Of a DNA stretch of 64,000 nt, positions 1-64,000 are shown piece after piece. The translations under genes were made by a program, and so were the position numbers. This stretch comes from a virus (taxonomy: Duplodnaviria; Caudoviricetes): IMG/VR virus record IMGVR_UViG_3300049846_001081; one strand, written 5' to 3'. The notes under the pieces are model-generated. The model did not search any database. It had not been told where the DNA came from and saw only the letters and a list, made by a program, of their open reading frames with translations. Numbering within the stretch: the stretch's first letter is position 1; every line of letters begins with the position of its first letter.

Positions 1-45
1 CTTCTGGAATATGTAAAGGCTTCTACTCCTGCAGTGGTTGTCTGA
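1..45 (+). CDS. 3' end of an upstream gene (…LLEYVKASTPAVVV*), product unknown
   Basis: Frame 1 is open from the window edge to TGA at 43-45 and is followed directly by a terminator. Confidence 0.4.
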   Translation, partial: LLEYVKASTPAVVV

Positions 46-50
46 TTTCT

Positions 51-75
51 TCCCCCGAAAGGGGGATTTTTTTTT
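51..75 (+). terminator. Intrinsic terminator
   Basis: TCCCCC-GAAA-GGGGGA hairpin followed by a T run. Confidence 0.9.
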
Positions 76-80
76 GGCTC

Positions 81-114
81 TTGACTCCTACGGGAAACCG
101 TAGTATGATAAATA
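81..114 (+). promoter_or_regulatory. psbA promoter: sigma70-type promoter overlapping a T4-type late promoter
   Basis: TTGACT(81-86)-17 nt-TATGAT(104-109), with ATAAATA at 108-114. Confidence 0.8.
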
Positions 115-204
115 GGTAAACAAATGTTACGAGATTTTAATCTTTCGTAATATTGAATCATGGAGAAAAGGGTCTAATCACCTCACCGAGGCTATCCATG
201 TAAA

Positions 205-282
205 ATACGCCTCTCATGTCTCAGTCTGAGGGTGACTGAGAAATAAGTACCTCCACCATTTCCCTGATGGACTTACTTACTT
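205..282 (+). ncRNA. Structured psbA 5' leader, probably a PhotoRC-II-type RNA motif
   Basis: Hairpin CTCAGTC/GACTGAG (220-240, loop TGAGGGT). Second stem TAAGTA..TCCACCA/TGATGGA..TACTTA (244-279, loop TTTCCC). The two loops are complementary (AGGG/CCCT). PhotoRC-II motifs are known upstream of cyanophage psbA. Family assignment is from memory. Confidence 0.65.
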
Positions 283-291
283 TTTAAACAA

Positions 292-1371
292 ATGACTGCT
301 TCAATCGCTCAACAACGACAATCGAATACTTGGGAACAGTTCTGCAACTGGGTTACTTCAACCGATAATCGTCTTTATGTCGGTTGGTTCGGAGTCCTCA
401 TGATTCCTTGCCTGCTTGCTGCTACCATCTGCTTCATCGTTGCCTTCATTGCCGCACCTCCTGTGGACATTGATGGTATCCGTGAACCCGTTGCTGGTTC
501 ACTCATGTACGGAAACAACATCATCTCTGGTGCTGTGGTTCCTTCGTCCAACGCTATTGGACTGCACTTTTACCCCATCTGGGAAGCTGCTTCCCTAGAT
601 GAGTGGCTTTACAACGGTGGTCCTTTCCAACTTGTTGTCTTCCACTTTCTGATTGGTATCTATGCTTATATGGGCCGTGAATGGGAACTTTCTTACCGAC
701 TCGGTATGCGTCCTTGGATTTGTGTTGCTTACAGCGCACCCGTTGCTGCTGCTAGCGCAGTGTTTCTGGTCTATCCCTTCGGTCAGGGATCCTTCTCTGA
801 TGCGATGCCTCTGGGGATTTCGGGAACTTTCAACTACATGCTTGTTTTCCAGGCAGAACACAACATTCTTATGCATCCTTTCCACATGCTGGGAGTTGCT
901 GGTGTCTTCGGTGGTTCTCTTTTCTCTGCTATGCATGGATCTCTTGTCACCTCTAGTCTTGTACGTGAGACGACAGAAAATGAGTCACAGAACTATGGAT
1001 ACAAGTTCGGACAAGAAGAAGAGACCTACAACATTGTAGCTGCTCACGGTTATTTCGGTCGTCTGATCTTCCAGTACGCATCGTTCAATAACTCACGTTC
1101 ACTGCACTTCTTCCTGGCTGCTTGGCCTGTAGTTGGTATCTGGTTCACTGCTCTTGGTGTTAGCACCATGGCATTCAACCTCAACGGTTTCAACTTCAAC
1201 CAGTCTATCATTGACTCTCAGGGTCGTGTGCTGAACACCTGGGCTGATGTTCTGAACCGTGCTGGTCTCGGGATGGAAGTAATGCACGAAAGAAACGCAC
1301 ACAACTTCCCATTGGACTTGGCTGCTGTTGAGAATACTCCTGTTGCTCTCACTGCACCTGCAATCGGTTGA
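292..1371 (+). CDS. psbA: Photosystem II D1 protein
   Basis: [28 protein letters not shown] and [16 protein letters not shown] motifs; 359 aa; uninterrupted. Confidence 0.99.
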
Positions 1372-1392
1372 TATAATATAAAACTTAAAACT

Positions 1393-1413
1393 GGGGTCTT
1401 CGGACCCCTTTTT
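1393..1413 (+). terminator. Intrinsic terminator between psbA and psbD
   Basis: GGGGTC-TTCG-GACCCC followed by TTTTT. Confidence 0.85.
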
Positions 1414-1429
1414 ATTTCGGAGGATATAA

Positions 1430-2491
1430 ATGGTTTCATCTACTTTACAACAACCAATTCAACAAAGGGGGTGGTTCGATGTTCTCGATGATTGGCTTAA
1501 GCGTGATAGGTTTGTTTTTGTCGGTTGGTCTGGCTTACTTTTATTCCCGACAGCTTATCTCGCTCTTGGCGGGTGGCTTACAGGAACCACCTTCGCTACC
1601 AGTTGGTACACCCATGGCATTGCGAGTTCATATCTTGAGGGGTGTAACTTTCTTACTGCTGCTGTATCTACTCCTGCTGATGCTCTCGGACATAGCCTTC
1701 TACTCCTTTGGGGTCCTGAAGCTCAGGGAGATTTCGTCCGCTGGATCCAACTTGGGGGACTCTGGACTTTTGTGGCGCTCCACGGGGCTTTCAGCTTAAT
1801 TGGATTTATGCTTCGCCAGTTTGAGATTGCTCGTCTGGTAGGCATCCGTCCTTATAATGCAATCGCATTCTCTGGACCGATTGCAGTATTTGTTTCTGTA
1901 TTCCTGATGTATCCACTGGGACAATCCAGTTGGTTTTTTGCACCTTCATTTGGTGTTGCTGCAATCTTCAGGTTCCTTCTGTTCCTACAAGGTTTCCACA
2001 ACTGGACCCTCAACCCCTTCCATATGATGGGAGTTGCTGGTATACTGGGAGGAGCACTGCTCTGTGCGATTCACGGAGCAACAGTAGAAAACACTCTATT
2101 TGAAGATAGTGATCAAGCAAACACTTTCAAAGCATTTGAACCTACACAGGAAGAAGAAACGTATTCAATGGTTACTGCAAACCGTTTCTGGTCGCAGATA
2201 TTTGGTATTGCTTTTAGTAACAAGCGTTGGTTGCATTTCTTCATGCTATTTGTTCCTGTCATGGGTCTGTGGACTTCCAGTATTGGTATCATTGGCCTTG
2301 CCCTTAATCTTCGTGCTTATGATTTTGTAAGTCAGGAAGTTAGGGCGGCAGAAGACCCTGAGTTTGAAACTTTTTATACGAAGAATATTCTTCTGAATGA
2401 AGGTCTACGTGCATGGATGGCACCCGTTGATCAACCGCATGAAAATTTTGTATTTCCTGAAGAGGTCTTGCCAAGAGGTAACGCTCTGTGA
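1430..2491 (+). CDS. psbD: Photosystem II D2 protein
   Basis: [31 protein letters not shown] and [10 protein letters not shown] motifs; SD GGAGG upstream. Confidence 0.99.
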
Positions 2492-2497
2492 TATGCT

Positions 2498-2520
2498 AGG
2501 AGGGGAAACCCTCCTTTTTT
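2498..2520 (+). terminator. Intrinsic terminator after psbD
   Basis: AGGAGGG-GAAA-CCCTCCT followed by TTTTT. Confidence 0.9.
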
Positions 2521-2521
2521 A

Positions 2522-2680
2522 ATGATCAGTTCGGAGACACCATACAAGTTGGCAGAGATTATCAGAGATACTTGGCCAAACATTTATAGACCATCTAAAC
2601 AAAATAATAAAAAAGATGAACGAATATTGGGAAGTATTAAATCCCTTGGGGAAGAAAATTGCCAACACGGGAACTATTGA
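2522..2680 (+). CDS. Small hypothetical protein (52 aa, MISSETPYKLAEIIRDTWP…), not in the ORF track
   Basis: Translated by hand. The N-terminus resembles small cyanomyophage ORFs as recalled. It overlaps the next ORF. Confidence 0.5.
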   Translation: MISSETPYKLAEIIRDTWPNIYRPSKQNNKKDERILGSIKSLGEENCQHGNY

Positions 2681-2897
2681 TGATGCTATTAGACTATGTG
2701 AAATGCGTGGTCATGGACATACATATCGTCAAGTTAAGTTCATTATGGATCAGGTCATAGATATAACTTCTACAACAGACAAACAACTCCCTGGACAACA
2801 AGGATTGCCTGCAACAAAAGAAGAACTTCCACCGATAGAACTTCAACAACAAGTGAGGCTTCCTGAAGGTAAAGGAATTCCAGTTAACGCTAAATAA
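2616..2897 (+). CDS. Hypothetical protein
   Basis: 93 aa ORF within a tightly packed + strand run. Confidence 0.65.
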   Translation: MNEYWEVLNPLGKKIANTGTIDDAIRLCEMRGHGHTYRQVKFIMDQVIDITSTTDKQLPGQQGLPATKEELPPIELQQQVRLPEGKGIPVNAK

Positions 2898-2917
2898 CTT
2901 TCAGTTTATAAAAAATT

Positions 2918-3154
2918 ATGAAGTTTACAGTTTATTCAAAAGACGGTTGCCCATATTGCACAAAGGTTCAGCAGGTGCTAGAGTTAGCAGAACTACAGCA
3001 TGTAGTTTATAAATTGAATAGAGATTTTACTCGTGAAGAGTTTTATGCTGAATTTGGTGATGGATCTACATTTCCTCAAGTCATTGTAAATGATAAACAC
3101 ATTGGTGGATGCACCGATACTGTACAATATCTCAAGGAACAGAATCTAGTTTAA
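2918..3154 (+). CDS. nrdC: Glutaredoxin (NrdC-like)
   Basis: CPYC active site, TFPQV and IGGCTD motifs; 78 aa. Confidence 0.93.
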   Translation: MKFTVYSKDGCPYCTKVQQVLELAELQHVVYKLNRDFTREEFYAEFGDGSTFPQVIVNDKHIGGCTDTVQYLKEQNLV

Positions 3155-3513
3155 TGAATACTAACTTTCACGAAGTATATGGTGATGTTGAGAAAGCAAT
3201 TGACTATGCTTTCAAGGGACAATTTGTTTTAAAGTTTTATGATTACTTGAAAATTCGTGGTACAAAAAAACATGAAGTTGAAGAGTTTATTGAAAGCACA
3301 ACTGCAAGCGAAATCAACAATCTTATAATGGACCTTGATGATTATCTAGAAGGTGGCGCTGATGAGATACATAAACAACTTCGTGAAGGCTATGGGCATA
3401 TTCCAAAACCCGATGCAAGAAAAATTAGAAATTATTTGTATGGCATTCTAGAAGATGCCTCAAAATATAGTCATGATAAACGACCAGGAAGAAGAAAAAA
3501 GGAAACTAAATAA
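3154..3513 (+). CDS. Conserved cyanomyophage hypothetical protein
   Basis: ATG at 3154 overlaps the glutaredoxin stop; LREGYGHIPKP motif. Confidence 0.75.
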   Translation: MNTNFHEVYGDVEKAIDYAFKGQFVLKFYDYLKIRGTKKHEVEEFIESTTASEINNLIMDLDDYLEGGADEIHKQLREGYGHIPKPDARKIRNYLYGILEDASKYSHDKRPGRRKKETK

Positions 3514-3679
3514 GTCAGAACCCCAGATTAATAGGGGTGTTGAGTTATTACTACGCAATAGGAGGAGAAGATCAGAAAGACCAAAAACTTTTCAAGTGAA
3601 GTTTGGTAAAATGATCACTCTCTTCCGCCGAGAGTTTCATTTCTTTATTGAATTTCACTTTGATGTTAGGAAAAAATAA
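3455..3679 (+). CDS. Hypothetical basic protein (start uncertain)
   Basis: NRGVELLLRNRRR motif; fills the gap between neighbours. Confidence 0.6.
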   Translation: MPQNIVMINDQEEEKRKLNKSEPQINRGVELLLRNRRRRSERPKTFQVKFGKMITLFRREFHFFIEFHFDVRKK

Positions 3680-3697
3680 ACTCTCTGGAGAAAAAAA

Positions 3698-3919
3698 ATG
3701 CTAGCAGTAACTCTGACCATAGGAACATTGGTCTCAATTATGTTCTTTTTTGTAGGGGGTGTGGTAGGATGGTTAGCAAAAGAACATTTCTACCAAACTT
3801 CTCCAGTTTATACACACCCAGAGATGTTTGATCAAAATGGAAATGTAATTCCAGACGAAATTTTAGCAGTGAGATTTGAAAATGACTACGACTACGAAGA
3901 CGAAGAAGACGACGACTGA
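3698..3919 (+). CDS. Small membrane protein with acidic tail
   Basis: One N-terminal hydrophobic helix, HPEMFD motif, D/E-rich C-terminus; SD GGAGA. Confidence 0.75.
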   Translation: MLAVTLTIGTLVSIMFFFVGGVVGWLAKEHFYQTSPVYTHPEMFDQNGNVIPDEILAVRFENDYDYEDEEDDD

Positions 3920-4454
3920 AACACCAATTGAAAGTCTTCCCACAAACCCTTTTGTTTTTGAAATTTTAGAACTAGCTTCAAAGCAAAGAAGTAATGCAAA
4001 AAAAGTGGAAGTTCTAAAAACTTATGAACATGATTCATTAAAGTCTATTTTTATTTGGAACTTTGATGAATCAATCATTAGTCTTCTTCCCGAAGGCGAA
4101 GTTCCTTATGGAAATGCTGATGAACAATCTGTGTATGCAGGGAGTCTTTCAGAAAATCTTGCGAAAGAAGCAGCTGGTGGAGTTTCCGCAACAGGTCAAG
4201 ATCTAGATGGTCGCGGTCGCACATCGCTTCGTAGAGAATATCAAAATCTTTACCATTATGTGAAAGGTGGTAATGATAGTTTGACTTCTATTCGTAGGGA
4301 AATGATGTTTATCAACCTTCTACGTGGACTTCATCCGAGAGAAGCTGAAGTATTAATTCTTACTAAGGATAAAAAACTTTCCACTAAATACAAAATAAGT
4401 CATGAAAATGTAAAAGAGGCATACCCCGATATTCAGTGGGGTGGTCGTGCATGA
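3876..4454 (+). CDS. Conserved T4-like phage hypothetical protein (DUF6433-like)
   Basis: LPEGEVPY and REMMFINLLRGLHPREAEVL motifs. Confidence 0.7.
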   Translation: MKMTTTTKTKKTTTETPIESLPTNPFVFEILELASKQRSNAKKVEVLKTYEHDSLKSIFIWNFDESIISLLPEGEVPYGNADEQSVYAGSLSENLAKEAAGGVSATGQDLDGRGRTSLRREYQNLYHYVKGGNDSLTSIRREMMFINLLRGLHPREAEVLILTKDKKLSTKYKISHENVKEAYPDIQWGGRA

Positions 4455-4786
4455 CTGTTGCAACTGATATGGAGAAGGATATGGCAGAATATGGAAAAGA
4501 AGAAAGAACTGTTCTGCCCAGCACTTATGGATGTGAAATTATTCTAGAAAAAACAACACTTGCAAAAGCAAAAGACACATCTTTTCCAAATGATGCATAC
4601 CTAGTTTGGTATACATTAAATGGAGAGAAATGTGTTGATTTGGTAAGAGGGACCAGAGTTCGTATCTTTGATATGTACTATGATAGATTTGGTCCTGGTG
4701 TAATTCAAAAAATTGATTTTGGATATGGAAGAACAAATCCCAAATTGTGGGGAATAAAACAACCTGAGAAAAAGAAAAGAAAATGA
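4451..4786 (+). CDS. Hypothetical protein
   Basis: ATGA overlap with the previous stop; DFGYGRTNPKLWG motif. Confidence 0.7.
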   Translation: MTVATDMEKDMAEYGKEERTVLPSTYGCEIILEKTTLAKAKDTSFPNDAYLVWYTLNGEKCVDLVRGTRVRIFDMYYDRFGPGVIQKIDFGYGRTNPKLWGIKQPEKKKRK

Positions 4787-5001
4787 GTGCCGGATTCAAA
4801 GGGGACATTACTCCCAAAAAAGACAAAGAATTGAGATTGTATATTAGAAATAGAGAAGTAGATAAAATAATTAAACAATATAAAAATTTTAAAAAATATC
4901 AAAAATCTTCTATTTTTGAGATTGAAAAATTATCTGGAAAAGAAACAAAGATAGACAAATTAATTAACGAATATGGGATAGATCCTGAAGCAATTGAATA
5001 A
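4783..5001 (+). CDS. Hypothetical protein
   Basis: 72 aa ORF with overlapping start/stop on both sides. Confidence 0.65.
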   Translation: MSAGFKGDITPKKDKELRLYIRNREVDKIIKQYKNFKKYQKSSIFEIEKLSGKETKIDKLINEYGIDPEAIE

Positions 5002-5327
5002 TGGGAAAGCATTACTTACTTAACTTATATGGATGCTCGTTTGTCCTTTTGGACGACGAGCGTTGTCTTATTGATCTATTAGAAAACGCAGCAGTTGCTA
5101 GTGGAGCTACAGTAGTTCAGACTATCTCAAAAAAGTTTGAACCACAAGGCGTAACTGTGATTTGCTTGTTATCTGAAAGTCATATTAGCATTCATACATG
5201 GCCTGAGGAAGGTAAGGCGGCTGTGGATGTTTATACTTGCGGAGACTGTAATCCGAAGATTGGGTGTGATATTATTATCCAACAACTTTATGCTACTAAT
5301 CATACGTTAAGTTATATTGAACGGTAA
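5001..5327 (+). CDS. speD: S-adenosylmethionine decarboxylase proenzyme
   Basis: LLSESHISIHTWPE self-cleavage motif and DVYTCG motif. Confidence 0.95.
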   Translation: MGKHYLLNLYGCSFVLLDDERCLIDLLENAAVASGATVVQTISKKFEPQGVTVICLLSESHISIHTWPEEGKAAVDVYTCGDCNPKIGCDIIIQQLYATNHTLSYIER

Positions 5328-5337
5328 CAAATGTTAC
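5324..5337. promoter_or_regulatory. Candidate NtcA-binding site
   Basis: GTA-ACAAATGT-TAC matches GTA-N8-TAC, is nearly palindromic, and lies 8 nt upstream of a -35 box. Confidence 0.5.
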
Positions 5338-5345
5338 AAAAGTGC

Positions 5346-5375
5346 TTGTCTATATAGTGTAACTAGAGGTATAAT
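5346..5375 (+). promoter_or_regulatory. Sigma70-type promoter for the riboswitch/DUF4278 unit
   Basis: TTGTCT(5346-5351)-18 nt-TATAAT(5370-5375). Confidence 0.6.
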
Positions 5376-5385
5376 AATCCTCTAA

Positions 5386-5685
5386 CGTTCATCCTATGAC
5401 TAAAGCACTTTTGCTTTTAGCATGGGTTCCACTTCTCTCTGTTTCAGCGCCACATGTTATTGCTACTTCTCAAGTATCAGTCACTTGTGACACCGCGATG
5501 GAACTAATGGACATCGTTAAAAACGACGATGTAGTAATTCAAAGAGTAGAAGACCGATTGCTATTAGAACTCCGAAAGGATTTCATAAAAGTGTGTAACT
5601 GAATAGGACGGAAGTAAGCCGACGCGGAACGGATCGTTCATTCGCTATTCGCAAATAGCGAACGCAAACGCCGACTGAAGGAACG
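5386..5685 (+). ncRNA. Glutamine riboswitch region (glnA / Downstream-peptide type)
   Basis: P1 strands CGTTC (5386, 5635) and GAACG (5627, 5681). Junction CGGAAGTAA at 5609-5617 and TGAAG at 5676-5680. Hairpin TTCGCTATT/AATAGCGAA at 5641-5662. A DUF4278-type ORF follows. Confidence 0.75.
5396..5602 (+). CDS. Hypothetical 68 aa protein with hydrophobic N-terminus, nested in the riboswitch
   Basis: The ORF is bounded by the complementary TCCTAT (5392-5397) and ATAGGA (5603-5608). Confidence 0.6.
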   Translation: MTKALLLLAWVPLLSVSAPHVIATSQVSVTCDTAMELMDIVKNDDVVIQRVEDRLLLELRKDFIKVCN

Positions 5686-5717
5686 CTCTTTAACCTAAAA
5701 AACTAAGGAGAACCCTA

Positions 5718-5855
5718 ATGTCTAAAGTCGTATATCGTGGTGTTGAGTATGACACTGAAAAGCGTCTTCAATACCAACAACAGATGATGCAACAACCTCA
5801 ACAATACAACGAAACCTATCGTGGTGTTAAGTTTGTAAAGGAGGGGCACAAATGA
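5718..5855 (+). CDS. DUF4278-family peptide (45 aa, IF17/GifB N-terminal-like), not in the ORF track
   Basis: MSKVVYRGVEYD…ETYRGVKF contains two YRGV motifs; SD AAGGAG; lies downstream of the glutamine aptamer. Confidence 0.8.
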   Translation: MSKVVYRGVEYDTEKRLQYQQQMMQQPQQYNETYRGVKFVKEGHK

Positions 5856-5953
5856 ATACTTACTTCGTTCGTTATCTTAAGAGGAAAGCAAAGAAGGAAA
5901 AACTCCTTCATAACGCACAACTGAATATGGCAAAGCAACCACAAGTTGCTTGA
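5852..5953 (+). CDS. Small basic peptide (33 aa, MNTYFVRYLKRKAKKEKLLHNAQLNMAKQPQVA), not in the ORF track
   Basis: ATGA overlap with the DUF4278 stop, SD GGAGG upstream, terminator directly after. Confidence 0.6.
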   Translation: MNTYFVRYLKRKAKKEKLLHNAQLNMAKQPQVA

Positions 5954-5957
5954 TTTT

Positions 5958-5994
5958 AAGAGGGGTTGACTACCCCTCTTTTTTTGTGTATAAT
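5958..5994 (+). terminator. Intrinsic terminator overlapping the next sigma70 promoter
   Basis: AAGAGGGG-TTGACTA-CCCCTCTT followed by a T run. The loop TTGACT (5966-5971) sits 17 nt before TATAAT (5989-5994). Confidence 0.85.
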
Positions 5995-6017
5995 TACCTT
6001 TGTCAGGGTTGATAAAA

Positions 6018-6197
6018 ATGGATAAAGAAAAGCTTAAGCTAATTGTCAGAAACCTTGAGTCTCTGGTAGAATGTTTAAAGTCAGAGATTTATTCTGACGT
6101 GGATGCTTATAAACAAGAACCACAATACGAAGAAATTGCCCCTTACCTAACTGATTACGACGAAGTATTTTATGACGACGATGGATATCCCGACTGA
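6018..6197 (+). CDS. Hypothetical acidic protein
   Basis: MDKEKLKLIVRNL…YDEVFYDDD; start placed at ATG 6018. Confidence 0.65.
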   Translation: MDKEKLKLIVRNLESLVECLKSEIYSDVDAYKQEPQYEEIAPYLTDYDEVFYDDDGYPD

Positions 6198-6897
6198 TTT
6201 TGAGTTCATGAAACCAGAAGTAAAACTCATTAGTGTTACTCCCGATGCTGAAAAACATATGGCATATTGTGCTCGGGTAAGTAACCCTTCAAATCAAGAG
6301 AATGAAAAGTTCTCCGGACTTCTTAAATATTGTATTCAGCATCAACACTGGAGTATTTTTGAGCAAGCCAGTATGACTGTTGAGATTAATACAACTCGTG
6401 GTCTGGCAGCTCAAATTCTTCGCCATAGGTCTTTTACATATCAAGAATTTTCACAACGATATGCTGATGCAAATCTATTGAATAAAACTATTCCTCTTCC
6501 TGAATTACGTAGGCAGGATACAAAGAATCGTCAGAACTCCATTGATGATATTCCCGACTATTTAAAGTTAACACTAACAGAAGACATTCGTGTTCATTTT
6601 GAGCATGGTTTACGCCTCTACAACCGCCTTCTGGAGAAAGGAGTGGCAAAGGAGTGTGCAAGGTTTGTATTGCCCCTGGCAACGCCCACAAGACTCTATA
6701 TGACCGGTTCTGTGCGTTCTTGGATCCATTACATTGATCTACGGTCTGCACACGGCACACAGAAAGAACATATGGAGATTGCTGAACTCGTTCGTTGTAT
6801 CTTTACTTGTCAGTTCCCTGCAGTATCTGAAGCACTTGGTTGGAAACGAGATGGTTGTTCTGAGTGTAATGATGCACCCTCTATCACTATTGAATAA
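6181..6897 (+). CDS. thyX: Flavin-dependent thymidylate synthase
   Basis: RHRSFTYQEFSQRY signature, HWSIFE and ARFVLP motifs. Confidence 0.96.
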   Translation: MDIPTDFEFMKPEVKLISVTPDAEKHMAYCARVSNPSNQENEKFSGLLKYCIQHQHWSIFEQASMTVEINTTRGLAAQILRHRSFTYQEFSQRYADANLLNKTIPLPELRRQDTKNRQNSIDDIPDYLKLTLTEDIRVHFEHGLRLYNRLLEKGVAKECARFVLPLATPTRLYMTGSVRSWIHYIDLRSAHGTQKEHMEIAELVRCIFTCQFPAVSEALGWKRDGCSECNDAPSITIE

Positions 6898-6922
6898 ATA
6901 CTCCTATATTTTTATGTAACTT

Positions 6923-7171
6923 ATGGCGACGTACCCTGTTATTAATAAACAAACTGGTGAACAAAAAGAAGTGACAATGAGTGTTCACGACTGGGACCAG
7001 TGGAAAAAAGATAATCCAGACTGGGATAGAGATTGGTCAGATCCATCAACATGTCCAAATGCAGCAGAAGTTGGTGAGATTTATGATCGTCTTAAAAAGT
7101 CGCATCCTGGATGGAATGATGTGCTACACAAAGCTTCAAAAGCACCTGGATCAAAAGTAAAACCAATCTGA
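6923..7171 (+). CDS. Conserved hypothetical protein
   Basis: MATYPV…HPGWNDVL; late promoter ATAAATA at 6894-6900. Confidence 0.75.
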   Translation: MATYPVINKQTGEQKEVTMSVHDWDQWKKDNPDWDRDWSDPSTCPNAAEVGEIYDRLKKSHPGWNDVLHKASKAPGSKVKPI

Positions 7172-7176
7172 TTATT

Positions 7177-7932
7177 ATGCCTGCTAAAAGAAATACTCCG
7201 AAGTCACCTGTTCCATTTGGTATGAGTAACCGTCAAATGAAACGCAAGAAACCAATTAATCTTGATATCATGCGGACTATTGAACCGCTAACTGAAAATC
7301 AAGAGCAGTTTTTTAAAGATTATAAGCAAGATCAAAACATCGTTGCATATGGCTGTGCTGGAACAGGTAAAACTTTCATCGCACTTTACAATGCATTGAA
7401 AGATGTATTGGATGAAAGATCTCCATATGATAAGATTTATATTGTCCGTTCTCTGGTAGCAACAAGAGAAATTGGATTTCTTCCTGGAGACCATGAAGAT
7501 AAATCTTCACTTTATCAAATTCCTTATAAGAATATGGTGAAGTATATGTTTGAGATGCCTGATGATGCATCATTTGAAATGCTCTACGGAAATCTCAAAA
7601 CTCAAGGAACAATTAGTTTTTGGAGCACTTCTTTTATTCGTGGAACAACACTTGATAATGCAATCATTATTGTTGATGAATTCCAGAACTTGAATTTCCA
7701 CGAACTTGATTCTATCATCACTCGTGTTGGTGAAAACTCTAAGATTCTTTTCTGTGGTGATGCTACTCAGTCAGACTTAGTGAAGACAAATGAGAAGAAT
7801 GGTATTATTGACTTCATGAGAATTCTTCGGATCATGCCGTCGTTTAATGTCATTGAGTTTGGTGCAGAAGATATTGTTCGTTCTGGACTCGTTAAGGAAT
7901 ATATTCTTGCAAAACTGGAACTGAACATATGA
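7177..7932 (+). CDS. phoH: PhoH-family ATPase
   Basis: GCAGTGKT Walker A, RGTTLDNAIIIVDEFQN and GDATQSDL motifs. Confidence 0.95.
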   Translation: MPAKRNTPKSPVPFGMSNRQMKRKKPINLDIMRTIEPLTENQEQFFKDYKQDQNIVAYGCAGTGKTFIALYNALKDVLDERSPYDKIYIVRSLVATREIGFLPGDHEDKSSLYQIPYKNMVKYMFEMPDDASFEMLYGNLKTQGTISFWSTSFIRGTTLDNAIIIVDEFQNLNFHELDSIITRVGENSKILFCGDATQSDLVKTNEKNGIIDFMRILRIMPSFNVIEFGAEDIVRSGLVKEYILAKLELNI

Positions 7933-8609
7933 GTTTTATTCATCATAATTACTTAGGTGATCTTGAATTAGAAAAGAAAGAACAAAATGGTATCCGTCTC
8001 TATAATCTTCCCAATGGAGACTGGGTGCCTTCTATTACCTCCGTAACTTCTTTCTATAATCGTCAAATTTTTGTGAAGTGGCGTGAGCGTGTTGGTCTTG
8101 AAGAGGCAAATCGTATCACCAAAAGAGCAACAGCAAGAGGCACTGACTTTCACCAAGTCTGTCAAGATTATCTTGAAAATAAAGAACTGAACTGGGATGA
8201 TTATCAACCCCTAACAAAGTTTATGTTTTATCATCTCAAACCAGAACTTGATAAGATAAATAACATACATGCAATTGAGCGGACTCTTTACTCTCAATAT
8301 CTTGGACTTGCTGGACGAGTTGATTGTATTGCGGAGTATGAGGGAGAACTTGCCGTTATTGACTTCAAAACATCAGATAAAATCAAACCAGAAGAGTGGA
8401 TTGAAAACTATTTCGTTCAAGAAATGTTTTATGCTTCTGCATATTATGAACTCACTGGAAAAACTGTTAAAAAATTAATCACTTTAATGGTCACTCCTGG
8501 TGGTGAAGTTAAAGTGTTTGACAAAAGGAACAAAGGGGACTATATTAAGTTATTAGTTCGTTATATTAAAGAATTTGTATCTCACAATCTTAGGTCAGAT
8601 GGAGAATGA
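7929..8609 (+). CDS. PD-(D/E)xK exonuclease
   Basis: PSITSV, RGTDFH and AGRVDC…IDFKT motifs. Confidence 0.85.
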   Translation: MSFIHHNYLGDLELEKKEQNGIRLYNLPNGDWVPSITSVTSFYNRQIFVKWRERVGLEEANRITKRATARGTDFHQVCQDYLENKELNWDDYQPLTKFMFYHLKPELDKINNIHAIERTLYSQYLGLAGRVDCIAEYEGELAVIDFKTSDKIKPEEWIENYFVQEMFYASAYYELTGKTVKKLITLMVTPGGEVKVFDKRNKGDYIKLLVRYIKEFVSHNLRSDGE

Positions 8610-8856
8610 ATTAGAAAAGGTTTTAGAAAGTAAATTCTTCTGCCCATCACGGTTTGCACAAGAGATTGAAAAACTTGTGCAAACAAATCCTGATATGAAT
8701 TATATTGATGCTGTTATTTACTTCTGTGAACAAAACAACATTGATGTAGAATCAGTTCCCAAACTGATTTCAAAACCATTGAAAGAAAAAATTAAGTATG
8801 AAGCAATGGAACTTAATTTTCTGAAGAGGAGTTCCAGAGCGAAACTACCACTTTAA
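8599..8856 (+). CDS. gp33: Late transcription co-activator gp33
   Basis: YIDAVIYFCE…VPKLISKPLKEKI…EAMELN; located upstream of gp59 and gp32. Confidence 0.85.
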   Translation: MENELEKVLESKFFCPSRFAQEIEKLVQTNPDMNYIDAVIYFCEQNNIDVESVPKLISKPLKEKIKYEAMELNFLKRSSRAKLPL

Positions 8857-8859
8857 TGA

Positions 8860-9456
8860 ATGATGCCAGTTGATGCCTATCGTTGTTATCTGTCTTTAAA
8901 AAATCACTTTACCAAAGACAGTTATGATTACCACAAATACTGTGGTAAAAGTCGTGCTACAGTTCAATCTTTTTATAAACGCAAAGATCGTTTCTGGTTT
9001 GAAAAAGTTTCTAGACAAAAATCCGATCAAGAAATAGTAGAGTTTTTTGTTTCTAATTTCATTAGTTGTACAGATCCAAGTAAATTGTGGATCGGTGAAA
9101 TGATGAGAGAAGGTGATGATAGGTATGAGCAGTGGAAAAAAAGGAATCAATCACTTTCATATATTTTCAAAGAAGAATCCGAAAAGTTATTTGAAAATAA
9201 AAAACTTGAAGAAGTATTTGATTGTAAAAAGGGTCATCCACCAATACTTAAAAATTTCCTGAGCGGGAATATCAGTATAGAAACCCTAGTCATATACGAT
9301 AGAATTTTCCTGTTCGGGAATAAGTTTGATAAGAAACTCAAAGACCCAGTGTGGGAATCCGTAAGTATGAAAATGAAAAAATATTCTCCCTTCCTACATA
9401 TAAATGTACCGCGTTATAAGACTATCTTGAAGGAAATTGTTTTAGGAGACCAATGA
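8860..9456 (+). CDS. gp59: Helicase loader gp59
   Basis: YLSLKNHF…YDYHKY and FYKRKDRFWFEK motifs; synteny. Confidence 0.87.
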   Translation: MMPVDAYRCYLSLKNHFTKDSYDYHKYCGKSRATVQSFYKRKDRFWFEKVSRQKSDQEIVEFFVSNFISCTDPSKLWIGEMMREGDDRYEQWKKRNQSLSYIFKEESEKLFENKKLEEVFDCKKGHPPILKNFLSGNISIETLVIYDRIFLFGNKFDKKLKDPVWESVSMKMKKYSPFLHINVPRYKTILKEIVLGDQ

Positions 9457-9797
9457 GTTTTTTTAATTCCGAAGTCGTCCGTGCTGAGATGACTGAAATA
9501 GGTGAACTACAGGAAGAAGTTTATACAAACGTCTTCAAGTTTCCTGGAATGTCTAAGGAGGAAAAACTTAAACATGTAGAACTTTTGGAAAGACTTCTTG
9601 ATAAACAAAAAGTTCTTTATACAAGACTGAGTTTATCTGATGATCCAGAAGCAGTTGAAATGAAAGAACGCATTACTCAATCTGCAATTATGATGGGAAT
9701 GCCTCCTAACACTGATATGAACATCATCTTGAATAATATGTCAAAGATGCTTGAGGTGATGAAGCAACAGATTGACAAAACGGGTTCCGACCTGTAG
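9453..9797 (+). CDS. DUF1825-like cyanophage protein
   Basis: MSFFNSEVVRAE…RLSLSDDPEA. Confidence 0.7.
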   Translation: MSFFNSEVVRAEMTEIGELQEEVYTNVFKFPGMSKEEKLKHVELLERLLDKQKVLYTRLSLSDDPEAVEMKERITQSAIMMGMPPNTDMNIILNNMSKMLEVMKQQIDKTGSDL

Positions 9798-9800
9798 AAT
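9772..9800 (+). promoter_or_regulatory. Sigma70-type promoter for gp32
   Basis: TTGACA(9772-9777)-17 nt-TAGAAT(9795-9800). Confidence 0.8.
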
Positions 9801-9846
9801 AACAAGGTACACAAAAGCCAAATCCGTACAAATCCGAGGTAATCTA

Positions 9847-10785
9847 ATGTCTTTTTCAGATCTTAAGAAACAATCTTCTCTTGGTTCTCTGACACAGAAA
9901 CTGGTAAAGGAAGTAGAGAAGATGAGCAATACTTCTGGTGGCGCTGATGAGCGTCTCTGGAAACCCGAAATGGATAAGACTGGTAATGGTTTTGCCATTA
10001 TCCGTTTTCTTCCTGCCCCTGAAGGTGAAGAACTTCCCTGGGCAAAGGTTTATTCTCATGCCTTCCAAGGTCCTGGTGGTTGGTACATTGAGAACTCTCT
10101 GACTACTCTTGGTCAGAAAGATCCTGTGTCCGAATACAATCGTGAACTCTGGAACAGTGGTAGTGACAAGGACAAAGAAACTGTGCGTAAGCAGAAGCGT
10201 AAACTGTCTTACTACTCCAACATCTATGTCGTGAAGGATCCTGCTAATCCTGCTAACGAAGGTAAAGTCTTCCTGTTTAAGTATGGTAAGAAGATCTTTG
10301 ATAAGATCATGGAAGCAATGCAACCTGAGTTTGAAGATGAAACTCCTATCAATCCTTTTGACTTCTGGCAAGGTGCTAACTTCAAACTGAAGTTGGTGAA
10401 GAAGGATGGTTACTGGAACTATGATAAGTCTGAGTTTGATCGTGTTGCCCCTCTTCTGGACGACGACGATGCTCTGGAAGCAGTCTGGAAGAAGCAATAT
10501 TCTCTGACTGCTGTAACTGCACCTGATCAGTTCAAGTCATACGAAGACCTTGATAAGCGTCTGAAGTATGTTCTGGGTCAGAAAGGTACTCCTCGTATGT
10601 CTTCTGTTGAAGAAGAAACTGAATACGATGAGTATGTTGAGAAAACTGCTGAGAGTAAAGTAGTTGCAGAACTGGAGCAATCCTATGCCCGTTCTAAGTC
10701 TCCTTCACTTCCTGTGGTGACTAAGGAAGTTGATGAAGATGAAGACGATGCTCTTGCTTACTTCCAGCGTCTTGCTGAAGATTGA
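9847..10785 (+). CDS. gp32: Single-stranded DNA-binding protein gp32
   Basis: IRFLPAP, HAFQGPGGWYIENSLTT, KRKLSYYSNI and PFDFWQGANF motifs; acidic tail; start ATG 9847. Confidence 0.96.
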   Translation: MSFSDLKKQSSLGSLTQKLVKEVEKMSNTSGGADERLWKPEMDKTGNGFAIIRFLPAPEGEELPWAKVYSHAFQGPGGWYIENSLTTLGQKDPVSEYNRELWNSGSDKDKETVRKQKRKLSYYSNIYVVKDPANPANEGKVFLFKYGKKIFDKIMEAMQPEFEDETPINPFDFWQGANFKLKLVKKDGYWNYDKSEFDRVAPLLDDDDALEAVWKKQYSLTAVTAPDQFKSYEDLDKRLKYVLGQKGTPRMSSVEEETEYDEYVEKTAESKVVAELEQSYARSKSPSLPVVTKEVDEDEDDALAYFQRLAED

Positions 10786-11454
10786 TCAAGAATAGAGTTT
10801 AATATTATCAGATCTCTTAAGGTCCTCACTAATATACTGTGAGGACCCTTTTTTATATGGCATAATATCACCCATATCATCAAGAACAACGTTAAGGTAT
10901 CTTGATTTAAGAATAAAAATATTTCTTTTATCGTTTTCTAGTTTTTCTTCATATTCATAATTTGTAATTGGAACTGCAATATTTCCACTGTCAATTTGTC
11001 TGTCCGAAGAATAGTCGTAAAAACTTATAGAATAATTTGATGGAACTTGTAAACCAGCAGGAACAATCACAACACCTTGACTGTTTTTAACTTCCACTGT
11101 TTCATAGTGATGAATGCCACCATATAAAGTATTATAGTTGCCGTACTTAGCCAGCATTAAGTCATCAAATTGTTGTTGTGGTAATGGCCATTCTGTTTGA
11201 ATATTCACAATATTATTACAAAGAAGAACTAACCAATCAAGTGTTGAGTCTTGGTAAACTTCAAACGCAACATTGTCTGGGCGATCATTTCCTTTGATTT
11301 GATATTTGGTGAAGAATGCTAAGTTTTGGAAAATGTCTTCTCTGAGTTTTCCTTTCTTGAATAAGTTTTTAAGTGGAGCATAATCTCCAATTTTAGCATC
11401 TGGGAGTCTGCTAACGTATTCAAAGTTTGGAACTTGACGGAAGTAACTTGGCAT
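10786..11454 (-). CDS. gp53: Baseplate wedge protein gp53
   Basis: RPDNVA…DWLVLLCNNI…EWP, HHYET and YEYEEKLEN motifs. Confidence 0.87.
   Translation of the reverse strand: MPSYFRQVPNFEYVSRLPDAKIGDYAPLKNLFKKGKLREDIFQNLAFFTKYQIKGNDRPDNVAFEVYQDSTLDWLVLLCNNIVNIQTEWPLPQQQFDDLMLAKYGNYNTLYGGIHHYETVEVKNSQGVVIVPAGLQVPSNYSISFYDYSSDRQIDSGNIAVPITNYEYEEKLENDKRNIFILKSRYLNVVLDDMGDIMPYKKGSSQYISEDLKRSDNIKLYS
10821..10854 (+). terminator. gp32 terminator embedded in the 3' end of the convergent gp53
   Basis: GGTCCTCAC-N9-GTGAGGACC-C-TTTTTT. Confidence 0.7.
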
Positions 11455-11455
11455 T

Positions 11456-12784
11456 TTAGTAACCTATTTCTATGTCTTTGTTTTGGTCTATGCTAGAATA
11501 ATCATCATTGAAGACTGGTTCTAATTCTTGGAATTGCATAGTGATTAGATAAGAAACCATTGCGCCATCAGTGAACGTTGCATATTGACCTTCTGGTGTA
11601 TAGTTAACTGAGAAAGACTGCAATGCACATTCTTTAAATTTATTTAAGTAACTATGTGATTCATTTTTATGTAAATATTCTAATTGGAATGTGTGGGGTG
11701 CCTTGAGAAATAATTGAGATTGTGTTCTTATGGGAGACATCCCCTGTTTAAAAAATCTAATGATAGAACGAATTGCTTGTGCTTCTTTATCACTTCTTGC
11801 ACTCAACTTAAATGTAAAACTAAAAGGTCTTAACGTTGGTGCTTGGAATAAAAGTTCCATATTAGGGTTTTGTACTGCCCCCTGTGTTCTTGATAATATA
11901 CCTGATACTCCAACTGCTTGTTCAGTGAAGTAAGCTGCTAATCCCGTTTGGATTTCCGAAGCACTTTGTCGTGCTTGCTCTGCTTGTCTTCCTGCCGTTT
12001 CTGATGCTTTTGCACCACCTCCTGTTATTCCAGCATTTGCTAAATCTGCTAATGCTTTTTGAGCACTTGTTATTTCTCCACTACCCCAAGTAACTGCATT
12101 TTGATCTGAGATGCCAGCGGGAATCGGAAGAACCACGCGACCAATTGTTCTTTTTGTGAAATCTGATCTTGGACCAAAACTTCCTAAACCCCCTTCTCCC
12201 CCCTCATTTGGTTTTCTTGGTTCATATTTTAACATGTTAAATCTAATAACGTCTTGATATTCACTTTTTAAATTAAGAGGGTATCTTAATGGATCTTCTT
12301 TTCCTGGAAATTCATTTCTTGTTCCTTTTTGTTCTTTTGATAGTTGTGATGTTAATTGTTTTTCTGGATCATCTGCAGTTTTTGCTGCATTTTCTCCTGC
12401 TGATGTTGATTTGAATTCTTTGGATTCAGCAATTCCTTTTGCTTCATTGGAGGTTGAAATATTCGGATTAGATAGCAAAGAAACTGATTGTTGTTTGTTT
12501 GCTTTTTCTGCTGCGTTTAATTTATCTTTCCCAAATCTTCTTACAAAATCATCATAAGCAGATCCTTTTGTCACACTTCCATCTGCATTTGTGGAAGTTA
12601 GTAGAGATCTTTGTGTGAGTGCTGTTCCGTATATTCCGCTTACAAAATATAATTGTCTCTGTCCTGTTGAAACGTTAGTTACATTTGCATAACGAGCATC
12701 GCCAATCTGAAACTCAGACGAATACTCCTCTGGTTTATTTTGGTTTATATTATTCCAATTTTTAATCTGAGGTCTATCCGCCAT
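11456..12784 (-). CDS. gp48: Baseplate tail tube cap gp48
   Basis: NPNMELLFQAPTLRPFSFTFKL and CALQSFSVNYTP motifs. Confidence 0.87.
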   Translation of the reverse strand: MADRPQIKNWNNINQNKPEEYSSEFQIGDARYANVTNVSTGQRQLYFVSGIYGTALTQRSLLTSTNADGSVTKGSAYDDFVRRFGKDKLNAAEKANKQQSVSLLSNPNISTSNEAKGIAESKEFKSTSAGENAAKTADDPEKQLTSQLSKEQKGTRNEFPGKEDPLRYPLNLKSEYQDVIRFNMLKYEPRKPNEGGEGGLGSFGPRSDFTKRTIGRVVLPIPAGISDQNAVTWGSGEITSAQKALADLANAGITGGGAKASETAGRQAEQARQSASEIQTGLAAYFTEQAVGVSGILSRTQGAVQNPNMELLFQAPTLRPFSFTFKLSARSDKEAQAIRSIIRFFKQGMSPIRTQSQLFLKAPHTFQLEYLHKNESHSYLNKFKECALQSFSVNYTPEGQYATFTDGAMVSYLITMQFQELEPVFNDDYSSIDQNKDIEIGY

Positions 12785-12798
12785 TAGATATGGGTTTT

Positions 12799-13188
12799 TT
12801 ATTTATTTAGACGGAATTTTCCATACTGTAAAGCAAGTAGTTCATCAAGCTCTTCATACTTAACGACATGAAGTTGTCCTGCTAGTTCCTCCCAAGTATA
12901 ATTCCTTGATTCTCTCCAGTGAAAGTTAATCGCTTTAAATCCCCATCTTTGAACTTCAGTGCAAGCAATGAGTGGGTGTTGGTCATATTCAATATCAGGA
13001 GTCTTGGGATTATAAACAAAGGTATAGAATTTTCCAACTTCTGGTATCCAAGTTTTTTCTGTAAAGTATTCCATAATCAAAAGCATAATATCTTCCGGAT
13101 CTTTGATATCTTTTCTATCAATTTCTTGTTTGAGTCTTTTAACTCTAGCAGTTGAACCAGAAATATATTGACCGAAACCTTCTGCCAT
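12799..13188 (-). CDS. gp2: DNA end protector gp2-like
   Basis: GKFYTFVYNPKT…YDQHPLI…INFHW; adjacent to gp4. Confidence 0.7.
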   Translation of the reverse strand: MAEGFGQYISGSTARVKRLKQEIDRKDIKDPEDIMLLIMEYFTEKTWIPEVGKFYTFVYNPKTPDIEYDQHPLIACTEVQRWGFKAINFHWRESRNYTWEELAGQLHVVKYEELDELLALQYGKFRLNK

Positions 13189-13631
13189 TATTTGATACCT
13201 AGTTCTTTTTCTGTAATAACAATGAACTCAAGCATTCTATCTGCACACCATTCTTTTGCTGCTTTCCATTTTGCTTGATTGACTGCATAGGTTGTGCATT
13301 CGTGAATGTATGATTTTGTGACTTTACTTTTTTTCTGTGGGGGAACTGTTTGTTTTGCTGGTTTAACTTCCACCACATAAGTTTTAATTTGACCTGACGA
13401 CTCTTTTACCTTAATAATAAAGTCTGGGAAATATCTACACACTCTTTCCTTTGCTGGATTGTAATATGGAATAAAAAACTCTTCACTTCCCCAAGAAATA
13501 ATACTTTCATTTAGATCACACCAATTGCAGAATCGGCGTTCCCAACTGCTTCTACAGATAATATTGTCAGGATCACCCTTGTATTTTTGTGGATAAGATG
13601 GTTTGTACTTACTCTTAATACTTTCTGCCAT
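13188..13631 (-). CDS. gp4: Head completion nuclease gp4
   Basis: KYKGDP…RSSWE…WGSEE…YFPDF…EVKP…NQAKW. Confidence 0.92.
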   Translation of the reverse strand: MAESIKSKYKPSYPQKYKGDPDNIICRSSWERRFCNWCDLNESIISWGSEEFFIPYYNPAKERVCRYFPDFIIKVKESSGQIKTYVVEVKPAKQTVPPQKKSKVTKSYIHECTTYAVNQAKWKAAKEWCADRMLEFIVITEKELGIK

Positions 13632-13666
13632 TATCCTTGATACATAATATATAACGGGTCAAAAAG

Positions 13667-13674
13667 TATTTATA
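13667..13674 (-). promoter_or_regulatory. T4 late promoter for the gp4-gp2-gp48-gp53 block
   Basis: Exact TATAAATA on the - strand; a second ATAAATA lies at 12800-12806. Confidence 0.75.
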
Positions 13675-13675
13675 G

Positions 13676-14599
13676 ATGGCTAGTCCTGCCCCAAGAATAA
13701 GAACAGTATCTGATATTAAAGCAACACTTTTGAATCCAGCTACTACATCTCATTATGAGGTGTCAGTTGCTTTTCCTGGAAAACTTGGAAAATATTTGGA
13801 GCAAAATGGTGTTAGATTAAATCCGGTGAATAAAGATAAATTGAATTTAATGTGTTGTGAAGCAACTCTTCCTGGTTCTAACCTAGCAACGTTGGAAGTT
13901 ACTGGGGATTTCCATGGTGTAACTGAAAGACATGCTTATAGAAGAGTTTATGATGATCGTATTGATTTAACTTTTTATGTTGATTCTGAGTATTATTTGC
14001 CAATCAGAGTATTTGAAACCTGGATAAAATACATTGCTCAAGAGGCAAGTGAAACAGGACAACCAGATAAAGGGAATATAACCTCCAGATCTTCTGAATA
14101 TTTTTATAGATTTAACTATCCAGATAATTATGTTGCAACTGGATTATCAATTACTAAATTTGAAAGAAGTAGTTTGGGTGATGTAAGAGGAAGACGTGGT
14201 GGTGTTTTAAATTATGAGTTTATAAGATCGTATCCAATCAATATTGAATCTATGCCAGTATCTTATGAATCTTCTTCTCTGCTTAAATGTACCGTTTCAA
14301 TGACTTATATTAGATACATCTTGGACAAACTTACTGATCCTCCTATAAACGAACAAAATCAGGGTCAACCTTTATCACCAATAGAACAAGCTTCTTTTAA
14401 TAGCATTCCTGATTACTTTGTAAATCCTGAATTTGGAGCACAACGAATAACAGATGGTCCAGTATATAATGACTTCTTAAATGCCGATATACAGAAGGAT
14501 GGAAGAGCAATAGGAAATCCTAGACTTGATCAATTTGGTGTTCGTGATCAATTAGGTAGAGGTGCTCCTGGAACAATAGGTGCAAATATTCTAGCATAA
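13676..14599 (+). CDS. Tail tube-related protein (gp54/gp19-like)
   Basis: CCEATLPGS, YRRVYDDRIDLTFYVD, FETW and YPINI…VSMTY motifs of the gp19/gp54 fold. Confidence 0.75.
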   Translation: MASPAPRIRTVSDIKATLLNPATTSHYEVSVAFPGKLGKYLEQNGVRLNPVNKDKLNLMCCEATLPGSNLATLEVTGDFHGVTERHAYRRVYDDRIDLTFYVDSEYYLPIRVFETWIKYIAQEASETGQPDKGNITSRSSEYFYRFNYPDNYVATGLSITKFERSSLGDVRGRRGGVLNYEFIRSYPINIESMPVSYESSSLLKCTVSMTYIRYILDKLTDPPINEQNQGQPLSPIEQASFNSIPDYFVNPEFGAQRITDGPVYNDFLNADIQKDGRAIGNPRLDQFGVRDQLGRGAPGTIGANILA

Positions 14600-14622
14600 A
14601 AAAAGAGGGTCCGAAGACCCTC
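14598..14622 (-). terminator. Intrinsic terminator for the two small - strand ORFs
   Basis: On the - strand: GAGGGTC-TTCG-GACCCTC-TTTTTTT. Confidence 0.85.
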
Positions 14623-14758
14623 ATTTATCTTTCCAATCAGTTGGTGGTGGAGGAATAAGTCCAAGAGTTGCCAGACCTGCGAATACATAACCAGCACCAA
14701 AGACTGAACAAACTATTATGCAGTATGCAAAGAATAGTTTTTTTAGAATATTAATCAT
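14621..14758 (-). CDS. Small membrane protein (45 aa, MINILKKLFFAYCIIVCSVFGAGYVFAGLATLGLIPPPPTDWKDK), not in the ORF track
   Basis: Overlaps the stop of 14751..14987, is strongly hydrophobic, and ends inside the terminator. Confidence 0.65.
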   Translation of the reverse strand: MINILKKLFFAYCIIVCSVFGAGYVFAGLATLGLIPPPPTDWKDK

Positions 14759-14987
14759 CTTTTTTGGTTCCAATTGTTCCTAGAGCACCCGTAATTGCAA
14801 TCAAGTTTGCTAGAAGAAACCAGTTTCCTTCAGCAGATACATTCATCCGATGCCTCATTTCTTCGTGATGGGCACCTACGGAAACTGCTTTTTCTAAAGC
14901 TGCCATGTCACGGATTCCCCAAGAACCAAAGTACATAGAGAGTCCGACTCCATAGAGAAAGACGAGACTGAAGAAGAAACGACGCAT
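14751..14987 (-). CDS. Small membrane protein with two hydrophobic segments
   Basis: 78 aa; has its own promoter upstream. Confidence 0.65.
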   Translation of the reverse strand: MRRFFFSLVFLYGVGLSMYFGSWGIRDMAALEKAVSVGAHHEEMRHRMNVSAEGNWFLLANLIAITGALGTIGTKKDD

Positions 14988-15009
14988 TGTTTTGTTTGTT
15001 TATCATCTT

Positions 15010-15066
15010 ATTATAGGATGAAATGATGCTCCTGTCACCAGACAATGGACACTTCTCCATCTGTCC
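15010..15066 (-). promoter_or_regulatory. Early-type promoter with upstream inverted repeat
   Basis: On the - strand: GTGACA-17 nt-TATAAT (15038-15010), preceded by GGACA-N10-TGTCC (15047-15066). Confidence 0.6.
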
Positions 15067-15073
15067 ATCCCCC

Positions 15074-15080
15074 ATAAATA
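15074..15080 (+). promoter_or_regulatory. Late promoter for gp26
   Basis: ATAAATA about 30 nt before the ATG. Confidence 0.65.
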
Positions 15081-15108
15081 ATCACACTGAAATATTCTAT
15101 AGGTCATT

Positions 15109-15828
15109 ATGCCTTTACCAAAGATTTCTACACCAACTTATGAACTTGAATTGCCATCAACAGGAGAAACAATTCAATATAGACCATTCCTAGTAAAGGA
15201 AGAAAAGCTATTAGTGATTGCTTTAGAGAGTGAAGATACTAAGCAAATTACTACAGCAATTAAAACCGTTATTAAAAGTTGTATTCTTACCAAAAATATC
15301 AAAGTAGAAATTCTTCCTACTTTTGATATTGAATATTTGTTTTTGAATATTCGTGGTAAGTCTGTTGGGGAAGAATTGGAAGTCAACGTTATTTGCCCAG
15401 ACGATGAAGAGACTCAAGTTGCAGTGAAAATTAATCTTGATGATATTCAAGTTCAGAAAGACGAAAATCATACTAATCGTATTAAACTTGATGACTCTAT
15501 TATGATGGAAATGAAGTATCCATCATTGGATCAATTCATTAAAAATAACTTTGACTTCAATGATAAAAATGCAATGGATCAATCATTTGAATTGATTGGT
15601 TCTTGCATTGATAAAATATACACTGAGGATGAGGTATGGTCTGCGTCTGATGTAACCAAGAAGGAATTATCTGAGTTTCTTGAGTCAATGAATTCCTCTC
15701 AGTTTAAAGACATTGAAAAGTTTTTTGAAACAATGCCTAAACTTTCTCATACCATTAAAGTAAAAAATCCAAAGACTGAAATTGAAAGTGATGTTGTTCT
15801 TGAGGGTTTAGCGTCTTTTTTCGTGTAG
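15109..15828 (+). CDS. gp26: Baseplate hub subunit gp26
   Basis: MPLPKI…YRPFLVKEEK and DIEYLFLNIRGKSVGE motifs. Confidence 0.92.
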   Translation: MPLPKISTPTYELELPSTGETIQYRPFLVKEEKLLVIALESEDTKQITTAIKTVIKSCILTKNIKVEILPTFDIEYLFLNIRGKSVGEELEVNVICPDDEETQVAVKINLDDIQVQKDENHTNRIKLDDSIMMEMKYPSLDQFIKNNFDFNDKNAMDQSFELIGSCIDKIYTEDEVWSASDVTKKELSEFLESMNSSQFKDIEKFFETMPKLSHTIKVKNPKTEIESDVVLEGLASFFV

Positions 15829-15830
15829 CA

Positions 15831-16022
15831 ATGGTCCATATGGACCTGGAAAATTATTTCCGACTTAATTTTTCTTTGATGCAGTACCATAAATATTCTT
15901 TATGGGAGATTGAAAATATGATACCTTGGGAAAGAGATATTTACGTTACGTTATTACAACAACATCTTGAAGAAGAAGAGTCCAAACAAAAACAGCAGAT
16001 GAGCAATGCCCACTTCCAATGA
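15831..16022 (+). CDS. gp51: Baseplate hub assembly protein gp51
   Basis: LMQYHKYSLWEIENMIPWERDIY motif. Confidence 0.9.
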   Translation: MVHMDLENYFRLNFSLMQYHKYSLWEIENMIPWERDIYVTLLQQHLEEEESKQKQQMSNAHFQ

Positions 16023-18459
16023 CTTAACAGATTTAGAATCACAAGTCAAAAGGTCAAAAATTTCTGCGACAAGTTTTAAGAGACAGGGTTTGTTTGGATC
16101 TTCTGATCAAATTATTAGTATCCACAAGACTATAGGAAATCTTGCTGGGCATGTAAGAAAAACTGTAATAAGAATTAATACGTTAGAAAAACTTGTTGAT
16201 AATCAGTCAAGAAAAATCACAAGTTTAAAAAACATTTCTGGAATACAAGGTCAGAGAATTGGTGGAACAAATATTGGTGCAAAATTACCTGGTGGTTCTG
16301 TTGATAATTTAAATAAGACAATTTCAACCATTGAATTGACAGTATCTTCTATTGCAGAAACATTAAAAGCACAAAAGAAAACGTCTGATGCTACGACTGA
16401 AAATGAAAGAAAAAAGGCGGAAAGAGAGAAAAGGGGATTAGCGGAAAGTAAATTAGAAAAAGTTTTTGGTGGAATTGCGAAAACAGCTCAGGCACTTATT
16501 GCTCCAGTTAAAAGTATCATTGATAGAATACTTGATTTTATTAAAACTGTTATTCTGGGAAGGATTATTTACAAATTAGTTGGATGGTTTGGTGATCCTA
16601 AGAATGCAGATAAAGTTAAATCAATAATTCGTTTTGTTAAGGATTGGTGGCCTGCGTTATTGAGTGCTTATATTATATTTGGAACATCCTTTGGGAGGTT
16701 CACTACAAAAATTATTGGAATGGTGGCACGGTTTGCTATTCAGATTGCTACCAAAGCAATTCCTGGATTGATTACTCTTGCCAGACGAAATCCAGCAACG
16801 GCAGCACTTGCTATTGGAACAACAACATACTTAACTAATCAGGCTCTTAATCCATCAACACAAGGAAATCAAGAGAAGCAAGGTTTCTCTGGTGGTGGAT
16901 ATGCGAGACCAAGAGGATTCCGTGGCGGTGGTCTTGCAAGTTTAAGAAGATTTTTTGGTTTTGATAATGGTGGATATCCTGGATATGTGAGTGGGCAAAA
17001 GGGTGTTGATAAAATCCCTGCAATGCTTAGTGATGGTGAGTTTGTGATGTCTCGCGGTGCAGTTCAAATGTATGGTGCAGATACATTAGCTGCGATGAAT
17101 GCTGCTGGAGGTGGAACAAACAGACCTAAGATTATGGGAGGAACTGCCTACGCTCAGGGTGGTGGACCTATGGGCAGGATGCCTAATCCAGATCCTAATT
17201 ATAAAGATCCTGTTTTGGATGATAGACTTAATTTGATGAAGTCTCTTGAAAAGTATGCTAGATCACAAGTTTCTGCTGGTGGAGATGGAAATCTTATCAA
17301 GGCTTTAAATGATGTAGCACTTTCTTTAAAGGGTCAAGGTGCAAGTTCTAGTTCTGGGAGTGGATTCCGATTACCAGGATTACCTTCTGGTGGTGGATTT
17401 ATGTCAGCAGGAAAACAAGTATTAAATTCCTTGCAAAGCAACTTTAATACCATTAGAGACGTTGCTAGAAATGCTTCCGACTCTGTTAGTAAATTGGGAA
17501 CGGGTAAAAAATATAAGATGATGGCAGAAAATAATGAAAGGAAAAGTCAAGAGGCGATTAGTAAATATGATGCTTGGATACAAAGTTTGCCTAAAGGATT
17601 TTTAAAAGACACAATGAATAGGGGATTGATTCCCATCCCAACGGGAAATTCTTTTGGTATGACTGGATTAACATATGTTAAAGCTATGATGGGTCCATTG
17701 GGAAGACCCTTCAAAATATTAAGTAATGAGTCTGTTGATAAAGCAAGACAAGAGATGATTGATAGAACAGCAGCAGCAAATGGTTTAAAAGTTGGTGCTG
17801 ATGGAAAAATGTCTATGGAATGGAATAGAGTTTCTGGACAGGGTTCTGGTCAGTATACCGATGACCTTAAATCTTTGGGAGGTGCTAGTGGATTTGGTGG
17901 AGGAAAATTCTTTAATTCCACTTTTGGTAGATGGTCCGGAACACAAAAAGGAGATAAGATAGTTACTAATGATGTATATAATTTTAATGAACCTGTCGGT
18001 GTATATGCTAAAAAATCAATGGATGCTATAAAGAAGGGTGATATAGGACAAGGATTCTATAATATTTTATCTATGGCTGGAAAATTTGCTCAAGACATTG
18101 GTTGGATGAATCAAAGAGCACTTGGATCAGAGATTGAAGTTGGTTCTGTAAAAAATATTGATCCAAAAACTGGAAAACCAAAAGCATTACCATCTTCAGT
18201 TACAATGTATGGTCCAAATGATCCCAGAAGAAAACAAACGGGACCATACAAATCTAGATTTGCAAAACCAAAACCTAAGACACTACCAGTAAAACCACCA
18301 ACTAGAACTACGACAGTAATGCAGGGACAAACTGCAGTGACGATGTATTCTAAGAATGATCCGAGAAGAAAGAGTAATGGAACTTCAACTCCTAGATTTA
18401 GTGCTAGACCTTCCTCTAGTTCTAAGCATAAGATTTTGGGCATTACTTTACCTTTTTAA
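16006..18459 (+). CDS. Tape-measure / hub-like protein 1
   Basis: Follows gp51; coiled-coil N-terminus, Gly/Ala-rich core, DKIPAMLSDGEFVM motif. Confidence 0.65.
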   Translation: MPTSNDLTDLESQVKRSKISATSFKRQGLFGSSDQIISIHKTIGNLAGHVRKTVIRINTLEKLVDNQSRKITSLKNISGIQGQRIGGTNIGAKLPGGSVDNLNKTISTIELTVSSIAETLKAQKKTSDATTENERKKAEREKRGLAESKLEKVFGGIAKTAQALIAPVKSIIDRILDFIKTVILGRIIYKLVGWFGDPKNADKVKSIIRFVKDWWPALLSAYIIFGTSFGRFTTKIIGMVARFAIQIATKAIPGLITLARRNPATAALAIGTTTYLTNQALNPSTQGNQEKQGFSGGGYARPRGFRGGGLASLRRFFGFDNGGYPGYVSGQKGVDKIPAMLSDGEFVMSRGAVQMYGADTLAAMNAAGGGTNRPKIMGGTAYAQGGGPMGRMPNPDPNYKDPVLDDRLNLMKSLEKYARSQVSAGGDGNLIKALNDVALSLKGQGASSSSGSGFRLPGLPSGGGFMSAGKQVLNSLQSNFNTIRDVARNASDSVSKLGTGKKYKMMAENNERKSQEAISKYDAWIQSLPKGFLKDTMNRGLIPIPTGNSFGMTGLTYVKAMMGPLGRPFKILSNESVDKARQEMIDRTAAANGLKVGADGKMSMEWNRVSGQGSGQYTDDLKSLGGASGFGGGKFFNSTFGRWSGTQKGDKIVTNDVYNFNEPVGVYAKKSMDAIKKGDIGQGFYNILSMAGKFAQDIGWMNQRALGSEIEVGSVKNIDPKTGKPKALPSSVTMYGPNDPRRKQTGPYKSRFAKPKPKTLPVKPPTRTTTVMQGQTAVTMYSKNDPRRKSNGTSTPRFSARPSSSSKHKILGITLPF

Positions 18460-18469
18460 GAAATAAAAA

Positions 18470-21364
18470 ATGGCAATTTCAGCAGATAAACTCTTAAACA
18501 GACCATCAGAACTTCATAGGCGATACGCTGGAAGACTTGCCATGAAAGAAGATCTTCAGAAACGTATCGTTCAGGGTGGATCTACTAATATAATTTTAAC
18601 TAAAAAGACTATAAAGAGTATTGATGTTATAAAAGATAAAGTCATTGAAATTGATGTTCTGCTCAAAGGAACTCTTGCCGTAGAAAAGAAAAAATTAGAC
18701 CAACAGAAGAGACAGGAGAGTGGTAAAAGGAGAGAGAAACAGGAAGAAAAATTAGAAACAAAACCACAATCTGGAAGTGGTCCGATTAAAATGCCTAGTC
18801 TTCCGAGAATGGGATTTCTCGGATGGGTTAAAAACTTTATTGGTAATATAATTCTTGGATACTTTGCAGTAAGACTTGTAAAGTTTTTACCATTAGCAGT
18901 TCCAATTGTTAAATTTATTGGTAAAGCAACCGACTTTGTAATTGATCTTGGTGGAAAACTTTTAGATGGTCTTGTTACATTTATTGATTGGGGTTATAAG
19001 GCATATGATGCGACTCGTGGATTTATGAAGAACTTGTTTGGTGAAAATCAAGCAAAAGAATTTGATAAACTTTCCAACGCTTTGGATCAATTTTTAAATC
19101 TAGCATTGATTGTTGGAATGGCTACCGCTGCGGGTGGGGGTTTTGGTAAACCAGGAAGAGGACCTGGACCTGGAGGTAAACCAACAAGAGGATTTCGTGG
19201 AGTTACACAAGGAAGAGGAGGTCAAACACCTACAGGAAAACCTAGAATTACTGGAGATGTTGGTCCTAAATGGTGGGAGAAAATAACATCTAGATTAAAA
19301 GGTGGTCCATTTTCTAAACTAGCAGGACCCTTATCAAAATTTGCTGGTTCAGCAATTCCATTTGCTGGAGCAGCTATTGGTGCCTTAGATGCAAAAGCAA
19401 GGTTCTCAAGAGGAGAGCAACTTGGTGGATGGATGGCAAGTGTCTCATCTGCTCTTGATGCATTTTCTGGAGTGGCTGCGGCAACTGGATTGGGACTTCC
19501 TATAGCTGCTGTTGCTACTGCAATATCAATTGGTATTGATGCAGTCTTATTGGTTAGTGATATTATAAAAGCATTCGGTGGACCAACGGTTCCTGGAATG
19601 GTTGGTGGTGGAAGAGTACCTGTAACTCGTGGTGGGAAGGTATCAGGTGGGGTTAGAAGATCTATTGGTAGTCAGAAAGGAAAGTATCAAAGAACTATTC
19701 CACAAAAACCAGGAAAAGTTGAGATAACTTCTCCTGGCGCAGATGTTGGTGGTAAAGATAAACTGTTTGGTATATTTCCAAATCCTCTTGCCACAGCACA
19801 AAAAGTTGTGGATGCAATAAATCCATTTAAAGCAGTTAAAGATGCTGGTGAAGAACTTGGAAAGACTGATTATTTTGGACCTATTCTTGCAATTTCATCT
19901 AAAATAACTGCTGGTCAAAAACCATCTCAACAAGACTATCAAAATGTTGGTCGTGGACTTAACTTATTAATCGCAAAAGGAATACAAGATAAACAATTAA
20001 AAGGTGGTATTGTAGCTGCTTTCGCTGAGGGTGGTCTCGTAGATCCTGATGTACTATCCGCAGCTGAAACTGGTGGTGATATTACTAATTGGGTTGCAAA
20101 AACATTCCAAGGTGAGATTGAAAGTAATGCACAAAAAACTTTGAGAATGATTCGTGAGAATGCTGATAAGAAAAAATATGAAGAAGGAACTAAAGGTGAA
20201 GGTGAAGGTGGAAATGTTGGTGGAACGGCAGGACAATTTTCTCCAACAGGAATTCAAGGTGATATCTATAAGTATCTCCTTTCAAAAGGAATGAGTGATA
20301 ATCATGCACTTGGTATTATGGCAAATATTCATCGGGAAAGTGGTTTTAGACCTGGAGTTTCTGAGAGTGGTGGACCTGGAGTTGGTCTATTCCAATACTC
20401 TAGTGGTGGTAGAAAATCTGCATTCTTAAAAGCAGTTCCTGACTATGCAACTAATTGGAAAGGGCAGATTGATTTTGCAATAAAGGAAGATGTGGCACCT
20501 CAATATTTCAAGCAAAACTTTTCATCTGCACAAGATGCTGCTGACTGGTGGATGAGAAAGTGGGAAAGACCTGCAGAATATATTCAGAATGATAAAGGTC
20601 CAAAAATCCATGCACAATATCTTGCTGGATTGCAAAAATATAAAACACAAAGAGGATATCAGATTCCAGGATCTGTTGGGGGAGTAACCACAGCGACGGC
20701 AACAGGATCAATGGGAGAGAGACAAAAAAATGCAGGAGAACTTGGAAGTTTTATTAAATCGTTGGGTGTTGCAAAGGGAAGTGGAGTTCATGAACATCCA
20801 CAGCATGGTGGAGTAAAGGGATATCATAGAGGAAGAGGGCATTATGAAGGAAGAGCAATTGACATTGGTGGGTGGGGTGGAAAATATGGTAGAGCAAATT
20901 TAGGTCCACGATTTGTTGATGATCAATCTGCTATTCTATCTGCAATTAATCAATTTGCTGCAAAGACAGGTAAAAAACCATCTCTTGTCCTTCATGGTGA
21001 TAACGATCCTGGTCATTGGGATCACGTTCATGCAGAGTATGAAGAGGGAGGAGAAACTTTACCTTATCCACATTTAGCTATGGTTGGTGAAAAAGGAAAA
21101 GAGATAGTCATTGATGCTGACAGTGCAGGACCTGCAAAAGATATGCTCCTTGCAATTAATCAAGCAAAAGGATATAAAGGAGTAATGCAAGCAATACAAC
21201 AGTATGCTCCTTATGACATGCTAGCACCACAAACAATCATTATGCAATCACAGCAGTCTCCATCTGGTGGTTATGGTTCAGACTCTGATATGGGTGGCGG
21301 TCTAGTTGCAATGTTTGGTGGAATATCAGAGGATCCATTTGAGTCTCTTGATATTGGTGGGTAA
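18470..21364 (+). CDS. Tape-measure / hub-like protein 2 with tail-lysozyme and Zn-peptidase-like domains
   Basis: GIMANIHRESGF…GLFQY (phage tail lysozyme); HYEGRAID…HWDHVH (H-x6-D plus HxH); AMVGEKGKE motif. Confidence 0.7.
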   Translation: MAISADKLLNRPSELHRRYAGRLAMKEDLQKRIVQGGSTNIILTKKTIKSIDVIKDKVIEIDVLLKGTLAVEKKKLDQQKRQESGKRREKQEEKLETKPQSGSGPIKMPSLPRMGFLGWVKNFIGNIILGYFAVRLVKFLPLAVPIVKFIGKATDFVIDLGGKLLDGLVTFIDWGYKAYDATRGFMKNLFGENQAKEFDKLSNALDQFLNLALIVGMATAAGGGFGKPGRGPGPGGKPTRGFRGVTQGRGGQTPTGKPRITGDVGPKWWEKITSRLKGGPFSKLAGPLSKFAGSAIPFAGAAIGALDAKARFSRGEQLGGWMASVSSALDAFSGVAAATGLGLPIAAVATAISIGIDAVLLVSDIIKAFGGPTVPGMVGGGRVPVTRGGKVSGGVRRSIGSQKGKYQRTIPQKPGKVEITSPGADVGGKDKLFGIFPNPLATAQKVVDAINPFKAVKDAGEELGKTDYFGPILAISSKITAGQKPSQQDYQNVGRGLNLLIAKGIQDKQLKGGIVAAFAEGGLVDPDVLSAAETGGDITNWVAKTFQGEIESNAQKTLRMIRENADKKKYEEGTKGEGEGGNVGGTAGQFSPTGIQGDIYKYLLSKGMSDNHALGIMANIHRESGFRPGVSESGGPGVGLFQYSSGGRKSAFLKAVPDYATNWKGQIDFAIKEDVAPQYFKQNFSSAQDAADWWMRKWERPAEYIQNDKGPKIHAQYLAGLQKYKTQRGYQIPGSVGGVTTATATGSMGERQKNAGELGSFIKSLGVAKGSGVHEHPQHGGVKGYHRGRGHYEGRAIDIGGWGGKYGRANLGPRFVDDQSAILSAINQFAAKTGKKPSLVLHGDNDPGHWDHVHAEYEEGGETLPYPHLAMVGEKGKEIVIDADSAGPAKDMLLAINQAKGYKGVMQAIQQYAPYDMLAPQTIIMQSQQSPSGGYGSDSDMGGGLVAMFGGISEDPFESLDIGG

Positions 21365-21387
21365 ATAGAAATAAGAGGTAATAACAA

Positions 21388-22740
21388 ATGGCAAATCCAA
21401 TAATTTCAAAAAGTGCTGAATCCTCTTTTATAGAGAGAATAGATATTGTTTCCAATAAAGATCAAAGTAAAACGGTAAGTGTTACAAATGGCACTATTCG
21501 TTTGATGTATTATGAAAGTATTTTACAAGACTCAATTAGGGCAACAGTAACGTTTGCAGATACGGGAAATGCTATTGATAATAAGACTGTTTTGGAAGGA
21601 TTGCCATTGGTGGGTCAAGAAAAAGTATATGTTAAATTTTCTGATAACAATGGTTCCAAGTTAGAACTTACATTATATGTAAACAAGGTAACCCCAATAA
21701 CTGAAGATACTACAAAATCTATGGTTCAGATGGAATTAGTATCTAAAGAATTTATTTTGAATGAAAAGGTTAGATTAAACACTAGATTTGATGGTAAAAT
21801 ATCCGAACATATTAGAAAGATCCTAACAGATCAAAATTATCTTTCTACACAAAAGAAGATTGCTATTGAAGAAACATCAAACAATTATAATTTTGTAGGT
21901 AATAACAGAAAACCATATTATGCAATGAATTGGTTATCTAAGAAAGCAGTATCCGCACAGAATCAAAAGAATGGGGATAGTGCTGGATACTTTTTCTTTG
22001 AAACATCTGAAGGTTTCTTTTTTAAATCTATTGACGGTTTATTAGCGCAAGAAAAGAAAAAGTCCATTACATTTAATCAATCACCAGATTCTAGAGGAGA
22101 AAATATTCCTGCTGGATATGATGTTAAAGCATTAGATTATTCTAAAGATAATAATGTGGATGTTCAAGAAAAATTAAAGATGGGTGCTTTTTCTACCCGA
22201 ACAATTTTGTTTGATCCATTTTCTTGTTATTATGAAGTTATTACTCCAAATGCAAAAGAAAAGGAGCAATCATTAAAACTTGCTGGTAAAGAACTCCCAA
22301 CATTAAATCCGGAGTTTAATAAGTCTGGAAATAATAAAGATTTCTCTAGAACGACATACTATCTCTTAGATAAAGGTACTTTACCTTCTGGTAGTGGTGT
22401 TGGTAAATCACAACAGCAGTTAGAAAAATCAAAAGAACAAAACTTTGATCCAAAAAATATTTTAAACCAGTCTATAATGAGATACAATCAATTGTTCTCC
22501 GCAAAAAGCACAGTGACAATAGCAGGAGATTTTTCATTACATGCTGGAGATGCTATTTTTATAGACGCTAAGCAACTTTCAGATGCTGATGAGGAATTAA
22601 ACAAGGAATATGGAGGTCTATATATTATAGCAGATTTATGTCACTATATTTCTCCAAAAGAGACCTATACTAAACTTAATTTGGTAAGAGATTCTTTTGG
22701 AAGAACTGGTAATCACACCTCTGGAAAAATACCATTATGA
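21388..22740 (+). CDS. Baseplate hub / tail protein (gp27-like position)
   Basis: YYESILQ, GYFFFETSEGFFFKSIDGL and GDFSLHAGD…GGLYII motifs; lies upstream of gp5. Confidence 0.6.
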   Translation: MANPIISKSAESSFIERIDIVSNKDQSKTVSVTNGTIRLMYYESILQDSIRATVTFADTGNAIDNKTVLEGLPLVGQEKVYVKFSDNNGSKLELTLYVNKVTPITEDTTKSMVQMELVSKEFILNEKVRLNTRFDGKISEHIRKILTDQNYLSTQKKIAIEETSNNYNFVGNNRKPYYAMNWLSKKAVSAQNQKNGDSAGYFFFETSEGFFFKSIDGLLAQEKKKSITFNQSPDSRGENIPAGYDVKALDYSKDNNVDVQEKLKMGAFSTRTILFDPFSCYYEVITPNAKEKEQSLKLAGKELPTLNPEFNKSGNNKDFSRTTYYLLDKGTLPSGSGVGKSQQQLEKSKEQNFDPKNILNQSIMRYNQLFSAKSTVTIAGDFSLHAGDAIFIDAKQLSDADEELNKEYGGLYIIADLCHYISPKETYTKLNLVRDSFGRTGNHTSGKIPL

Positions 22741-22955
22741 GCGACAAAAGTATTCAACAGCACATTAATGATGATAAGGATCTTCTAGACAATGCTACAC
22801 TTTCTCCTCAAATGAGAAGGCATGTTGAGGACGAATTGGGACATTTGGAAAAATATCAAGCTAATCATCCAGATGATGATCATGATCCAACAGCATTTGA
22901 AATGTATTGTGATGAAAATCCAGATGCATCAGAATGCAAGATCTATGAAGATTGA
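22737..22955 (+). CDS. cp12: CP12-like Calvin-cycle inhibitor
   Basis: C-terminal FEMYCDENPDASECKIYED motif with the CP12 Cys pair; 72 aa. Confidence 0.85.
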   Translation: MSDKSIQQHINDDKDLLDNATLSPQMRRHVEDELGHLEKYQANHPDDDHDPTAFEMYCDENPDASECKIYED

Positions 22956-22961
22956 TAACTG

Positions 22962-24698
22962 ATGGAAGGTGGAGCACTATTTAATCCTGGATTTTTAGGA
23001 GGCAGTTTCCTCTGGTGGATCGGTCAGATTGCTGATGATTCCACTTGGAGGGATAATGTTCTTCCTGGAAAATTTTCTGATAAGAATAGTGTTCCTGGAT
23101 GGGGAAGAAGATATAAAGTAAGAATTATTGGTCTTCATGACCGTGAGGAAGAAACTATTTCATCTGATCAACTTCCTTGGGCACAAGTGATGTACCCCAT
23201 CACTGCGGGTGGTGGTCAAACTGCATCATCACAAACACCTAATCTTCGTCAGGGAAATTTTGTATTTGGATTTTTTCTTGATGGTCAGGACCAGCAAGTT
23301 CCTGTCATCATGGGTGTATTGGGAAACAATACACAAACTGTTTTATCTAATAAAACTGGATTAACGGGAGGACAAAACTTTTCTCCTCAAAGCGGATACT
23401 CAACTACACAAGAAACAAAAACAGGAACTAAAAAAGAAAAAGTTCCTGATGAAGATAAAGTTCTTGTAAAACCAAAAACACCAGAACAATCATCAGAGTG
23501 TGCTCCCCCTCCACCTGGAGTTTCTGTAAATAAGTATGGTCTCCGTTCAGATAAAGCTTTAACATCTACCCAGTTTGCCGACGCTCAAAATGCAAGATCC
23601 GAAGCGGATCAAAAGGGATTAACGGGTGCAGAAAAAGATGATTATATTCAACAAAAAGTAGCACAAGGAATTAAGAATCGTTGTAAAGAAGCAAGTTCAC
23701 CAACATCACCATCCCAACCCGGAGCATCAAAAGAAAACGCTGATGCTGTTCATCAGTCTAGTAGTGGAGATAAAAAAAGAGAAGATAAGTATCAAGAAAA
23801 AATACCTCTAATGAAACCCGATGATAAAGTTGGGTCTGCAATTAAATGTATTCAAACAGTATTAGACAATTTGATGCAACAGATATCAAAATATTTAAAT
23901 GCAATTACTTGTTATGCTGACGCTGTTTCTAATATCATTAGCAGAATACAAAGTTTAATTTCTAATGCTGCTTGTATTATTGCTAAGTATATGAAGATTG
24001 TTTTTGATAAGATTATGGAATATGTTTTAAAAATATTGAACACTCAACTTACTAAAGCAGTATCTGCAACACCATCTAGTATGAGATTTATGTTTGCAGA
24101 TATAAAAGAATCTATCACTGAACTTATCTTATGTCTTTACAATAAAATTACAGCAGGACTGTGTGGATTGATTGAGAGTTTATTAAATGGTGTATTGCAA
24201 CCAGAACAGGTAGAAAACCAAGTTAGAGAAAATTTAAACAATAATAAAAGAAAAATTCCTGATGTGCCTGTATGTTATGCAGAAGATGTTGTTGCACAAG
24301 TAATTTCTTTGAATAAAGATCAAATTAATTCTGCTAACAATTCGTTGCTTGATAATATAAATGCATTTCTTGATGATATTCAAGGTCAAATTGCTGGAGT
24401 AACTGAATCATTATCTGATATAACTTCTCTTGTTGGGGATATTAACGGCAGTATGTCTTCTGCTTTAAGTTTTGAAAATCTTAAATTAAATATTTTTGGA
24501 TGCGAACTCGCTCCAAATGTAGCAGTGTCTGATTTCTATACATTTGCAAGAGGTGGAGCTGGTCAACCTGATTCACAAACTCCAAACCTTAAGTCTATTG
24601 AAAATAATGTGGAACAAACACCACCAACAACTTCAGTTCAAGAAGTTCCTTACGTTGAACCAACTAAAGCAACTGCTGATGTTAATTTGAAAAGATAA
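22962..24698 (+). CDS. gp5: Baseplate hub / spike gp5-like protein (N-terminal OB domain)
   Basis: WWIGQI…GRRYKVRIIGLH…LPWAQV…FGFFLDG…PVIMG; no T4 lysozyme motif seen. Confidence 0.8.
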   Translation: MEGGALFNPGFLGGSFLWWIGQIADDSTWRDNVLPGKFSDKNSVPGWGRRYKVRIIGLHDREEETISSDQLPWAQVMYPITAGGGQTASSQTPNLRQGNFVFGFFLDGQDQQVPVIMGVLGNNTQTVLSNKTGLTGGQNFSPQSGYSTTQETKTGTKKEKVPDEDKVLVKPKTPEQSSECAPPPPGVSVNKYGLRSDKALTSTQFADAQNARSEADQKGLTGAEKDDYIQQKVAQGIKNRCKEASSPTSPSQPGASKENADAVHQSSSGDKKREDKYQEKIPLMKPDDKVGSAIKCIQTVLDNLMQQISKYLNAITCYADAVSNIISRIQSLISNAACIIAKYMKIVFDKIMEYVLKILNTQLTKAVSATPSSMRFMFADIKESITELILCLYNKITAGLCGLIESLLNGVLQPEQVENQVRENLNNNKRKIPDVPVCYAEDVVAQVISLNKDQINSANNSLLDNINAFLDDIQGQIAGVTESLSDITSLVGDINGSMSSALSFENLKLNIFGCELAPNVAVSDFYTFARGGAGQPDSQTPNLKSIENNVEQTPPTTSVQEVPYVEPTKATADVNLKR

Positions 24699-24736
24699 AT
24701 ATGAATAATGGAATCCAAGAAAAGATTGTAATATAA

Positions 24737-27700
24737 ATGTCTTTTAATATTTTTGGTCCTGCATCACAAGACGTAATTAGAGTCGGTTATATTTCAACCG
24801 ATAGAGGGTTTGTTGATGGAGTGTCTGTTTGTGAAGCAAATGAATATGCAAAATTAAATCCTGGTGTTCAGTTTGTTTTTAAGACAAGAGACTTCATTAA
24901 GTATTTGAATATTAATGAAGTTAATCAACTTACACCGAATGACTTAGTATCAGCAGGTAATACCTGTAGTGGAATTAAATTTGAGTCTGAATGTGGTCCT
25001 GCCCAAGCTTATTTTTATGGTGGTGGCGGTGTAGGTGTTCAGGGTAATCCTGTTGTTGGTGAAGATGGATCAATACTTGCTGTTGATGTAGTTTCTGGTG
25101 GATTTGGATATCAATATCCACCAATTGTGGAAGTTAGGGATAAGTGTAATATTGGAGTTGGTGCAGTTACTCGTGCTGTTCTTGGTGAAGTTACGGAAAC
25201 AGTGGAGTATTATGATCAGGAAGATGACTTTGAAGAATATGAATTGTGTGATCCTACTGATGTTGGATATGGATTAAGATTCGGTCCAGATGGAAATCCA
25301 TTGGGACCTTGGGAACCAAGTTTATATGCAAGTCTAACACAAGATCCTATTGCTAGAGAAATTAAAGAGTACCAGGACTTTTTGCAACAATTACAAAATC
25401 CTTGGTGGACTACAAGAAAAGAAGTTCCTTTAAGATTAACCTCAGGTTCCAAAACAACAAGGACTAAATTTGATGTTACTGATAAGACATTTTTAGAATA
25501 CGCAAGAGCAAATGGAGATAAGAATCCTGTTGGGTGGAATGACTTTATGAATTCTTATGCAATATCACCAGTGCCTCCATCTAATGTTAAGGGAAGTGAT
25601 TTTGCTGGAATTCCTTTTACCTTTGAATGGGAAGAAGATTTTCCTTACGATGGTGAATATGTTTTTAAAGGACTGTGTGATAATAAGGCAGAACTCTATT
25701 TGGATAATTTAAAACTAGATGATTTGAGAAGTTTTAGAGATTCTCCAAATGTAATTAAAAAAAATATAACTGCTGGAGTTCATAGAATTAGACTTGATCT
25801 ATTAAATCTACCGGTAAAAAATACTCCAACTTCTGTAGCAACTACCACATCAATAAGTTCTAATTTAAAACTTAAATTCATTCAGAAAGGATCTAGTTAC
25901 TACATTGAAGCTAGTGGGAATGGTAGTGGAGAAGCACTCATTGTGATGGAAGTAAATGATGCTTCTTATATTGGAGGACTGGCTGCTAGAGAAGTTATTA
26001 TTCCATCAGACTCTGGTAAGTTAAAGTTTGAGAGAAAGGGGGTAATTAAAATAGGTTCTTTTGTAAGTGACATTGGTGTAGAAAAAAATGAGACAATAAA
26101 AAAGAAAGGAACTTTTACGGCAGGAAAGATCTACGGTCCCATTGAAATTATTGGTGCTACGACAGGCGCTGGAGTTCCAAAGGTAAGTAATAATAAATTG
26201 GCTCTCCTGGATACAGATGGCACTGATGAAAATATTAAAATTATAATTGCAGATATCAAAAATGATAAAACTAATTCATCTTCATCTTCATCATCATCAA
26301 CTTTATCCCAAAATGTAAAGGTAACAAATATTTTTAACACAATTGATTATATTAATAAAGCAGATAGAACTCTCTGGAGAACCTTTCCATCTGTTGGTAA
26401 AGATGGTGAGTTTATTCATCAATATGGAGTAACTCCATTTAATCCAAATACAACTGAGGCAAATACAAATAGTTTTGCTGGGACACATTTAATTCGTTGG
26501 GAAAACATTAACTTCCCTGTTGATGGAAATTATATTATAGAAACTATGGTGGATGATAATGTAACTTTATACATTGGTAACAGAACTGGTGGGGGAAAAG
26601 TTGATATTGGTAATGGATTAGTGTCTGTTGAAGAAGGTGGTGATGAAGTTGTAATTAGAAAACAAGGATTTAGTGGTCCTGGAAAGAGTACGGGAAAAAG
26701 CATACAAACAAAATTTTTTAAGGCAGGAAAATATAGAATTCGCGCTGAGTTGGAACAGATAAAAGGAAAGCCATTAGCGCAAGGTAACCCAATGGCTCTT
26801 GCCATAAACATTACACCAGCTTTCACTGGACAAAATATTGTTTCTGGATATTCTTGGAATGAAAATCCAATGGGCGTTGCATTAACAATTGATGCTCCAA
26901 TGCCTCCTATTCCACAGGAGCCAATTATTCTCCAAGAAGGTAGGTGTCCAAACAATCCAATCTGGTCAACTAGATTTCCAAATGGAAAAGAAAAATGGTG
27001 GCCTGTTAAATTTGACTCTAGAAGATGGAGCAAATTTATGAATCGTTATGCAATTTCTCCAGTAGCACCTTTTAGTAGAAAGGGAACTGATGGTGGAGGA
27101 ATTGTTTATCGCAATTCGTGGAATTTAGATATACCTTATGATGGATTTTATGCACTGAGAGGCACTGTAGATAATTTTGGTAAAATACTAATAGATGGCA
27201 AAGAAATTGTTGGCATTGGTAAAAAAGGAGCTACAAAATCAGTAAGATTGGATGGTTTTAATGTAGAAAACCCCACTTCAACAAAAATATTTTTAACAAA
27301 AGGTAAGCATACAATTGATGTTGAAGTTGAAAATGAAAAGACAGAAACTTATGAGTTAGTAGATAAAAAAATATTTAATACTGCTGATTGGGTTGTATCT
27401 ACAACTCAAACAAATGTTGTTGCAAAAATAAAACCAAAGTTCGTACAGCGAAACAATAAAATTTATCTTGAAGTTTCTGGATCTGGAACCGCAGATGTTG
27501 ATATTGTAATGGATGTAAATGATACTTCATATATTGCTGGGTTGGCTGCTAGGGAGGTAATCATTCCATCTGAATCAGGTAAATTGAAATTTACAAGAAA
27601 TGGATTAAACGCTAGAGGTTCTTTTGTTAGTGATATTAGTTTAGCAAAAGAAGAAAAGATAAAAAAAACTGGAACTTTTACCGCAGGAAAAACATATGGT

Positions 27701-28987
27701 CCTATTGAAATTATTGGCGCTACAGTTGGCGCTGGAGTTCCAAAGGTAAGTGATAACAAAATTGGATTATTAGATGCAGATGGCACAGACGAAAACATTA
27801 AAATTATTATAACCAATGTTAAAAATAGTTTAGGTTCAACTGTTACTGGTGGTTTAGTTTCTGGAAATTCAAAAGATGGTGTTTCCTATGAAGGACCAAC
27901 CCTTGCAAGTTATAGATCCGGAACACTTGGACCGTTTTTAACACCGTCTTTCACTACTGATGAAGATTATCGTACAAATAACATGGGGAAAAAATGGAAT
28001 CTTATTTGGAGGGGGGTTAATTTTCCAGAAGATGGTAGATATGAATTAAAGGTAGAAGCTGATGATGAAGTTACCATGAGAATTGATGGTCAGGAAGTTG
28101 GCAAAGCAAAAGTTTTTGAAGGAGTTAGAACTTATACTTTTAATGCAACTAAGGGCAAAAAGACGATTGAAATGGAACTTTATAATATTCCTGGAAATGC
28201 GAGGAGCACATTTTCATCTAATCCAGTTGTCTTTAATGCAATCATTACATTAAAAGTCAGTGCATCTACTGGAGTTAGTAGATCCTGGACAGAAAATCCA
28301 ATGGGAATTTCTGCAATTTTGATACCACCACCTTGCCCCAAGAAAATTAAAGGAAAGGGCGTTGTTACTGATGTAATTATTGATGATCCTGGAAATGGAT
28401 TTCCGCGACCAGGAACAGGTGATTATCCAGTCGCACTTAGACTTAAGGATGTTGTTGTTGAAGATCCGGGTATTAATTATAATTGTGGTATAGATCAAAT
28501 TCAAATCACACCAAGCAACGGTGCTGTTCTTGATTATGAATGTGATACTTTTGGTAGAATTGTTAATGTCAAAGTCTTAAATCCTGGTCTTGGATTTACA
28601 AGATATCCTGATATTTCAATGGTAAGTCCTCCTGGAGTTGAACCAACAGGAATTAATGCAACGTTTAGACCACAGTTTGAAGTTGTAAGAGATCCAATTG
28701 TTACTGAACCACAAAAACTAATTCAAGTGACTGACTTGGTTGGACTCAAACAAACTGGATATGTTGATGGACGTGCATATTATGGTGCTGTCTTCTATAA
28801 GGAAGGAATTCGTTATGCTGGATTCTATGAAACTCCTGGAGATCTTGTACAAGTTTATGATACACTTCAAGAAAGTATCAATGCTCAGATTACTACACGT
28901 CCATCTGCAATTCAGAGACAAGGTACAGATGTTACTAGTAATGATCCAAGACTTAATATTCCAGGTACTCCTGAAAATCTTATCTAA
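24737..28987 (+). CDS. Large virion structural protein with PA14-like modules and an internal duplication
   Basis: Repeated DGEYVF/DGNYII/DGFYAL/DGRYEL…(A)DD/DN modules; late promoter ATAAATA at 24695-24701. Confidence 0.7.
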   Translation: MSFNIFGPASQDVIRVGYISTDRGFVDGVSVCEANEYAKLNPGVQFVFKTRDFIKYLNINEVNQLTPNDLVSAGNTCSGIKFESECGPAQAYFYGGGGVGVQGNPVVGEDGSILAVDVVSGGFGYQYPPIVEVRDKCNIGVGAVTRAVLGEVTETVEYYDQEDDFEEYELCDPTDVGYGLRFGPDGNPLGPWEPSLYASLTQDPIAREIKEYQDFLQQLQNPWWTTRKEVPLRLTSGSKTTRTKFDVTDKTFLEYARANGDKNPVGWNDFMNSYAISPVPPSNVKGSDFAGIPFTFEWEEDFPYDGEYVFKGLCDNKAELYLDNLKLDDLRSFRDSPNVIKKNITAGVHRIRLDLLNLPVKNTPTSVATTTSISSNLKLKFIQKGSSYYIEASGNGSGEALIVMEVNDASYIGGLAAREVIIPSDSGKLKFERKGVIKIGSFVSDIGVEKNETIKKKGTFTAGKIYGPIEIIGATTGAGVPKVSNNKLALLDTDGTDENIKIIIADIKNDKTNSSSSSSSSTLSQNVKVTNIFNTIDYINKADRTLWRTFPSVGKDGEFIHQYGVTPFNPNTTEANTNSFAGTHLIRWENINFPVDGNYIIETMVDDNVTLYIGNRTGGGKVDIGNGLVSVEEGGDEVVIRKQGFSGPGKSTGKSIQTKFFKAGKYRIRAELEQIKGKPLAQGNPMALAINITPAFTGQNIVSGYSWNENPMGVALTIDAPMPPIPQEPIILQEGRCPNNPIWSTRFPNGKEKWWPVKFDSRRWSKFMNRYAISPVAPFSRKGTDGGGIVYRNSWNLDIPYDGFYALRGTVDNFGKILIDGKEIVGIGKKGATKSVRLDGFNVENPTSTKIFLTKGKHTIDVEVENEKTETYELVDKKIFNTADWVVSTTQTNVVAKIKPKFVQRNNKIYLEVSGSGTADVDIVMDVNDTSYIAGLAAREVIIPSESGKLKFTRNGLNARGSFVSDISLAKEEKIKKTGTFTAGKTYGPIEIIGATVGAGVPKVSDNKIGLLDADGTDENIKIIITNVKNSLGSTVTGGLVSGNSKDGVSYEGPTLASYRSGTLGPFLTPSFTTDEDYRTNNMGKKWNLIWRGVNFPEDGRYELKVEADDEVTMRIDGQEVGKAKVFEGVRTYTFNATKGKKTIEMELYNIPGNARSTFSSNPVVFNAIITLKVSASTGVSRSWTENPMGISAILIPPPCPKKIKGKGVVTDVIIDDPGNGFPRPGTGDYPVALRLKDVVVEDPGINYNCGIDQIQITPSNGAVLDYECDTFGRIVNVKVLNPGLGFTRYPDISMVSPPGVEPTGINATFRPQFEVVRDPIVTEPQKLIQVTDLVGLKQTGYVDGRAYYGAVFYKEGIRYAGFYETPGDLVQVYDTLQESINAQITTRPSAIQRQGTDVTSNDPRLNIPGTPENLI
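25868..27826 (+). repeat. Intragenic duplication of about 400 nt (approx. 25868-26265 and 27431-27826)
   Basis: Both copies read GLAAREVIIPS(D/E)SGKLKF…GTFTAGK(I/T)YGPIEIIGAT(T/V)GAGVPKVS(N/D)NK…DGTDENIKIII. Confidence 0.85.
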
Positions 28988-29023
28988 ATCTTGATTAAAT
29001 ACTTATCATATTAAGAGATATAA

Positions 29024-29746
29024 ATGCCGTTATCTGAAGATTTTATAAAAGAAGTAGGTGACTCACTTTCTGGACAGTTCAATCAAGATTTTGGTAATCT
29101 TGATGATATAGTAAATCAATGTAATGTTGATAGAACTGGTGGCGAAACTCAAAGCAGTAATCCAACTGATACTGCAAAGCAGAATTACACTGCAATTCGT
29201 TATGGAAATGATCATGGTTCAATTAGTTTTGGACATATCCACGAAAAAGCAGATGTAACTGCCGCTGTTATCCTACAGACACCTGATGGAAGACATCAGA
29301 TTTCTATGGATAAAGATGGTCCAAGAAAAGGTTGGACCACTTTTACTGCGCCTGGAAATATCCAGATGGAAGCTGGTAGTGATAATCAAGAAGCTCAAGA
29401 TAGCTTGATGATTAACACAAAAAATGGTAATATTATTATTAAAGCCAATAATGGCAAAATAAGACTGGAAGGAACTGATATTGAATTAATCGCTGTCGGT
29501 GAAGGTGGTAGTAAAGGAAATATCCGTTTAAGTGCTACTGAAAATATCAGCAATGATTCAAAAAAATTCATAGTAGATGCAAAAGTTAATTATAAATTAG
29601 CAACACCAGGAACTGGAGAGGTAATTTCAAATGGAGTCTTAAAAATGTATGGATCTATAATTAGAGGAGTGAGTGATGCCGTTTCTGTTAAAGACTCCAA
29701 GTGTGGTGGGAAAAACTATCAACAAAAACAAAATCAAGTAAACTAG
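29024..29746 (+). CDS. Baseplate / spike-associated structural protein (putative)
   Basis: Beta-strand-rich repeats; position in the baseplate block. Confidence 0.55.
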   Translation: MPLSEDFIKEVGDSLSGQFNQDFGNLDDIVNQCNVDRTGGETQSSNPTDTAKQNYTAIRYGNDHGSISFGHIHEKADVTAAVILQTPDGRHQISMDKDGPRKGWTTFTAPGNIQMEAGSDNQEAQDSLMINTKNGNIIIKANNGKIRLEGTDIELIAVGEGGSKGNIRLSATENISNDSKKFIVDAKVNYKLATPGTGEVISNGVLKMYGSIIRGVSDAVSVKDSKCGGKNYQQKQNQVN

Positions 29747-29756
29747 GAGAAAAAAA

Positions 29757-30554
29757 ATGTCTTTCAATGTTGATGATCTTCAGGTATGTGGACAACTTAA
29801 AGTTGGAACTGGTGTTGTTCCTGCAATTAAAGAGGGTAATCAAAAAATTAATGGATCAATGTACGCAGAGGGTCCTGTTGTTTTTGGTAATCCAATACAA
29901 TTTCCTACTGCATATGCAACAGTAAACATTTGCCCTCTTACAAATAGTGATGAAGATGTAACTTCTCCATTTGTTCCCGGTGCTCTGTGTAGTGGAGTGG
30001 TTAATAATCCATATTCACTATGCGTCAATGGATCAACTGCTTTTCTAGGAGCAGTTGATACAAATGCTGACGTGGTAGTTGGAAGGCACTTATTTGCCCA
30101 AGGTGATGTTATTTCTAACTGTGGAGGACACATTCTTTCTGCCAAAAAGAACTTTGATATTCCCCATCCAACAAAAGAAGGGTGGAGACTTCGCCACACT
30201 TGTCCTGAAGGACCATCTAATGATGTTTATGTAAGAGGTAAAGTTCTTAACAGAACTGAAATTGAACTTCCACAATACTGGAAGAAACTTGTTGATTTTA
30301 CGACGATTACTGTATCTCTTACACCAATTGGAGCACACCAAGATGTAATCGTAAAAAGAATTGATGAAGAGAAAGTCTACCTTCAATCAAGAAGTGGAGT
30401 TCCTATTCATTGCTTCTATCATATTTTTGGAACTCGTGCCGATGGCGAACGACTGATTCCAGAATATGAAGGAGAAAGCCCAGCAGATTATCCAGGAAAT
30501 AATAACGAATATTCAGTTTCTGGATACCACTATGATGTTAAACAGGGAGAATAA
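29757..30554 (+). CDS. Structural protein, paralog A
   Basis: FDIPHP…LRHTCPEGP…VYVRGK…IELPQYW…ITVSLTPIG. Confidence 0.65.
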   Translation: MSFNVDDLQVCGQLKVGTGVVPAIKEGNQKINGSMYAEGPVVFGNPIQFPTAYATVNICPLTNSDEDVTSPFVPGALCSGVVNNPYSLCVNGSTAFLGAVDTNADVVVGRHLFAQGDVISNCGGHILSAKKNFDIPHPTKEGWRLRHTCPEGPSNDVYVRGKVLNRTEIELPQYWKKLVDFTTITVSLTPIGAHQDVIVKRIDEEKVYLQSRSGVPIHCFYHIFGTRADGERLIPEYEGESPADYPGNNNEYSVSGYHYDVKQGE

Positions 30555-30556
30555 AA

Positions 30557-31246
30557 ATGGCTGATGAGATGGAGTTTATTCCTGGTGTTTCGGGAAAAGA
30601 CTGTACTGAAAAGGCAGGAGGATGGGGAGTTAAATCTGTTCAGTATGATTACATTTGGAAGGGTGATATTGACCAGGATAAATATCATCCCGATGCTTGT
30701 CTACCAAGATATCATGGCAATGCACAGATTGATAATCTTCAAATTAATGTTCAGGCGACGGCACCAGTTTTTAATGGTAATCTAAATGGTGTTGCCTCTG
30801 GTAATAAAGTATTGCCATTTGATATTCCTCATGTTAAACAAAAAGGAAAAAGAATTCGCCACGTTATTGCAGAGGGTCCAGAAGCAGGAATTTATGTTCG
30901 CGGAAAACTTAAAGATTCAAATATAATCGAACTCCCTGAATATTGGGAGGGACTTGTTGATCCAGAAAGTATTAGTGTCACTTTAACTCAAATTGGATAT
31001 TCTCAAGATTTGATTGTTGAAAGAATTGAATGGGGCAAGAATGTTATCATTCGTTCTGGTGTTGGTGCTAACATTAATTGTTACTATGAAGTCTGGGCAG
31101 CAAGATGGATTAATCCAATGAATCACGAAGAAAAACTACACGTTGTTTATGATGGAGAAAGCCCAGATGATTATCCAGGTGACAATAAGCAATTCTTAAT
31201 TGGTGGTTGGGATTATGACCGAAGAAACACTCAATGGGAGTCTTGA
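30557..31246 (+). CDS. Structural protein, paralog B
   Basis: FDIPHV…IRHVIAEGP…IYVRGK…IELPEYW…ISVTLTQIG. Confidence 0.65.
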   Translation: MADEMEFIPGVSGKDCTEKAGGWGVKSVQYDYIWKGDIDQDKYHPDACLPRYHGNAQIDNLQINVQATAPVFNGNLNGVASGNKVLPFDIPHVKQKGKRIRHVIAEGPEAGIYVRGKLKDSNIIELPEYWEGLVDPESISVTLTQIGYSQDLIVERIEWGKNVIIRSGVGANINCYYEVWAARWINPMNHEEKLHVVYDGESPDDYPGDNKQFLIGGWDYDRRNTQWES

Positions 31247-31271
31247 CACCCCCATTCCACCGTGCTATGAT
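31243..31271 (+). promoter_or_regulatory. Sigma70-type early promoter
   Basis: TTGACA(31243-31248)-17 nt-TATGAT(31266-31271). Confidence 0.8.
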
Positions 31272-31296
31272 ACATGGGTAATCAACAAACGAGCAA

Positions 31297-31479
31297 ATGC
31301 AAGACGAGTACCTGACACGATGCGTTGTTGATCCCGTGAAGCGTACAGTGTACCTGTATTCTAATGAGGGATCAGAGAAAGAAGTGTCCTGTGATACTGT
31401 TGAAGAATTTATGAATGTACTAGACTTCGTTCGTGCTACAGTGGATGAAGAGACACTCTCATACGCAAATCCACTTTAA
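31297..31479 (+). CDS. Hypothetical protein
   Basis: 60 aa ORF directly after the promoter. Confidence 0.7.
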   Translation: MQDEYLTRCVVDPVKRTVYLYSNEGSEKEVSCDTVEEFMNVLDFVRATVDEETLSYANPL

Positions 31480-31539
31480 AATCCATTTTGGGGGGTAAAA
31501 ATTCCCGGTAAAATTTTCTCACACGATACTTTTTTCAAA

Positions 31540-31746
31540 ATGAATCCTTATCGCATTAACTACAAAGCACTGAAAGAAGAAACAGTGAAAACAACACCAG
31601 AAAATGTGAAGGAGGCAAATGAGAATTTGTTTCGTGCTAAGTGGAATCTTCCCCAGGCTGCAAAACACTGTGGAATGTCACAAAAAGAAATGAAGTTGAC
31701 ATTCTTTGAATATCTGAAGTATAATCCTGTTACTTACAAAGTGTAA
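31540..31746 (+). CDS. Hypothetical protein (possible HTH)
   Basis: WNLPQAAKHCGMSQKEMK resembles a helix-turn-helix. Confidence 0.65.
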   Translation: MNPYRINYKALKEETVKTTPENVKEANENLFRAKWNLPQAAKHCGMSQKEMKLTFFEYLKYNPVTYKV

Positions 31747-31754
31747 GTTTTTAT

Positions 31755-31838
31755 GCGAGTATGGCGGAATCGGTAGACGCACCGGACTTAAAATCCGTTG
31801 GGGGCAACCCTGTGGGAGTTCAAGTCTCCCTACTCGCA
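31755..31838 (+). tRNA. tRNA-Leu (anticodon TAA)
   Basis: Acceptor stem GCGAGTA/TACTCGC, D arm GGCGGAATCGGTAGACGC, anticodon loop CT-TAA-AA, long variable arm, GTTCAAGTC T loop; CCA not encoded. Confidence 0.95.
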
Positions 31839-31883
31839 CTGAGGTTCAACCTCTAAATACTCAAAAGAAATAGGAATATTTCT

Positions 31884-32153
31884 ATGAAGTACAGAATTGA
31901 TGCCGCTTATGTTTGGTACAATAGAGGGACAGAAATAGTTCTGATGTACTTTATAAATCAAGTTCCATTTACTTTTGATGAACTTCCAGATTGTGCAATG
32001 CAGGATTTGGAATTAATTCACTTGGCAGATAACGAAAGACGTTTTGAACCAGAAGATTTATACCAATCTTCCTATTATCTTATGATGGAAGAATGTCACC
32101 CTCTTATGTTTGAAGTGGAACTGGAAAACCCAGAAATGTTACCTGTTGATTAA
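31884..32153 (+). CDS. Hypothetical protein
   Basis: 89 aa ORF between the two tRNAs. Confidence 0.7.
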   Translation: MKYRIDAAYVWYNRGTEIVLMYFINQVPFTFDELPDCAMQDLELIHLADNERRFEPEDLYQSSYYLMMEECHPLMFEVELENPEMLPVD

Positions 32154-32154
32154 T

Positions 32155-32227
32155 GCCCTTGTAGCTCAGATGGTAGAGCACCGCTTTTGTAAAGCGGTTG
32201 TCGCAAGTTCAAGTCTTGTCGGGGGCT
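32155..32227 (+). tRNA. tRNA-Thr (anticodon TGT)
   Basis: Acceptor stem GCCCTTG/CGGGGGC, D arm TAGCTCAGATGGTAGAGC, CCGCT-TT-TGT-AA-AGCGG, GTTCAAGTC T loop; CCA not encoded. Confidence 0.93.
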
Positions 32228-32249
32228 CTTGAGTTCTATAAAACTCCAA

Positions 32250-32444
32250 ATGTCATTAATTTCACAAAGAGATAGGCAACTTGCCATTGAAGCATTAGAA
32301 TATTACCGTGATGATGCTTTAAGAAAAGAAGAAGCATTTAAAGAACTTGGTGTAACTGATGTTCAACTCAATGATACTTTTATGATGGAACTGAATGCTC
32401 TTATAAATTGGATTAAACTGGAACATTTCAAAAATGAAAATTAA
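32250..32444 (+). CDS. Hypothetical protein
   Basis: MSLISQRDRQLAIEALEYY…; start placed at ATG 32250. Confidence 0.65.
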   Translation: MSLISQRDRQLAIEALEYYRDDALRKEEAFKELGVTDVQLNDTFMMELNALINWIKLEHFKNEN

Positions 32445-32607
32445 TCTTTGGTATTGTAAGGATATGAATCAATGGCGTTGGACTCTTACTGATGATGTAA
32501 GACCTGTTGTTAGGCAAGAATCAGGACAACAACCAAATCTTCGTGATGCTATGAATGATGTAGCGAATACTGTAGAATATATGTTAGAATGCAAACAAAG
32601 TGAGTAA
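32434..32607 (+). CDS. Hypothetical protein (57 aa, MKINLWYCKDMNQWRWTL…), not in the ORF track
   Basis: Translated by hand; fills the gap between neighbours. Confidence 0.65.
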   Translation: MKINLWYCKDMNQWRWTLTDDVRPVVRQESGQQPNLRDAMNDVANTVEYMLECKQSE

Positions 32608-32616
32608 AAATACTTA

Positions 32617-33240
32617 ATGAAATCGGATTTTTACATAGATAGGGTAGGTAAAGAAGAAATCAAAGAACTTCTTTATACCTATCATTATCTTAAAGACGAA
32701 TCTAAAGATTTTAAATCTGGTTTCAATTATGGACTTTACCGCAACTCATTCACAGACATCCTTAATATTGGCGGGTGTCTTGGTGCTTGCATTTTTACTG
32801 GTCTCCCAGTTCCAGAGATTGCAGTAGGGGCATTTGGTTTACAGAGAAATCAGCAAGAAGGAATATACGAATTATCACGTCTCTGTATTCACCCCGATTT
32901 GCAAAAAGAGGAATATAATATCACATCTTGGTTTGTTAGTCGTTGCATTAGGAGGTTTAGGAAAGATGCCACAGTTCGTGCTATTCTTAGTTACGCTGAC
33001 TCTGATCACCACACTGGAACTATATACAGAGCTTGCAATTTTCAATACTACGGTCTGACAGATCCCAAAAAAGATTTTTACTATGCTGACGGCACAAAAC
33101 ATTCTAGGGGTAGCATTAGAGGTGTTGATGGTGAGTGGAGGGATCGCTCTCGTAAACATCGGTATCTTATGGTGTTTGATAAAGAACTCAAAAAACGCTT
33201 GACATGGAAAGAGGAGAAGTGGTATAATAATCAGGTGTGA
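32617..33240 (+). CDS. Mom-like DNA adenine modification protein (GNAT fold)
   Basis: HYL…ELSRL…SWFVS…LSYAD…GTIYRACNF-Y-G…KHRY motif order typical of the Mu Mom family. Confidence 0.7.
   Translation: MKSDFYIDRVGKEEIKELLYTYHYLKDESKDFKSGFNYGLYRNSFTDILNIGGCLGACIFTGLPVPEIAVGAFGLQRNQQEGIYELSRLCIHPDLQKEEYNITSWFVSRCIRRFRKDATVRAILSYADSDHHTGTIYRACNFQYYGLTDPKKDFYYADGTKHSRGSIRGVDGEWRDRSRKHRYLMVFDKELKKRLTWKEEKWYNNQV
33199..33228 (+). promoter_or_regulatory. Consensus sigma70 promoter inside the 3' end of the Mom-like gene
   Basis: TTGACA(33199-33204)-18 nt-TATAAT(33223-33228). Confidence 0.55.
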
Positions 33241-33252
33241 AGGAAGTGCATT

Positions 33253-33284
33253 AAGAGGAGATCCTTATGGGTCTCCTCTTTTTT
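33253..33284 (+). terminator. Intrinsic terminator
   Basis: AAGAGGAGATCC-TTAT-GGGTCTCCTCTT followed by TTTT. Confidence 0.88.
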
Positions 33285-33290
33285 CGTATG

Positions 33291-33297
33291 ATAAATA
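33291..33297 (+). promoter_or_regulatory. Late promoter for the fibre genes
   Basis: ATAAATA about 30 nt before ATG 33329. Confidence 0.7.
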
Positions 33298-33328
33298 ATC
33301 CATAACGGAAACTATAAGCACTAATAAA

Positions 33329-36300
33329 ATGGGTCTCTCTCGTTTAGACAATTTTCTGAAGTCAGTTCGCGGTACAATAATTTACGTTGATCCTAGTTCT
33401 CTTGATTCAACAGACAGTATTGAAAATCAAGGAAACTCATTAACACGCCCATTTAAAACCATACAACGTGCTCTGATAGAAGCATCAAGATTTTCATATC
33501 AGCGCGGATTAAACAATGATAGATTTGGCAAAACAACAATTCTTCTATATCCGGGAGATCATATTGTAGATAACCGCCCAGGATGGATTCCTGATGGATC
33601 AAATAACTTTAAATTGAGAGATGGAACTACTTCAAATGATTTTCCACCTTTTGATTTAACAACTAATTTTGATTTAACCGTATCAAATAATGCTCTTTAC
33701 AAACTGAATAGTATTCATGGTGGAGTAATTGTTCCTCGTGGTACTTCAATCGTTGGATTAGACCTTCGTAAAACAAAAATTCGTCCAAAGTATGTACCAG
33801 ATCCAACAAATGATAATATCCAAAGATCTGCTATTTTCCGTGTAACTGGTGGGTGCTACTTCTGGCAGTTCTCTCTATTTGATGCTGATCCAAACGGTCA
33901 GTGTTATATTGATTATACTTCTAACTTATTTGTCCCTAATTTTTCTCATCACAAATTAACGTGCTTTGAATATGCAGACGGCACAAATGACGTAAATATT
34001 GTTGATCCTTTTATTGGATCATACTCAACAGATCGTACAGATCTTGATATGTATTATGAGAAGGTTGGTCTTGCTTATGGACAATCTTCAGGTCGTCCTA
34101 TTGAACCTGATTATCCAAGTTCTGGTCTAGATATTCAATCAAAAATTGATGAATATCGTATTGTTGGACCAACTGGTGGTGAAGTTGGGATTACAAGCAT
34201 TAAATCTGGTGATGGTATAACCGCAACCACATCAATCACCGTTACCACTGCATCCACTGTATCAGGATTGGATGTTGATACTGCATTTAGAATTCGTAAT
34301 GTTTCTGAATCTGCTTATAATGGTCAGTTTGTTGTTACTGAAAGAATAGATGATACTAACTTTAAATATCAAGTACAGAATTCACCATCTATCGCTCTTC
34401 CCAGCGTAACAAGTGCATCATTGACTTTATCTTCGGATACTGTTACTTCAGCATCTCCATATATCTTTAACATCTCTCTACGTTCTGTGTATGGAATGTG
34501 TGGTGTTCTTGCTGACGGTGATAAGGCAAGTGGATTTAAGTCAATGGTTATTGCCCAATTTACGGGTATTGGACTACAAAAAGATGATAAAGCTTTTGTT
34601 GTGTATAACTCAACAACTGGTGTTTATGATGATAACACACAATCTGGAAATGAAACGATAAGCACAAATTCAAGAGCAATCTTTAAACCCTCTTATCGCA
34701 ATTTCCACATTAAAACAATCAATGAAGCGTTCATTCAAAACGTTTCTATCTTTGCAATTGGATATGCAGAACATTTCTCTACCGAAAGTGGCGGTGACCA
34801 GTCTGTTACAAACTCCAACTCCAATTTTGGTGCAAAAGCACTTGTTGCGTCAGGATTTAGGAAAAATGCATTCCCTCAAGATGATCTGGGATATATTACT
34901 CATATTATTCCACCTAAAGAATTACCACTTACGGAAACTGCACTTGAATTTAATGCAATTGATGTAAACAAAACGGTTGGTGTTGCTTCTACCGCACATC
35001 TATATCTTTATGCTCAAACAAATATAGATGTTCCACCAGAAAATGTGTTAGATGGATATAGAATTGGTGCAAGAGAAAATGATGCGCTTAAAGTTCTTGT
35101 TTCTTCTGGTGGATCTGTAACAGAGTACAGTGCTCGTATTGTAATGCCTGGATCTCAATCCAGTTCTGAAAAGAAATTTACTGTAGCGCGTGTTGGAACA
35201 GCAAACAGTGTTACTGATAACAATACTTTAAATTTAACTAATAATCACACATTCTTTAACGGAGAGTCTGTAAGAGTTGTTAGTGATGATGGACAACTTC
35301 CTGATGGATTAGTATCAAATACTGTCTATTATGCGATTACATCAACGGTTGATGTTGGGTTAAGTGCAAATCAACTCAAACTTGCAAAAACAGAAACAGA
35401 TTCAACCGTTGCAACAAATGCAATTACGTTCAACAACAAAGGTGGTGTTTTATCTGTAGTCAGTAGAGTTTCTGATAAAAACTCTGGAGATATTGGACAT
35501 CCTATACAATTTGATAGTACAAATAATCAATGGTATGTTAAGGTTGCAACTGCTACCACGGAAAATTCTATCTATCCTACAATTGTTGGTCTTGGATCAA
35601 CTTCTCTTGGCGAAGCAACAACAAGAACTTATATTAAGCGTAAACAAGATAATCGCACATCCATTGATACACTTTATCGCATAAGATATGTAATTCCAAA
35701 GAGCACTGGAGCAACTGTTGCAAGACCACCAAGCGACGCATTTATTATTCAGGAGTCTAATACATCAATTGGCGCAACTGATGCCGAAATCCAAACTTAT
35801 TTTGGAAGTGGAACTTTAGGTAATGTCAATCAACAGAGAAACTTTAGATTTGTTGCAAATGCTGAATGGACGGCAAATACTGCAAAAATTACAACAGAAC
35901 TTCCACACAATTTAATCGTTGGATCCCAGGTTGAACTTGTAAACATTAAGAGTACAAATAACCTTACTGGTATCGCAAATACAGGATTTAACAGAACTTA
36001 TACTGTTAGTGGAATTAGTAGTGCAAAACAATTTAGTGTTGGATTATCAACTGATCCAGGAACTTTTACAAGTGATACTTCCGCAAGAACAACTGCTCTA
36101 CCATACTTTAAGAGAAAGCAGTACAAAGACACGTATTATGTTTATAGAACTCAAGAAGCACAAAAGTATGTTGCTGGACAACAAGACGGCATTTATTATG
36201 TAACCATACTAAATGCATCTAATAGTCCGACTGTTGCTCCATTTACTGATGAGAAATTCTCTCAACCAGTTAAAGAACTTTATCCTCAAATTAATCGTGA

Positions 36301-39196
36301 TAATCCAGAATCAGATCCTGATGAAACAAGAAGTGCTGCTTCATCCTCACTTATCGGTGAAGTTGTAGTTAATGATGTTCGTAACAGTATTACAAAGGAA
36401 ACGATTACAAAGTTCTTAAGAGACTCTGATGTTGGTGTTGGTATTACAGACATTTTCTCAAGCGATACTGGAATTGCTCACACAATCTTTACAAGTATTG
36501 ATCATGGACTGAATAGAATTGTAAGAGTTAGCATTACAAATGCTGGTGCAGGATACACTGGAACTGCAGGTAGTAGCACTTACAATGCAAGCTTAGTAGG
36601 ATTTGCTGGATCAACCACCGGTCAACATGCAACAGCCAAGATTACTGTTGATGCATCAGGTTCTATCACTGATGTCAAGATCATGGACGGTGGTTCTGCA
36701 TATGGAATTGGTAACACTCTTGCAGTTGTTGGTGTTGCCACTTATGCACCATTTACACAAGCGGTCGTTACTGTAGCAGATGTTTATGATAACGTTGGAG
36801 ATACTGTAAGAATTTCTGGTGTTTCTTCTGAGACAAATGCTACCTACAACAATGTTTACAGAATTACTGATATTCAAGTAGGTGCTGCAAAGAGTTTCTC
36901 TGTTACTTCAACCAGTGCTGTTGGATCTGGAGTTGTATCTGGTGTTGGTGTAACCAATACTGCAAATGCATTTGTATATCTAACTGGAGAAGCAATTCGT
37001 ATCAGTTCCCTTGTCTATAATAACATAACAGGAATTGCTACTGTAACTTCAGTCAATAATCATGGACTTAAAGTAGATAGCAAAGTTCGTGTCGTTGGTG
37101 CGAATGAAAGTCTATACAATGGAGATTTCGTAGTAACTGAAAATGTAAGTAATACTTCCTTTAAGATCAACGTTGGTGCTTCTGCAAATGCACCAACAGC
37201 AACAGGAACTTTATTTGCATATCGTGAAGGTATTACCTCTAATGATGGTGTAATTACTGTAGATAATGAAAACTTAAATGGTAGAATGAATACCATTTAT
37301 GCTGGAATTACCACCACACTTTCAACTCCAGTTATTAATGCTACAACTGATCAAATCAATGTCACTTCACCAATTAATCTTGATCTCAATATTGGTGACT
37401 ATTTGATGATTGATGATGAAATCATGAGAATTAAAACAACAACTGCCACCAGCAGTGTAACTGGTGTTACTAACCCAATTACTGTTTTCCGTGGTGTTTT
37501 TGGAAGTAAAGCAACAACTCATTCTGCTGGAGCAGTTGTTAGAAGAATTCAAATTAAACCAATTGAATTAAGAAGACATTCCATCATTCGTGCATCAGGT
37601 CATACGTTTGAATATGTTGGATTTGGTCCTGGTAATTATTCAACTGCATTCCCAGACAAGCAAGATCGTCAGATCTCTGCACAAGAAGAACTTCTTTCAC
37701 AATCAACAAGAAAGAATGGTGGTATTAACTTCTACACTGGAATGAATGACCGTGGTATTTCATACTCCGGTAATAAAAAGATGAGTTCCATTACTGGATT
37801 AGAAGAAATCTTTGATACTCCAATTCAAACGATTACTGGTGAAGACATTGGAACTCAACAAGGGTTAAATGTAATTAACCCAACTGAAGGATCTTTTGTA
37901 CGTTCAATTCGTGTTGAAGGTGGTTCTGATGGCAAAGCTACATCTGAGTTTAATGGACCAGTAATCTTTAGTAACAAAATAACTTCTACCTCAACAAAGG
38001 GTGTTGAAGCATTCTCACTATTCTTGCAAGGTGACTCAACTGTTTCTAGAAAGTATACAGTTGGCATTGCAACACCAGCTCTTGCAGGAAACCCAGGAGA
38101 TATCATTTATCTTGATAACCCAAGTAAAGGTGGATATGTTGGATGGATTTATACAACCGATAATGATTGGTATCGCTTTGGTGCTATTAGTCTTTCTAAG
38201 ACACTCAACATCGGACTTTTTGACCAAGTTGGAATTGCAACAACTTCTCCAGGAAATTCAAAACTTCTGGTTGGTTCTGGATCCACTCAATTCTCTGTTG
38301 ATGGAAATGGTGGTGTTGGTATTGGAACTACCGCAAACAATTATGCATTACACGTTATTGGTGGAACAAATATTGTTGGAACAGTAACTGCAACTTCATT
38401 CTCGGGTGATGGTAGTTTACTTGTAAACCTAAATGCAAGTGCTACTGGATGGACAAATATTACTGGTGGAATTTACAATACAAATCTAAACAATGTAGGT
38501 ATTGGCACATCTGTTCCAAGATTTAATCTTGAACTTGGTAATGTTGGAACTTCATCAACATCATTGTACGTTAATGGAGAAGCAAAGTTTGTTGGAATTA
38601 TTACTACAAATCACTTATTTGTCAGTGGTATTACAACTATAGTTGGAAATTATAGTATACAAAATTCTTCTGGTAGAATTACTGCTGGTATTATCACATC
38701 TTCTACTTTAGTTGTTGGTACATCTGGTACAACAATTACTACAAGTGGTCCTTCCGTTGGTATTGGAACTACAGTACCAAGAGCAAAATTAGATATTGAA
38801 GGTCATACAAGATTAAAGACATATTCTGAAAATGTTGAGTATCTTTCCATTGCTTCTAATATTGTAATTGTTGATCTTTCTAAAGCACAATCATTCATTT
38901 GTACAGCAACAAGTGACATTAATGAATTCACTTTGATAAATGCGCCTTCTGGATCAACACAGTTTACAATTAGAATTGATCAAGATACAACAGGTGGAAG
39001 AACTGTTGGTATTGATACATTTAAAACTGCTGGTGGTGTAACGATTCCAGTTTATTGGCCTGGTGGAGGAGTTCTTCCAATTATAACTCCAACCGCAAGT
39101 AGATCTGATATTTACACATTCAAAACATTTGATGGTACAAACATTACGAGTTCTGGATTGTATGGAATAGTTGTGGGTCAAAACTTTGCTAACTGA
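33329..39196 (+). CDS. Very large virion structural / tail-fibre-type protein (1955 aa)
   Basis: MGLSRLDNFL…RPFKTIQRAL N-terminus, Thr/Ser/Gly-rich beta repeats, VGIGT(T/S)xP fibre repeats. Confidence 0.8.
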   Translation: MGLSRLDNFLKSVRGTIIYVDPSSLDSTDSIENQGNSLTRPFKTIQRALIEASRFSYQRGLNNDRFGKTTILLYPGDHIVDNRPGWIPDGSNNFKLRDGTTSNDFPPFDLTTNFDLTVSNNALYKLNSIHGGVIVPRGTSIVGLDLRKTKIRPKYVPDPTNDNIQRSAIFRVTGGCYFWQFSLFDADPNGQCYIDYTSNLFVPNFSHHKLTCFEYADGTNDVNIVDPFIGSYSTDRTDLDMYYEKVGLAYGQSSGRPIEPDYPSSGLDIQSKIDEYRIVGPTGGEVGITSIKSGDGITATTSITVTTASTVSGLDVDTAFRIRNVSESAYNGQFVVTERIDDTNFKYQVQNSPSIALPSVTSASLTLSSDTVTSASPYIFNISLRSVYGMCGVLADGDKASGFKSMVIAQFTGIGLQKDDKAFVVYNSTTGVYDDNTQSGNETISTNSRAIFKPSYRNFHIKTINEAFIQNVSIFAIGYAEHFSTESGGDQSVTNSNSNFGAKALVASGFRKNAFPQDDLGYITHIIPPKELPLTETALEFNAIDVNKTVGVASTAHLYLYAQTNIDVPPENVLDGYRIGARENDALKVLVSSGGSVTEYSARIVMPGSQSSSEKKFTVARVGTANSVTDNNTLNLTNNHTFFNGESVRVVSDDGQLPDGLVSNTVYYAITSTVDVGLSANQLKLAKTETDSTVATNAITFNNKGGVLSVVSRVSDKNSGDIGHPIQFDSTNNQWYVKVATATTENSIYPTIVGLGSTSLGEATTRTYIKRKQDNRTSIDTLYRIRYVIPKSTGATVARPPSDAFIIQESNTSIGATDAEIQTYFGSGTLGNVNQQRNFRFVANAEWTANTAKITTELPHNLIVGSQVELVNIKSTNNLTGIANTGFNRTYTVSGISSAKQFSVGLSTDPGTFTSDTSARTTALPYFKRKQYKDTYYVYRTQEAQKYVAGQQDGIYYVTILNASNSPTVAPFTDEKFSQPVKELYPQINRDNPESDPDETRSAASSSLIGEVVVNDVRNSITKETITKFLRDSDVGVGITDIFSSDTGIAHTIFTSIDHGLNRIVRVSITNAGAGYTGTAGSSTYNASLVGFAGSTTGQHATAKITVDASGSITDVKIMDGGSAYGIGNTLAVVGVATYAPFTQAVVTVADVYDNVGDTVRISGVSSETNATYNNVYRITDIQVGAAKSFSVTSTSAVGSGVVSGVGVTNTANAFVYLTGEAIRISSLVYNNITGIATVTSVNNHGLKVDSKVRVVGANESLYNGDFVVTENVSNTSFKINVGASANAPTATGTLFAYREGITSNDGVITVDNENLNGRMNTIYAGITTTLSTPVINATTDQINVTSPINLDLNIGDYLMIDDEIMRIKTTTATSSVTGVTNPITVFRGVFGSKATTHSAGAVVRRIQIKPIELRRHSIIRASGHTFEYVGFGPGNYSTAFPDKQDRQISAQEELLSQSTRKNGGINFYTGMNDRGISYSGNKKMSSITGLEEIFDTPIQTITGEDIGTQQGLNVINPTEGSFVRSIRVEGGSDGKATSEFNGPVIFSNKITSTSTKGVEAFSLFLQGDSTVSRKYTVGIATPALAGNPGDIIYLDNPSKGGYVGWIYTTDNDWYRFGAISLSKTLNIGLFDQVGIATTSPGNSKLLVGSGSTQFSVDGNGGVGIGTTANNYALHVIGGTNIVGTVTATSFSGDGSLLVNLNASATGWTNITGGIYNTNLNNVGIGTSVPRFNLELGNVGTSSTSLYVNGEAKFVGIITTNHLFVSGITTIVGNYSIQNSSGRITAGIITSSTLVVGTSGTTITTSGPSVGIGTTVPRAKLDIEGHTRLKTYSENVEYLSIASNIVIVDLSKAQSFICTATSDINEFTLINAPSGSTQFTIRIDQDTTGGRTVGIDTFKTAGGVTIPVYWPGGGVLPIITPTASRSDIYTFKTFDGTNITSSGLYGIVVGQNFAN

Positions 39197-39207
39197 GGTA
39201 AAGTAAA

Positions 39208-41673
39208 ATGAAACAAACTACACTGGATCTTAACGGACCAATTCTTTCTTTCGTAACTAATCCAGTTGGAGTTGCTTCAACTGGTGTGACTTCTGGAACG
39301 GGAAGTGGAATTGTCACTTTTACTGGTATCGCGACGGCAACATTTCCAACACAAACACCAGAAAATCCAGCTTCAAATACAGGTATCATTACTTATCGTT
39401 GGTATGAAGTTGGAGTTGGTGCGTTATCTGATAATGAATATGTAACTGGAACCGCAACCACATCATTAACATTGTCTAGATTAATCACTCCAAATGATCA
39501 CAATCGCCAATTTTATTTGACGGCAGACTACATCCCATCTGCTTATCAATCATCAACTCCCGTAACTGCTGGAACAGCACGTTCAACCGGAAATGCTATT
39601 AATGAACCAGTTAGTTCTGGTATTGGCACAGTTACGGTTTACCCACTTTTAGAAATTGTCGCGGAACCAACTGATAAACAAGCGGCGAGAAATGGATGTG
39701 TTACTTTTACTGTTGATGCTGGTCTTACTGATTCAAGATTTGGTGATGTTAGTTATCAATGGTATGTTAATGGAAATGCCGTAGATGATGGTGTAGTTAC
39801 AGAAACTACAACTACATCAACAACAACCGTTGGTTTTCAAAGTTATACCTTCACAAGTGATGGCAATATCACTTTACCATCTGATGCTACAAGTGTTGAA
39901 CTTACTGTTGCTGGAGCTTCTGGAGGTAGAGGTGGTAATGATTCTGGAGGATCAGGAAATGCTGGCGCTTTAGGTAGAATTGGAAGACATTATTATTCTA
40001 GTGGAGCAAGAACTCTAACTTTTAGAATTGGTAGAAAGGGAAATGATGGAACCACTGGTAATCAAAATGCTGGAGGTGCTGGTGGGGCAAGTAGTTATGC
40101 TAGAGGAGGAGATGGTGGTGGAGCTGGACCAAATGGATCCTCTGGTGGTGGAGGTGGTGGTGGTGGAGCCACTGCAGTCTATGATTCGGTAAAGGGTGGA
40201 TATACCATTGTCGCAGCTGGCGGTGCTGGTGGCGGTGGTGGTTCTTTAAATGCTTCTGCTAATACTTACATTGGTGTTTTGGGAACAGGTGGTGGTCTTG
40301 GATTTGGTAGAGCAAGAGCTGCTATGGAAGGTGGATATGATTCACCCAAACCAGGAACTCCTGGGGGAACTGCTTCTAATGACGGTGGGGGCGGTGGCGG
40401 AGGAGGCGCTGGTGCTCAACCAAGTAATTTCTCTCCTCATGCTGAGGGAGGACCTGCCGGACAGGATAATGTTTCTGGTGGTCAAGGTGGAGCTGGTGGT
40501 GCTAGTGGTCATGATAGTAGATATGCTACATTTTACTATAATGGATATGGAATTGATGGTGATGGATACGTAAGTATTAGTTTTAATGGAACTGCATCTG
40601 TTCCAACTACAACAACTAGAAAAACTACAGTCACTGGATCAAAAACACCATCGTTAACACTATGCTCTGATACTGTTGGTGTACAAACTGTTTTTGTAAG
40701 AATATCAAATCCACTAGCAGTGAATAGTCCGTTAGATTCTATTATCGTTGACTTTGCAACTTTATCAACGGCAATTCAATACAAGGTTCAAGTTGAAGCA
40801 ATTGGGATAACAAATAATGCTACTGTGTCAAACATTGATTTATTTAATGGTGAATATACTTTCTCTAAGACATCTCAAGATGTTGAAAATCCAGAGAGGT
40901 CAATTAATTACTATAGTTTTTACTCTCCAGACAAAGATATAACTGTTGAGATGGATTTGTATGGAGGAAAAGGATCTAATAATGGAATCTATGTTGGTGG
41001 AGAAGGCGGATTTTCAAGGATTAGATTTACTATGCAAAGAAATGTTGAATATGTAATCTCTGGTCTGAATGATGAAGTTAATGCACCTTTCCTTTATAGA
41101 AAAGGTCAATTAATTGCTTGTGTTGGTGGAGGTGGTAATGCGGGAAGTATAGGCAATGGTGGTTTTGGTGGTGGAATAGGGATATCAGGTCAGAATGGAT
41201 TTGGTAGGGGTGGTGGAAATGGTGGAATTTCTTATGCTTCTGGAACATTGCCATCAGATGGTGTTTATGGATCATTAACTACACTAGAGTCTGAAAGTCC
41301 AGATACAAATGCATCATCTCCAGACGGTGGTAGAGTTATTCCTTGTGCAAGAGGAGTTTACTGGAGAAACGAAGGATTCACTGCATGTCAAGATGTAGGA
41401 ACTTCTCAGTTTATATTGGATGATGGTACTGTAGTTGCTAATACTGGTTCAGTTACTAGAGGATTTAAGGCTGGTTACGACATAACTCAAACTGCAGGAT
41501 CTGCAATTGGTAATGGTGGTAATGGTGGATCTGGAGCAACTGGTGGTGATGGTGGTGATAATGCAGGTGGTGGTGGAGGTAGCGGATACACTGATGGATC
41601 TGTAACTTTGGTAAATTCAACTTTAGGTGGTAGCACTGGAAATGCTAGAGTTATTATGCGAGTAGTAAGTTAA
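39208..41673 (+). CDS. Virion protein with Ig-like and glycine-rich domains
   Basis: ITYRWYE and VSYQWY Ig-like strands; two long Gly-rich blocks. Confidence 0.7.
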   Translation: MKQTTLDLNGPILSFVTNPVGVASTGVTSGTGSGIVTFTGIATATFPTQTPENPASNTGIITYRWYEVGVGALSDNEYVTGTATTSLTLSRLITPNDHNRQFYLTADYIPSAYQSSTPVTAGTARSTGNAINEPVSSGIGTVTVYPLLEIVAEPTDKQAARNGCVTFTVDAGLTDSRFGDVSYQWYVNGNAVDDGVVTETTTTSTTTVGFQSYTFTSDGNITLPSDATSVELTVAGASGGRGGNDSGGSGNAGALGRIGRHYYSSGARTLTFRIGRKGNDGTTGNQNAGGAGGASSYARGGDGGGAGPNGSSGGGGGGGGATAVYDSVKGGYTIVAAGGAGGGGGSLNASANTYIGVLGTGGGLGFGRARAAMEGGYDSPKPGTPGGTASNDGGGGGGGGAGAQPSNFSPHAEGGPAGQDNVSGGQGGAGGASGHDSRYATFYYNGYGIDGDGYVSISFNGTASVPTTTTRKTTVTGSKTPSLTLCSDTVGVQTVFVRISNPLAVNSPLDSIIVDFATLSTAIQYKVQVEAIGITNNATVSNIDLFNGEYTFSKTSQDVENPERSINYYSFYSPDKDITVEMDLYGGKGSNNGIYVGGEGGFSRIRFTMQRNVEYVISGLNDEVNAPFLYRKGQLIACVGGGGNAGSIGNGGFGGGIGISGQNGFGRGGGNGGISYASGTLPSDGVYGSLTTLESESPDTNASSPDGGRVIPCARGVYWRNEGFTACQDVGTSQFILDDGTVVANTGSVTRGFKAGYDITQTAGSAIGNGGNGGSGATGGDGGDNAGGGGGSGYTDGSVTLVNSTLGGSTGNARVIMRVVS

Positions 41674-41707
41674 CTAAATACTTAAAATTCAACGGGGACA
41701 GTGAACC

Positions 41708-43621
41708 GTGTCAATCAATAAGAATTTTGTAGTCAAGAATGGTTTTGAAGTAGCAACCAATCTTGTTTTTGCAAATGCTGATACCAAAAAGGTTGGTATT
41801 GGTTCTACGAATCCAGAAAGAACATTAGACGTTCGTGGTGGAATAGGTGCAACAGATCTTTATGTGATTGGAGTTGCAACTGCTACCAATCAATTACATG
41901 TTGGCGTAGGGGGAACAACATTAATTGGTATTGGTGGTTCTGTTGGTATTGGAACAGCAATTCCATCATATCTTTTAGATATTCGTTCACCAGTTAGCAC
42001 TGGTCAAACAGCACTTTATGTTAAAGGTGATGTTTATATCACTGGTGATTTGACAGTTGATGATATTACATTTGATGATGCAACACTTACTGATTTGACG
42101 GTTACTAATCAAACCACAAGTCAACAACTTACAGTATCCACGGCAACCACTACACAACATCTCAAAGTCACTGGTGTTTCTACTTTTGTAGGATTTTCTA
42201 CATTTAATAGTAGTGTTTATATTGCTGGTATTACTACTTTTGCAAATTATGCACAATTTCTTGATAGTCAATCATTATACTTTGGAAATGGTGCTGACCT
42301 AAACATCTATCATGATGGATCTAATAGTTATATTCAAGAACAGGGACAAGGAAGTCTTTATATTCAAAGCACTAGTGGAAGCATTAATATCCGTACCAAC
42401 AGTACAGAGAATGCAGTTGTTGCAAATCAAGATGGTTCAGTAGAACTTTATTATGATAATGCGAAAAAGTTTGAAACATTAGGTGTTGGAGCATCAGTTA
42501 GTGGAACACTTTTTACAAATCAGTTAAATTCATCTGGTATTGCAACTGCATCTGCATATTATATTGATGGCACATCCATTATCAGTAATTCAAAACAACT
42601 ACAGAATATTTCTTCTCTTGATGCAACAACAACAGCAACAATTGAAGCAGCAATCGCAAATGCACCGAACACATTTACTGACCTAACAGTAACTGGTATT
42701 ACCACTTTAGGAACTGTAAAAGTTTCTTCTGGTATCATCACTGCAACATCTGGTATCGTCACTTATTATGGTGACGGTTCATACTTAACTGGAAATGCAA
42801 GAAATCTAACTGCAACGATTGGTATCAGAACTGAAGGTGCTGTTCTTGGTTATGGTGTTTCATTCTTAGATTTAAGAGGAGCAGGAGTTTCTACTGCATA
42901 TTACAATTCTGCTGTTGGTATTGCGACCATTTTCTTCCAAGGAGGAGGTGGAAGTGGTGGTGCATCCATTGGTATTGGCACAACACCTGGAGAAGCTGGA
43001 TTCCCAGTTGGAGTTGTAACTGCAGGAAATCTTTGGTATAATAGTTCAATAGGAAGATTATTCATTTATTATAATGATGGATCCTCATCTCAGTGGGTAG
43101 ATGCTGCACCATTTAATGTTGCGGGAACATATCTCAGTAAGTTTGGTGATAATATACTTGCTGGTCTTGGTGTAACTGTTGGAGCCGCAAGTACGCCAAG
43201 TGTTTATTTTACGGGAGATGCTACAACAGGTTTCTTCTCTCCATCTGCAGGAAACTTTAATATTGTATCAGTTGGATCAACAATCCTAAACATTAATTCA
43301 AATGGTATTAAGGTAACTGGTATTGCAACAGCAACTGACTTTGATGCACTATCTGATATCAACTATAAAGAAAACATCGTAACAGTTAGTGATGCACTTT
43401 CAAAGGTAGATCAACTTCGTGGTGTGAGATTTGACTGGAAAGAAAGTGGTTTGCCTTCCTATGGTGTAATTGCACAAGAACTTCAAGAAGTCCTTCCAGA
43501 ATTAGTTCATGGAAATGAACCTAAAACTGTAAATTATAATGGTATCATTGGTGTGTTGATTGAAGCGATTAAAGAACTTAAAGTAGAGGTTGAAGACCTT
43601 AAGAATCAACTAAATAAGTAA
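41708..43621 (+). CDS. Tail fibre with C-terminal Peptidase S74 intramolecular chaperone
   Basis: VGIGSTNP repeats; SDINYKENI…ALSKVDQLRGVRFDWK…GVIAQELQEVLPELV…LIEAIKEL. Confidence 0.85.
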   Translation: MSINKNFVVKNGFEVATNLVFANADTKKVGIGSTNPERTLDVRGGIGATDLYVIGVATATNQLHVGVGGTTLIGIGGSVGIGTAIPSYLLDIRSPVSTGQTALYVKGDVYITGDLTVDDITFDDATLTDLTVTNQTTSQQLTVSTATTTQHLKVTGVSTFVGFSTFNSSVYIAGITTFANYAQFLDSQSLYFGNGADLNIYHDGSNSYIQEQGQGSLYIQSTSGSINIRTNSTENAVVANQDGSVELYYDNAKKFETLGVGASVSGTLFTNQLNSSGIATASAYYIDGTSIISNSKQLQNISSLDATTTATIEAAIANAPNTFTDLTVTGITTLGTVKVSSGIITATSGIVTYYGDGSYLTGNARNLTATIGIRTEGAVLGYGVSFLDLRGAGVSTAYYNSAVGIATIFFQGGGGSGGASIGIGTTPGEAGFPVGVVTAGNLWYNSSIGRLFIYYNDGSSSQWVDAAPFNVAGTYLSKFGDNILAGLGVTVGAASTPSVYFTGDATTGFFSPSAGNFNIVSVGSTILNINSNGIKVTGIATATDFDALSDINYKENIVTVSDALSKVDQLRGVRFDWKESGLPSYGVIAQELQEVLPELVHGNEPKTVNYNGIIGVLIEAIKELKVEVEDLKNQLNK

Positions 43622-43640
43622 AAGCCGAGTGTAAACGAAG

Positions 43641-44489
43641 ATGGCAATTAAGATTTCGGGAACTACTGTTATTGATGACAGTAGAAATCTAATTAATATT
43701 AACTCCGGTTTGGGAGTTGGTATTCAATCTGCCGGAACAGTTGTTGGTTCTGGAATTACTACTCTTAACTTTGTAGGAACTGGAAACACTTTTGCCGTAA
43801 GTGGTGGGACCGTAAATATCAGTATTTCTGGTGGAGGTGGTGGAGGTTCTGGATTATTCAATACAGGAATTACAAGTTCCATTGGATTTGCAGTTACTAC
43901 TACAATGGGAACTGCATATAGTGCATCAGGAACTGTTGTAATTCACTCAATTCATGTAACAAATATTGATGGAACGAGCAGTGCAGACATTAGTGGTCAG
44001 ATGTATGCTGGTGCATATTCATTAGCAAATACTGTTCCTGTTCCTGCTGGTTCATCGGTTGAACTATTAAAACAACCAAAGGTACTAGCAACAGGGCAAA
44101 CTATTCAATTACAAGCAAGTGCTGATGGTGATTTACATGCAACAATTGCCATAGAACCACAAACTTCAGGATCTGCATATATTGGTGTTGGTACTGATAT
44201 TGACACTGCAGCAACATATACTGATTTATGGACTGCAACAGCAAATTCAGTATTACAAAGTATTCTTCTCGCAAATGATGATGGAACAAGTGATGTAAAA
44301 GCAAGAGTTGTTTGGACTGATGGAAGTAATAATATTATTGGTTACTATTGTTATGATATGGTGATCCCTGCTGATGCAACGGTAGAGATTCTTGAGCAAC
44401 CAAAGTTCTTACCTATTGGTTATAAGGTTCGTGTTTATGCAAACCAAGCAAATAGATTAGAAGCAATTCTTTCAGCAAAAACTGCTTGA
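43641..44489 (+). CDS. Fibre-associated protein with two tandem beta-sandwich repeats
   Basis: SIHVTNIDGT…VPAGSSVELLKQPK and SILLANDDGT…IPADATVEILEQPK. Confidence 0.7.
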   Translation: MAIKISGTTVIDDSRNLININSGLGVGIQSAGTVVGSGITTLNFVGTGNTFAVSGGTVNISISGGGGGGSGLFNTGITSSIGFAVTTTMGTAYSASGTVVIHSIHVTNIDGTSSADISGQMYAGAYSLANTVPVPAGSSVELLKQPKVLATGQTIQLQASADGDLHATIAIEPQTSGSAYIGVGTDIDTAATYTDLWTATANSVLQSILLANDDGTSDVKARVVWTDGSNNIIGYYCYDMVIPADATVEILEQPKFLPIGYKVRVYANQANRLEAILSAKTA

Positions 44490-44501
44490 TAGGAGAATAT
44501 C

Positions 44502-45644
44502 ATGGCAACTTTTAAAAAGGGCGTATGGGATTTACAGCAGGTAAGGGATCAATATCTTGATGGTGTATGGACTTATGAATCTCCAGAAAGAGCATTATAT
44601 ACCTTTGGTAATAATTCTTCTGGAGAATTAGGACAAAATAATATAACACAATATTCATCACCTGTTCAAATTCCAGGAGTACAATGGATTGCTGTTTCGG
44701 GATCTTACAATTCATCTTCTGGATTGAAATCTGACGGAACTTTATGGACATGGGGATTAAATCCAGTTGGTCAATTAGGACTTAATAATACACAAAGAAT
44801 ATCATCACCAACACAAATTCCGGGAACACAGTGGGCAAAAATTGAGGGAGGAAATGGTGCTATATTTTCTATTAAAACTGATGGAACATTATGGGCATGG
44901 GGAGCAAATTATTCTGGACAATTAGGAATTAACTTATCAACCGGTACTTATCGCTCTTCTCCCGTTCAAATTCCAGGAACACAATGGAGTTTAGTTAGCA
45001 ATAATAGAACACAAACACTTGGTTTAAAAACTGATGGAACATTATGGGCATGGGGTGGATCTGATCAGGGACAATTAGGACAAAACGAAATAGCAAACCA
45101 ATATTCATCGCCAAGACAAATTCCAGGAACACAATGGAATTCTATTTCTAGTGCTTATTTTAGATCATATGCAACCAAAACTGATGGAACATTGTGGGCA
45201 TGGGGTAGAGGTGCATATGGAATGTTGGGTCAAAATGATCAGACACAATATTCATCACCAAGGCAAATTCCAGGAACACAATGGTCTTCAGTTCCATTAT
45301 CAATGTCTTATAACGCATTTGCATTCAAAAATGATGGAACTTTATGGGCTCTTGGTGGATATGGTGAATATGGAAGATTAGGACAGAATAATACAACATC
45401 ACGTTCGTCACCAGTTCAAATTCCGGGAACACAATGGAATTCTTTCTCTGGATCCTATTATGTTTCGGTAGCAACAAAAACTGACGGAACCGCTTGGTCT
45501 TGGGGTCGCAACTATTCTGGATATCTTGGACACGGTGATAGAATAGATAAATCATCCCCAACACAAATACCAGGAACACAATGGACGAGTGTTGGTGTGG
45601 GCGGATATACTGCAGGATTCACATTCCTACTTAAAAACCCATAA
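44502..45644 (+). CDS. RCC1-like 7-bladed beta-propeller protein 1
   Basis: Seven SSPxQIPG(T/V)QW units alternating with KxDGTLWxWG…GQLG. Confidence 0.85.
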   Translation: MATFKKGVWDLQQVRDQYLDGVWTYESPERALYTFGNNSSGELGQNNITQYSSPVQIPGVQWIAVSGSYNSSSGLKSDGTLWTWGLNPVGQLGLNNTQRISSPTQIPGTQWAKIEGGNGAIFSIKTDGTLWAWGANYSGQLGINLSTGTYRSSPVQIPGTQWSLVSNNRTQTLGLKTDGTLWAWGGSDQGQLGQNEIANQYSSPRQIPGTQWNSISSAYFRSYATKTDGTLWAWGRGAYGMLGQNDQTQYSSPRQIPGTQWSSVPLSMSYNAFAFKNDGTLWALGGYGEYGRLGQNNTTSRSSPVQIPGTQWNSFSGSYYVSVATKTDGTAWSWGRNYSGYLGHGDRIDKSSPTQIPGTQWTSVGVGGYTAGFTFLLKNP

Positions 45645-45661
45645 TACATAACTAATAAACT

Positions 45662-45669
45662 TATAAATA
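45662..45669 (+). promoter_or_regulatory. T4 late promoter
   Basis: Exact TATAAATA 22 nt before ATG 45691. Confidence 0.75.
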
Positions 45670-45690
45670 CTTTTAAAGTTTCACATACCG

Positions 45691-46404
45691 ATGAAAATAT
45701 TCAAGTTCTTATCAGTAGATGCAAAAACTGGTATCTCAGTAGAAATTGAAAGACCTCTAGAAGGTCCAACTGCACCTAATTTACCTGGAATCGGTAAAGT
45801 TTTCTATTTTGGTGGTTGGATGTATGCGACAGTAGATGATAGTGCAGTAGCAGAACCAGAAAATTATATTTTTGAAATTACTCAAGAAGAGTTTGATAAC
45901 GTAATTCAGGTTGAATTTGATGCTTCTAAATCAAGAAGAATTGCTGACGCCTATGAAGAGGAAAAAGGAATTCGTTCAGCACTTTTTGGTAAGTATCATG
46001 AGTCTGCCTCAGTCGCTGGAGTTTATAAATATGAGCAAGCAAAAGCAGTTTTAGCAGATCCAACTGCTGATGCACCTGATGTAGAAGCAGAAGCAGACGC
46101 TAGAGGTGTTGCTGTTGCAATCATTGCACAAAGAATTGTTGATAACCATGAAGCATTTAGATTAACCGAAGCAAAACTTGCTGGTCTTCGTGGTAAAATT
46201 GTTGATAGACTAACTGAATTGACTTTTGATGAAACTGATGTACTTGGAAGTTGGGAAGAACTATCAGAAAGACAAGAAGTGATTGGAACTCATGAAGATG
46301 GACCTGCTAATGGAGCAGGTGGAAGACCTGAAGGAAATGAAGTTAAGGTTGGATACTATTCTCCAAGTCTAGGTTTAAGGTGGGAATGGTTGAATAAGGG
46401 TTGA
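45691..46404 (+). CDS. Hypothetical acidic helical protein (possible fibre-assembly chaperone)
   Basis: Lies between propeller genes 1 and 2; YKYEQAKAVL…EADARG segment. Function is a guess. Confidence 0.55.
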   Translation: MKIFKFLSVDAKTGISVEIERPLEGPTAPNLPGIGKVFYFGGWMYATVDDSAVAEPENYIFEITQEEFDNVIQVEFDASKSRRIADAYEEEKGIRSALFGKYHESASVAGVYKYEQAKAVLADPTADAPDVEAEADARGVAVAIIAQRIVDNHEAFRLTEAKLAGLRGKIVDRLTELTFDETDVLGSWEELSERQEVIGTHEDGPANGAGGRPEGNEVKVGYYSPSLGLRWEWLNKG

Positions 46405-46408
46405 TGAT

Positions 46409-47542
46409 ATGATTACATCAACTACGAGTGGTGTTTGGGAACTTGATGAAGTTTATGCGAAGCGTAATGCTGAAAGGTGGAGACCTGGGATTGCTACTTA
46501 TGAATTGTGGGCATGGGGAGTTAATAATAATGGTGAACTAGCTCAAAATAATTTAACATATAGATCATCACCTGTTCAAATTCCAGGAACACAGTGGAAT
46601 GATGTTGCTTTTGGATATAACTCCACACTTGCATCAAAAACTGATGGAACATTATGGGCATGGGGATATAATTATTATGGAGAAGTCGGTGTAAATAATA
46701 GGACTAGATATTCATCACCAGTACAAATTCCAGGAACACAATGGAATAAAACTGTAGCAGGACTATATTATGTTGGTGCGTCAAAAACTGATGGAACTTT
46801 ATGGATGTGGGGGTATAATAATACCGGACAACTTGGACTTGGTGATAAGGTAACATATTCATCACCAGTTCAAGTTCCAGGTACTCAATGGAATAATTTT
46901 GCTGCTGGAATGTATGGATATTATTTAATGGCGGCAACCAAAACTGATGGAACTTTGTGGGTATGGGGTAGAGGAGTTAGTGGTGAAACGGGACAAAATG
47001 ATAGAATAAATCGTTCTTCACCAATACAAGTTCCTGGAACACAATGGTCTTTTATTAATGCTGGCACTGGTATATCTGCAACAAAAACTGATGGAACATT
47101 GTGGACATGGGGAGAAAATAATTATGGTCAATTAGGAATTAATGATGTAATATATCGTTCATCACCAGTTCAAGTTCCAGGAACACAGTGGAATAAAGTT
47201 TTTACTGGATACAACACTTTTGGGATTAAAACTGATGGAACATTATGGGCATGGGGATATAATGCTGCGGGAGAGCTAGGTCAAAATAATTTAACATATA
47301 GATCATCACCTGTTCAAATTCCAGGAACAGAATGGAATATTGTCGTTGCTGGATACAATCACTCTGCTGCAACAAAAACAGATGGAACTTTATGGACATG
47401 GGGAGCAAATGCTTATGGTACGAGTGGACAAAATGATCTTGTAACTCGTTCATCACCAACACAAGTTCCTGGAACGCAATGGAGTACAATAAATGGTGAT
47501 ATATATTCATATTTTGCAACTAAACAAATATTTACATATTAA
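46409..47542 (+). CDS. RCC1-like 7-bladed beta-propeller protein 2
   Basis: Seven PGT(Q/E)W blades. Confidence 0.85.
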   Translation: MITSTTSGVWELDEVYAKRNAERWRPGIATYELWAWGVNNNGELAQNNLTYRSSPVQIPGTQWNDVAFGYNSTLASKTDGTLWAWGYNYYGEVGVNNRTRYSSPVQIPGTQWNKTVAGLYYVGASKTDGTLWMWGYNNTGQLGLGDKVTYSSPVQVPGTQWNNFAAGMYGYYLMAATKTDGTLWVWGRGVSGETGQNDRINRSSPIQVPGTQWSFINAGTGISATKTDGTLWTWGENNYGQLGINDVIYRSSPVQVPGTQWNKVFTGYNTFGIKTDGTLWAWGYNAAGELGQNNLTYRSSPVQIPGTEWNIVVAGYNHSAATKTDGTLWTWGANAYGTSGQNDLVTRSSPTQVPGTQWSTINGDIYSYFATKQIFTY

Positions 47543-47548
47543 CAACAC

Positions 47549-48136
47549 ATGAATCCTTTTGAACTTATTATTATTCAACCGAATATTATACCGCAACATC
47601 ACATTCAAGAACTTCTTCAATTAACCAATCAACCAACATCAAGTGCAACTGTTGGTTCTGGTGAAGAAAAAATAGAAAAAGAAACAAGACATACATTATG
47701 GTATCCAATACCTTATCCCATGTTGCAGAATTTAACATCTGCAACAATGTCTTGCTATCAATCATTTATTCATTCAAAGTATAACTCCACAGTCAAAAAC
47801 ATAGAACCAACGCAGTTTCTAGGATATCCTATCGGCGGTCACTATATAGAACATAATGATAGCGAAAACTTTGAAGGAGGAAAGTGGGTTAGAATTGCTC
47901 CAAGAGACATTTCTATCCTGTATTACCTTAATGATGAATATACTGGTGGAGAACTAGAATTCACAAAATTGGGATTGACGATTAGACCTCAAAGAGGTAT
48001 GATGATAGCATTCCCATCTTATAAAGAGTTTGCTCATAAGGTACATCCAGTCAAATCTGGTGTTCGTTATTCATTGGTCACATGGTTAGAGACAGAGAAG
48101 AAAGTTTATGACACTATACGAAGAGAAAGGATTTGA
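47549..48136 (+). CDS. 2OG-Fe(II) oxygenase (prolyl-4-hydroxylase-like)
   Basis: HND…YLNDEYTGGEL…HKV…GVRYS. Confidence 0.9.
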   Translation: MNPFELIIIQPNIIPQHHIQELLQLTNQPTSSATVGSGEEKIEKETRHTLWYPIPYPMLQNLTSATMSCYQSFIHSKYNSTVKNIEPTQFLGYPIGGHYIEHNDSENFEGGKWVRIAPRDISILYYLNDEYTGGELEFTKLGLTIRPQRGMMIAFPSYKEFAHKVHPVKSGVRYSLVTWLETEKKVYDTIRRERI

Positions 48137-48689
48137 GGTTGTTCCTCATTTTATTCCTCCATTTTTTGCACAATATCTAAGAAATTATTTTGATTTGCTA
48201 AGAGTAAATGATCAGATCCCAAATAAAGGTGATGAACAAGTAGAAAAATCACTTGGGATTTATGGTGACCCAGCATTTGATATGCTAATGTTAATGTCTC
48301 TACCTAAAGTGGAAGAAGTTGTTGGAAAGAAACTTCTTCCAACTTATACCTATGCCAGAATTTATTTCAATGGCGCTGGGTTGCTTCCACATGTGGATCG
48401 TGAAGAATGTGAGCACTCTGTTTCTCTCTGTCTTGGTGGTGAATATAATTCTCTATGGCCATTGTGGTTTAAGAATGAGAACACAGATCCTGAATACGCA
48501 GCGATGAGTGAAGGAGATGCTGTAATCTATAAAGGAAATAAAGTTCATCATTGGCGTGATGAATTTGAAGGAGTAACACAATTTCAAGTATTCATGCATT
48601 ATGTTGAAGCAGAAGGTGAATACAAGAATAAGTTATTTGATACAAGACCCTACATTGGACTGCCTGCTGGAACTAAAACTGAGTATTGA
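48108..48689 (+). CDS. 2OG-Fe(II) oxygenase
   Basis: PTYTYARIY…LLPHVDR…HHWR…FMHYV. Confidence 0.85.
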   Translation: MTLYEEKGFEVVPHFIPPFFAQYLRNYFDLLRVNDQIPNKGDEQVEKSLGIYGDPAFDMLMLMSLPKVEEVVGKKLLPTYTYARIYFNGAGLLPHVDREECEHSVSLCLGGEYNSLWPLWFKNENTDPEYAAMSEGDAVIYKGNKVHHWRDEFEGVTQFQVFMHYVEAEGEYKNKLFDTRPYIGLPAGTKTEY

Positions 48690-49984
48690 AGATGATCCAA
48701 CAACTGATTATTGAACTGAGTGAAAAAGGTGAACCAAAAGCAGCAAAAGAATTAGCAAAGGCATATCTCAAACATTCACCAGACCCTGAGATAATAAATC
48801 TGCTTGGTAAACTGCATCATGATGATAAAGAATTTGATAAAGCATTAGAATGTATGAATGCATTGCAGGAATCTCCTGGTGTAATCATCAACAAAGCAAA
48901 GTGTCTTTATTATCTACGACGAGCACCAGAAGCAGAGAAACTTCTTCTTAAACTTCCAAAAGAAGTTAGAGAAGATCCTTTGACGCAGATTGATCGCTCA
49001 CTTTATACGACTGCACAAGGTAAGTTTGATTTAAGCAAGAGAATTCTTGAACCACTTGCAGATACCATTCCACAGGCTGCATTTAATTATGGATGGTTTT
49101 TGTTGAATGATGACTTCTTAAAGGGTTATGAATACATTCGTGCAGGTGCAAAGTTAAGAGTATGGGGGCATGAATGGTTACTGAAAGAAAAGTATGGAAT
49201 TGATGAAGACCAACGTTGGAATGGAGAAGAAGTAGATACGATTGCATACTATCTTGAAGGTGGTATGGGTGATGAGATGATTTTTATTCGTTATGCAAAT
49301 CATTTTAAAAAATATTGCAAGACTCTTAAGATCTTCTGCACCAAATCCACCAAACCATTGTTTGAAGCATGTGGATATGAAAATGTCTATCTACATGAAG
49401 ATATTGTAAGAACCAAATGGACAAAGTTTGTTCCTGCAATGTCTGCACCATATTTTCTGGGTCTTTCTGGTCCTTGTGAAGGTGTAGAATTTCCTTATCT
49501 ACAAAAGCAAGCAAATCCAGTTCCTGAGATGAATGAAGTCGCAAAGGGACGCAAGAAGATTTGTATTCGTTGGAAAGGAAATCCACAATTTGAACATGAC
49601 CAATTCCGTAGTATTCCAATTGAAAAACTACTTGGATTGGATAAGTTTGGTCAGTTGTTTTCTATTCAAATTGAAGATAGTGACTTACCAAAAAATGCAC
49701 CAGTATGGGATTTAAGTCATCTAATTCATAACTGGAATGATACTTATGATATCTTTGCAGAAAGTGATTTAATTATCACATCTTGTACTGCGACTGCACA
49801 TCTTGCTGGTGCGATGGGCAAGAGACTGATTGTAATGCCTCCTTTGGTTCCTTATATTCCTTGGGCATCTGAGAGTATTAAATGGTATGGTGATAATGTG
49901 ACTGTCTTAAAACAAATGGAATACAACAGTTGGGATAAGACAATTGAAAAACTTTATGAGGTCATGGAAAATGAGATTTCATAG
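48686..49984 (+). CDS. TPR-containing GT-B glycosyltransferase-like protein (GT9-like)
   Basis: N-terminal TPR-like helices; EGGMGDEM, IRWKGNP and DLIITSCTATAHLAGAMGK motifs. Confidence 0.75.
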   Translation: MKMIQQLIIELSEKGEPKAAKELAKAYLKHSPDPEIINLLGKLHHDDKEFDKALECMNALQESPGVIINKAKCLYYLRRAPEAEKLLLKLPKEVREDPLTQIDRSLYTTAQGKFDLSKRILEPLADTIPQAAFNYGWFLLNDDFLKGYEYIRAGAKLRVWGHEWLLKEKYGIDEDQRWNGEEVDTIAYYLEGGMGDEMIFIRYANHFKKYCKTLKIFCTKSTKPLFEACGYENVYLHEDIVRTKWTKFVPAMSAPYFLGLSGPCEGVEFPYLQKQANPVPEMNEVAKGRKKICIRWKGNPQFEHDQFRSIPIEKLLGLDKFGQLFSIQIEDSDLPKNAPVWDLSHLIHNWNDTYDIFAESDLIITSCTATAHLAGAMGKRLIVMPPLVPYIPWASESIKWYGDNVTVLKQMEYNSWDKTIEKLYEVMENEIS

Positions 49985-50666
49985 TTTTTATACAGAAAAT
50001 CTTCCAGAACAAATTATTCATGATCACCAAAAGTGTTGTGAAAAAGTAGGAGTTGAAGTTTATTATCATAAGTATCCTGAGTTTGAAACCTATGATGATG
50101 CATTTTTTGCTCATGGTGATTTCATGACGAAAATGATGCAAGAAGAAACAGATGATGTTGTTTGTTTTCTTGATGTAGATTGTCTACCTACCAATAAGGA
50201 CATTCTTTTCGCTGGTTATCAATGGGCAAAAGAAAATCATTCTTTCGTTGGTAATGCACAAAACATTTCTCACATGCAGTTGAGAAACTATCTTTATTCT
50301 GCACCAGGTCTCACGCTTCTATCTAAAAAAGGTTGGGAAAGAGTTGGAAGTCCAAGCCTCCGTGCGTTTCATCAAAATGACACCTTGATTGATACCATTC
50401 ATATTGTAAGTTTAAGAGCAGACCAAATTGCAATGGATTATCAATTGATGTATCCAGTTGGATTTGATGGTGATGAAGAATCACCATCACGTCTTGGAAG
50501 TTATGGTTATTATGGAAAAGGAACATTATATCCTGCATCATGGCACTACTTTAGAATTAGTGACTTTATTGGAAAAGAAAATCTTCCTGAGTTGTGGACA
50601 AAGAGAGTTGATGATATAATGAATGGTAGGCAAATTATTCCAAGATATACGTCAAGATATTATTGA
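49971..50666 (+). CDS. GT-A glycosyltransferase-like protein
   Basis: CFLDVDCLP DxD motif; paralog of 51270..51932; start placed at ATG 49971. Confidence 0.6.
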   Translation: MRFHSFYTENLPEQIIHDHQKCCEKVGVEVYYHKYPEFETYDDAFFAHGDFMTKMMQEETDDVVCFLDVDCLPTNKDILFAGYQWAKENHSFVGNAQNISHMQLRNYLYSAPGLTLLSKKGWERVGSPSLRAFHQNDTLIDTIHIVSLRADQIAMDYQLMYPVGFDGDEESPSRLGSYGYYGKGTLYPASWHYFRISDFIGKENLPELWTKRVDDIMNGRQIIPRYTSRYY

Positions 50667-50667
50667 G

Positions 50668-51273
50668 ATGAATATTGAAACATATAGTTTATTTCCAACT
50701 AACATTGTAAGAACTGATTTCAAAGGTTTCATTACCCCAGAAGATCATTCTGCAATGATGCAAAGTGTTGATATGTTAATTGAGAATGGCGTTTATACTG
50801 ATAATGAACTGACCCCAAAGTATCAAACATCAGTAATTCTATTTCATGAAGATGCTCCACCAATCTGGCAGAAGTTAAAGCAAACATTTTATCAAGCATG
50901 TCATAATTATTTGCAAGCAACACCAGGATTTACTGGAAATCAGAATGCACTGGAGTTCACTGGTGCAGGTGCATGGTGTTACAAAGGATGGAAATCTTTA
51001 AATGCAAAAGAAACAAATCCATGGCACAATCACAATCCATCATTTCTTTCTGGTGTTTATTATCTAAAAGTTCCTGGTGATTGGTCTGTTGGTGGAACAG
51101 AATTTCATGATCCACGTACAGCACCAGCACACGGAAATCAAAATCAGTGCATTGCACCACAAGAATATACTTGGATTATTTTTCCTGGTTGGTTATCACA
51201 CAAAAGCAATTATGTTGATACTGAAGAACCACGCTATGTAATAGCCGCAAATATGTATGTAAAAGTCAAATGA
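50668..51273 (+). CDS. 2OG-Fe(II) oxygenase (TIGR02466-like)
   Basis: LFPT…WHNHNPSFLSGVYYL…FPGWLSH…RYVIAAN; start placed at ATG 50668. Confidence 0.8.
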   Translation: MNIETYSLFPTNIVRTDFKGFITPEDHSAMMQSVDMLIENGVYTDNELTPKYQTSVILFHEDAPPIWQKLKQTFYQACHNYLQATPGFTGNQNALEFTGAGAWCYKGWKSLNAKETNPWHNHNPSFLSGVYYLKVPGDWSVGGTEFHDPRTAPAHGNQNQCIAPQEYTWIIFPGWLSHKSNYVDTEEPRYVIAANMYVKVK

Positions 51274-51932
51274 AAAGAGCAATTTTTACTTTCTATAATC
51301 TATCAATTGATAAAGAGGTTATACGACTTCAACATGAAGTGATTCAGAAGTTAAACAAAACTGCTGACTTTCTTCCTTTATGTTCTCAAACGCATGGTGA
51401 GGAAGTTATTCATCCAGATGGTGTTGAATATGGATTTCATCAACTGTTTCAAGAGTATGATACAGTTTTGCTTTTAGATGTTGACTGTATTCCCTTAAAT
51501 CAATATGCACTTGAGTATACCTTTGAACAAGCAGAAAGTGGCAAGTTGATTGGTAATGCACAGATTGGTGCTCATCTACAAAATCCAGAACATCTATATG
51601 TTGCTCCATCAGCATTTTGTCTTACACGAAAAATGTTTGAGGACTTTGGAAGACTTACATTTAAACCCGATCATTATCATGCAGATACCTGTGGATTCTA
51701 TACGCTTGAAGCAGAAAAGCGTGGAGTAGAAGTAGAATTTTATATGCCCACACATTTCCAACGACCACCAAGAAATGCTGTATGGGATTTAGGTCAAGGT
51801 CGTGGTCAGTATGGTATTGGTACTACATATTCAAATCATCTTGGTGTGAATATGTTCTATCATCTATTTGAAAGTCGTCTAAATGTATATAATTGTCTGT
51901 TCTACGATAAATGTGAGGAGTTACTGAAATGA
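51270..51932 (+). CDS. GT-A glycosyltransferase-like protein
   Basis: LLLDVDCIP DxD motif and IGNAQ…YVAPS. Confidence 0.6.
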   Translation: MKRAIFTFYNLSIDKEVIRLQHEVIQKLNKTADFLPLCSQTHGEEVIHPDGVEYGFHQLFQEYDTVLLLDVDCIPLNQYALEYTFEQAESGKLIGNAQIGAHLQNPEHLYVAPSAFCLTRKMFEDFGRLTFKPDHYHADTCGFYTLEAEKRGVEVEFYMPTHFQRPPRNAVWDLGQGRGQYGIGTTYSNHLGVNMFYHLFESRLNVYNCLFYDKCEELLK

Positions 51933-52528
51933 ATACTTATCTTGATGCATGTGTAGAAAATCCAAGAACATTAGACCTTGGAAATGATATGTATGCCATT
52001 GAATTCTGGAAACCAGAATTTTGTAAAGAGTTAATCAACATTGCAGAAAATATTGAAGGAGGGTTTCAGAGTCAACCAGGAGACCCTGTATACGGTCAGG
52101 AGATACGTATCAGTAGGATTAGTGATTTATTCTATTTAAATTACTGTGAGCACTGGAAACGTGTTGTATCGCCGTTTCTTGATGAGAAGATTGGCATGTC
52201 TAGTGAACAGTGGTTTGTTGGGTGGAAAGTTCCTTTTATTATCAAATACACAATGGATGGTCAGAGAGGTCTTCGTCCTCATGCTGATGATAGTTTATAT
52301 ACGGGCACAATTAAACTAAATGATGAATACACTGGTGGTGAACTGATTTATCCACGTCAAAAGTTCAGTAATAAAGATGTCCCAGTTGGTACAATGATTC
52401 TTGCTCCATCAATGATTACTCATGTTCATTATAGTAGTGAACTTGAAAGTGGAACGAAGTATTCTTTTGTATCTTGGACGAAACTAAATAGGAAAGATAG
52501 CGGTATAAACTACTCAGAAGTACAATGA
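51929..52528 (+). CDS. 2OG-Fe(II) oxygenase (lysyl-hydroxylase-like)
   Basis: FIIKY…LRPHADDS…KLNDEYTGGEL…THVH. Confidence 0.8.
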   Translation: MNTYLDACVENPRTLDLGNDMYAIEFWKPEFCKELINIAENIEGGFQSQPGDPVYGQEIRISRISDLFYLNYCEHWKRVVSPFLDEKIGMSSEQWFVGWKVPFIIKYTMDGQRGLRPHADDSLYTGTIKLNDEYTGGELIYPRQKFSNKDVPVGTMILAPSMITHVHYSSELESGTKYSFVSWTKLNRKDSGINYSEVQ

Positions 52529-53679
52529 GTATAAGAAAGAACACCTGGAATTTAAGTGGACATTATGATTTAACCAATAGTGGGTTGAATAGTTATGTTG
52601 GTGAAAATCAAATATTTTTTTGGGGAATCAATAATTATGGACATTTGGGAGTAAATGATAGAGTAGCACGTTCGTCACCAGTACAACTTCCGGGAACACA
52701 GTGGTCTTCATCAAGTTCTTCACTTTTACAATCTCTTGCAACTAAATCTGATGGAACTTTATGGTCTTTTGGTTTAGATCAGTTTGGTCAACAAGGACAA
52801 AATACTCAGGGAATTAGTAGGTCATCACCAACTCAAATTCCCGGAACACAATGGAGCACTGGTAGAAATAAAATATCTGCAGGAAATCATCCAAATGGTG
52901 CAATCAAAACAGATGGAACACTATGGATGTGGGGATATAATGACGGAGGAGATCTTGGTCAAAATAGTGTAGTTAGATATTCATCACCAGTTCAAGTTCC
53001 TGGAACACAATGGAATTCAATTTCTTTAGCTAAACCAACTACAGGTGGAGCAGTCATAGCAACAAAAACTGACGGAACTCTGTGGGGATGGGGAGGAAAT
53101 TATAACGGTGGACTGGGACAAAATGAAGGAACTGCAAACTATTCATCACCAAGACAAATTCCAGGAACACAATGGAGTTTAGCACTATCAACATATAATG
53201 GTTTTAGAGCTACTAAAACTGATGGAACTTTATGGGTCTGTGGTAGTAATACATTAGGACAATTAGGACAAAATAATCTAGTAACATATTCATCACCAAT
53301 TCAAGTTCCAGGAACGCAATGGGATTTAACAACTTCATCTGTTGATAAAGAAATGAATATATTGCGTAAAACTGATGGAACATTATGGACATTTGGGGAA
53401 AATGCATATGGTGGATTAGGTTTAAATAGTACTATCTTGCGTTCTTCACCAACACAAATACCAGGAACACAATGGGCAATAGCATCTACACATGTTTATG
53501 GTGGTACAGCAGTTAAAACTGATAACACTTTATGGTTATGGGGTTACGCATATCATGGAAATTTGGGACAAAACAATGTAATATATCGTTCATCACCAGT
53601 TCAAATTCCTGGAACACAATGGGGTTATAAATTACCTGATGCTTGCGGATTCTCTCCATCTGCCTTCATATTGCAATAA
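52525..53679 (+). CDS. RCC1-like 7-bladed beta-propeller protein 3
   Basis: Seven PGTQW blades. Confidence 0.85.
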   Translation: MSIRKNTWNLSGHYDLTNSGLNSYVGENQIFFWGINNYGHLGVNDRVARSSPVQLPGTQWSSSSSSLLQSLATKSDGTLWSFGLDQFGQQGQNTQGISRSSPTQIPGTQWSTGRNKISAGNHPNGAIKTDGTLWMWGYNDGGDLGQNSVVRYSSPVQVPGTQWNSISLAKPTTGGAVIATKTDGTLWGWGGNYNGGLGQNEGTANYSSPRQIPGTQWSLALSTYNGFRATKTDGTLWVCGSNTLGQLGQNNLVTYSSPIQVPGTQWDLTTSSVDKEMNILRKTDGTLWTFGENAYGGLGLNSTILRSSPTQIPGTQWAIASTHVYGGTAVKTDNTLWLWGYAYHGNLGQNNVIYRSSPVQIPGTQWGYKLPDACGFSPSAFILQ

Positions 53680-53707
53680 TAAATAACAACAAACAGAATT
53701 TTACATC

Positions 53708-54541
53708 ATGCAACAACTTCATTACTGCCTGGGTCTGCCCAGGACTTGCTCTTCAGTGATTATGAACATCCTGAATGAGAATCCAAGATTTTTCACAACA
53801 GGTACATGTCCTTTACCATATCTCGTGAGTGCTTGCAGAGACATCTCCACACAAGTCAGCGAGTTCATTGCTCTAGATAAGGACGTACTCAATGATGCAT
53901 ACCTCAACTTCCTGCGACAAGGGTTTCGTGGGTGGTTTGAGAGTATGACAGATAAACCTGTTGTAGTTTCAAAGTCAAGAGTGTGGGCAGAATATCTGTC
54001 ACATACTTTTGCACTCAATCCAAATTCAAAGTATCTCTACATTGTAAGAGACCTTCGTGATATCATTTGTTCTTTTGAGAATCTTCTTCATAAGTATCCT
54101 AATATTACGATTGGTGATACTCAAATGCCTTTCCAACATAATACGTTTGAAAAGCGTATGGAGTTGTATTGTACTGATGGAATGGCAAATCTTGGAAGAC
54201 CTTTGCATATGCTTCCTCATGTAATGGAAGTTGCACAGAGACATCCAGAGAACTTCTTCTTCTTGAGGCATGAGGATTTCAATGAGAATCCAAGAGGAAC
54301 TTTCCAACTCATTTACCAGTGGTTAGGTGAAGAATACTTTGAGCATGATTTTGAGAATATTCCAAAACCTGATTACTATGAGCATGATACTGTTTATCGC
54401 TCAATGGTAACTCACAAAACAGGAACAAAACTAAAAAAACTTGAACCACGTTGGCCAAAGATGATGACTCCTGAGCAATCACACCTGGTCGTTCAAAATA
54501 ACCTTTCATTCTATCAACAGTTCTATCCTGAATTTGTATGA
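53708..54541 (+). CDS. Sulfotransferase-family protein
   Basis: LGLPRTCSS 5'-PSB loop, YIVRDLRDIICS 3'-PB motif and LRHEDF…P; late promoter at 53679-53685. Confidence 0.85.
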   Translation: MQQLHYCLGLPRTCSSVIMNILNENPRFFTTGTCPLPYLVSACRDISTQVSEFIALDKDVLNDAYLNFLRQGFRGWFESMTDKPVVVSKSRVWAEYLSHTFALNPNSKYLYIVRDLRDIICSFENLLHKYPNITIGDTQMPFQHNTFEKRMELYCTDGMANLGRPLHMLPHVMEVAQRHPENFFFLRHEDFNENPRGTFQLIYQWLGEEYFEHDFENIPKPDYYEHDTVYRSMVTHKTGTKLKKLEPRWPKMMTPEQSHLVVQNNLSFYQQFYPEFV

Positions 54542-55197
54542 ACTTTTTGAATTCATATGATACTAATGTAGAAAGTGCATATATCATTACTCTTCCCAAT
54601 AGCGAAACATCACAGAGACTTACACAGCAGTGTGTGGCGTCCTGTGAGGCAGTAGGACAATCCTATAAACTATGGGAAGGGTTTGATGGTAGTTCTGGTG
54701 AAATTCAAGTACCAAAACACCTAGAAGGACAAGCATTTATTAATTTCTTGCGTCTTCATAATCAATTGATGACGCCCACACAAATTGCTTGTTTTTATAG
54801 TCACTATTCTTTATGGTGCATGTGTGTTGATATTGACCGACCAATTGTAATTCTGGAACACGATGCAGTCATGGAAAGACCATATCTGTTTCATAAGTTT
54901 CATAGTAATGTTGTTTATCTTGGGTCAAGTGAACAAAAGTTTAAAGATTGGGAGATTATTTCTATACCACCTCATGCAACAGATCATAATGGTTTATATC
55001 GTTTCATCTGTCGTGCTCATGCATATGCGATTGACCCATTCGTAGCAAAGAACATGATTTCGTATGTAATTCAACAAGGTATCACAACAACCTTGGATGT
55101 AATTCTACGTGCTGATATTATTCCTATCGTTCAAGATGGACTTTATGCTTATGATAACAATCATGGTCTTTCAACAATTCATAAGGAGTGGGTATGA
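54538..55197 (+). CDS. Glycosyltransferase, GT25-like
   Basis: AYIITL, FDG, QIACFYSHYSLW, VILEHDA and AHAYAI motifs. Confidence 0.75.
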   Translation: MNFLNSYDTNVESAYIITLPNSETSQRLTQQCVASCEAVGQSYKLWEGFDGSSGEIQVPKHLEGQAFINFLRLHNQLMTPTQIACFYSHYSLWCMCVDIDRPIVILEHDAVMERPYLFHKFHSNVVYLGSSEQKFKDWEIISIPPHATDHNGLYRFICRAHAYAIDPFVAKNMISYVIQQGITTTLDVILRADIIPIVQDGLYAYDNNHGLSTIHKEWV

Positions 55198-55724
55198 ATA
55201 CATTAGAAATTCAAAAGGTAAAGAAAGAACTTCCAGTCTTTACAACAATTCTTGATGACCACGTAGAGATGAATCGGTATCTTAAACAAGTTATTCTAGA
55301 ACACCGTCATCTGAATCCAGAAACAAATGAAAGTAATGTAAAAGCCTGGCATTCAAGTTGGGTTACGCATCAAGAAAATCCAAAGTTTCAACCTTTCATT
55401 GACCTTGTGTTAAGTGCTTGTTCTTTTGTATCAAAGGGATATTTTGAACAAGATATGAAGTTTAAATGTTTTAATATGTGGGCAATGCAATATGAGAAAG
55501 GTGAGTATGCGATAAGGCACTCACACTATCCAAGTGACTTTGCTTGTGCATATTATGTGGATGTAGAACCAGGATGTTCTCCAATTATTTTTGAAGGTGA
55601 ATTAAAGGTTTATCCACAAAACGGTATGTTAGTATTATTTCCTGCATTATTGCACCATGAAGTTCCACCGACTGATGCGCGAAGAATGGTTATTTCCATG
55701 AATATTGATAAAGAATATGTCTGA
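55188..55724 (+). CDS. 2OG-Fe(II) oxygenase (TIGR02466-like)
   Basis: WAMQY…HSHYP…FPALLHHEV…RMVISMN. Confidence 0.8.
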   Translation: MGMNTLEIQKVKKELPVFTTILDDHVEMNRYLKQVILEHRHLNPETNESNVKAWHSSWVTHQENPKFQPFIDLVLSACSFVSKGYFEQDMKFKCFNMWAMQYEKGEYAIRHSHYPSDFACAYYVDVEPGCSPIIFEGELKVYPQNGMLVLFPALLHHEVPPTDARRMVISMNIDKEYV

Positions 55725-56580
55725 TATTCATATCGTTACAAGAACATGCGACCGCAGTTCAATTCAAAGTAATCGCATTGTGAATAAAACAGAATGTACA
55801 CTTCGGTGCGTTTACTCTGTCTTAAAGAATATGCAGAACTTGGCGAATGTGCATTATCATATTATTGATGATATGTCCAGTGACTACTTAAGAAAAAGTA
55901 TGGTAGATCTGTGCTTATTATACAAACAGAGTGTAAGTTTTAATTTTCTTGGACCCAGGGAAACTGATGGACAAAATCCACATCAGGCTTCTAGGCATTC
56001 AGTAAAAGTCGCATATGATTACATCTACGCATTACCTGATGATGACTTTGTTTATATTGTAGATGATGACCATTTGCATCAAGACAATGCAATTTCTACA
56101 ATGATTTCTGCATGGGAATATCTTCAGCAAGTCACTCCAGAAGAAACTGATGTTGGTATCTTCCCTCAATGTTTTGTTCAGTTGTTTCCTTACCTAGGAA
56201 ATAACTATGCTCATACTTATGTTCGTCCATGCTACGTCATTCCAACACCGGTTGGTTTTTATCGCACAACATGGTATACTCATGAAACGTTCATGATAAA
56301 AGCCAAGATCTTTAAAAAATACAAAAACATTTTTGATACATTGGTTACGACAGGAAGTGACCCTGCAATTTGGGAAGGAAATACAATTTCTAAAGTATGG
56401 GAACGTGATGACTTCATGATGTTCATGCCTCTTCACCCTTCCGTTATGCACATGTCTGTCTCACAAGACAAACCCTTTTATTGGTCTAAAGAAGACGTAA
56501 TTCATCTTTGGGAAAATAACAAAACACCCTTTTCTTTACCCGAAAATTCATATCTTAATTTAAATGAGGTAATCCTATAA
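55705..56580 (+). CDS. GT-A glycosyltransferase-like protein
   Basis: HIIDDMS and VYIVDDDHLH motifs. Confidence 0.6.
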   Translation: MIKNMSDIHIVTRTCDRSSIQSNRIVNKTECTLRCVYSVLKNMQNLANVHYHIIDDMSSDYLRKSMVDLCLLYKQSVSFNFLGPRETDGQNPHQASRHSVKVAYDYIYALPDDDFVYIVDDDHLHQDNAISTMISAWEYLQQVTPEETDVGIFPQCFVQLFPYLGNNYAHTYVRPCYVIPTPVGFYRTTWYTHETFMIKAKIFKKYKNIFDTLVTTGSDPAIWEGNTISKVWERDDFMMFMPLHPSVMHMSVSQDKPFYWSKEDVIHLWENNKTPFSLPENSYLNLNEVIL

Positions 56581-57305
56581 TGATTGTAGAAAATCCAGTT
56601 ACGATTGCAAATGATGTTCCCATCATTGACCCATATGAAGGATTTGATTTCACACAATATCCTTTTGATGTAACAGCATTCTGGGATTATTTTGGTGGCA
56701 GAACACCAACAAACAATCCAGATGATAACTCTCCAGTTTTTGAGAAACTGATTAGTGAAGTTAAACCACAACTGATTTTAGAAGTAGGAAGTTATAAAGG
56801 TAAGAGTGCTATTCATATGGCAAATCTTACTAAGAAGTATCAAATTCTTGCAAAGGTTGTTTGTATTGATACGTTTCTTGGATCTGCAGAGCATTATTTC
56901 TGCAATGAGGACCTTAAACGTTTAAATGGATATCCAATGCTTTACTATCAGTTTCTTGCAAATGTGATGCACACAAACAATCAAGATGTGATTGTTCCTA
57001 TTCCTTTGGATAGTTTAAGTGAGTATCGTATTCTAAAAGAAAATGGTACAAAAGCAGATATGATTTTTATTGATGCTGGGCACTTCTATGAAAGTGTTGC
57101 ACTTGATATCAAACTTTACTGGGAATTGCTGAAACCAGGTGGTGTAATGCTTGGTGATGATTATTGTGAAAAGACTTGGCCAGATGTAATTCGTGCAGTT
57201 CATGAATTCTTTCCACATGATCAAGTATTCACTGAAGATAATAAGTGGTGGGTTTATAAAAAAGTAGAACCTGTTAATGTTCCAAATAAATCTTGGAGTT
57301 GGTGA
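56580..57305 (+). CDS. Class I SAM-dependent methyltransferase (Methyltransf_24-like)
   Basis: LEVGSYKGKS, CIDTF, MIFIDAGH and LKPGGVMLGDDY motifs. Confidence 0.9.
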   Translation: MIVENPVTIANDVPIIDPYEGFDFTQYPFDVTAFWDYFGGRTPTNNPDDNSPVFEKLISEVKPQLILEVGSYKGKSAIHMANLTKKYQILAKVVCIDTFLGSAEHYFCNEDLKRLNGYPMLYYQFLANVMHTNNQDVIVPIPLDSLSEYRILKENGTKADMIFIDAGHFYESVALDIKLYWELLKPGGVMLGDDYCEKTWPDVIRAVHEFFPHDQVFTEDNKWWVYKKVEPVNVPNKSWSW

Positions 57306-57901
57306 TGTTTAATCATATTCATTTAAAAAATCCTGGTGTAACCACAAGTGTTCTTCCACCACAAATCTTTCATGAAGTTATGAAAGAGATAAAAGAAATT
57401 GAGCATAATGATCATGGTTATCTCAAGATGAATAATCAACTTGCGGGTCAAATTTCAAGAGAATATCAATTACAAAAATCTCAGGAATTTATTAATCCAT
57501 TTTTAAAACAAATGGCTACAGAATATGCAAACCATTTTGATTATTATCCGAATCATTATTTTGATGTAGAAAGTCTATGGGTAAACTTTCAAAGAAAGAC
57601 TGAATATAATCCTATTCATAATCATGATGGGTTACTGAGTTTTGTATGTTGGATGCAAATTCCTTATCATCTTCAAGATGAGTATAGTGTTCAACACAGT
57701 CAGAACTCCAACATGAAAGCAGCATCCACATTTCAATTTGTTTATTCCAGTATTCTTGGAAATATTATCAATGAAAAACTTGAAGTAGATCAAGATTGGG
57801 TAGGAAGAATTGTAATGTTCCCCAGTAAACTTCTTCATACTGTTTATCCATTTTTTACAAGTGATGAGTATCGCATTTCAGTAGCAGGAAATATTTCATG
57901 A
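57293..57901 (+). CDS. 2OG-Fe(II) oxygenase (TIGR02466-like)
   Basis: WVNFQ…NPIHNHDG…FPSKLLHTVYPF…RISVAGN. Confidence 0.82.
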   Translation: MELVMFNHIHLKNPGVTTSVLPPQIFHEVMKEIKEIEHNDHGYLKMNNQLAGQISREYQLQKSQEFINPFLKQMATEYANHFDYYPNHYFDVESLWVNFQRKTEYNPIHNHDGLLSFVCWMQIPYHLQDEYSVQHSQNSNMKAASTFQFVYSSILGNIINEKLEVDQDWVGRIVMFPSKLLHTVYPFFTSDEYRISVAGNIS

Positions 57902-58524
57902 AAAAGATTATTCACATTGTAAACATTGGGGATTTCTTTCCAGAACTTTTTGCAATGACTTTTCCTACCGTGCAAGCATATGCACAAAGGAATGGATATG
58001 TGATTAATCTAATTACAGAAAGAAAGTTTCCCGATTTTCATATCAACTATGAAAAGATGCAAGTATGGGAAGATGGTAAAGACGCTGATGTAAATCTTCT
58101 GGTGGATGCTGATGTATTGATTCACCCTGGATTTCCTGATGTAGTTAACATTGTTCCTCCACATCATATTGGATTTAATGATAACTATCATGCGAGTACA
58201 AAGTTTCATACTAATCATTATTTTCTTCGTGATGGTCGTGATGTAGGCATTGCATCAAACTTTGTGGTATCTTATCGGTCTACGCATGACCTATGGAAAC
58301 CACTGACGATTACACCAGCACAAGGACGACGCATTACATTTGTGCGTGAAGGAGATATTGATGAATATTGTATTTCTCAAAACATGGCAAAGTATGGGTT
58401 AAGATATACAGGTATTACTTGGGAACCTTGGCAACGTGAGTTTCTTATACATACAGGAACAGGTGATAGAGCACTTGCACTGAAAATGGCTAATGAAGCA
58501 TTGAACAAATGGAAAAATCTATAG
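57898..58524 (+). CDS. Nucleotide-diphospho-sugar transferase-like protein
   Basis: YAQRNGY…YEKMQV…LLVDADVL motif pattern. Confidence 0.6.
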   Translation: MKKIIHIVNIGDFFPELFAMTFPTVQAYAQRNGYVINLITERKFPDFHINYEKMQVWEDGKDADVNLLVDADVLIHPGFPDVVNIVPPHHIGFNDNYHASTKFHTNHYFLRDGRDVGIASNFVVSYRSTHDLWKPLTITPAQGRRITFVREGDIDEYCISQNMAKYGLRYTGITWEPWQREFLIHTGTGDRALALKMANEALNKWKNL

Positions 58525-59609
58525 ATATTGGCTTTTTTGCTACATTAGCAAAAAGAATCGCTGTTAAAAATTATTCAAGACAATCTGTAGAAGCAGGAAT
58601 AGAAGTTCTTGAATTTGCACGACAGTTGTTTCCTTCACCAGAAGATCAAAAAAGATTTAATTGGGAAGTCGCACATCTACAAACACAAAACGCTGACTTT
58701 AAGGAACTGCAAAGAATTTTTCATGCGGAAAGAATGAATTCATCTCCGTGGGGATCTTACTGTATTCAGTATAAAAAACCAATTTGGGATGGAATTCCTG
58801 AGCAAGGAAAAACAATTCTAATGGTCGGTGAAGGTGGTTTTGGTGATGAGATTACAGCATCAAAGTTTTCTTATAATTTTAAGCAAAAAGGAATGAAAGT
58901 AATTTTTGCAACAAATTATAAGTCACTGAAGTCATCTTTAGAAAGAATTCCAACCATTGATAATGTTATAATGGTTGATGAAATTCAAAACTTTGACGAT
59001 TATGATTATTGGATTCCTTCCGTAGAATCACCATTAGCATTGAATATAGATCAAGAAGATGTACCAACTCACCAGTATCTTTTTGCGCCAGAACAATATC
59101 TAACAAAGTGGAAGTATATCATACCAGAAAGTAATAAACTTAGAGTGGGAATACGTTGGTCTGGAAATAAAGATTATGGAAATCCAGCAAATATTGCAGT
59201 TCCATATGAATATTTTAATGAATTAACTTCAATTCCAAATGTTGAAATATATTCTCTACAAAGAGATGATGGAGTTGAAGACATTCCAACAACATCAAAA
59301 ATTATTCCATTGCATAATCAGTTGGAAACATGGGAAGATACTTTCGCTGCGGTTTCTCAATTGGACTTGGTGATATCTGGTTCCACATGCATACCAATCA
59401 TTTCCGCAGGTCTAAATAAAGAAACTTGGGCAGTTCTTCATCTGTGGAGATTTACTCAATGGATGGGAACGGAAACGAAACCTTTCTTATTTGGTGATAA
59501 TGTTACATGTTATAGGCAAAGTAAAGTTGATAGTTGGAATGAACCTTTTGAAAGATTGAGAGAAGACTTATATGCAAAAGCAACACAGAAAAAACTTGAT
59601 CGTAGTTGA
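58509..59609 (+). CDS. GT-B glycosyltransferase-like protein (GT9-like), paralog of 48686..49984
   Basis: EGGFGDEI, VGIRWSGN and LDLVIS motifs. Confidence 0.7.
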   Translation: MEKSIDIGFFATLAKRIAVKNYSRQSVEAGIEVLEFARQLFPSPEDQKRFNWEVAHLQTQNADFKELQRIFHAERMNSSPWGSYCIQYKKPIWDGIPEQGKTILMVGEGGFGDEITASKFSYNFKQKGMKVIFATNYKSLKSSLERIPTIDNVIMVDEIQNFDDYDYWIPSVESPLALNIDQEDVPTHQYLFAPEQYLTKWKYIIPESNKLRVGIRWSGNKDYGNPANIAVPYEYFNELTSIPNVEIYSLQRDDGVEDIPTTSKIIPLHNQLETWEDTFAAVSQLDLVISGSTCIPIISAGLNKETWAVLHLWRFTQWMGTETKPFLFGDNVTCYRQSKVDSWNEPFERLREDLYAKATQKKLDRS

Positions 59610-60189
59610 TAACTTTTACGGATATCCAGATCAAGTAAGAGATTATGCATTAAGTGTTGAATATGAACCTGGTGGAAAAAGAAATTGGCCAGGGCGTGAT
59701 AGTATTGATGAACATGGAAAGGAAGAACTGACTGAGATGATCAGTCAAGTTGTAGGACAAAAACTTACAACAAAGTCTTGCAATAAGTGTTCTTATTTTA
59801 GAAGAACCAAAGTTGGTGAGTACGGGACACAGGATATTCACTTTGACCCAAATCCAGGATTAGTCTGGGCAGGTATCATTTACTTAACACCAACATTTCA
59901 TCCAACTGGCGGAACAAAGTTTTGGAAGCATCGTGAATTTGGATGGGAATTTGCACCAAATCAAGAACAGGCTGCGAAGTGTGGTATACATTCCCATCAA
60001 GATATGGTAAACTTCTTTAATACCGATGGAAAAGATCGTGATAAGTGGATAGAAACAGATAATATTTCTTTTAAGTATAATCGTTTAGTAATGTTCAACC
60101 CATTCATGTTTCATTCAAATGGTGAGTGGTTTGGAACTGATGACCAATCAGCAAGATTAGTTCAACTTCTATTTTTCCATGCAACATAA
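59572..60189 (+). CDS. DUF6445-like / 2OG-Fe(II)-fold protein
   Basis: IVVDNFY…IHFD…IIYLTP…GGTKF…YNRLVMF…FHS…RLVQLLF. Confidence 0.7.
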   Translation: MQKQHRKNLIVVDNFYGYPDQVRDYALSVEYEPGGKRNWPGRDSIDEHGKEELTEMISQVVGQKLTTKSCNKCSYFRRTKVGEYGTQDIHFDPNPGLVWAGIIYLTPTFHPTGGTKFWKHREFGWEFAPNQEQAAKCGIHSHQDMVNFFNTDGKDRDKWIETDNISFKYNRLVMFNPFMFHSNGEWFGTDDQSARLVQLLFFHAT

Positions 60190-60811
60190 ATTAGCAATCT
60201 TTTATCATCTCTATCAGACAGACACCGCACAATTCATTTACCAACAACAGATGCATCGGTTGTATACATCTGGTTTGGTTGATGCCGTTGAATTTATTCA
60301 TATTGGTATTAGTGGAGAACATGAGTTGTTCTCTAAACCAAGAAATGCGATCGTTCAACACAATGAATTCACCGGTGATGAAGGTGGAACGATGGTTTCT
60401 ATGATGGAATTCATCATGAAAAACCCCGATTATAAAGTATTATTCTTTCATGGAAAGGGTGCAAGTAAGAATGATATGTATCATCCACAACTTCAAGCAT
60501 GGCGTTTGTTTATGGAATACTATGTAATTGATAAGTGGAAGCAATGTTTATTCCATCTGGATGAATACAATTGTGTTGGTGTAAAAGTTAGACAAGAACC
60601 ACTTCCACACTTCAGTGGTAATTTCTGGTGGGCAAATTCAGATTATCTACAAACACTTAATCATGACTTTTTGTTTACTCGTGGATTTGAAAGAAAAGTA
60701 GACCGCGAATTGTGGATTGGAACTGGTGATTTCAAACCAAAGGATTTGCATCCCATTGATATCAATCTAAGTATGCACGAAACAATCTATACAGAAGACA
60801 ATTATCTATGA
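60179..60811 (+). CDS. Putative glycosyltransferase-associated protein
   Basis: VLFFHGKG…WR…HFSGNFWWA…ELWI motif, commonly found in phage glycosylation clusters as recalled. Confidence 0.5.
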   Translation: MQHKLAIFYHLYQTDTAQFIYQQQMHRLYTSGLVDAVEFIHIGISGEHELFSKPRNAIVQHNEFTGDEGGTMVSMMEFIMKNPDYKVLFFHGKGASKNDMYHPQLQAWRLFMEYYVIDKWKQCLFHLDEYNCVGVKVRQEPLPHFSGNFWWANSDYLQTLNHDFLFTRGFERKVDRELWIGTGDFKPKDLHPIDINLSMHETIYTEDNYL

Positions 60812-61581
60812 TTAATGTTCTTGACTATTCCAGATTGAATTCAGAATTTATCAATGCAAAGCCTTTTCATCATGTTGTGATGGATAATTTCTTTGATGAA
60901 GAAACTGCATTAGCAATTAGTCATGAATTTCCAGATTATCATTCAGATGTTTGGTATGTTTACAACAATCCATTAGAAAAGAAAAGAGCATGTAATTCTT
61001 GGAATACATTTTCCAGGAATACTTATTCCATATTTTGTTATTTAAATTCACCAGAATTCATATCAAAGTTAAAGAAGATTACTGGAATTAAAAAACTTTA
61101 TCCAGACATTGGATTGCACGGTGGTGGTATGCACATTCATGGTCAAGGAGATAAGTTAAATGTGCATCTTGATTATTCCATTCATCCAAAACTTAAACTT
61201 CAAAGAAAGTTAAATCTTATCATTTACCTTGGGGAAAACTGGAACCCAGAATGGGGTGGGCAATTAGAATTTTGGTCGCCAGATAAAAAACAATGTGTGA
61301 CTTCAATTGATACATTGTTTAATCGTGCAGTCATCTTTGATACAACACAAAATTCTTATCACGGATTGCCAAGTCCTTTGAAATGCCCAGACAATTACTA
61401 TCGTAAAAGTATTGCAGTTTATTATCTTACGGAACCAGAAAGAAATTGCCCAACACATTCAAAGGCAATTTATATTCCAACAGAAGAGCAGAAAAACAAT
61501 CCAGAAATTCAGGAGATGATTCGGAAAAGAGCAAGTATATTAACAGTCAATCAAGTATACCAATCTCTACCTAATAAATAG
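60808..61581 (+). CDS. 2OG-Fe(II) oxygenase
   Basis: PFHHVVMDNF…LHGGG…VHLD…GGQLEFW…SYHG…RKSIAVYY. Confidence 0.9.
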   Translation: MINVLDYSRLNSEFINAKPFHHVVMDNFFDEETALAISHEFPDYHSDVWYVYNNPLEKKRACNSWNTFSRNTYSIFCYLNSPEFISKLKKITGIKKLYPDIGLHGGGMHIHGQGDKLNVHLDYSIHPKLKLQRKLNLIIYLGENWNPEWGGQLEFWSPDKKQCVTSIDTLFNRAVIFDTTQNSYHGLPSPLKCPDNYYRKSIAVYYLTEPERNCPTHSKAIYIPTEEQKNNPEIQEMIRKRASILTVNQVYQSLPNK

Positions 61582-61610
61582 AAAAAGCAACTAGACGTAT
61601 AATAGTCATA

Positions 61611-63317
61611 ATGTCTCAGACAAAAGTTCAACTAGTAGCACCAGTAGGAATTGTAACTGCATCTGGAGTTAATGTCAGTGGAACGATTACTGCTACTAGT
61701 TACTCGGGAAGTGGAGCAAACTTAACTGGAGTTGGTGTAGGTACAACTGCAAGCGTTAATACATCAGGTATTATAACGGCAGTAAGTTTTTTTGGTAATG
61801 GTGCAAATTTAAGTGGTGTTGGACTTGGATCAACTGCAAGTGCATCAACCACTGGTATCGTCACCGCATCAAAGTTTGTAGGAAGTGGTATAGGTTTAAC
61901 AAATATTGGTGGACCAATTGGTGCAATCATTTATAAACCAGCAGTTGGATCATCCAATGTTGGAGTAACCACAAATATTGAAATTACATTTAGTAAACCA
62001 ATTCAAGCGGGCGTAGGAACAATTACATTAAGAACTGGAAGTGCGTCAGGTACAATTGTTGAAAGTTTTGATGTCACATCCAGCAATCGTCTTACAATCA
62101 GCACTGCAAAACTTACAATTGACCCAACCAGTGATTTGAACGAAAGCACAACATACTATGTTGTATTACCATCAGGAGTGCTTAAGGATACTTATGTTGG
62201 TATTTCAAGTAATGTTTTAATTGATACCTATAGTTTTACAACACAAGCATTTAATTATGAACTGTTTATGTGGGGATATGGCAATTATGGACAATTAGGA
62301 CAAAATGATAGAACACCACGTTCATCACCAACACAAATACCAGGAACACAGTGGTCTTTTGTTGCGAATAGTTATTTACAAACAAATGCAATCAAAACTG
62401 ATGGTACATTATGGGTATGGGGATATGGCGCTTATGGCGCATTAGCACAAAATGATCAGGTAAATCGTTCATCACCAGTTCAACTTCCAGGAACGCAGTG
62501 GGAACAAATTACAGGTGGATATTTGCATAGCTTGGCAAAGAAATCCGATGGAACTTTATGGGCATGGGGTATTGGTCTATATGGACAACTTGGACAAAAT
62601 AATACAACATATTATTCATCACCAGTACAAATTCCAGGAACACAGTGGAATCAATTGTTTTCTAATGGATATGCAGCAAACTTTAGCATTGCAAGCAAAA
62701 CTGATGGTACATTATGGGCATGGGGATATGGCGCTACTGGAAGATTGGGATTAAATAATACCATAGACCGTTCATCACCAGTACAACTCCCAGGAACACA
62801 ATGGAATACTACAAACAAATATTCAATATCTATTGGAAATGGTCATGTTCTTGCATTAAAAACTGATGGAACATTATGGTCATGGGGTTATAGTTCTTAT
62901 GGTGTTTTGGGTTTAAATAATCAAGTACAGTACTCATCGCCAATTCAAATTCCAGGAACACAATGGAGTGAGTGTAATGCAGGCGGTTATGGTAGCATGG
63001 CAATCAAATCTGATGGAACATTATGGGTGTGGGGAAGAAATGATTATGGTCAAGTGGGCATTAATGATGTAATACCACGTTCATCACCAATTCAAATCCC
63101 AGGAACACAGTGGACTAAACCAAATTCCGGAAATATCAGTTCAAGATCTCTAAAAACTGATGGAACTTTATGGATGTGGGGATATAATAATTTCGGAACA
63201 TTAGGACAAAATGACTTAACACATTATTCATCACCAAGACAAATTCCAGGAACACAATGGTATTTTGAATCAGGAGAAGTTTATGAATCATTTGCAATCA
63301 AACAAATCATACCATAA
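61611..63317 (+). CDS. RCC1-like propeller protein 4 with N-terminal fibre repeats and an Ig-like domain
   Basis: Three GI(V/I)TAxxFxGxG repeats; ITFSKPI…LTIDP…TTYYVVLPSG (Big_5-like); seven PGTQW blades; late promoter at 61574-61580. Confidence 0.85.
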   Translation: MSQTKVQLVAPVGIVTASGVNVSGTITATSYSGSGANLTGVGVGTTASVNTSGIITAVSFFGNGANLSGVGLGSTASASTTGIVTASKFVGSGIGLTNIGGPIGAIIYKPAVGSSNVGVTTNIEITFSKPIQAGVGTITLRTGSASGTIVESFDVTSSNRLTISTAKLTIDPTSDLNESTTYYVVLPSGVLKDTYVGISSNVLIDTYSFTTQAFNYELFMWGYGNYGQLGQNDRTPRSSPTQIPGTQWSFVANSYLQTNAIKTDGTLWVWGYGAYGALAQNDQVNRSSPVQLPGTQWEQITGGYLHSLAKKSDGTLWAWGIGLYGQLGQNNTTYYSSPVQIPGTQWNQLFSNGYAANFSIASKTDGTLWAWGYGATGRLGLNNTIDRSSPVQLPGTQWNTTNKYSISIGNGHVLALKTDGTLWSWGYSSYGVLGLNNQVQYSSPIQIPGTQWSECNAGGYGSMAIKSDGTLWVWGRNDYGQVGINDVIPRSSPIQIPGTQWTKPNSGNISSRSLKTDGTLWMWGYNNFGTLGQNDLTHYSSPRQIPGTQWYFESGEVYESFAIKQIIP

Positions 63318-63334
63318 ATACCTAAAAAACGATA

Positions 63335-64000
63335 ATGGCTTTAAACTTTCCTGATAGTCCTGCATTAAATGAACTATATACTGACCCAACCACAGGATTT
63401 ACATATCAGTGGAATGGAGAAGTTTGGAAAAGTGCTGTATTATCAAATCCAGATTCTATTAAAGAACTTACGGATATCTCAGCATCATTTAATGGAAGTA
63501 CTCAAACATTTGCACTGAGTATTTCTGGTGCTTCAGTTACGCCAGTCAATGCACAACAACTTATCATTAATCTTGGTGGTGTCATTCAAAATGCAGGAAC
63601 TGATTATACCGTATCAGGAAGTAATATTACCTTTACAACAGCACCAGCATCAGGTCTTTCATTCACTGGATTGTTTGTTGGTTCTGCAATTTCATTAAAT
63701 TCTGTTGCAAGTAATTCAGTAGAACCACAAGACCTTACAACTGGTGGACCCACATGGAATACTGCTGGTGGTGTTAGAATTTCTGGTGTTGCAACAATTT
63801 CTAATACTGGTTCTGCAACTACTGCATTATATGTTGCTGGTGGTGCAAGAATCACTGGTATTCTGACTGTTGGTTCATCAAGTGTTACGATTGATGGAAC
63901 AAATGATTCTATTAAAGTCGGTACTGGTCTTACTGTTAATGCATCGGGAATTACTGCAGGTATAATTACAGCAACTACTTTCTATGGTGATGGAAGTAGT
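63335..64000 (+). CDS. Tail-fibre-type protein, truncated by the window end, not in the ORF track
   Basis: MALNFPDSP…FTYQWNGEVW…SFNGSTQTF…LGGVIQ…ITFTTAP…GIITATTFYGDGS; open to the end; late promoter at 63314-63320. Confidence 0.85.
   Translation, partial: MALNFPDSPALNELYTDPTTGFTYQWNGEVWKSAVLSNPDSIKELTDISASFNGSTQTFALSISGASVTPVNAQQLIINLGGVIQNAGTDYTVSGSNITFTTAPASGLSFTGLFVGSAISLNSVASNSVEPQDLTTGGPTWNTAGGVRISGVATISNTGSATTALYVAGGARITGILTVGSSSVTIDGTNDSIKVGTGLTVNASGITAGIITATTFYGDGSS

Follow-up and report, generated by a model that had tools for sequence, protein, structure and literature searches.

The 5′ end of a short phage operon appears to be built from two glutamine aptamers set back to back, a reading to which we assign a probability of about 70%. 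The operon lies within a 64,000-nucleotide stretch of T4-like cyanomyovirus DNA (the window), where it extends from a promoter at 5346–5375 to a terminator at 5958–5987; all features described here are on the + strand. The outer of the two cores is of the glutamine-I type and closes over a complete protein-coding gene of 68 codons. The inner core is probably circularly permuted and interlocked with the outer core through a shared P3 helix.

A candidate NtcA-like box (GTA-N8-TAC; 5324–5337) overlaps the stop codon of speD, which is in keeping with the link to NtcA drawn in an earlier, sequence-only reading of this locus. Among the matches listed, 179 of 225 distinct relatives carry GTA-N8-TAC no more than 120 nt ahead of the first CGUUC (8 expected from shuffled sequences), mostly at a distance of 44–48 nt. 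The sigma-70-like promoter, which comprises TTGTCT, an 18-nt spacer, and TATAAT (5370–5375), scores 10 of 12 matches, and a −10-like hexamer ends 7–10 nt before the first CGUUC in 102 of the 225 relatives among the matches listed. Transcription would thus be expected to start at approximately 5381–5384, 2–5 nt ahead of P1. The last gene of the operon is a 33-amino acid basic ORF (5852–5953) whose ATG overlaps the preceding TGA (ATGA); it has an equivalent arrangement in relatives L073 and L275 and found no family match in searches of Pfam and PHROG. A hairpin followed by a T run (5958–5987), which resembles an intrinsic terminator, closes the unit. Metatranscriptome contigs in four RNA libraries, taken from runs that were chosen along with the window, cover approximately 5375–5950 and little or nothing beyond; one of them, a 368-nt contig from a relative, covers 5375–5714. 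These contigs reveal no starts, ends, or single transcript and give a weak hint that the unit is transcribed. The uncovered flanks, which may simply differ in relatives, constitute no evidence.

Each element that the sequence-only reading had named in the outer core lies where it was placed: CGTTC (5386–5390), TCCTAT (5392–5397), ATAGGA (5603–5608), CGGAAGTAA (5609–5617), TGAAG (5676–5680), and GAACG (5681–5685). In the RNA, CGUUC at 5386–5390 forms the 5′ strand of outer P1, with 5681–5685 as its partner. It is followed by a conserved A (5391) between P1 and P2 and by the 5′ arm of outer P2 (UCCUAU, 5392–5397), which takes in the first two bases (A and U) of the nested start codon and pairs with AUAGGA (5603–5608) immediately 3′ of the nested stop codon. 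The outer junction (CGGAAGUAA, 5609–5617) fits the consensus of RF01739 and contains G5611, the linchpin partner of C5686. The core is completed at 5676–5686 by U-GAAG (the type I E-loop element), the 3′ strand of P1, and C5686 itself. The stretch ACGGAAGUA (5608–5616) and GAAG (5677–5680) also agree with the RF01739 consensus. How the linchpin is built and how the ligand is contacted have been described (PMC6698751); both cores contain the bases predicted to contact glutamine, which are the G of ACG together with the first C:G and G:C of P1.

The DNA pattern with which we gathered the relatives keeps part of the core constant, and kinship among the sequences inflates covariation counts. Pattern scans returned at least 240 viral contigs and protein scans at least 271. 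Read in that light, the linchpin G5611:C5686 (alignment pair 9:90) is CG in 60 and GC in 44 of 104 distinct relatives among the matches listed, with none unpaired, and it is paired in all 238 members of a larger set, again among the matches listed. The shared P3 helix is formed by GCCGACG (5618–5624) and CGCCGAC (5669–5675). As had been proposed, this helix is imperfect, with 5 of 7 positions paired. The innermost pair of P3, G5624:C5669 (22:71), covaries perfectly, being UA in 50, GC in 30, and AU in 21 of the 101 relatives among the matches listed and unpaired in none. No variation is seen at 16:79 (G:C) or 21:72 (C:G), 18:76 and 19:75 are paired in 97–99%, and two of the seven positions are mostly C·A and A·C across relatives. 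Instead of ending in a capping loop, P3 of the outer core opens into the second core. Covariation at 9:90 and 22:71, together with the single-aptamer relative L303/L304, upholds the earlier suggestion that a class I three-way junction forms around the ORF. Pairing of P1 shows no covariation because its strands are invariant; 5386–5390 is assigned to the distal GAACG through the covariation of the linchpin, and both L303/L304 and the minimum free energy (MFE) fold of the compact S-CREM1 homolog are consistent with this partner. The MFE fold of 5382–5725 retains the long-range P2 helix as well as the inner hairpin (z = −3.26).

The inner core begins with a P1 hairpin (5627–5639) that is seen in MFE folds and consists of GAACG (5627–5631), the loop GAU (5632–5634), and CGUUC (5635–5639); this second GAACG had escaped the sequence-only reading. 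The loop is 3–6 nt long in 242 of 243 loci among the matches listed, and L289 has a 44-nt stem-loop at this place. An inner P2 hairpin (5641–5662), compact in the window, has all five closing pairs changed on both sides in relatives. The inner junction CGCAAA (5663–5668) follows, and its C5665 is the linchpin base that pairs with G5632. This pair (31:67) is GC in 97, CG in 5, and AU in 1 of the 104 relatives among the matches listed, which leaves 1 unpaired (99% paired). The topology is based on three long-range pairs, L303/L304, and thermodynamic folds. The three pairs are Watson-Crick in 99–100% of the 104 distinct relatives among the matches listed, occur in two to three pair types each, and assort in at least seven Watson-Crick-consistent combinations. 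S-PM2 and S-CREM1 contain compact homologs that have no ORF and a 3′ module nearly identical to that of the window; the S-CREM1 fold adopts the nested topology, in which the first CGUUC is paired with the last GAACG. L303/L304 contains a single type I aptamer with a nested ORF of the window type in P2 and a plain P3 hairpin that replaces the inner module. In Rfam, a search of 701 nt yielded an RF01739 match at 5633–5689 (33.1 bits compared with a gathering score of 35; E = 2.9e-5), which corresponds to a linear reading of the inner module. The outer core was not detected by Rfam at the gathering score or at E up to 10; neither the 205-nt insert nor the interlocked topology can be accommodated by the RF01739 model, and only the linear inner reading was scored.

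Two other topologies merit consideration. The linear order of elements also fits a pair of independent tandem aptamers, one at 5386–5631 with the ORF in a hairpin and GAACG 5627–5631 as its 3′ P1 strand, and the other at 5635–5685. Tandem glnA RNAs have been noted previously (PMC2864571), and Rfam aligns the linear forms (L002 788–833 at 35.6 bits and the window at 33.1 bits). However, we consider this arrangement very improbable: the linchpins in the window would be G5611·G5632 and C5665·C5686, and the equivalent pairs 9:31 and 67:90 are each unpaired in 45 of 104 relatives among the matches listed (43%; 56.7% paired), whereas the crossed pairs are 99–100% Watson-Crick and the covarying pair 22:71 joins both halves. 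Moreover, the S-CREM1 fold is nested, and L303/L304 swaps the whole inner module for a P3 hairpin. The sequence-only reading had envisaged a compact class II-like aptamer at 5635–5685 that shares the 3′ P1 strand with the outer class I fold, such that the two folds compete for 5681–5685 and the outcome is set by translation of the nested ORF. A compact element was indeed found by Rfam at 5633–5689, but it matches type I RF01739, and no match to RF01704 (Glutamine-II) was obtained at E up to 10 in 5300–6000. Since the four P1 strands are identical in sequence, CGUUC 5635–5639 is able to pair with either GAACG; 5681–5685 would be free while a ribosome occupies 5386–5397, and the 33.1-bit score belongs to the compact fold. 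Nevertheless, the linchpin required by that fold is C·C in the window and unpaired in 43% of relatives, whereas C5665:G5632 is paired in 99% (both among the matches listed). The local hairpin 5627–5639 appears in MFE folds, and its loop base G5632 covaries with C5665. The shared strand was therefore given up in favor of an inner CGUUC that pairs with its own GAACG. The compact fold is unlikely to be a selected ligand-binding state, and we regard competition between the two folds as improbable.

The interlocked arrangement places an entire gene in the loop of outer P2. This nested gene, which the sequence-only reading had recognized, occupies 5396–5602 (68 codons and TGA; ATG at 5396–5398, stop at 5600–5602), so its ATG overlaps the 5′ arm of P2. 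By the evidence of its sequence, it is a real gene: nested ORFs are under purifying selection (dN/dS of 0.33 and 0.17), and their products constitute a family of 253 protein clusters (66–72 amino acids) that is found on at least 271 viral contigs and essentially nowhere outside phage contigs. The protein has a hydrophobic N-terminus and four invariant residues, M1, C31, L55, and C67. The nested proteins form one two-cysteine superfamily with a predicted helical hairpin (H31–43 and H49–67; pLDDT 68.8). A tblastn search of 50,697 GenBank phage records with the 68-amino acid protein gave no match. Pfam offered nothing better than E = 0.036 (49 members searched), the window type had no PHROG match, and a Foldseek search of the PDB gave nothing at E up to 0.001. 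ESM Atlas features reached at most 0.82 and pointed towards unnamed viral clusters. We rejected identity with NblA: the 49 members gave no NblA match in Pfam at E up to 1, and Foldseek gave no PDB match at E up to 0.001; the idea of NblA stemmed from the title of a paper whose “riboswitch” is a theophylline tool. A scan of GTDB genomes with one of our alignments returned one match, a 3.7-kb contig of a metagenome-assembled genome that bears the same junction sequence and that we read as a mis-binned phage fragment.

ORFs recur within these hairpins. Among the matches listed, the first hairpin bears an ORF in 64 of 239 related loci and the second hairpin bears a paralogous ORF in 141 of 239. 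The closing helices of ORF-bearing hairpins are 96–98% paired, compared with 32–54% when the partner is slid (among the matches listed). For the first hairpin, the closing pairs are 96% paired in the 64 ORF-bearing loci among the matches listed and 32–52% paired when slid; they include compensatory changes, so the covariation proposed for the P2 closing helix is present. This recurrence with paired closing helices argues that the layout did not arise by chance. Among the matches listed, all 204 ORF-bearing hairpins have their ATG in the 5′ arm, at +9 to +13 when counted from the C of CGUUCA. Stop codons fall at or within the 3′ arm or junction; of the 140 second-hairpin ORFs among the matches listed, 131 end with a UGA or UAA that immediately precedes the last GAACG. 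In the window, the nested AUG is 10 nt past the start of P1 and approximately 13 nt from the predicted 5′ end, with no Shine-Dalgarno sequence. In L249, L255, and L312, where the riboswitch and the DUF4278 gene are deleted, the ORF stands free with a promoter; its persistence there indicates that its expression does not require the aptamer.

These observations bear on whether gene and sensor are functionally connected. The ORF may be a passenger that sits in an insertion-tolerant loop and borrows the promoter, with no regulatory coupling and with a sensor that acts on untranslated or already translated mRNA. The P2 and inner loops accept other inserts (a 43-nt hairpin in L073 and the 44-nt stem-loop in L289), presence of the ORF is polymorphic among near-identical riboswitches (S-CREM1 and the window), and ORF and promoter outlast the loss of riboswitch and DUF4278 gene in the three deleted loci. 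We nonetheless hold a passenger to be somewhat unlikely, given the position of the ATG in all 204 ORF-bearing hairpins among the matches listed and of the stops at the 3′ arm or junction. The conserved start and stop positions make it a fixed feature that ribosome sites physically overlap P1, P2, and the junction, although part of this conservation may reflect shared descent. It is scarcely credible that insertion of the ORF wrecked the first aptamer and left its flanks as relics. No Rfam aptamer spans the ORF, as such decay would predict; however, every core nucleotide is intact, compensatory changes accompany 96% pairing in the closing helix, and G5611:C5686 covaries without exception. Genuine decay looks different: L249 and L312 carry CAGUUCA and no 3′ half.

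Downstream of the interlocked cores lies a candidate expression platform. In MFE folds, an anti-Shine-Dalgarno strand CUCUUUA (5686–5692) is predicted to pair with UAAGGAG (5704–5710), and C5686 is common to this helix and the linchpin. Where the last GAACG is followed by C, 38 of 42 distinct platforms among the matches listed pair their Shine-Dalgarno sequence in a helix that includes this C; the class with G at this position has no anti-Shine-Dalgarno helix that involves the base. The platform precedes the DUF4278 gene expected from the sequence-only reading, which encodes a 45-amino acid IF17-like peptide with two YRG motifs (5718–5855; phrog_5049, E = 6e-12). The peptide scores 19.5 bits against Pfam DUF4278 (PF14105), below the cut-off of 25.3 (E = 0.0013), and PF14105 is matched by 38 of 41 relatives with E values no higher than 0.01 (the lowest being 1.4e-7). 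Among the matches listed, 210 of 217 relatives have two or more YRG motifs. The sequence-only reading supposed that the peptide may be aimed at host nitrogen assimilation, with inhibition of glutamine synthetase as a candidate activity. Short IF17-like proteins of picocyanobacteria do not have the C-terminal part that is required for binding to glutamine synthetase in Synechocystis (PMC6212724).

By analogy with the gifB leader of Synechocystis, an example of the glutamine-I riboswitch (glnA RNA motif, RF01739; PMC6212724), binding of glutamine would fix the linchpin G5611:C5686. C5686 would thereby be withdrawn from the anti-Shine-Dalgarno helix (5686–5692/5704–5710), and translation of the DUF4278 peptide would come on. 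A ribosome that starts at AUG 5396 or stops at UGA 5600 would cover P1, P2, or the junction; given this geometry, the outer sensor could not fold while the nested gene is being translated, and vice versa. Together, these steps suggest a translation-coupled nitrogen switch with two outputs. When glutamine is low, ribosomes would keep the sensor open, the nested protein would be made, and the IF17-like peptide would stay off. When glutamine is high, the folded, glutamine-bound outer core would bury the nested AUG and free the Shine-Dalgarno sequence of the peptide. We advance this regulatory logic, including the coupling to translation of the nested ORF, tentatively, as a possibility that falls short of being probable.

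The leader in the window resembles glutamine-I riboswitches (RF01739) in its CGUUC/GAACG P1, the A that precedes P2, the ACGGAAGUA junction, GAAG, and the long-range G:C linchpin. Like the gifB leader, it precedes a DUF4278 gene and has a Shine-Dalgarno-sequestering helix that includes the linchpin C. Unlike members of this class, this leader has a 205-nt protein-coding gene as its P2 loop, is phage-encoded, contains in place of a P3 hairpin a helix common to a second, circularly permuted core, and has an outer core that is invisible to the covariance model. The inner core shares with glutamine-II RNAs (RF01704; PMC6698751) CGCA instead of CGGAA, G after GAACG, the absence of GAAG, and a CGUUC/GAACG helix drawn from strands other than the 5′ and 3′ ends; both are tied to DUF4278 peptides of marine picocyanobacteria. 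In contrast to glutamine-II, the inner core is without a pseudoknot that involves a P2 helix around the start region, and its strand order is permuted (GAACG before CGUUC). Glycine riboswitches and tandem glnA RNAs likewise place two cores for the same ligand in one leader, but the cores described here are interlocked rather than side by side: they have P3 in common, and their P1 and linchpin partners cross.

Group I and group II introns carry ORFs in peripheral loops, for example the endonuclease ORFs of group I. As in these introns, a whole protein ORF occupies a loop and is spanned by the paired helices of a conserved catalytic or structured RNA. Unlike the introns, the RNA in the window is a putative metabolite sensor rather than a ribozyme, the ORF encodes no homing endonuclease or maturase, and the start codon lies inside the closing helix. 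In leader-peptide attenuation (trp, erm), the position of the ribosome on a short upstream ORF decides RNA folding and downstream expression. Ribosome position would similarly decide the fold in the window; however, its upstream ORF encodes a conserved functional protein and lies inside a predicted ligand-binding aptamer, and an RNA-bound metabolite, rather than ribosome stalling, would provide the signal.

Literature searches that covered mainly open-access journals brought up no account of a riboswitch aptamer with an ORF inside it, nor of a glutamine riboswitch with interlocked cores. Only two glutamine aptamers have been reported in cyanophages, and phages were concluded to use riboswitches rarely (PMC5473149). 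The layout described here explains the scarcity of phage riboswitches in covariance-model scans; our pattern and protein scans returned at least 240 and at least 271 viral contigs, respectively. Aptamers are usually regarded as compact and non-coding, yet here a core of a ligand-sensing type appears to close over a gene and two cores appear to share a helix. If folding and translation compete, the leader would be a natural metabolite sensor that is read out through ribosome traffic, and it would constitute a phage sensor on the nitrogen-status circuit (NtcA box, glutamine, and IF17-like peptide) of picocyanobacteria, which are abundant worldwide. The small two-cysteine proteins of these phages, a family yet to be studied, also gain a testable condition of expression. 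If the two-output switch is true, a single RNA would give one small protein when the host is starved of nitrogen and a different one when it is replete, and the two-cysteine nested proteins would represent phage effectors of a new class, suited to nitrogen starvation.

The motifs listed in a sequence-only reading of the window are all present, including an ORF at 5396–5602 that is open across 68 codons, and they assemble into two interlocked riboswitch cores. The outer core is a glutamine-I-type junction composed of P1 (5386–5390/5681–5685), P2 (5392–5397/5603–5608), and P3 (5618–5624/5669–5675), with the ORF nested in the loop of P2. The inner core is circularly permuted and contains its own P1 (5627–5631/5635–5639) and P2 (5641–5662). 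Glutamine RF01739 is the sole Rfam match at the locus (5633–5689; 33.1 bits, just below the gathering score of 35).

In both classes of glutamine riboswitch, a crystal-structure study describes a long-range pair between the base that follows CG in the junction and the one immediately 3′ of the GAACG strand (PMC6698751). These linchpins correspond to G5611:C5686 in the outer core and C5665:G5632 in the inner core. Across 104 aligned, distinct 3′ modules, the first unit's junction base and the base after the last GAACG form CG in 60 modules and GC in 44, with none unpaired; the same linchpin is paired in all 238 loci of a larger set, among the matches listed. In the second unit, the junction base likewise has its partner immediately 3′ of the first GAACG (GC 97, CG 5, AU 1, 1 unpaired), and a third pair links both GCCGAC linkers (UA 50, GC 30, AU 21, 0 unpaired). 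At least seven Watson-Crick-consistent combinations of these three long-range pairs are seen, which requires several independent compensatory changes. A reading as two aptamers in tandem leaves 45 of the 104 modules unpaired at each linchpin.

In the minimum free energy (MFE) fold of the compact S-CREM1 riboswitch, the first CGUUC is joined to the last GAACG, and the second CGUUC to the first GAACG. The MFE fold of 5382–5725 retains the UCCUAU/AUAGGA helix spanning the ORF as well as the inner hairpin (z −3.26). Two related viral loci, L303 and L304 (about 690–1040), contain one type I glutamine aptamer whose P2 holds an ORF of the same family and whose P3, at the place of the inner core, is a plain hairpin; the ancestor of the double form may have looked similar to this single-aptamer form. 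The outer three-way junction first proposed from sequence, including its P3 with five of seven pairs, is thus borne out by the covariation of the crossed pairs, the MFE folds, and L303/L304. The accompanying proposal of two mutually exclusive folds is not supported: the inner core has a closing strand of its own (5627–5631), so competition between the cores is not required.

The source of the window is a T4-like cyanomyovirus, in which speD (5001–5327; PF02675, E 5e-35) precedes the riboswitch unit and a thymidylate synthase ORF (6172–6897), assigned by synteny with the Td gene of S-PM2, follows it. ORF 7177–7932 is a putative PhoH-like gene. The window also carries a PhotoRC-II RNA (148–254; 40.9 bits against a gathering score of 39) and two tRNA genes (31755–31838 and 32155–32227). 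The unit is bounded 5′ by a sigma-70-like promoter (TTGTCT, 18 nt, TATAAT at 5370–5375) and 3′ by a terminator-like hairpin (5958–5980) with a T run. Overlapping this terminator is a strong promoter-like site (5966–5994; TTGACT, 17 nt, TATAAT; 11 of 12 matches), upstream of ORF 6000/6018–6197. A putative NtcA-type box, GTA-N8-TAC, lies at 5324–5337. Of 225 distinct relatives, 179 have the box upstream of the riboswitch (8 expected), mostly 44–48 nt 5′ of the first CGUUC in the upstream regions of L001–L243; it is separated from the −10 box by about 32 nt, one helical turn beyond the canonical 22 nt. A subset of loci has the box 5 nt 5′ of CGUUC.

Two compact aptamer units occupy the same position between promoter and DUF4278 gene, without an ORF, in S-PM2 and S-CREM1, and a glnA riboswitch is annotated at the S-CREM1 site. 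The S-CREM1 3′ module is nearly identical to 5603–5690. For its first hairpin, S-CREM1 has a stem-loop of 10 nt in place of the window's TCCTAT, ORF, and ATAGGA. DSL-LC02 has a compact first hairpin and a 50-codon ORF inside the second. Two IMG/VR pattern scans yielded at least 120 loci each. Among the matches listed, ORFs occupy the first hairpin in 64 and the second in 141 of 239 parsed loci, and both hairpins in 17 of the first 124; the nested ATG invariably lies within the 5′ arm, 9–13 nt 3′ of the C of CGUUCA. In ORF-bearing hairpins, pairing over the five closing positions reaches 96% (first) and 98% (second), compared with 32–54% when the partner is slid, and positions 3–5 show several pair types. 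Among the matches listed, 131 of 140 second-hairpin ORFs have a stop codon, UGA or UAA, that directly precedes the last GAACG. Such ORFs, present in L002 and roughly 130 further loci, read through the 3′ arm and the CGCAA junction, so that their final residues (e.g. DAKAD, DAKVD) are set by the aptamer core; because termination occurs roughly 40 nt 5′ of the DUF4278 start, re-initiation is conceivable. In L046 and relatives, a second type of first-hairpin ORF (67 aa; phrog_6471, E 3e-28) ends at +9 with a UAA within the conserved junction CGCAAGUAAG. The structure also tolerates other inserts, namely a 44-nt stem-loop in the loop capping inner P1 of locus L289 (about 905–960) and, forming the inner P2 of L073 (3778–3886), an AT-rich repeat hairpin of 43 nt. 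The literature searched, which included few subscription journals, describes neither an interlocked glutamine riboswitch nor a gene within the aptamer of any riboswitch; PMC5473149 counted only two cyanophage glutamine aptamers.

The nested ORF codes for a 68-aa protein whose relatives form 253 clusters at 90% identity, every one 66–72 aa long; 271 IMG/VR contigs encode the protein. Nearly all of 80 loci fetched by protein have CGUUCA 10 nt 5′ of the ATG and the junction 3′ of the stop; the single match in GTDB genomes, a small MAG contig, has the same junction. ORFs of the window type have a pairwise dN/dS of 0.33, and those of the second first-hairpin type one of 0.17. All nested ORFs fall in one BLAST cluster, and in profile comparison the second-hairpin family (probability 91.7%, E 8e-7) and the other first-hairpin type (97.7%) both match the window type. 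M1, C31, L55, and C67 are invariant. The AlphaFold model (pLDDT 68.8) predicts a helical hairpin (31–43 and 49–67) with cysteines at helix ends, following a low-confidence hydrophobic N-terminus. Family, fold, and atlas searches for a function gave no informative match. Loci L249, L255, and L312 (about 690–920) have lost the riboswitch 3′ half together with the DUF4278 gene and the 33-aa ORF, and they have CAGUUCA instead of CGUUCA. They keep the promoter and nested ORF, with a terminator directly 3′ of the ORF, which argues that the nested protein is useful alone.

The 45-aa downstream peptide, previously assigned to DUF4278, contains two YRG motifs. The window copy matches this family below threshold, but 38 of 41 relatives match it, and the window copy matches phrog_5049 as well. 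A 33-aa basic ORF (5852–5953), for which no family match was found, begins at an ATG overlapping the DUF4278 stop (ATGA), as in L073 and L275. The Shine-Dalgarno sequence UAAGGAG (5704–5710) pairs with CUCUUUA (5686–5692), which begins with the linchpin base C5686; this pairing is kept in 38 of 42 distinct platforms with C after the last GAACG. The helix matches the gifB proposal, in which glutamine binding draws the C from an inhibitory helix and turns translation on (PMC6212724). Loci with G at this position (S-PM2 type; 117 distinct platforms) do not have an anti-Shine-Dalgarno helix starting at the linchpin base, and their expression platform must act differently.

The nested gene might be a passenger that sits in the aptamer without regulatory coupling, a less probable reading. 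A ribosome initiating at 5396 would occupy 5386–5397 and one terminating at 5600 would occupy 5603–5617, such that translation of the nested gene would compete with folding of the outer core. By analogy with gifB, the riboswitch would bind glutamine and thereby switch on translation of the DUF4278 peptide.

Follow-up and report, generated by a model that had tools for sequence, protein, structure and literature searches.

A cyanophage island of propeller and enzyme genes

What is the role of 18 enzyme genes that lie interspersed with four propeller genes at positions 44502–63317 of the window (the entire 64,000-nucleotide stretch of DNA analysed here)? The source virus is a divergent T4-like cyanophage, and the island sits in its tail-fibre gene region. 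Genes are named below by their first position, and all features are on the plus strand. The island has 23 genes, which encode four RCC1 propellers, one conserved protein (X), and 18 soluble enzymes, arranged in the order propeller, X, propeller, seven enzymes, propeller, eleven enzymes, propeller. Packing is tight, with 16 of the 19 junctions inside the two enzyme runs overlapping. Upstream, the island is flanked by a tail-fibre-type protein (41708–43621) that carries a Peptidase_S74 C-terminal chaperone domain (E 2e-15) and matches many tail-fibre PHROGs, and downstream by fibre-Ig-propeller genes. Thus, the island as described in an earlier sequence-only reading is real, including its location amid tail-fibre genes and its joins by overlapping start and stop codons. 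Membrane segments are absent from all proteins of the island, and its genes include no flippase, polymerase or priming transferase. No collagen-like substrate is encoded within the window.

All four predicted propellers match Pfam RCC1 models (E 5e-35 to 1e-52), as had been proposed, and their mutual identity is approximately 52%. The first (44502–45644, 380 aa) is a seven-blade propeller (PF25390 at 1.7e-56, PF00415 at 6e-48) with SSPxQIPGTQW and KTDGTLWxWG blocks in each blade, and its dN/dS against orthologues is 0.43–0.62. The second (46409–47542, 377 aa; PF25390 at 3e-70) and third (52525–53679, 384 aa; PF00415 at 5e-35) are of similar size. The fourth (61611–63317, 568 aa) combines a fibre-like N-terminus, an Ig-like domain (Big_5 at 5e-13), and an RCC1 propeller (PF00415 at 1.3e-52). 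The Ser-Ser-Pro blade motif is apparently general in bacterial RCC1-like repeats, and therefore is no marker of a modification site. In coliphage W70, short RCC1 proteins are virion components (PMC11370258).

Protein X (45691–46404) is encoded between the first two propellers, lacks a Pfam match, and has a dN/dS of 0.25–0.29. It occupies the same position in every collinear relative. At the equivalent position, phage S-SRM01 encodes a DUF4376 protein and BUCT-ZZ01 a protein resembling a tail-assembly chaperone, an equivalence that is positional only.

Late-promoter-like ATAAATA motifs are present at 45663–45669, 53679–53685, and 61574–61580, which is 22, 23, and 31 nt 5ˊ of genes 45691, 53708, and 61611, respectively. 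This 7-mer is strongly positional, with 8 of 15 sites located 16–36 nt ahead of a long ORF (P=3e-9). Of the T4 late promoters proposed at 45662, 53679, and 61574, only the first has the exact sequence TATAAATA, and the other two retain ATAAATA. Exact-match contigs from a freshwater metatranscriptome cover propeller and enzyme genes, but these matches are weak evidence because DNA carry-over is possible.

Transferase genes

Eight genes had been called glycosyltransferase-like. Our results support one GT25 enzyme, four GT-A-fold proteins, two TPR + GT-B-like proteins, and one weak GT2 candidate. The GT25 gene (54538–55197) is identified directly by Pfam (PF01755 at 6e-13, 49.5 bits versus a cut-off of 24), whereas the GT-A-fold genes emerge from deeper tests. 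The product of 51270–51932 has an invariant DxD and a confident AF2 model (pLDDT 94.9) whose Foldseek matches in the PDB are GT-A enzymes (E 4e-6). Its paralogue at 49971–50666, a variable gene, has a DVD motif and is 33% identical to it and 53% identical to S-SRM01 gp340. Gene 57898–58524 is GT8-related, as its family profile matches the Pfam-GT8 regions of fusion proteins (iE 1e-8 to 1e-13); members of this family are fused to Methyltransf_24/TylF and GT9 domains. Gene 60179–60811 encodes a DUF8361 protein (PF27674 in homologues; AF2 pLDDT 88) with a GT-A (nucleotide-diphospho-sugar transferase) fold, for which heparosan synthase 2 (VIA Z 12.8) and other GT-A enzymes are top-ranked. DUF8361 is also found in a megaphage glycan cluster that has no RCC1 gene within 20 kb.

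The remaining three calls are less secure. The variable gene 55705–56580 has a DDD motif and a sub-threshold GT2 match (PF00535, E 1.2e-3), and of the 19 viral clusters with TPR-transferases, 10 also contain its relatives. Gene 48686–49984 carries TPR repeats (TPR_19 at 1.3e-7), and the variable gene 58509–59609 has a helical N-domain; the two proteins are 27% identical across the C-terminal domain. For 58509, the Atlas feature score is 0.97, the structure has a TM of 0.80–0.84 against TPR-glycosyltransferase clusters, and the Atlas neighbours are TPR-glycosyltransferases with PF01075. Only through ESM Atlas features and structure do both proteins appear to be TPR + GT9-like transferases, as neither Pfam (best E 0.21) nor PDB profiles reach GT9. 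Such proteins would share the TPR + GT-B architecture of FlmG, a protein O-glycosyltransferase (PMC7591256).

Two additional enzymes had been named correctly. Gene 53708–54541 encodes a PAPS-type sulfotransferase (PF13469 at 1.1e-10, PF00685 at 1.7e-10) with a dN/dS of 0.02–0.06, and the variable gene 56580–57305 encodes a SAM methyltransferase of the sugar O-methyltransferase type (Methyltransf_24 at 8.7e-17, RMNT_CmcI at 7e-9).

Oxygenase-type genes

Seven of the eight 2OG-Fe(II) oxygenases originally counted are supported as predicted members of such families: three are of the prolyl-hydroxylase type, three belong to PF13759, and one is a DUF6445 protein. Gene 47549–48136 is of the prolyl-4-hydroxylase (P4H) type (PF13640 at 2e-15), and its family profile matches solved P4Hs, including 5c5t (1.5e-9), the B. 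anthracis P4H, and C-P4H alpha-2. The variable gene 51929–52528 is related to it (phrog_61 at 8e-17; BLAST versus 47549 at 3.5e-8). Gene 60808–61581 (PF13640 at 5e-17) has PDB matches to OGFOD1 (2.4e-5), a P4H, and a HIF prolyl hydroxylase. Thus, protein prolyl hydroxylases are the nearest relatives with solved structures for both 47549 and 60808. The PF13759 oxygenase-like proteins are encoded at 50668–51273 (1.3e-11), 55188–55724 (1.4e-10), and 57293–57901 (2.8e-11). The first has invariant residues in an HxH...H...R arrangement, and its closest solved structures are uncharacterised proteins. The DUF6445 protein (59572–60189; PF20043 at 1.3e-13) is a probable double-stranded beta-helix oxygenase with invariant H90xD92...H181. 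The eighth gene (48108–48689) belongs to a cyanophage 'ferrochelatase-domain' family (phrog_2954 at 2e-48) in which HxD...H is invariant. With this motif alone and no Pfam or PDB match, it is unconfirmed as an oxygenase.

Hydroxylases encoded beside glycosyltransferases raise the alternative of DNA hypermodification, wherein a base is hydroxylated by the oxygenases and glycosylated by the transferases, as for base J or the phage 5hmC-glycan systems. The same phage encodes a Mom-family DNA-modification protein (32617–33240), and systems that pair phage TET enzymes with glycosyltransferases are indicated in a preprint (bioRxiv 10.1101/2023.12.21.572611). Gene 47549 does match Tet_JBP weakly (E 1.8e-3), but it scores 18 bits where the cut-off is 34.9, and PF13640 and solved P4Hs match it far better. 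Moreover, the genes are located in a late fibre module and are linked to RCC1 genes rather than to replication genes. We know of no DNA-modification system that includes a sulfotransferase or TPR domains, and we consider this explanation very improbable.

Conservation and co-localisation with propellers

Thirteen IMG/VR contigs from uncultured viruses and the single-cell Marine virus AG-345-E08 have a collinear gene order, at 50–95% amino-acid identity, and hence the order is not random among relatives. Two freshwater phages in culture, S-SRM01 and BUCT-ZZ01, have a reduced form of the same layout. Purifying selection is strong on each of the 15 enzyme genes tested (dN/dS 0.02–0.18), whereas three propellers evolve fast (0.43–0.68). 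Homologues of the TPR-transferase form 19 viral clusters, 16 of which have an RCC1 gene no more than 8 kb away, compared with none of 19 control loci that carry a distant sulfotransferase alone (Fisher 9e-8). In 50,697 phage records, homologues of the TPR-transferase are confined to the three RCC1-bearing cyanophages, and 51270 and 57898 are found only in two and one of these, respectively. Collinearity, purifying selection, RCC1 linkage, and late-type motifs together tie the enzymes functionally to the propeller or fibre genes, rather than marking a random or 'stuffer' cluster.

This linkage would also be produced by a receptor-binding protein encoded beside receptor-modifying genes. Late in infection, the enzymes could modify host glycans, whether LPS/O-antigen, exopolysaccharide or surface glycoproteins, and mask the structure bound by the propellers, which would keep progeny from being wasted on debris or already infected cells. 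In that case, a ligand in common, rather than action of the enzymes on the propellers, would explain why the two are associated. GT25, GT8, GT9, and GT2 are classical LPS/LOS families; the first three include LPS enzymes, and therefore family names cannot separate protein from lipid-linked acceptors. Large cyanomyoviruses do carry 'LPS gene' clusters, but these reside near hli/phoH and tRNA genes, outside the fibre module (Sullivan et al. 2010, PMC3037559), and tblastn with the island transferases finds no homologues in S-SM2, P-SSM2 or S-SSM7, which have such clusters. In addition, the solubility of every island protein and the lack of flippase, polymerase, and priming transferase genes argue against envelope remodelling. 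The prolyl-hydroxylase-type enzymes and TPR domain suggest protein substrates, and late timing fits virion building better than exclusion. On balance, host remodelling seems unlikely.

The oxygenases show a different distribution. Distant cassettes lack oxygenases, and only the four clusters nearest the window contain the P4H and PF13759 types. The 'mostly alternating' arrangement of oxygenases and transferases noted earlier is at chance level (11 of 16 transitions versus 8.4 expected, P=0.14), which removes the support for a general hydroxylate-then-glycosylate pairing. Nor do the numbers of oxygenases and propellers co-vary: S-SRM01 has three propellers and one oxygenase, and contig L018 has six propellers and no oxygenase seen. 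Genes of the 47549 and 48108 families are generic in cyanophages, with homologues in 338 and 156 phage records, respectively, nearly all without propellers or island-type transferases. In phage S-T4, an oxygenase-'ferrochelatase'-oxygenase trio adjoins a helicase and denV (endonuclease V), not transferases.

These observations would fit a mixed island, in which a cassette of transferases, sulfotransferase, and methyltransferase serves the propellers and most oxygenases are unrelated passengers. The passengers would be generic cyanophage 2OG oxygenases with functions of their own, for example in 2-oxoglutarate or nitrogen signalling or in repair, that had simply built up within a hyperplastic region; functions in 2OG metabolism and repair have been proposed (PMC3037559). 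However, the exact placement of six oxygenase-type genes between transferases is the same in 6 of 6 lineages compared, and selection on these genes is strongly purifying. Ordinary cyanophages have few or no copies of 60808 and the PF13759 genes, and DUF6445 is physically fused to Methyltransf_24 and GT2 domains in a related contig (L021:12768–15113). We therefore also hold the passenger scenario to be rather improbable.

Possible decoration of propellers or fibres

The leading explanation, to which we assign about even chances, is decoration of the propeller adhesins or fibre proteins by the transferases. Similarly balanced is the proposal that the island represents an expanded form of a conserved phage cassette, in which fibre-module RCC1 adhesins are encoded alongside soluble enzymes produced at the same (late) time. 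A pathway for virion-protein modification, as first suggested, thus gains from the ties between enzymes and propeller or fibre genes, the soluble proteins, and the P4H-type relatives, but loses its general pairing of hydroxylation with glycosylation. If true, this would be a case of phage self-decoration, in which four adhesins evolve fast and 18 strongly conserved enzymes supply sugar, sulfate, methyl or oxygen. No description of phage self-decoration of propeller adhesins was found in the literature searched.

From the gene identities, order, selection, co-localisation, and motifs, we infer a possible substrate, reaction order, and chemistry. Most likely, the enzymes would act before virus assembly, while the propellers or neighbouring fibre proteins are still in the cytoplasm. 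Both TPR + GT-B-like proteins might bind the protein substrate and attach the first sugars, after which the GT25, GT8-like, GT2-like, and other GT-A-fold proteins could extend the glycan, and the sulfotransferase and sugar-type methyltransferase could cap it. The oxygenases would be a lineage-specific addition, among which the prolyl-hydroxylase-type enzymes may hydroxylate the same proteins as the transferases, and DUF6445 may act together with a transferase and a methyltransferase. Presumably, the enzymes recognise the constant framework of the blades, whereas diversification for host recognition takes place in the variable loops.

Organisation of the island and its host phage

The propeller and enzyme genes at 44502-63317, named here by start coordinate, form two enzyme runs among four RCC1 propeller genes. 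In the ORF map, propeller 44502 comes first and is followed by a 46-nt gap that contains TATAAATA, by an unknown gene, X (45691), and by propeller 46409. Seven enzyme genes constitute the first run, between propellers 46409 and 52525, and eleven constitute the second, which begins after a 28-nt gap containing ATAAATA. A 29-nt gap beyond this run, also containing ATAAATA, precedes the last gene of the island (61611), whose 568-aa product combines a fibre-like N-terminus, an Ig-like domain and a propeller. Joined or overlapping genes, as noticed in the sequence-only reading, are indeed the rule, with overlap at 16 of the 19 junctions within the two runs. None of the island proteins has a hydrophobic segment of membrane-spanning strength.

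T4 late promoters had been proposed at 45662, 53679 and 61574. In exact form this holds only for the first site, where TATAAATA is present at 45662 (and elsewhere only inside X at 46024); the other gaps carry ATAAATA alone. This 7-mer is rarer in the window than expected by chance (15 copies versus 23 expected). For eight of the 15 copies, an ORF of at least 100 aa begins 16-36 nt downstream, whereas 3% would be expected by position (P=3e-9), and this positional bias indicates that the motif behaves as a cyanophage late promoter. The proposed alternation of oxygenases and transferases fares less well. It is seen at 11 of 16 junctions versus 8.4 expected (P=0.14, or P=0.07 when gene 48108 is left out), and therefore the pattern is not beyond chance. 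Exact-match metatranscriptome contigs fall on propeller and enzyme genes alike, and one spans 52525 to 53708; such contigs could derive from DNA carry-over and carry no timing.

Judged by its predicted genes, the source of the window is a divergent T4-like cyanomyovirus. These genes include adjacent psbA and psbD, gp32, thyX and T4-type baseplate, hub and tail genes, and the baseplate tail-tube cap shares 42-47% identity with its nearest isolates (SynMITS9220M01, S-SM2 and Bellamy). A near-identity DNA search of phage records returned no close relative, the sole match being 45 bases, and a protein search match indicates that the phage sequence reaches at least 225,595 bp. DNA near-identical to window positions 52525-61581 occurs in mostly freshwater-labelled and a few marine-labelled metagenome runs from approximately 15 studies. 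The phage is widespread, with freshwater picocyanobacteria as its probable host.

Conservation and linkage to propellers

The expectation that relatives would preserve the gene order is upheld, since a scan with the sulfotransferase (53708) found a collinear island in 13 viral contigs at 50-95% amino-acid identity. The marine virus AG-345-E08, a Pacific Ocean single-cell virus, carries a collinear island too. Across six lineages, 12 enzyme genes are present in all and 57293 is absent from one, while 49971, 51929, 55705, 56580 and 58509 are variable; in one lineage 57293 and 55705 are swapped. Relative to two orthologous islands, dN/dS is 0.02-0.18 in 15 of 15 enzyme genes, 0.25-0.29 in X and 0.43-0.68 in three propellers, these ratios being approximate, with dS near 1 or higher. 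The enzymes are thus strongly constrained and the propellers are diversifying, which is the expected behaviour of receptor-binding parts. The idea that the island is 'stuffer DNA' is ruled out by the values of 0.02-0.18 in every enzyme gene compared.

Among 50,697 phage records, the TPR-transferase (48686 and 58509 in the window) is found only in the cultured freshwater phages S-SRM01 and BUCT-ZZ01 and in AG-345-E08, all of which are RCC1-bearing cyanophages, and it lies 1-3 kb from an RCC1 gene in each. The layout recurs in S-SRM01 as fibre, RCC1 (gp335), small protein, RCC1 (gp337), TPR protein and PF13759 oxygenase, continuing with homologues of 49971 and 60179, a third RCC1 gene (gp344), a sulfotransferase, a fusion of GT2 with Methyltransf_24, and an epimerase. 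An alignment scan with the TPR-transferase recovered 69 viral loci in 19 clusters, and RCC1 is present within 8 kb in 16 of these clusters compared to 0 of 19 control loci that hold only a distant sulfotransferase. A sulfotransferase is found in 12 of the clusters and a 55705-like gene in 10.

The oxygenases are distributed differently. P4H-type and PF13759 oxygenases are confined to the four clusters nearest the window, and DUF6445 is also found in two distant clusters. The 47549 and 48108 families have tblastn matches in 338 and 156 phage records, respectively, nearly all of ordinary cyanomyoviruses without RCC1; isolated cyanophages carry 60808, 50668, 51270, 57898 and 60179 rarely or not at all. 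Based on these distributions, the island looks like a widespread RCC1/TPR-transferase/sulfotransferase cassette to which generic cyanophage oxygenases and extra transferases have been joined. The window holds the largest version among those compared, with 18 enzymes and an expansion of oxygenases. No co-variation of oxygenase and propeller number was seen, although the sequence-only reading had suggested a check of this kind for oxygenase-GT pairs: S-SRM01 has three propellers and one oxygenase, and one viral contig (L018) has six propellers and no detected oxygenase.

The propellers

All four genes are confirmed as RCC1-like seven-blade propellers by PF00415 matches of 120-177 bits (cut-off 21.7), with 6-7 stretches per gene. 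Every blade has two constant blocks around variable loops. A Ser-Ser-Pro blade motif is conserved across all phage propellers examined, in cassettes with many oxygenases or with none, and was rejected as a specific modification site because it is kept regardless of cassette oxygenases. The motif appears to be general to bacterial RCC1-like repeats. A predicted complex of TPR-transferase 48686 with propeller 46409 scored 0.00, which counts neither for nor against binding. Metagenome contigs (runs X4 and X6) pass from one propeller gene of the 44600-63300 region into another at a constant blade block, as in the joins of 44762 with 62859 and of 47112 with 62697. Either propeller genes have recombined with one another in related strains, or the contigs are chimeras assembled through the repeated blocks.

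Transferases

The assignment of eight glycosyltransferase-like genes is largely supported by a GT25 member, GT-A folds, a link to GT8 and a TPR architecture, whereas GT9 membership by sequence is not, and the GT2 match of 55705 in Pfam is only sub-threshold. Gene 54538 encodes a GT25 protein (PF01755, 49.5 bits, cut-off 24). The 51270 family, which includes the paralogue 49971, yields a GT-A fold model (pLDDT 94.9) that matches GT-A enzymes by Foldseek (E 4e-6), and its DxD motif (D70xD72) is invariant. The model of 60179 (DUF8361; pLDDT 88) has a GT-A / nucleotide-diphospho-sugar transferase fold without a DxD motif; glycosyltransferases rank first (Z 12.8-10 against GT-A enzymes), with nucleotidyltransferases nearly equal (Z ~11). 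A 490-aa protein with a DUF8361 region is encoded amid methyltransferase-like genes at 19272-20744 of the uncultured 735-kb phage LR756501. This cluster, which has no RCC1 gene within 20 kb, shows that DUF8361 also occurs outside propeller cassettes.

The family profile of 57898 matches the Pfam GT8 (PF01501) regions of four multi-domain relatives (P0364, P0414, P0363 and P0397; iE 7e-13 to 7e-8), an indirect link, as 57898 alone has no direct Pfam match. The family is also found fused to Methyltransf_24/TylF and GT9 domains. Two metagenomic relatives, P0483 and P0509, are interrupted by inteins with a LAGLIDADG homing endonuclease (Hint, Intein_splicing and LAGLIDADG_3 matches).

The TPR-transferases 48686 and 58509 are paralogous in their C-terminal domain. 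An N-terminal TPR is clear in 48686 (TPR_19, E 1.3e-7, residues 13-62). The ESM Atlas model of 58509 aligns at TM 0.80-0.84 with clusters named TPR-glycosyltransferase, and a feature search of the Atlas gave scores of 0.93-0.97 for clusters with PF01075 in 10-94% of their members. The TPR of 48686 and the Atlas neighbours of 58509 together point to an N-terminal TPR followed by a putative GT-B catalytic domain, the arrangement of protein O-glycosyltransferases of the FlmG/OGT type. In sequence comparisons with GT9 (PF01075), the best Pfam E value is 0.21, in two of 12 family members. A PDB profile search with the family returned neither a GT9 nor a TibC chain at E<=10, the profile does not match the GT9 domains of the fusion proteins P0363 and P0397, and a single-sequence PDB search with 48686 gave chance matches only. 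PDB profile searches with the TPR-transferase, 51270, 57898, 60179, 48108 and DUF6445 families returned nothing meaningful. Probabilities were below 2% in hhalign comparisons between island families (A3, A4 and A7 with A5; A8 with A9) and between the X family and S-SRM01 gp336.

Two further enzymes are as first described. Gene 53708 encodes a sulfotransferase of the PAPS-dependent type (PF13469 and PF00685; 42.6 and 41.2 bits versus cut-offs of 27 and 22), and 56580 encodes a methyltransferase of the Methyltransf_24/CmcI type according to Pfam.

Oxygenase-type genes

Eight 2OG-Fe(II)-type oxygenases had been listed; two PF13640 members, three PF13759 members, 51929 and the DUF6445 gene 59572 are retained, and 48108 is unconfirmed. 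The PF13640 matches of 47549 and 60808 reach 58 and 63 bits (cut-off 27). In the 47549 family, H102, D104, H166 and R173 are invariant, corresponding to the HxD...H iron triad and a downstream basic residue. Its profile matches solved prolyl 4-hydroxylases in the PDB at 1.5e-9 to 2e-7, and the best PDB match of 47549 is the solved prolyl 4-hydroxylase structure of PBCV-1. Likewise, 60808 matches OGFOD1, a P4H and the HIF prolyl hydroxylase. By these homologies, 47549 and 60808 are prolyl-hydroxylase-type 2OG-Fe(II) oxygenases for which peptidyl-proline is a candidate substrate only. Gene 51929 is assigned to the 2OG oxygenases from its PHROG match and its similarity with 47549. HxH...H...R is invariant in the PF13759 trio (50668, 55188 and 57293), whose structural matches are all uncharacterised, and HxD...H is invariant in DUF6445.

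Gene 48108 belongs to the cyanophage 'ferrochelatase' family (phrog_2954) and has a conserved HxD...H, and no relation to any oxygenase is detectable by PHROG, hhalign or PDB profile comparisons. In Synechococcus phage S-T4 (8636-11277), a 2OG oxygenase, a 'ferrochelatase'-domain protein and another 2OG oxygenase are encoded beside helicase and endonuclease V genes. The window pair 47549-48108 looks like the same conserved unit.

Two fusions in related viral contigs connect sugar transfer with DUF6445, the oxygenase-like domain. One is a 781-aa protein comprising Methyltransf_24, GT2 and DUF6445 (L021, 12768-15113), and the other is a 636-aa protein comprising TPR and DUF6445 (L020, 8547-10457).

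Putative substrates and comparison with known systems

Under the best-supported reading, the propellers or neighbouring fibre proteins would be decorated by the transferases while still cytoplasmic and unassembled. This proposal has a putative substrate and, in our estimate, an even chance of being correct. It is favoured by the island's location and its late-type promoters, by the strong and repeated gene linkage, and by soluble enzymes with lipid-carrier machinery absent; prolyl-hydroxylase-type enzymes also point to protein substrates. The linkage would also be explained if the enzymes remodel host surface glycans that the propellers bind. This main rival is harder to reconcile with the soluble proteins, the lack of export functions, the kinds of hydroxylase present and the late context, and we consider it rather improbable.

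Decoration of the propellers or fibres is further supported by resemblances to characterized proteins. In Caulobacter, the TPR of the flagellin O-glycosyltransferase FlmG binds the protein substrate and its GT-B domain transfers the sugar (PMC7591256). The predicted architecture of the island TPR-transferase has the same two parts. Bacterial adhesins served by their own transferase are a general pattern, exemplified by the adhesin-specific autotransporter heptosyltransferases of TibC/TibA and Aah/AIDA-I (PMC4358343). The island resembles these systems, in which a repeat-built adhesin neighbours a soluble GT9-related GT-B enzyme that glycosylates the adhesin in the cytoplasm, ahead of export or assembly. 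In contrast, the candidate substrate in the island is the RCC1 propeller of a phage fibre module and the transferase has an N-terminal TPR. Moreover, the island has no TibC/heptosyltransferase sequence match and adds sulfate, methyl, GT-A and oxygenase enzymes. Short RCC1 proteins are also known from a myovirus particle, as the virion proteome of coliphage W70 includes three in tandem of ~40 kDa each (PMC11370258). These have no reported adjacent modifying enzymes, unlike those of the island, and they are not close relatives.

Multiple 2OG oxygenases, a 'ferrochelatase-domain' protein and LPS gene clusters have been described in T4-like cyanophages (Sullivan et al. 2010, PMC3037559), and 47549 and 48108 belong to these generic families. 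However, those LPS clusters lie near hli03/phoH and tRNA genes, whereas the island is in the fibre module. In tblastn searches with 48686/58509, 51270, 57898, 60179 and 60808, none of P-SSM2, S-SM2 and S-SSM7 was matched. RCC1 genes and an RCC1-enzyme cassette go unmentioned both in that study (PMC3037559) and in the paper on S-SRM01, and our literature searches found no description of such an island in cyanophages.

Virus-encoded virion glycosylation is represented by the capsid glycans of chlorovirus PBCV-1, by mimivirus fibrils (R699, L230) and by mycobacteriophage capsids and tails. These viruses decorate their own particles with their own cytoplasmic transferases, and PBCV-1 also has a sugar methyltransferase and a prolyl 4-hydroxylase. 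They are not known to involve RCC1 propellers or a sulfotransferase, both of which are present in the island. We know of no report of virus-encoded virion glycosylation in a T4-like phage. The island would combine these known kinds, namely adhesin-specific and virus-encoded virion glycosylation, on a putative substrate.

A more elaborate scheme is that the oxygenases hydroxylate the constant blade framework, the transferases add O-glycans there, and methylation and sulfation follow, resembling eukaryote and giant-virus pathways. We view this as unlikely. To our knowledge, no hydroxylation-dependent, sulfated protein glycosylation exists in a bacteriophage, and this pathway, if true, would be the first and would create a chemically coated, fast-evolving receptor-binding head. 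The parallel first drawn to collagen hydroxylysine glycosylation (PLOD/LH3 with COLGALT1) extends to the GT25 gene in the island and to a fusion of GT and oxygenase-like domains in a relative. It fails in its PLOD component, as LH3 is matched only at E 0.06-0.1 versus 1.5e-9 for P4H. The island GT-A domains resemble the GT domains of LH3 and COLGALT1 at the fold level (TM ~0.5, generic GT-A), and no large ORF of the window contains a Pro-containing Gly-X-Y run as expected for a collagen-like substrate.

If the enzymes do decorate the propellers, tail-fibre adhesins of abundant aquatic phages would bear sulfated and methylated glycans of viral making. The understanding of host recognition, of particle stability and of how phages are grazed or recognised by immune systems would change, and many phage genes now labelled 'hypothetical' or 'LPS-like' would gain a function. 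The core pair of RCC1 and TPR-transferase is widespread among viral contigs, and metagenomic members of some island families number from hundreds to thousands. With S-SRM01 and BUCT-ZZ01, two carriers are in culture on which a direct test is possible. The island is also a source of small soluble putative transferases and oxygenases.

Other genes of the phage

The structural module contains a gene for a Mom-family protein at 32617-33240 (+) (PF25680, E 2e-22), with its own ATAAATA motif region ahead. Therefore, the phage may carry a Mu-Mom-type adenine modification, and this gene is a point in favour of DNA hypermodification as the role of the island enzymes. That role is unlikely, given that 47549 scores 18 bits against Tet_JBP (PF12851; cut-off 34.9) and that the island follows RCC1 genes rather than replication genes.

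Adjoining the baseplate hub gene, a 1416-aa protein encoded at 24737-28987 (+) has a PA14 carbohydrate-binding-type domain (E 1e-15) and may be an additional adhesin. An 821-aa structural protein at 39208-41673 (+) (phrog_24848) is 20.6% glycine, with Gly-rich runs that are not collagen-like, and accounts for the higher GC content and GC skew seen locally at 40-42 kb.
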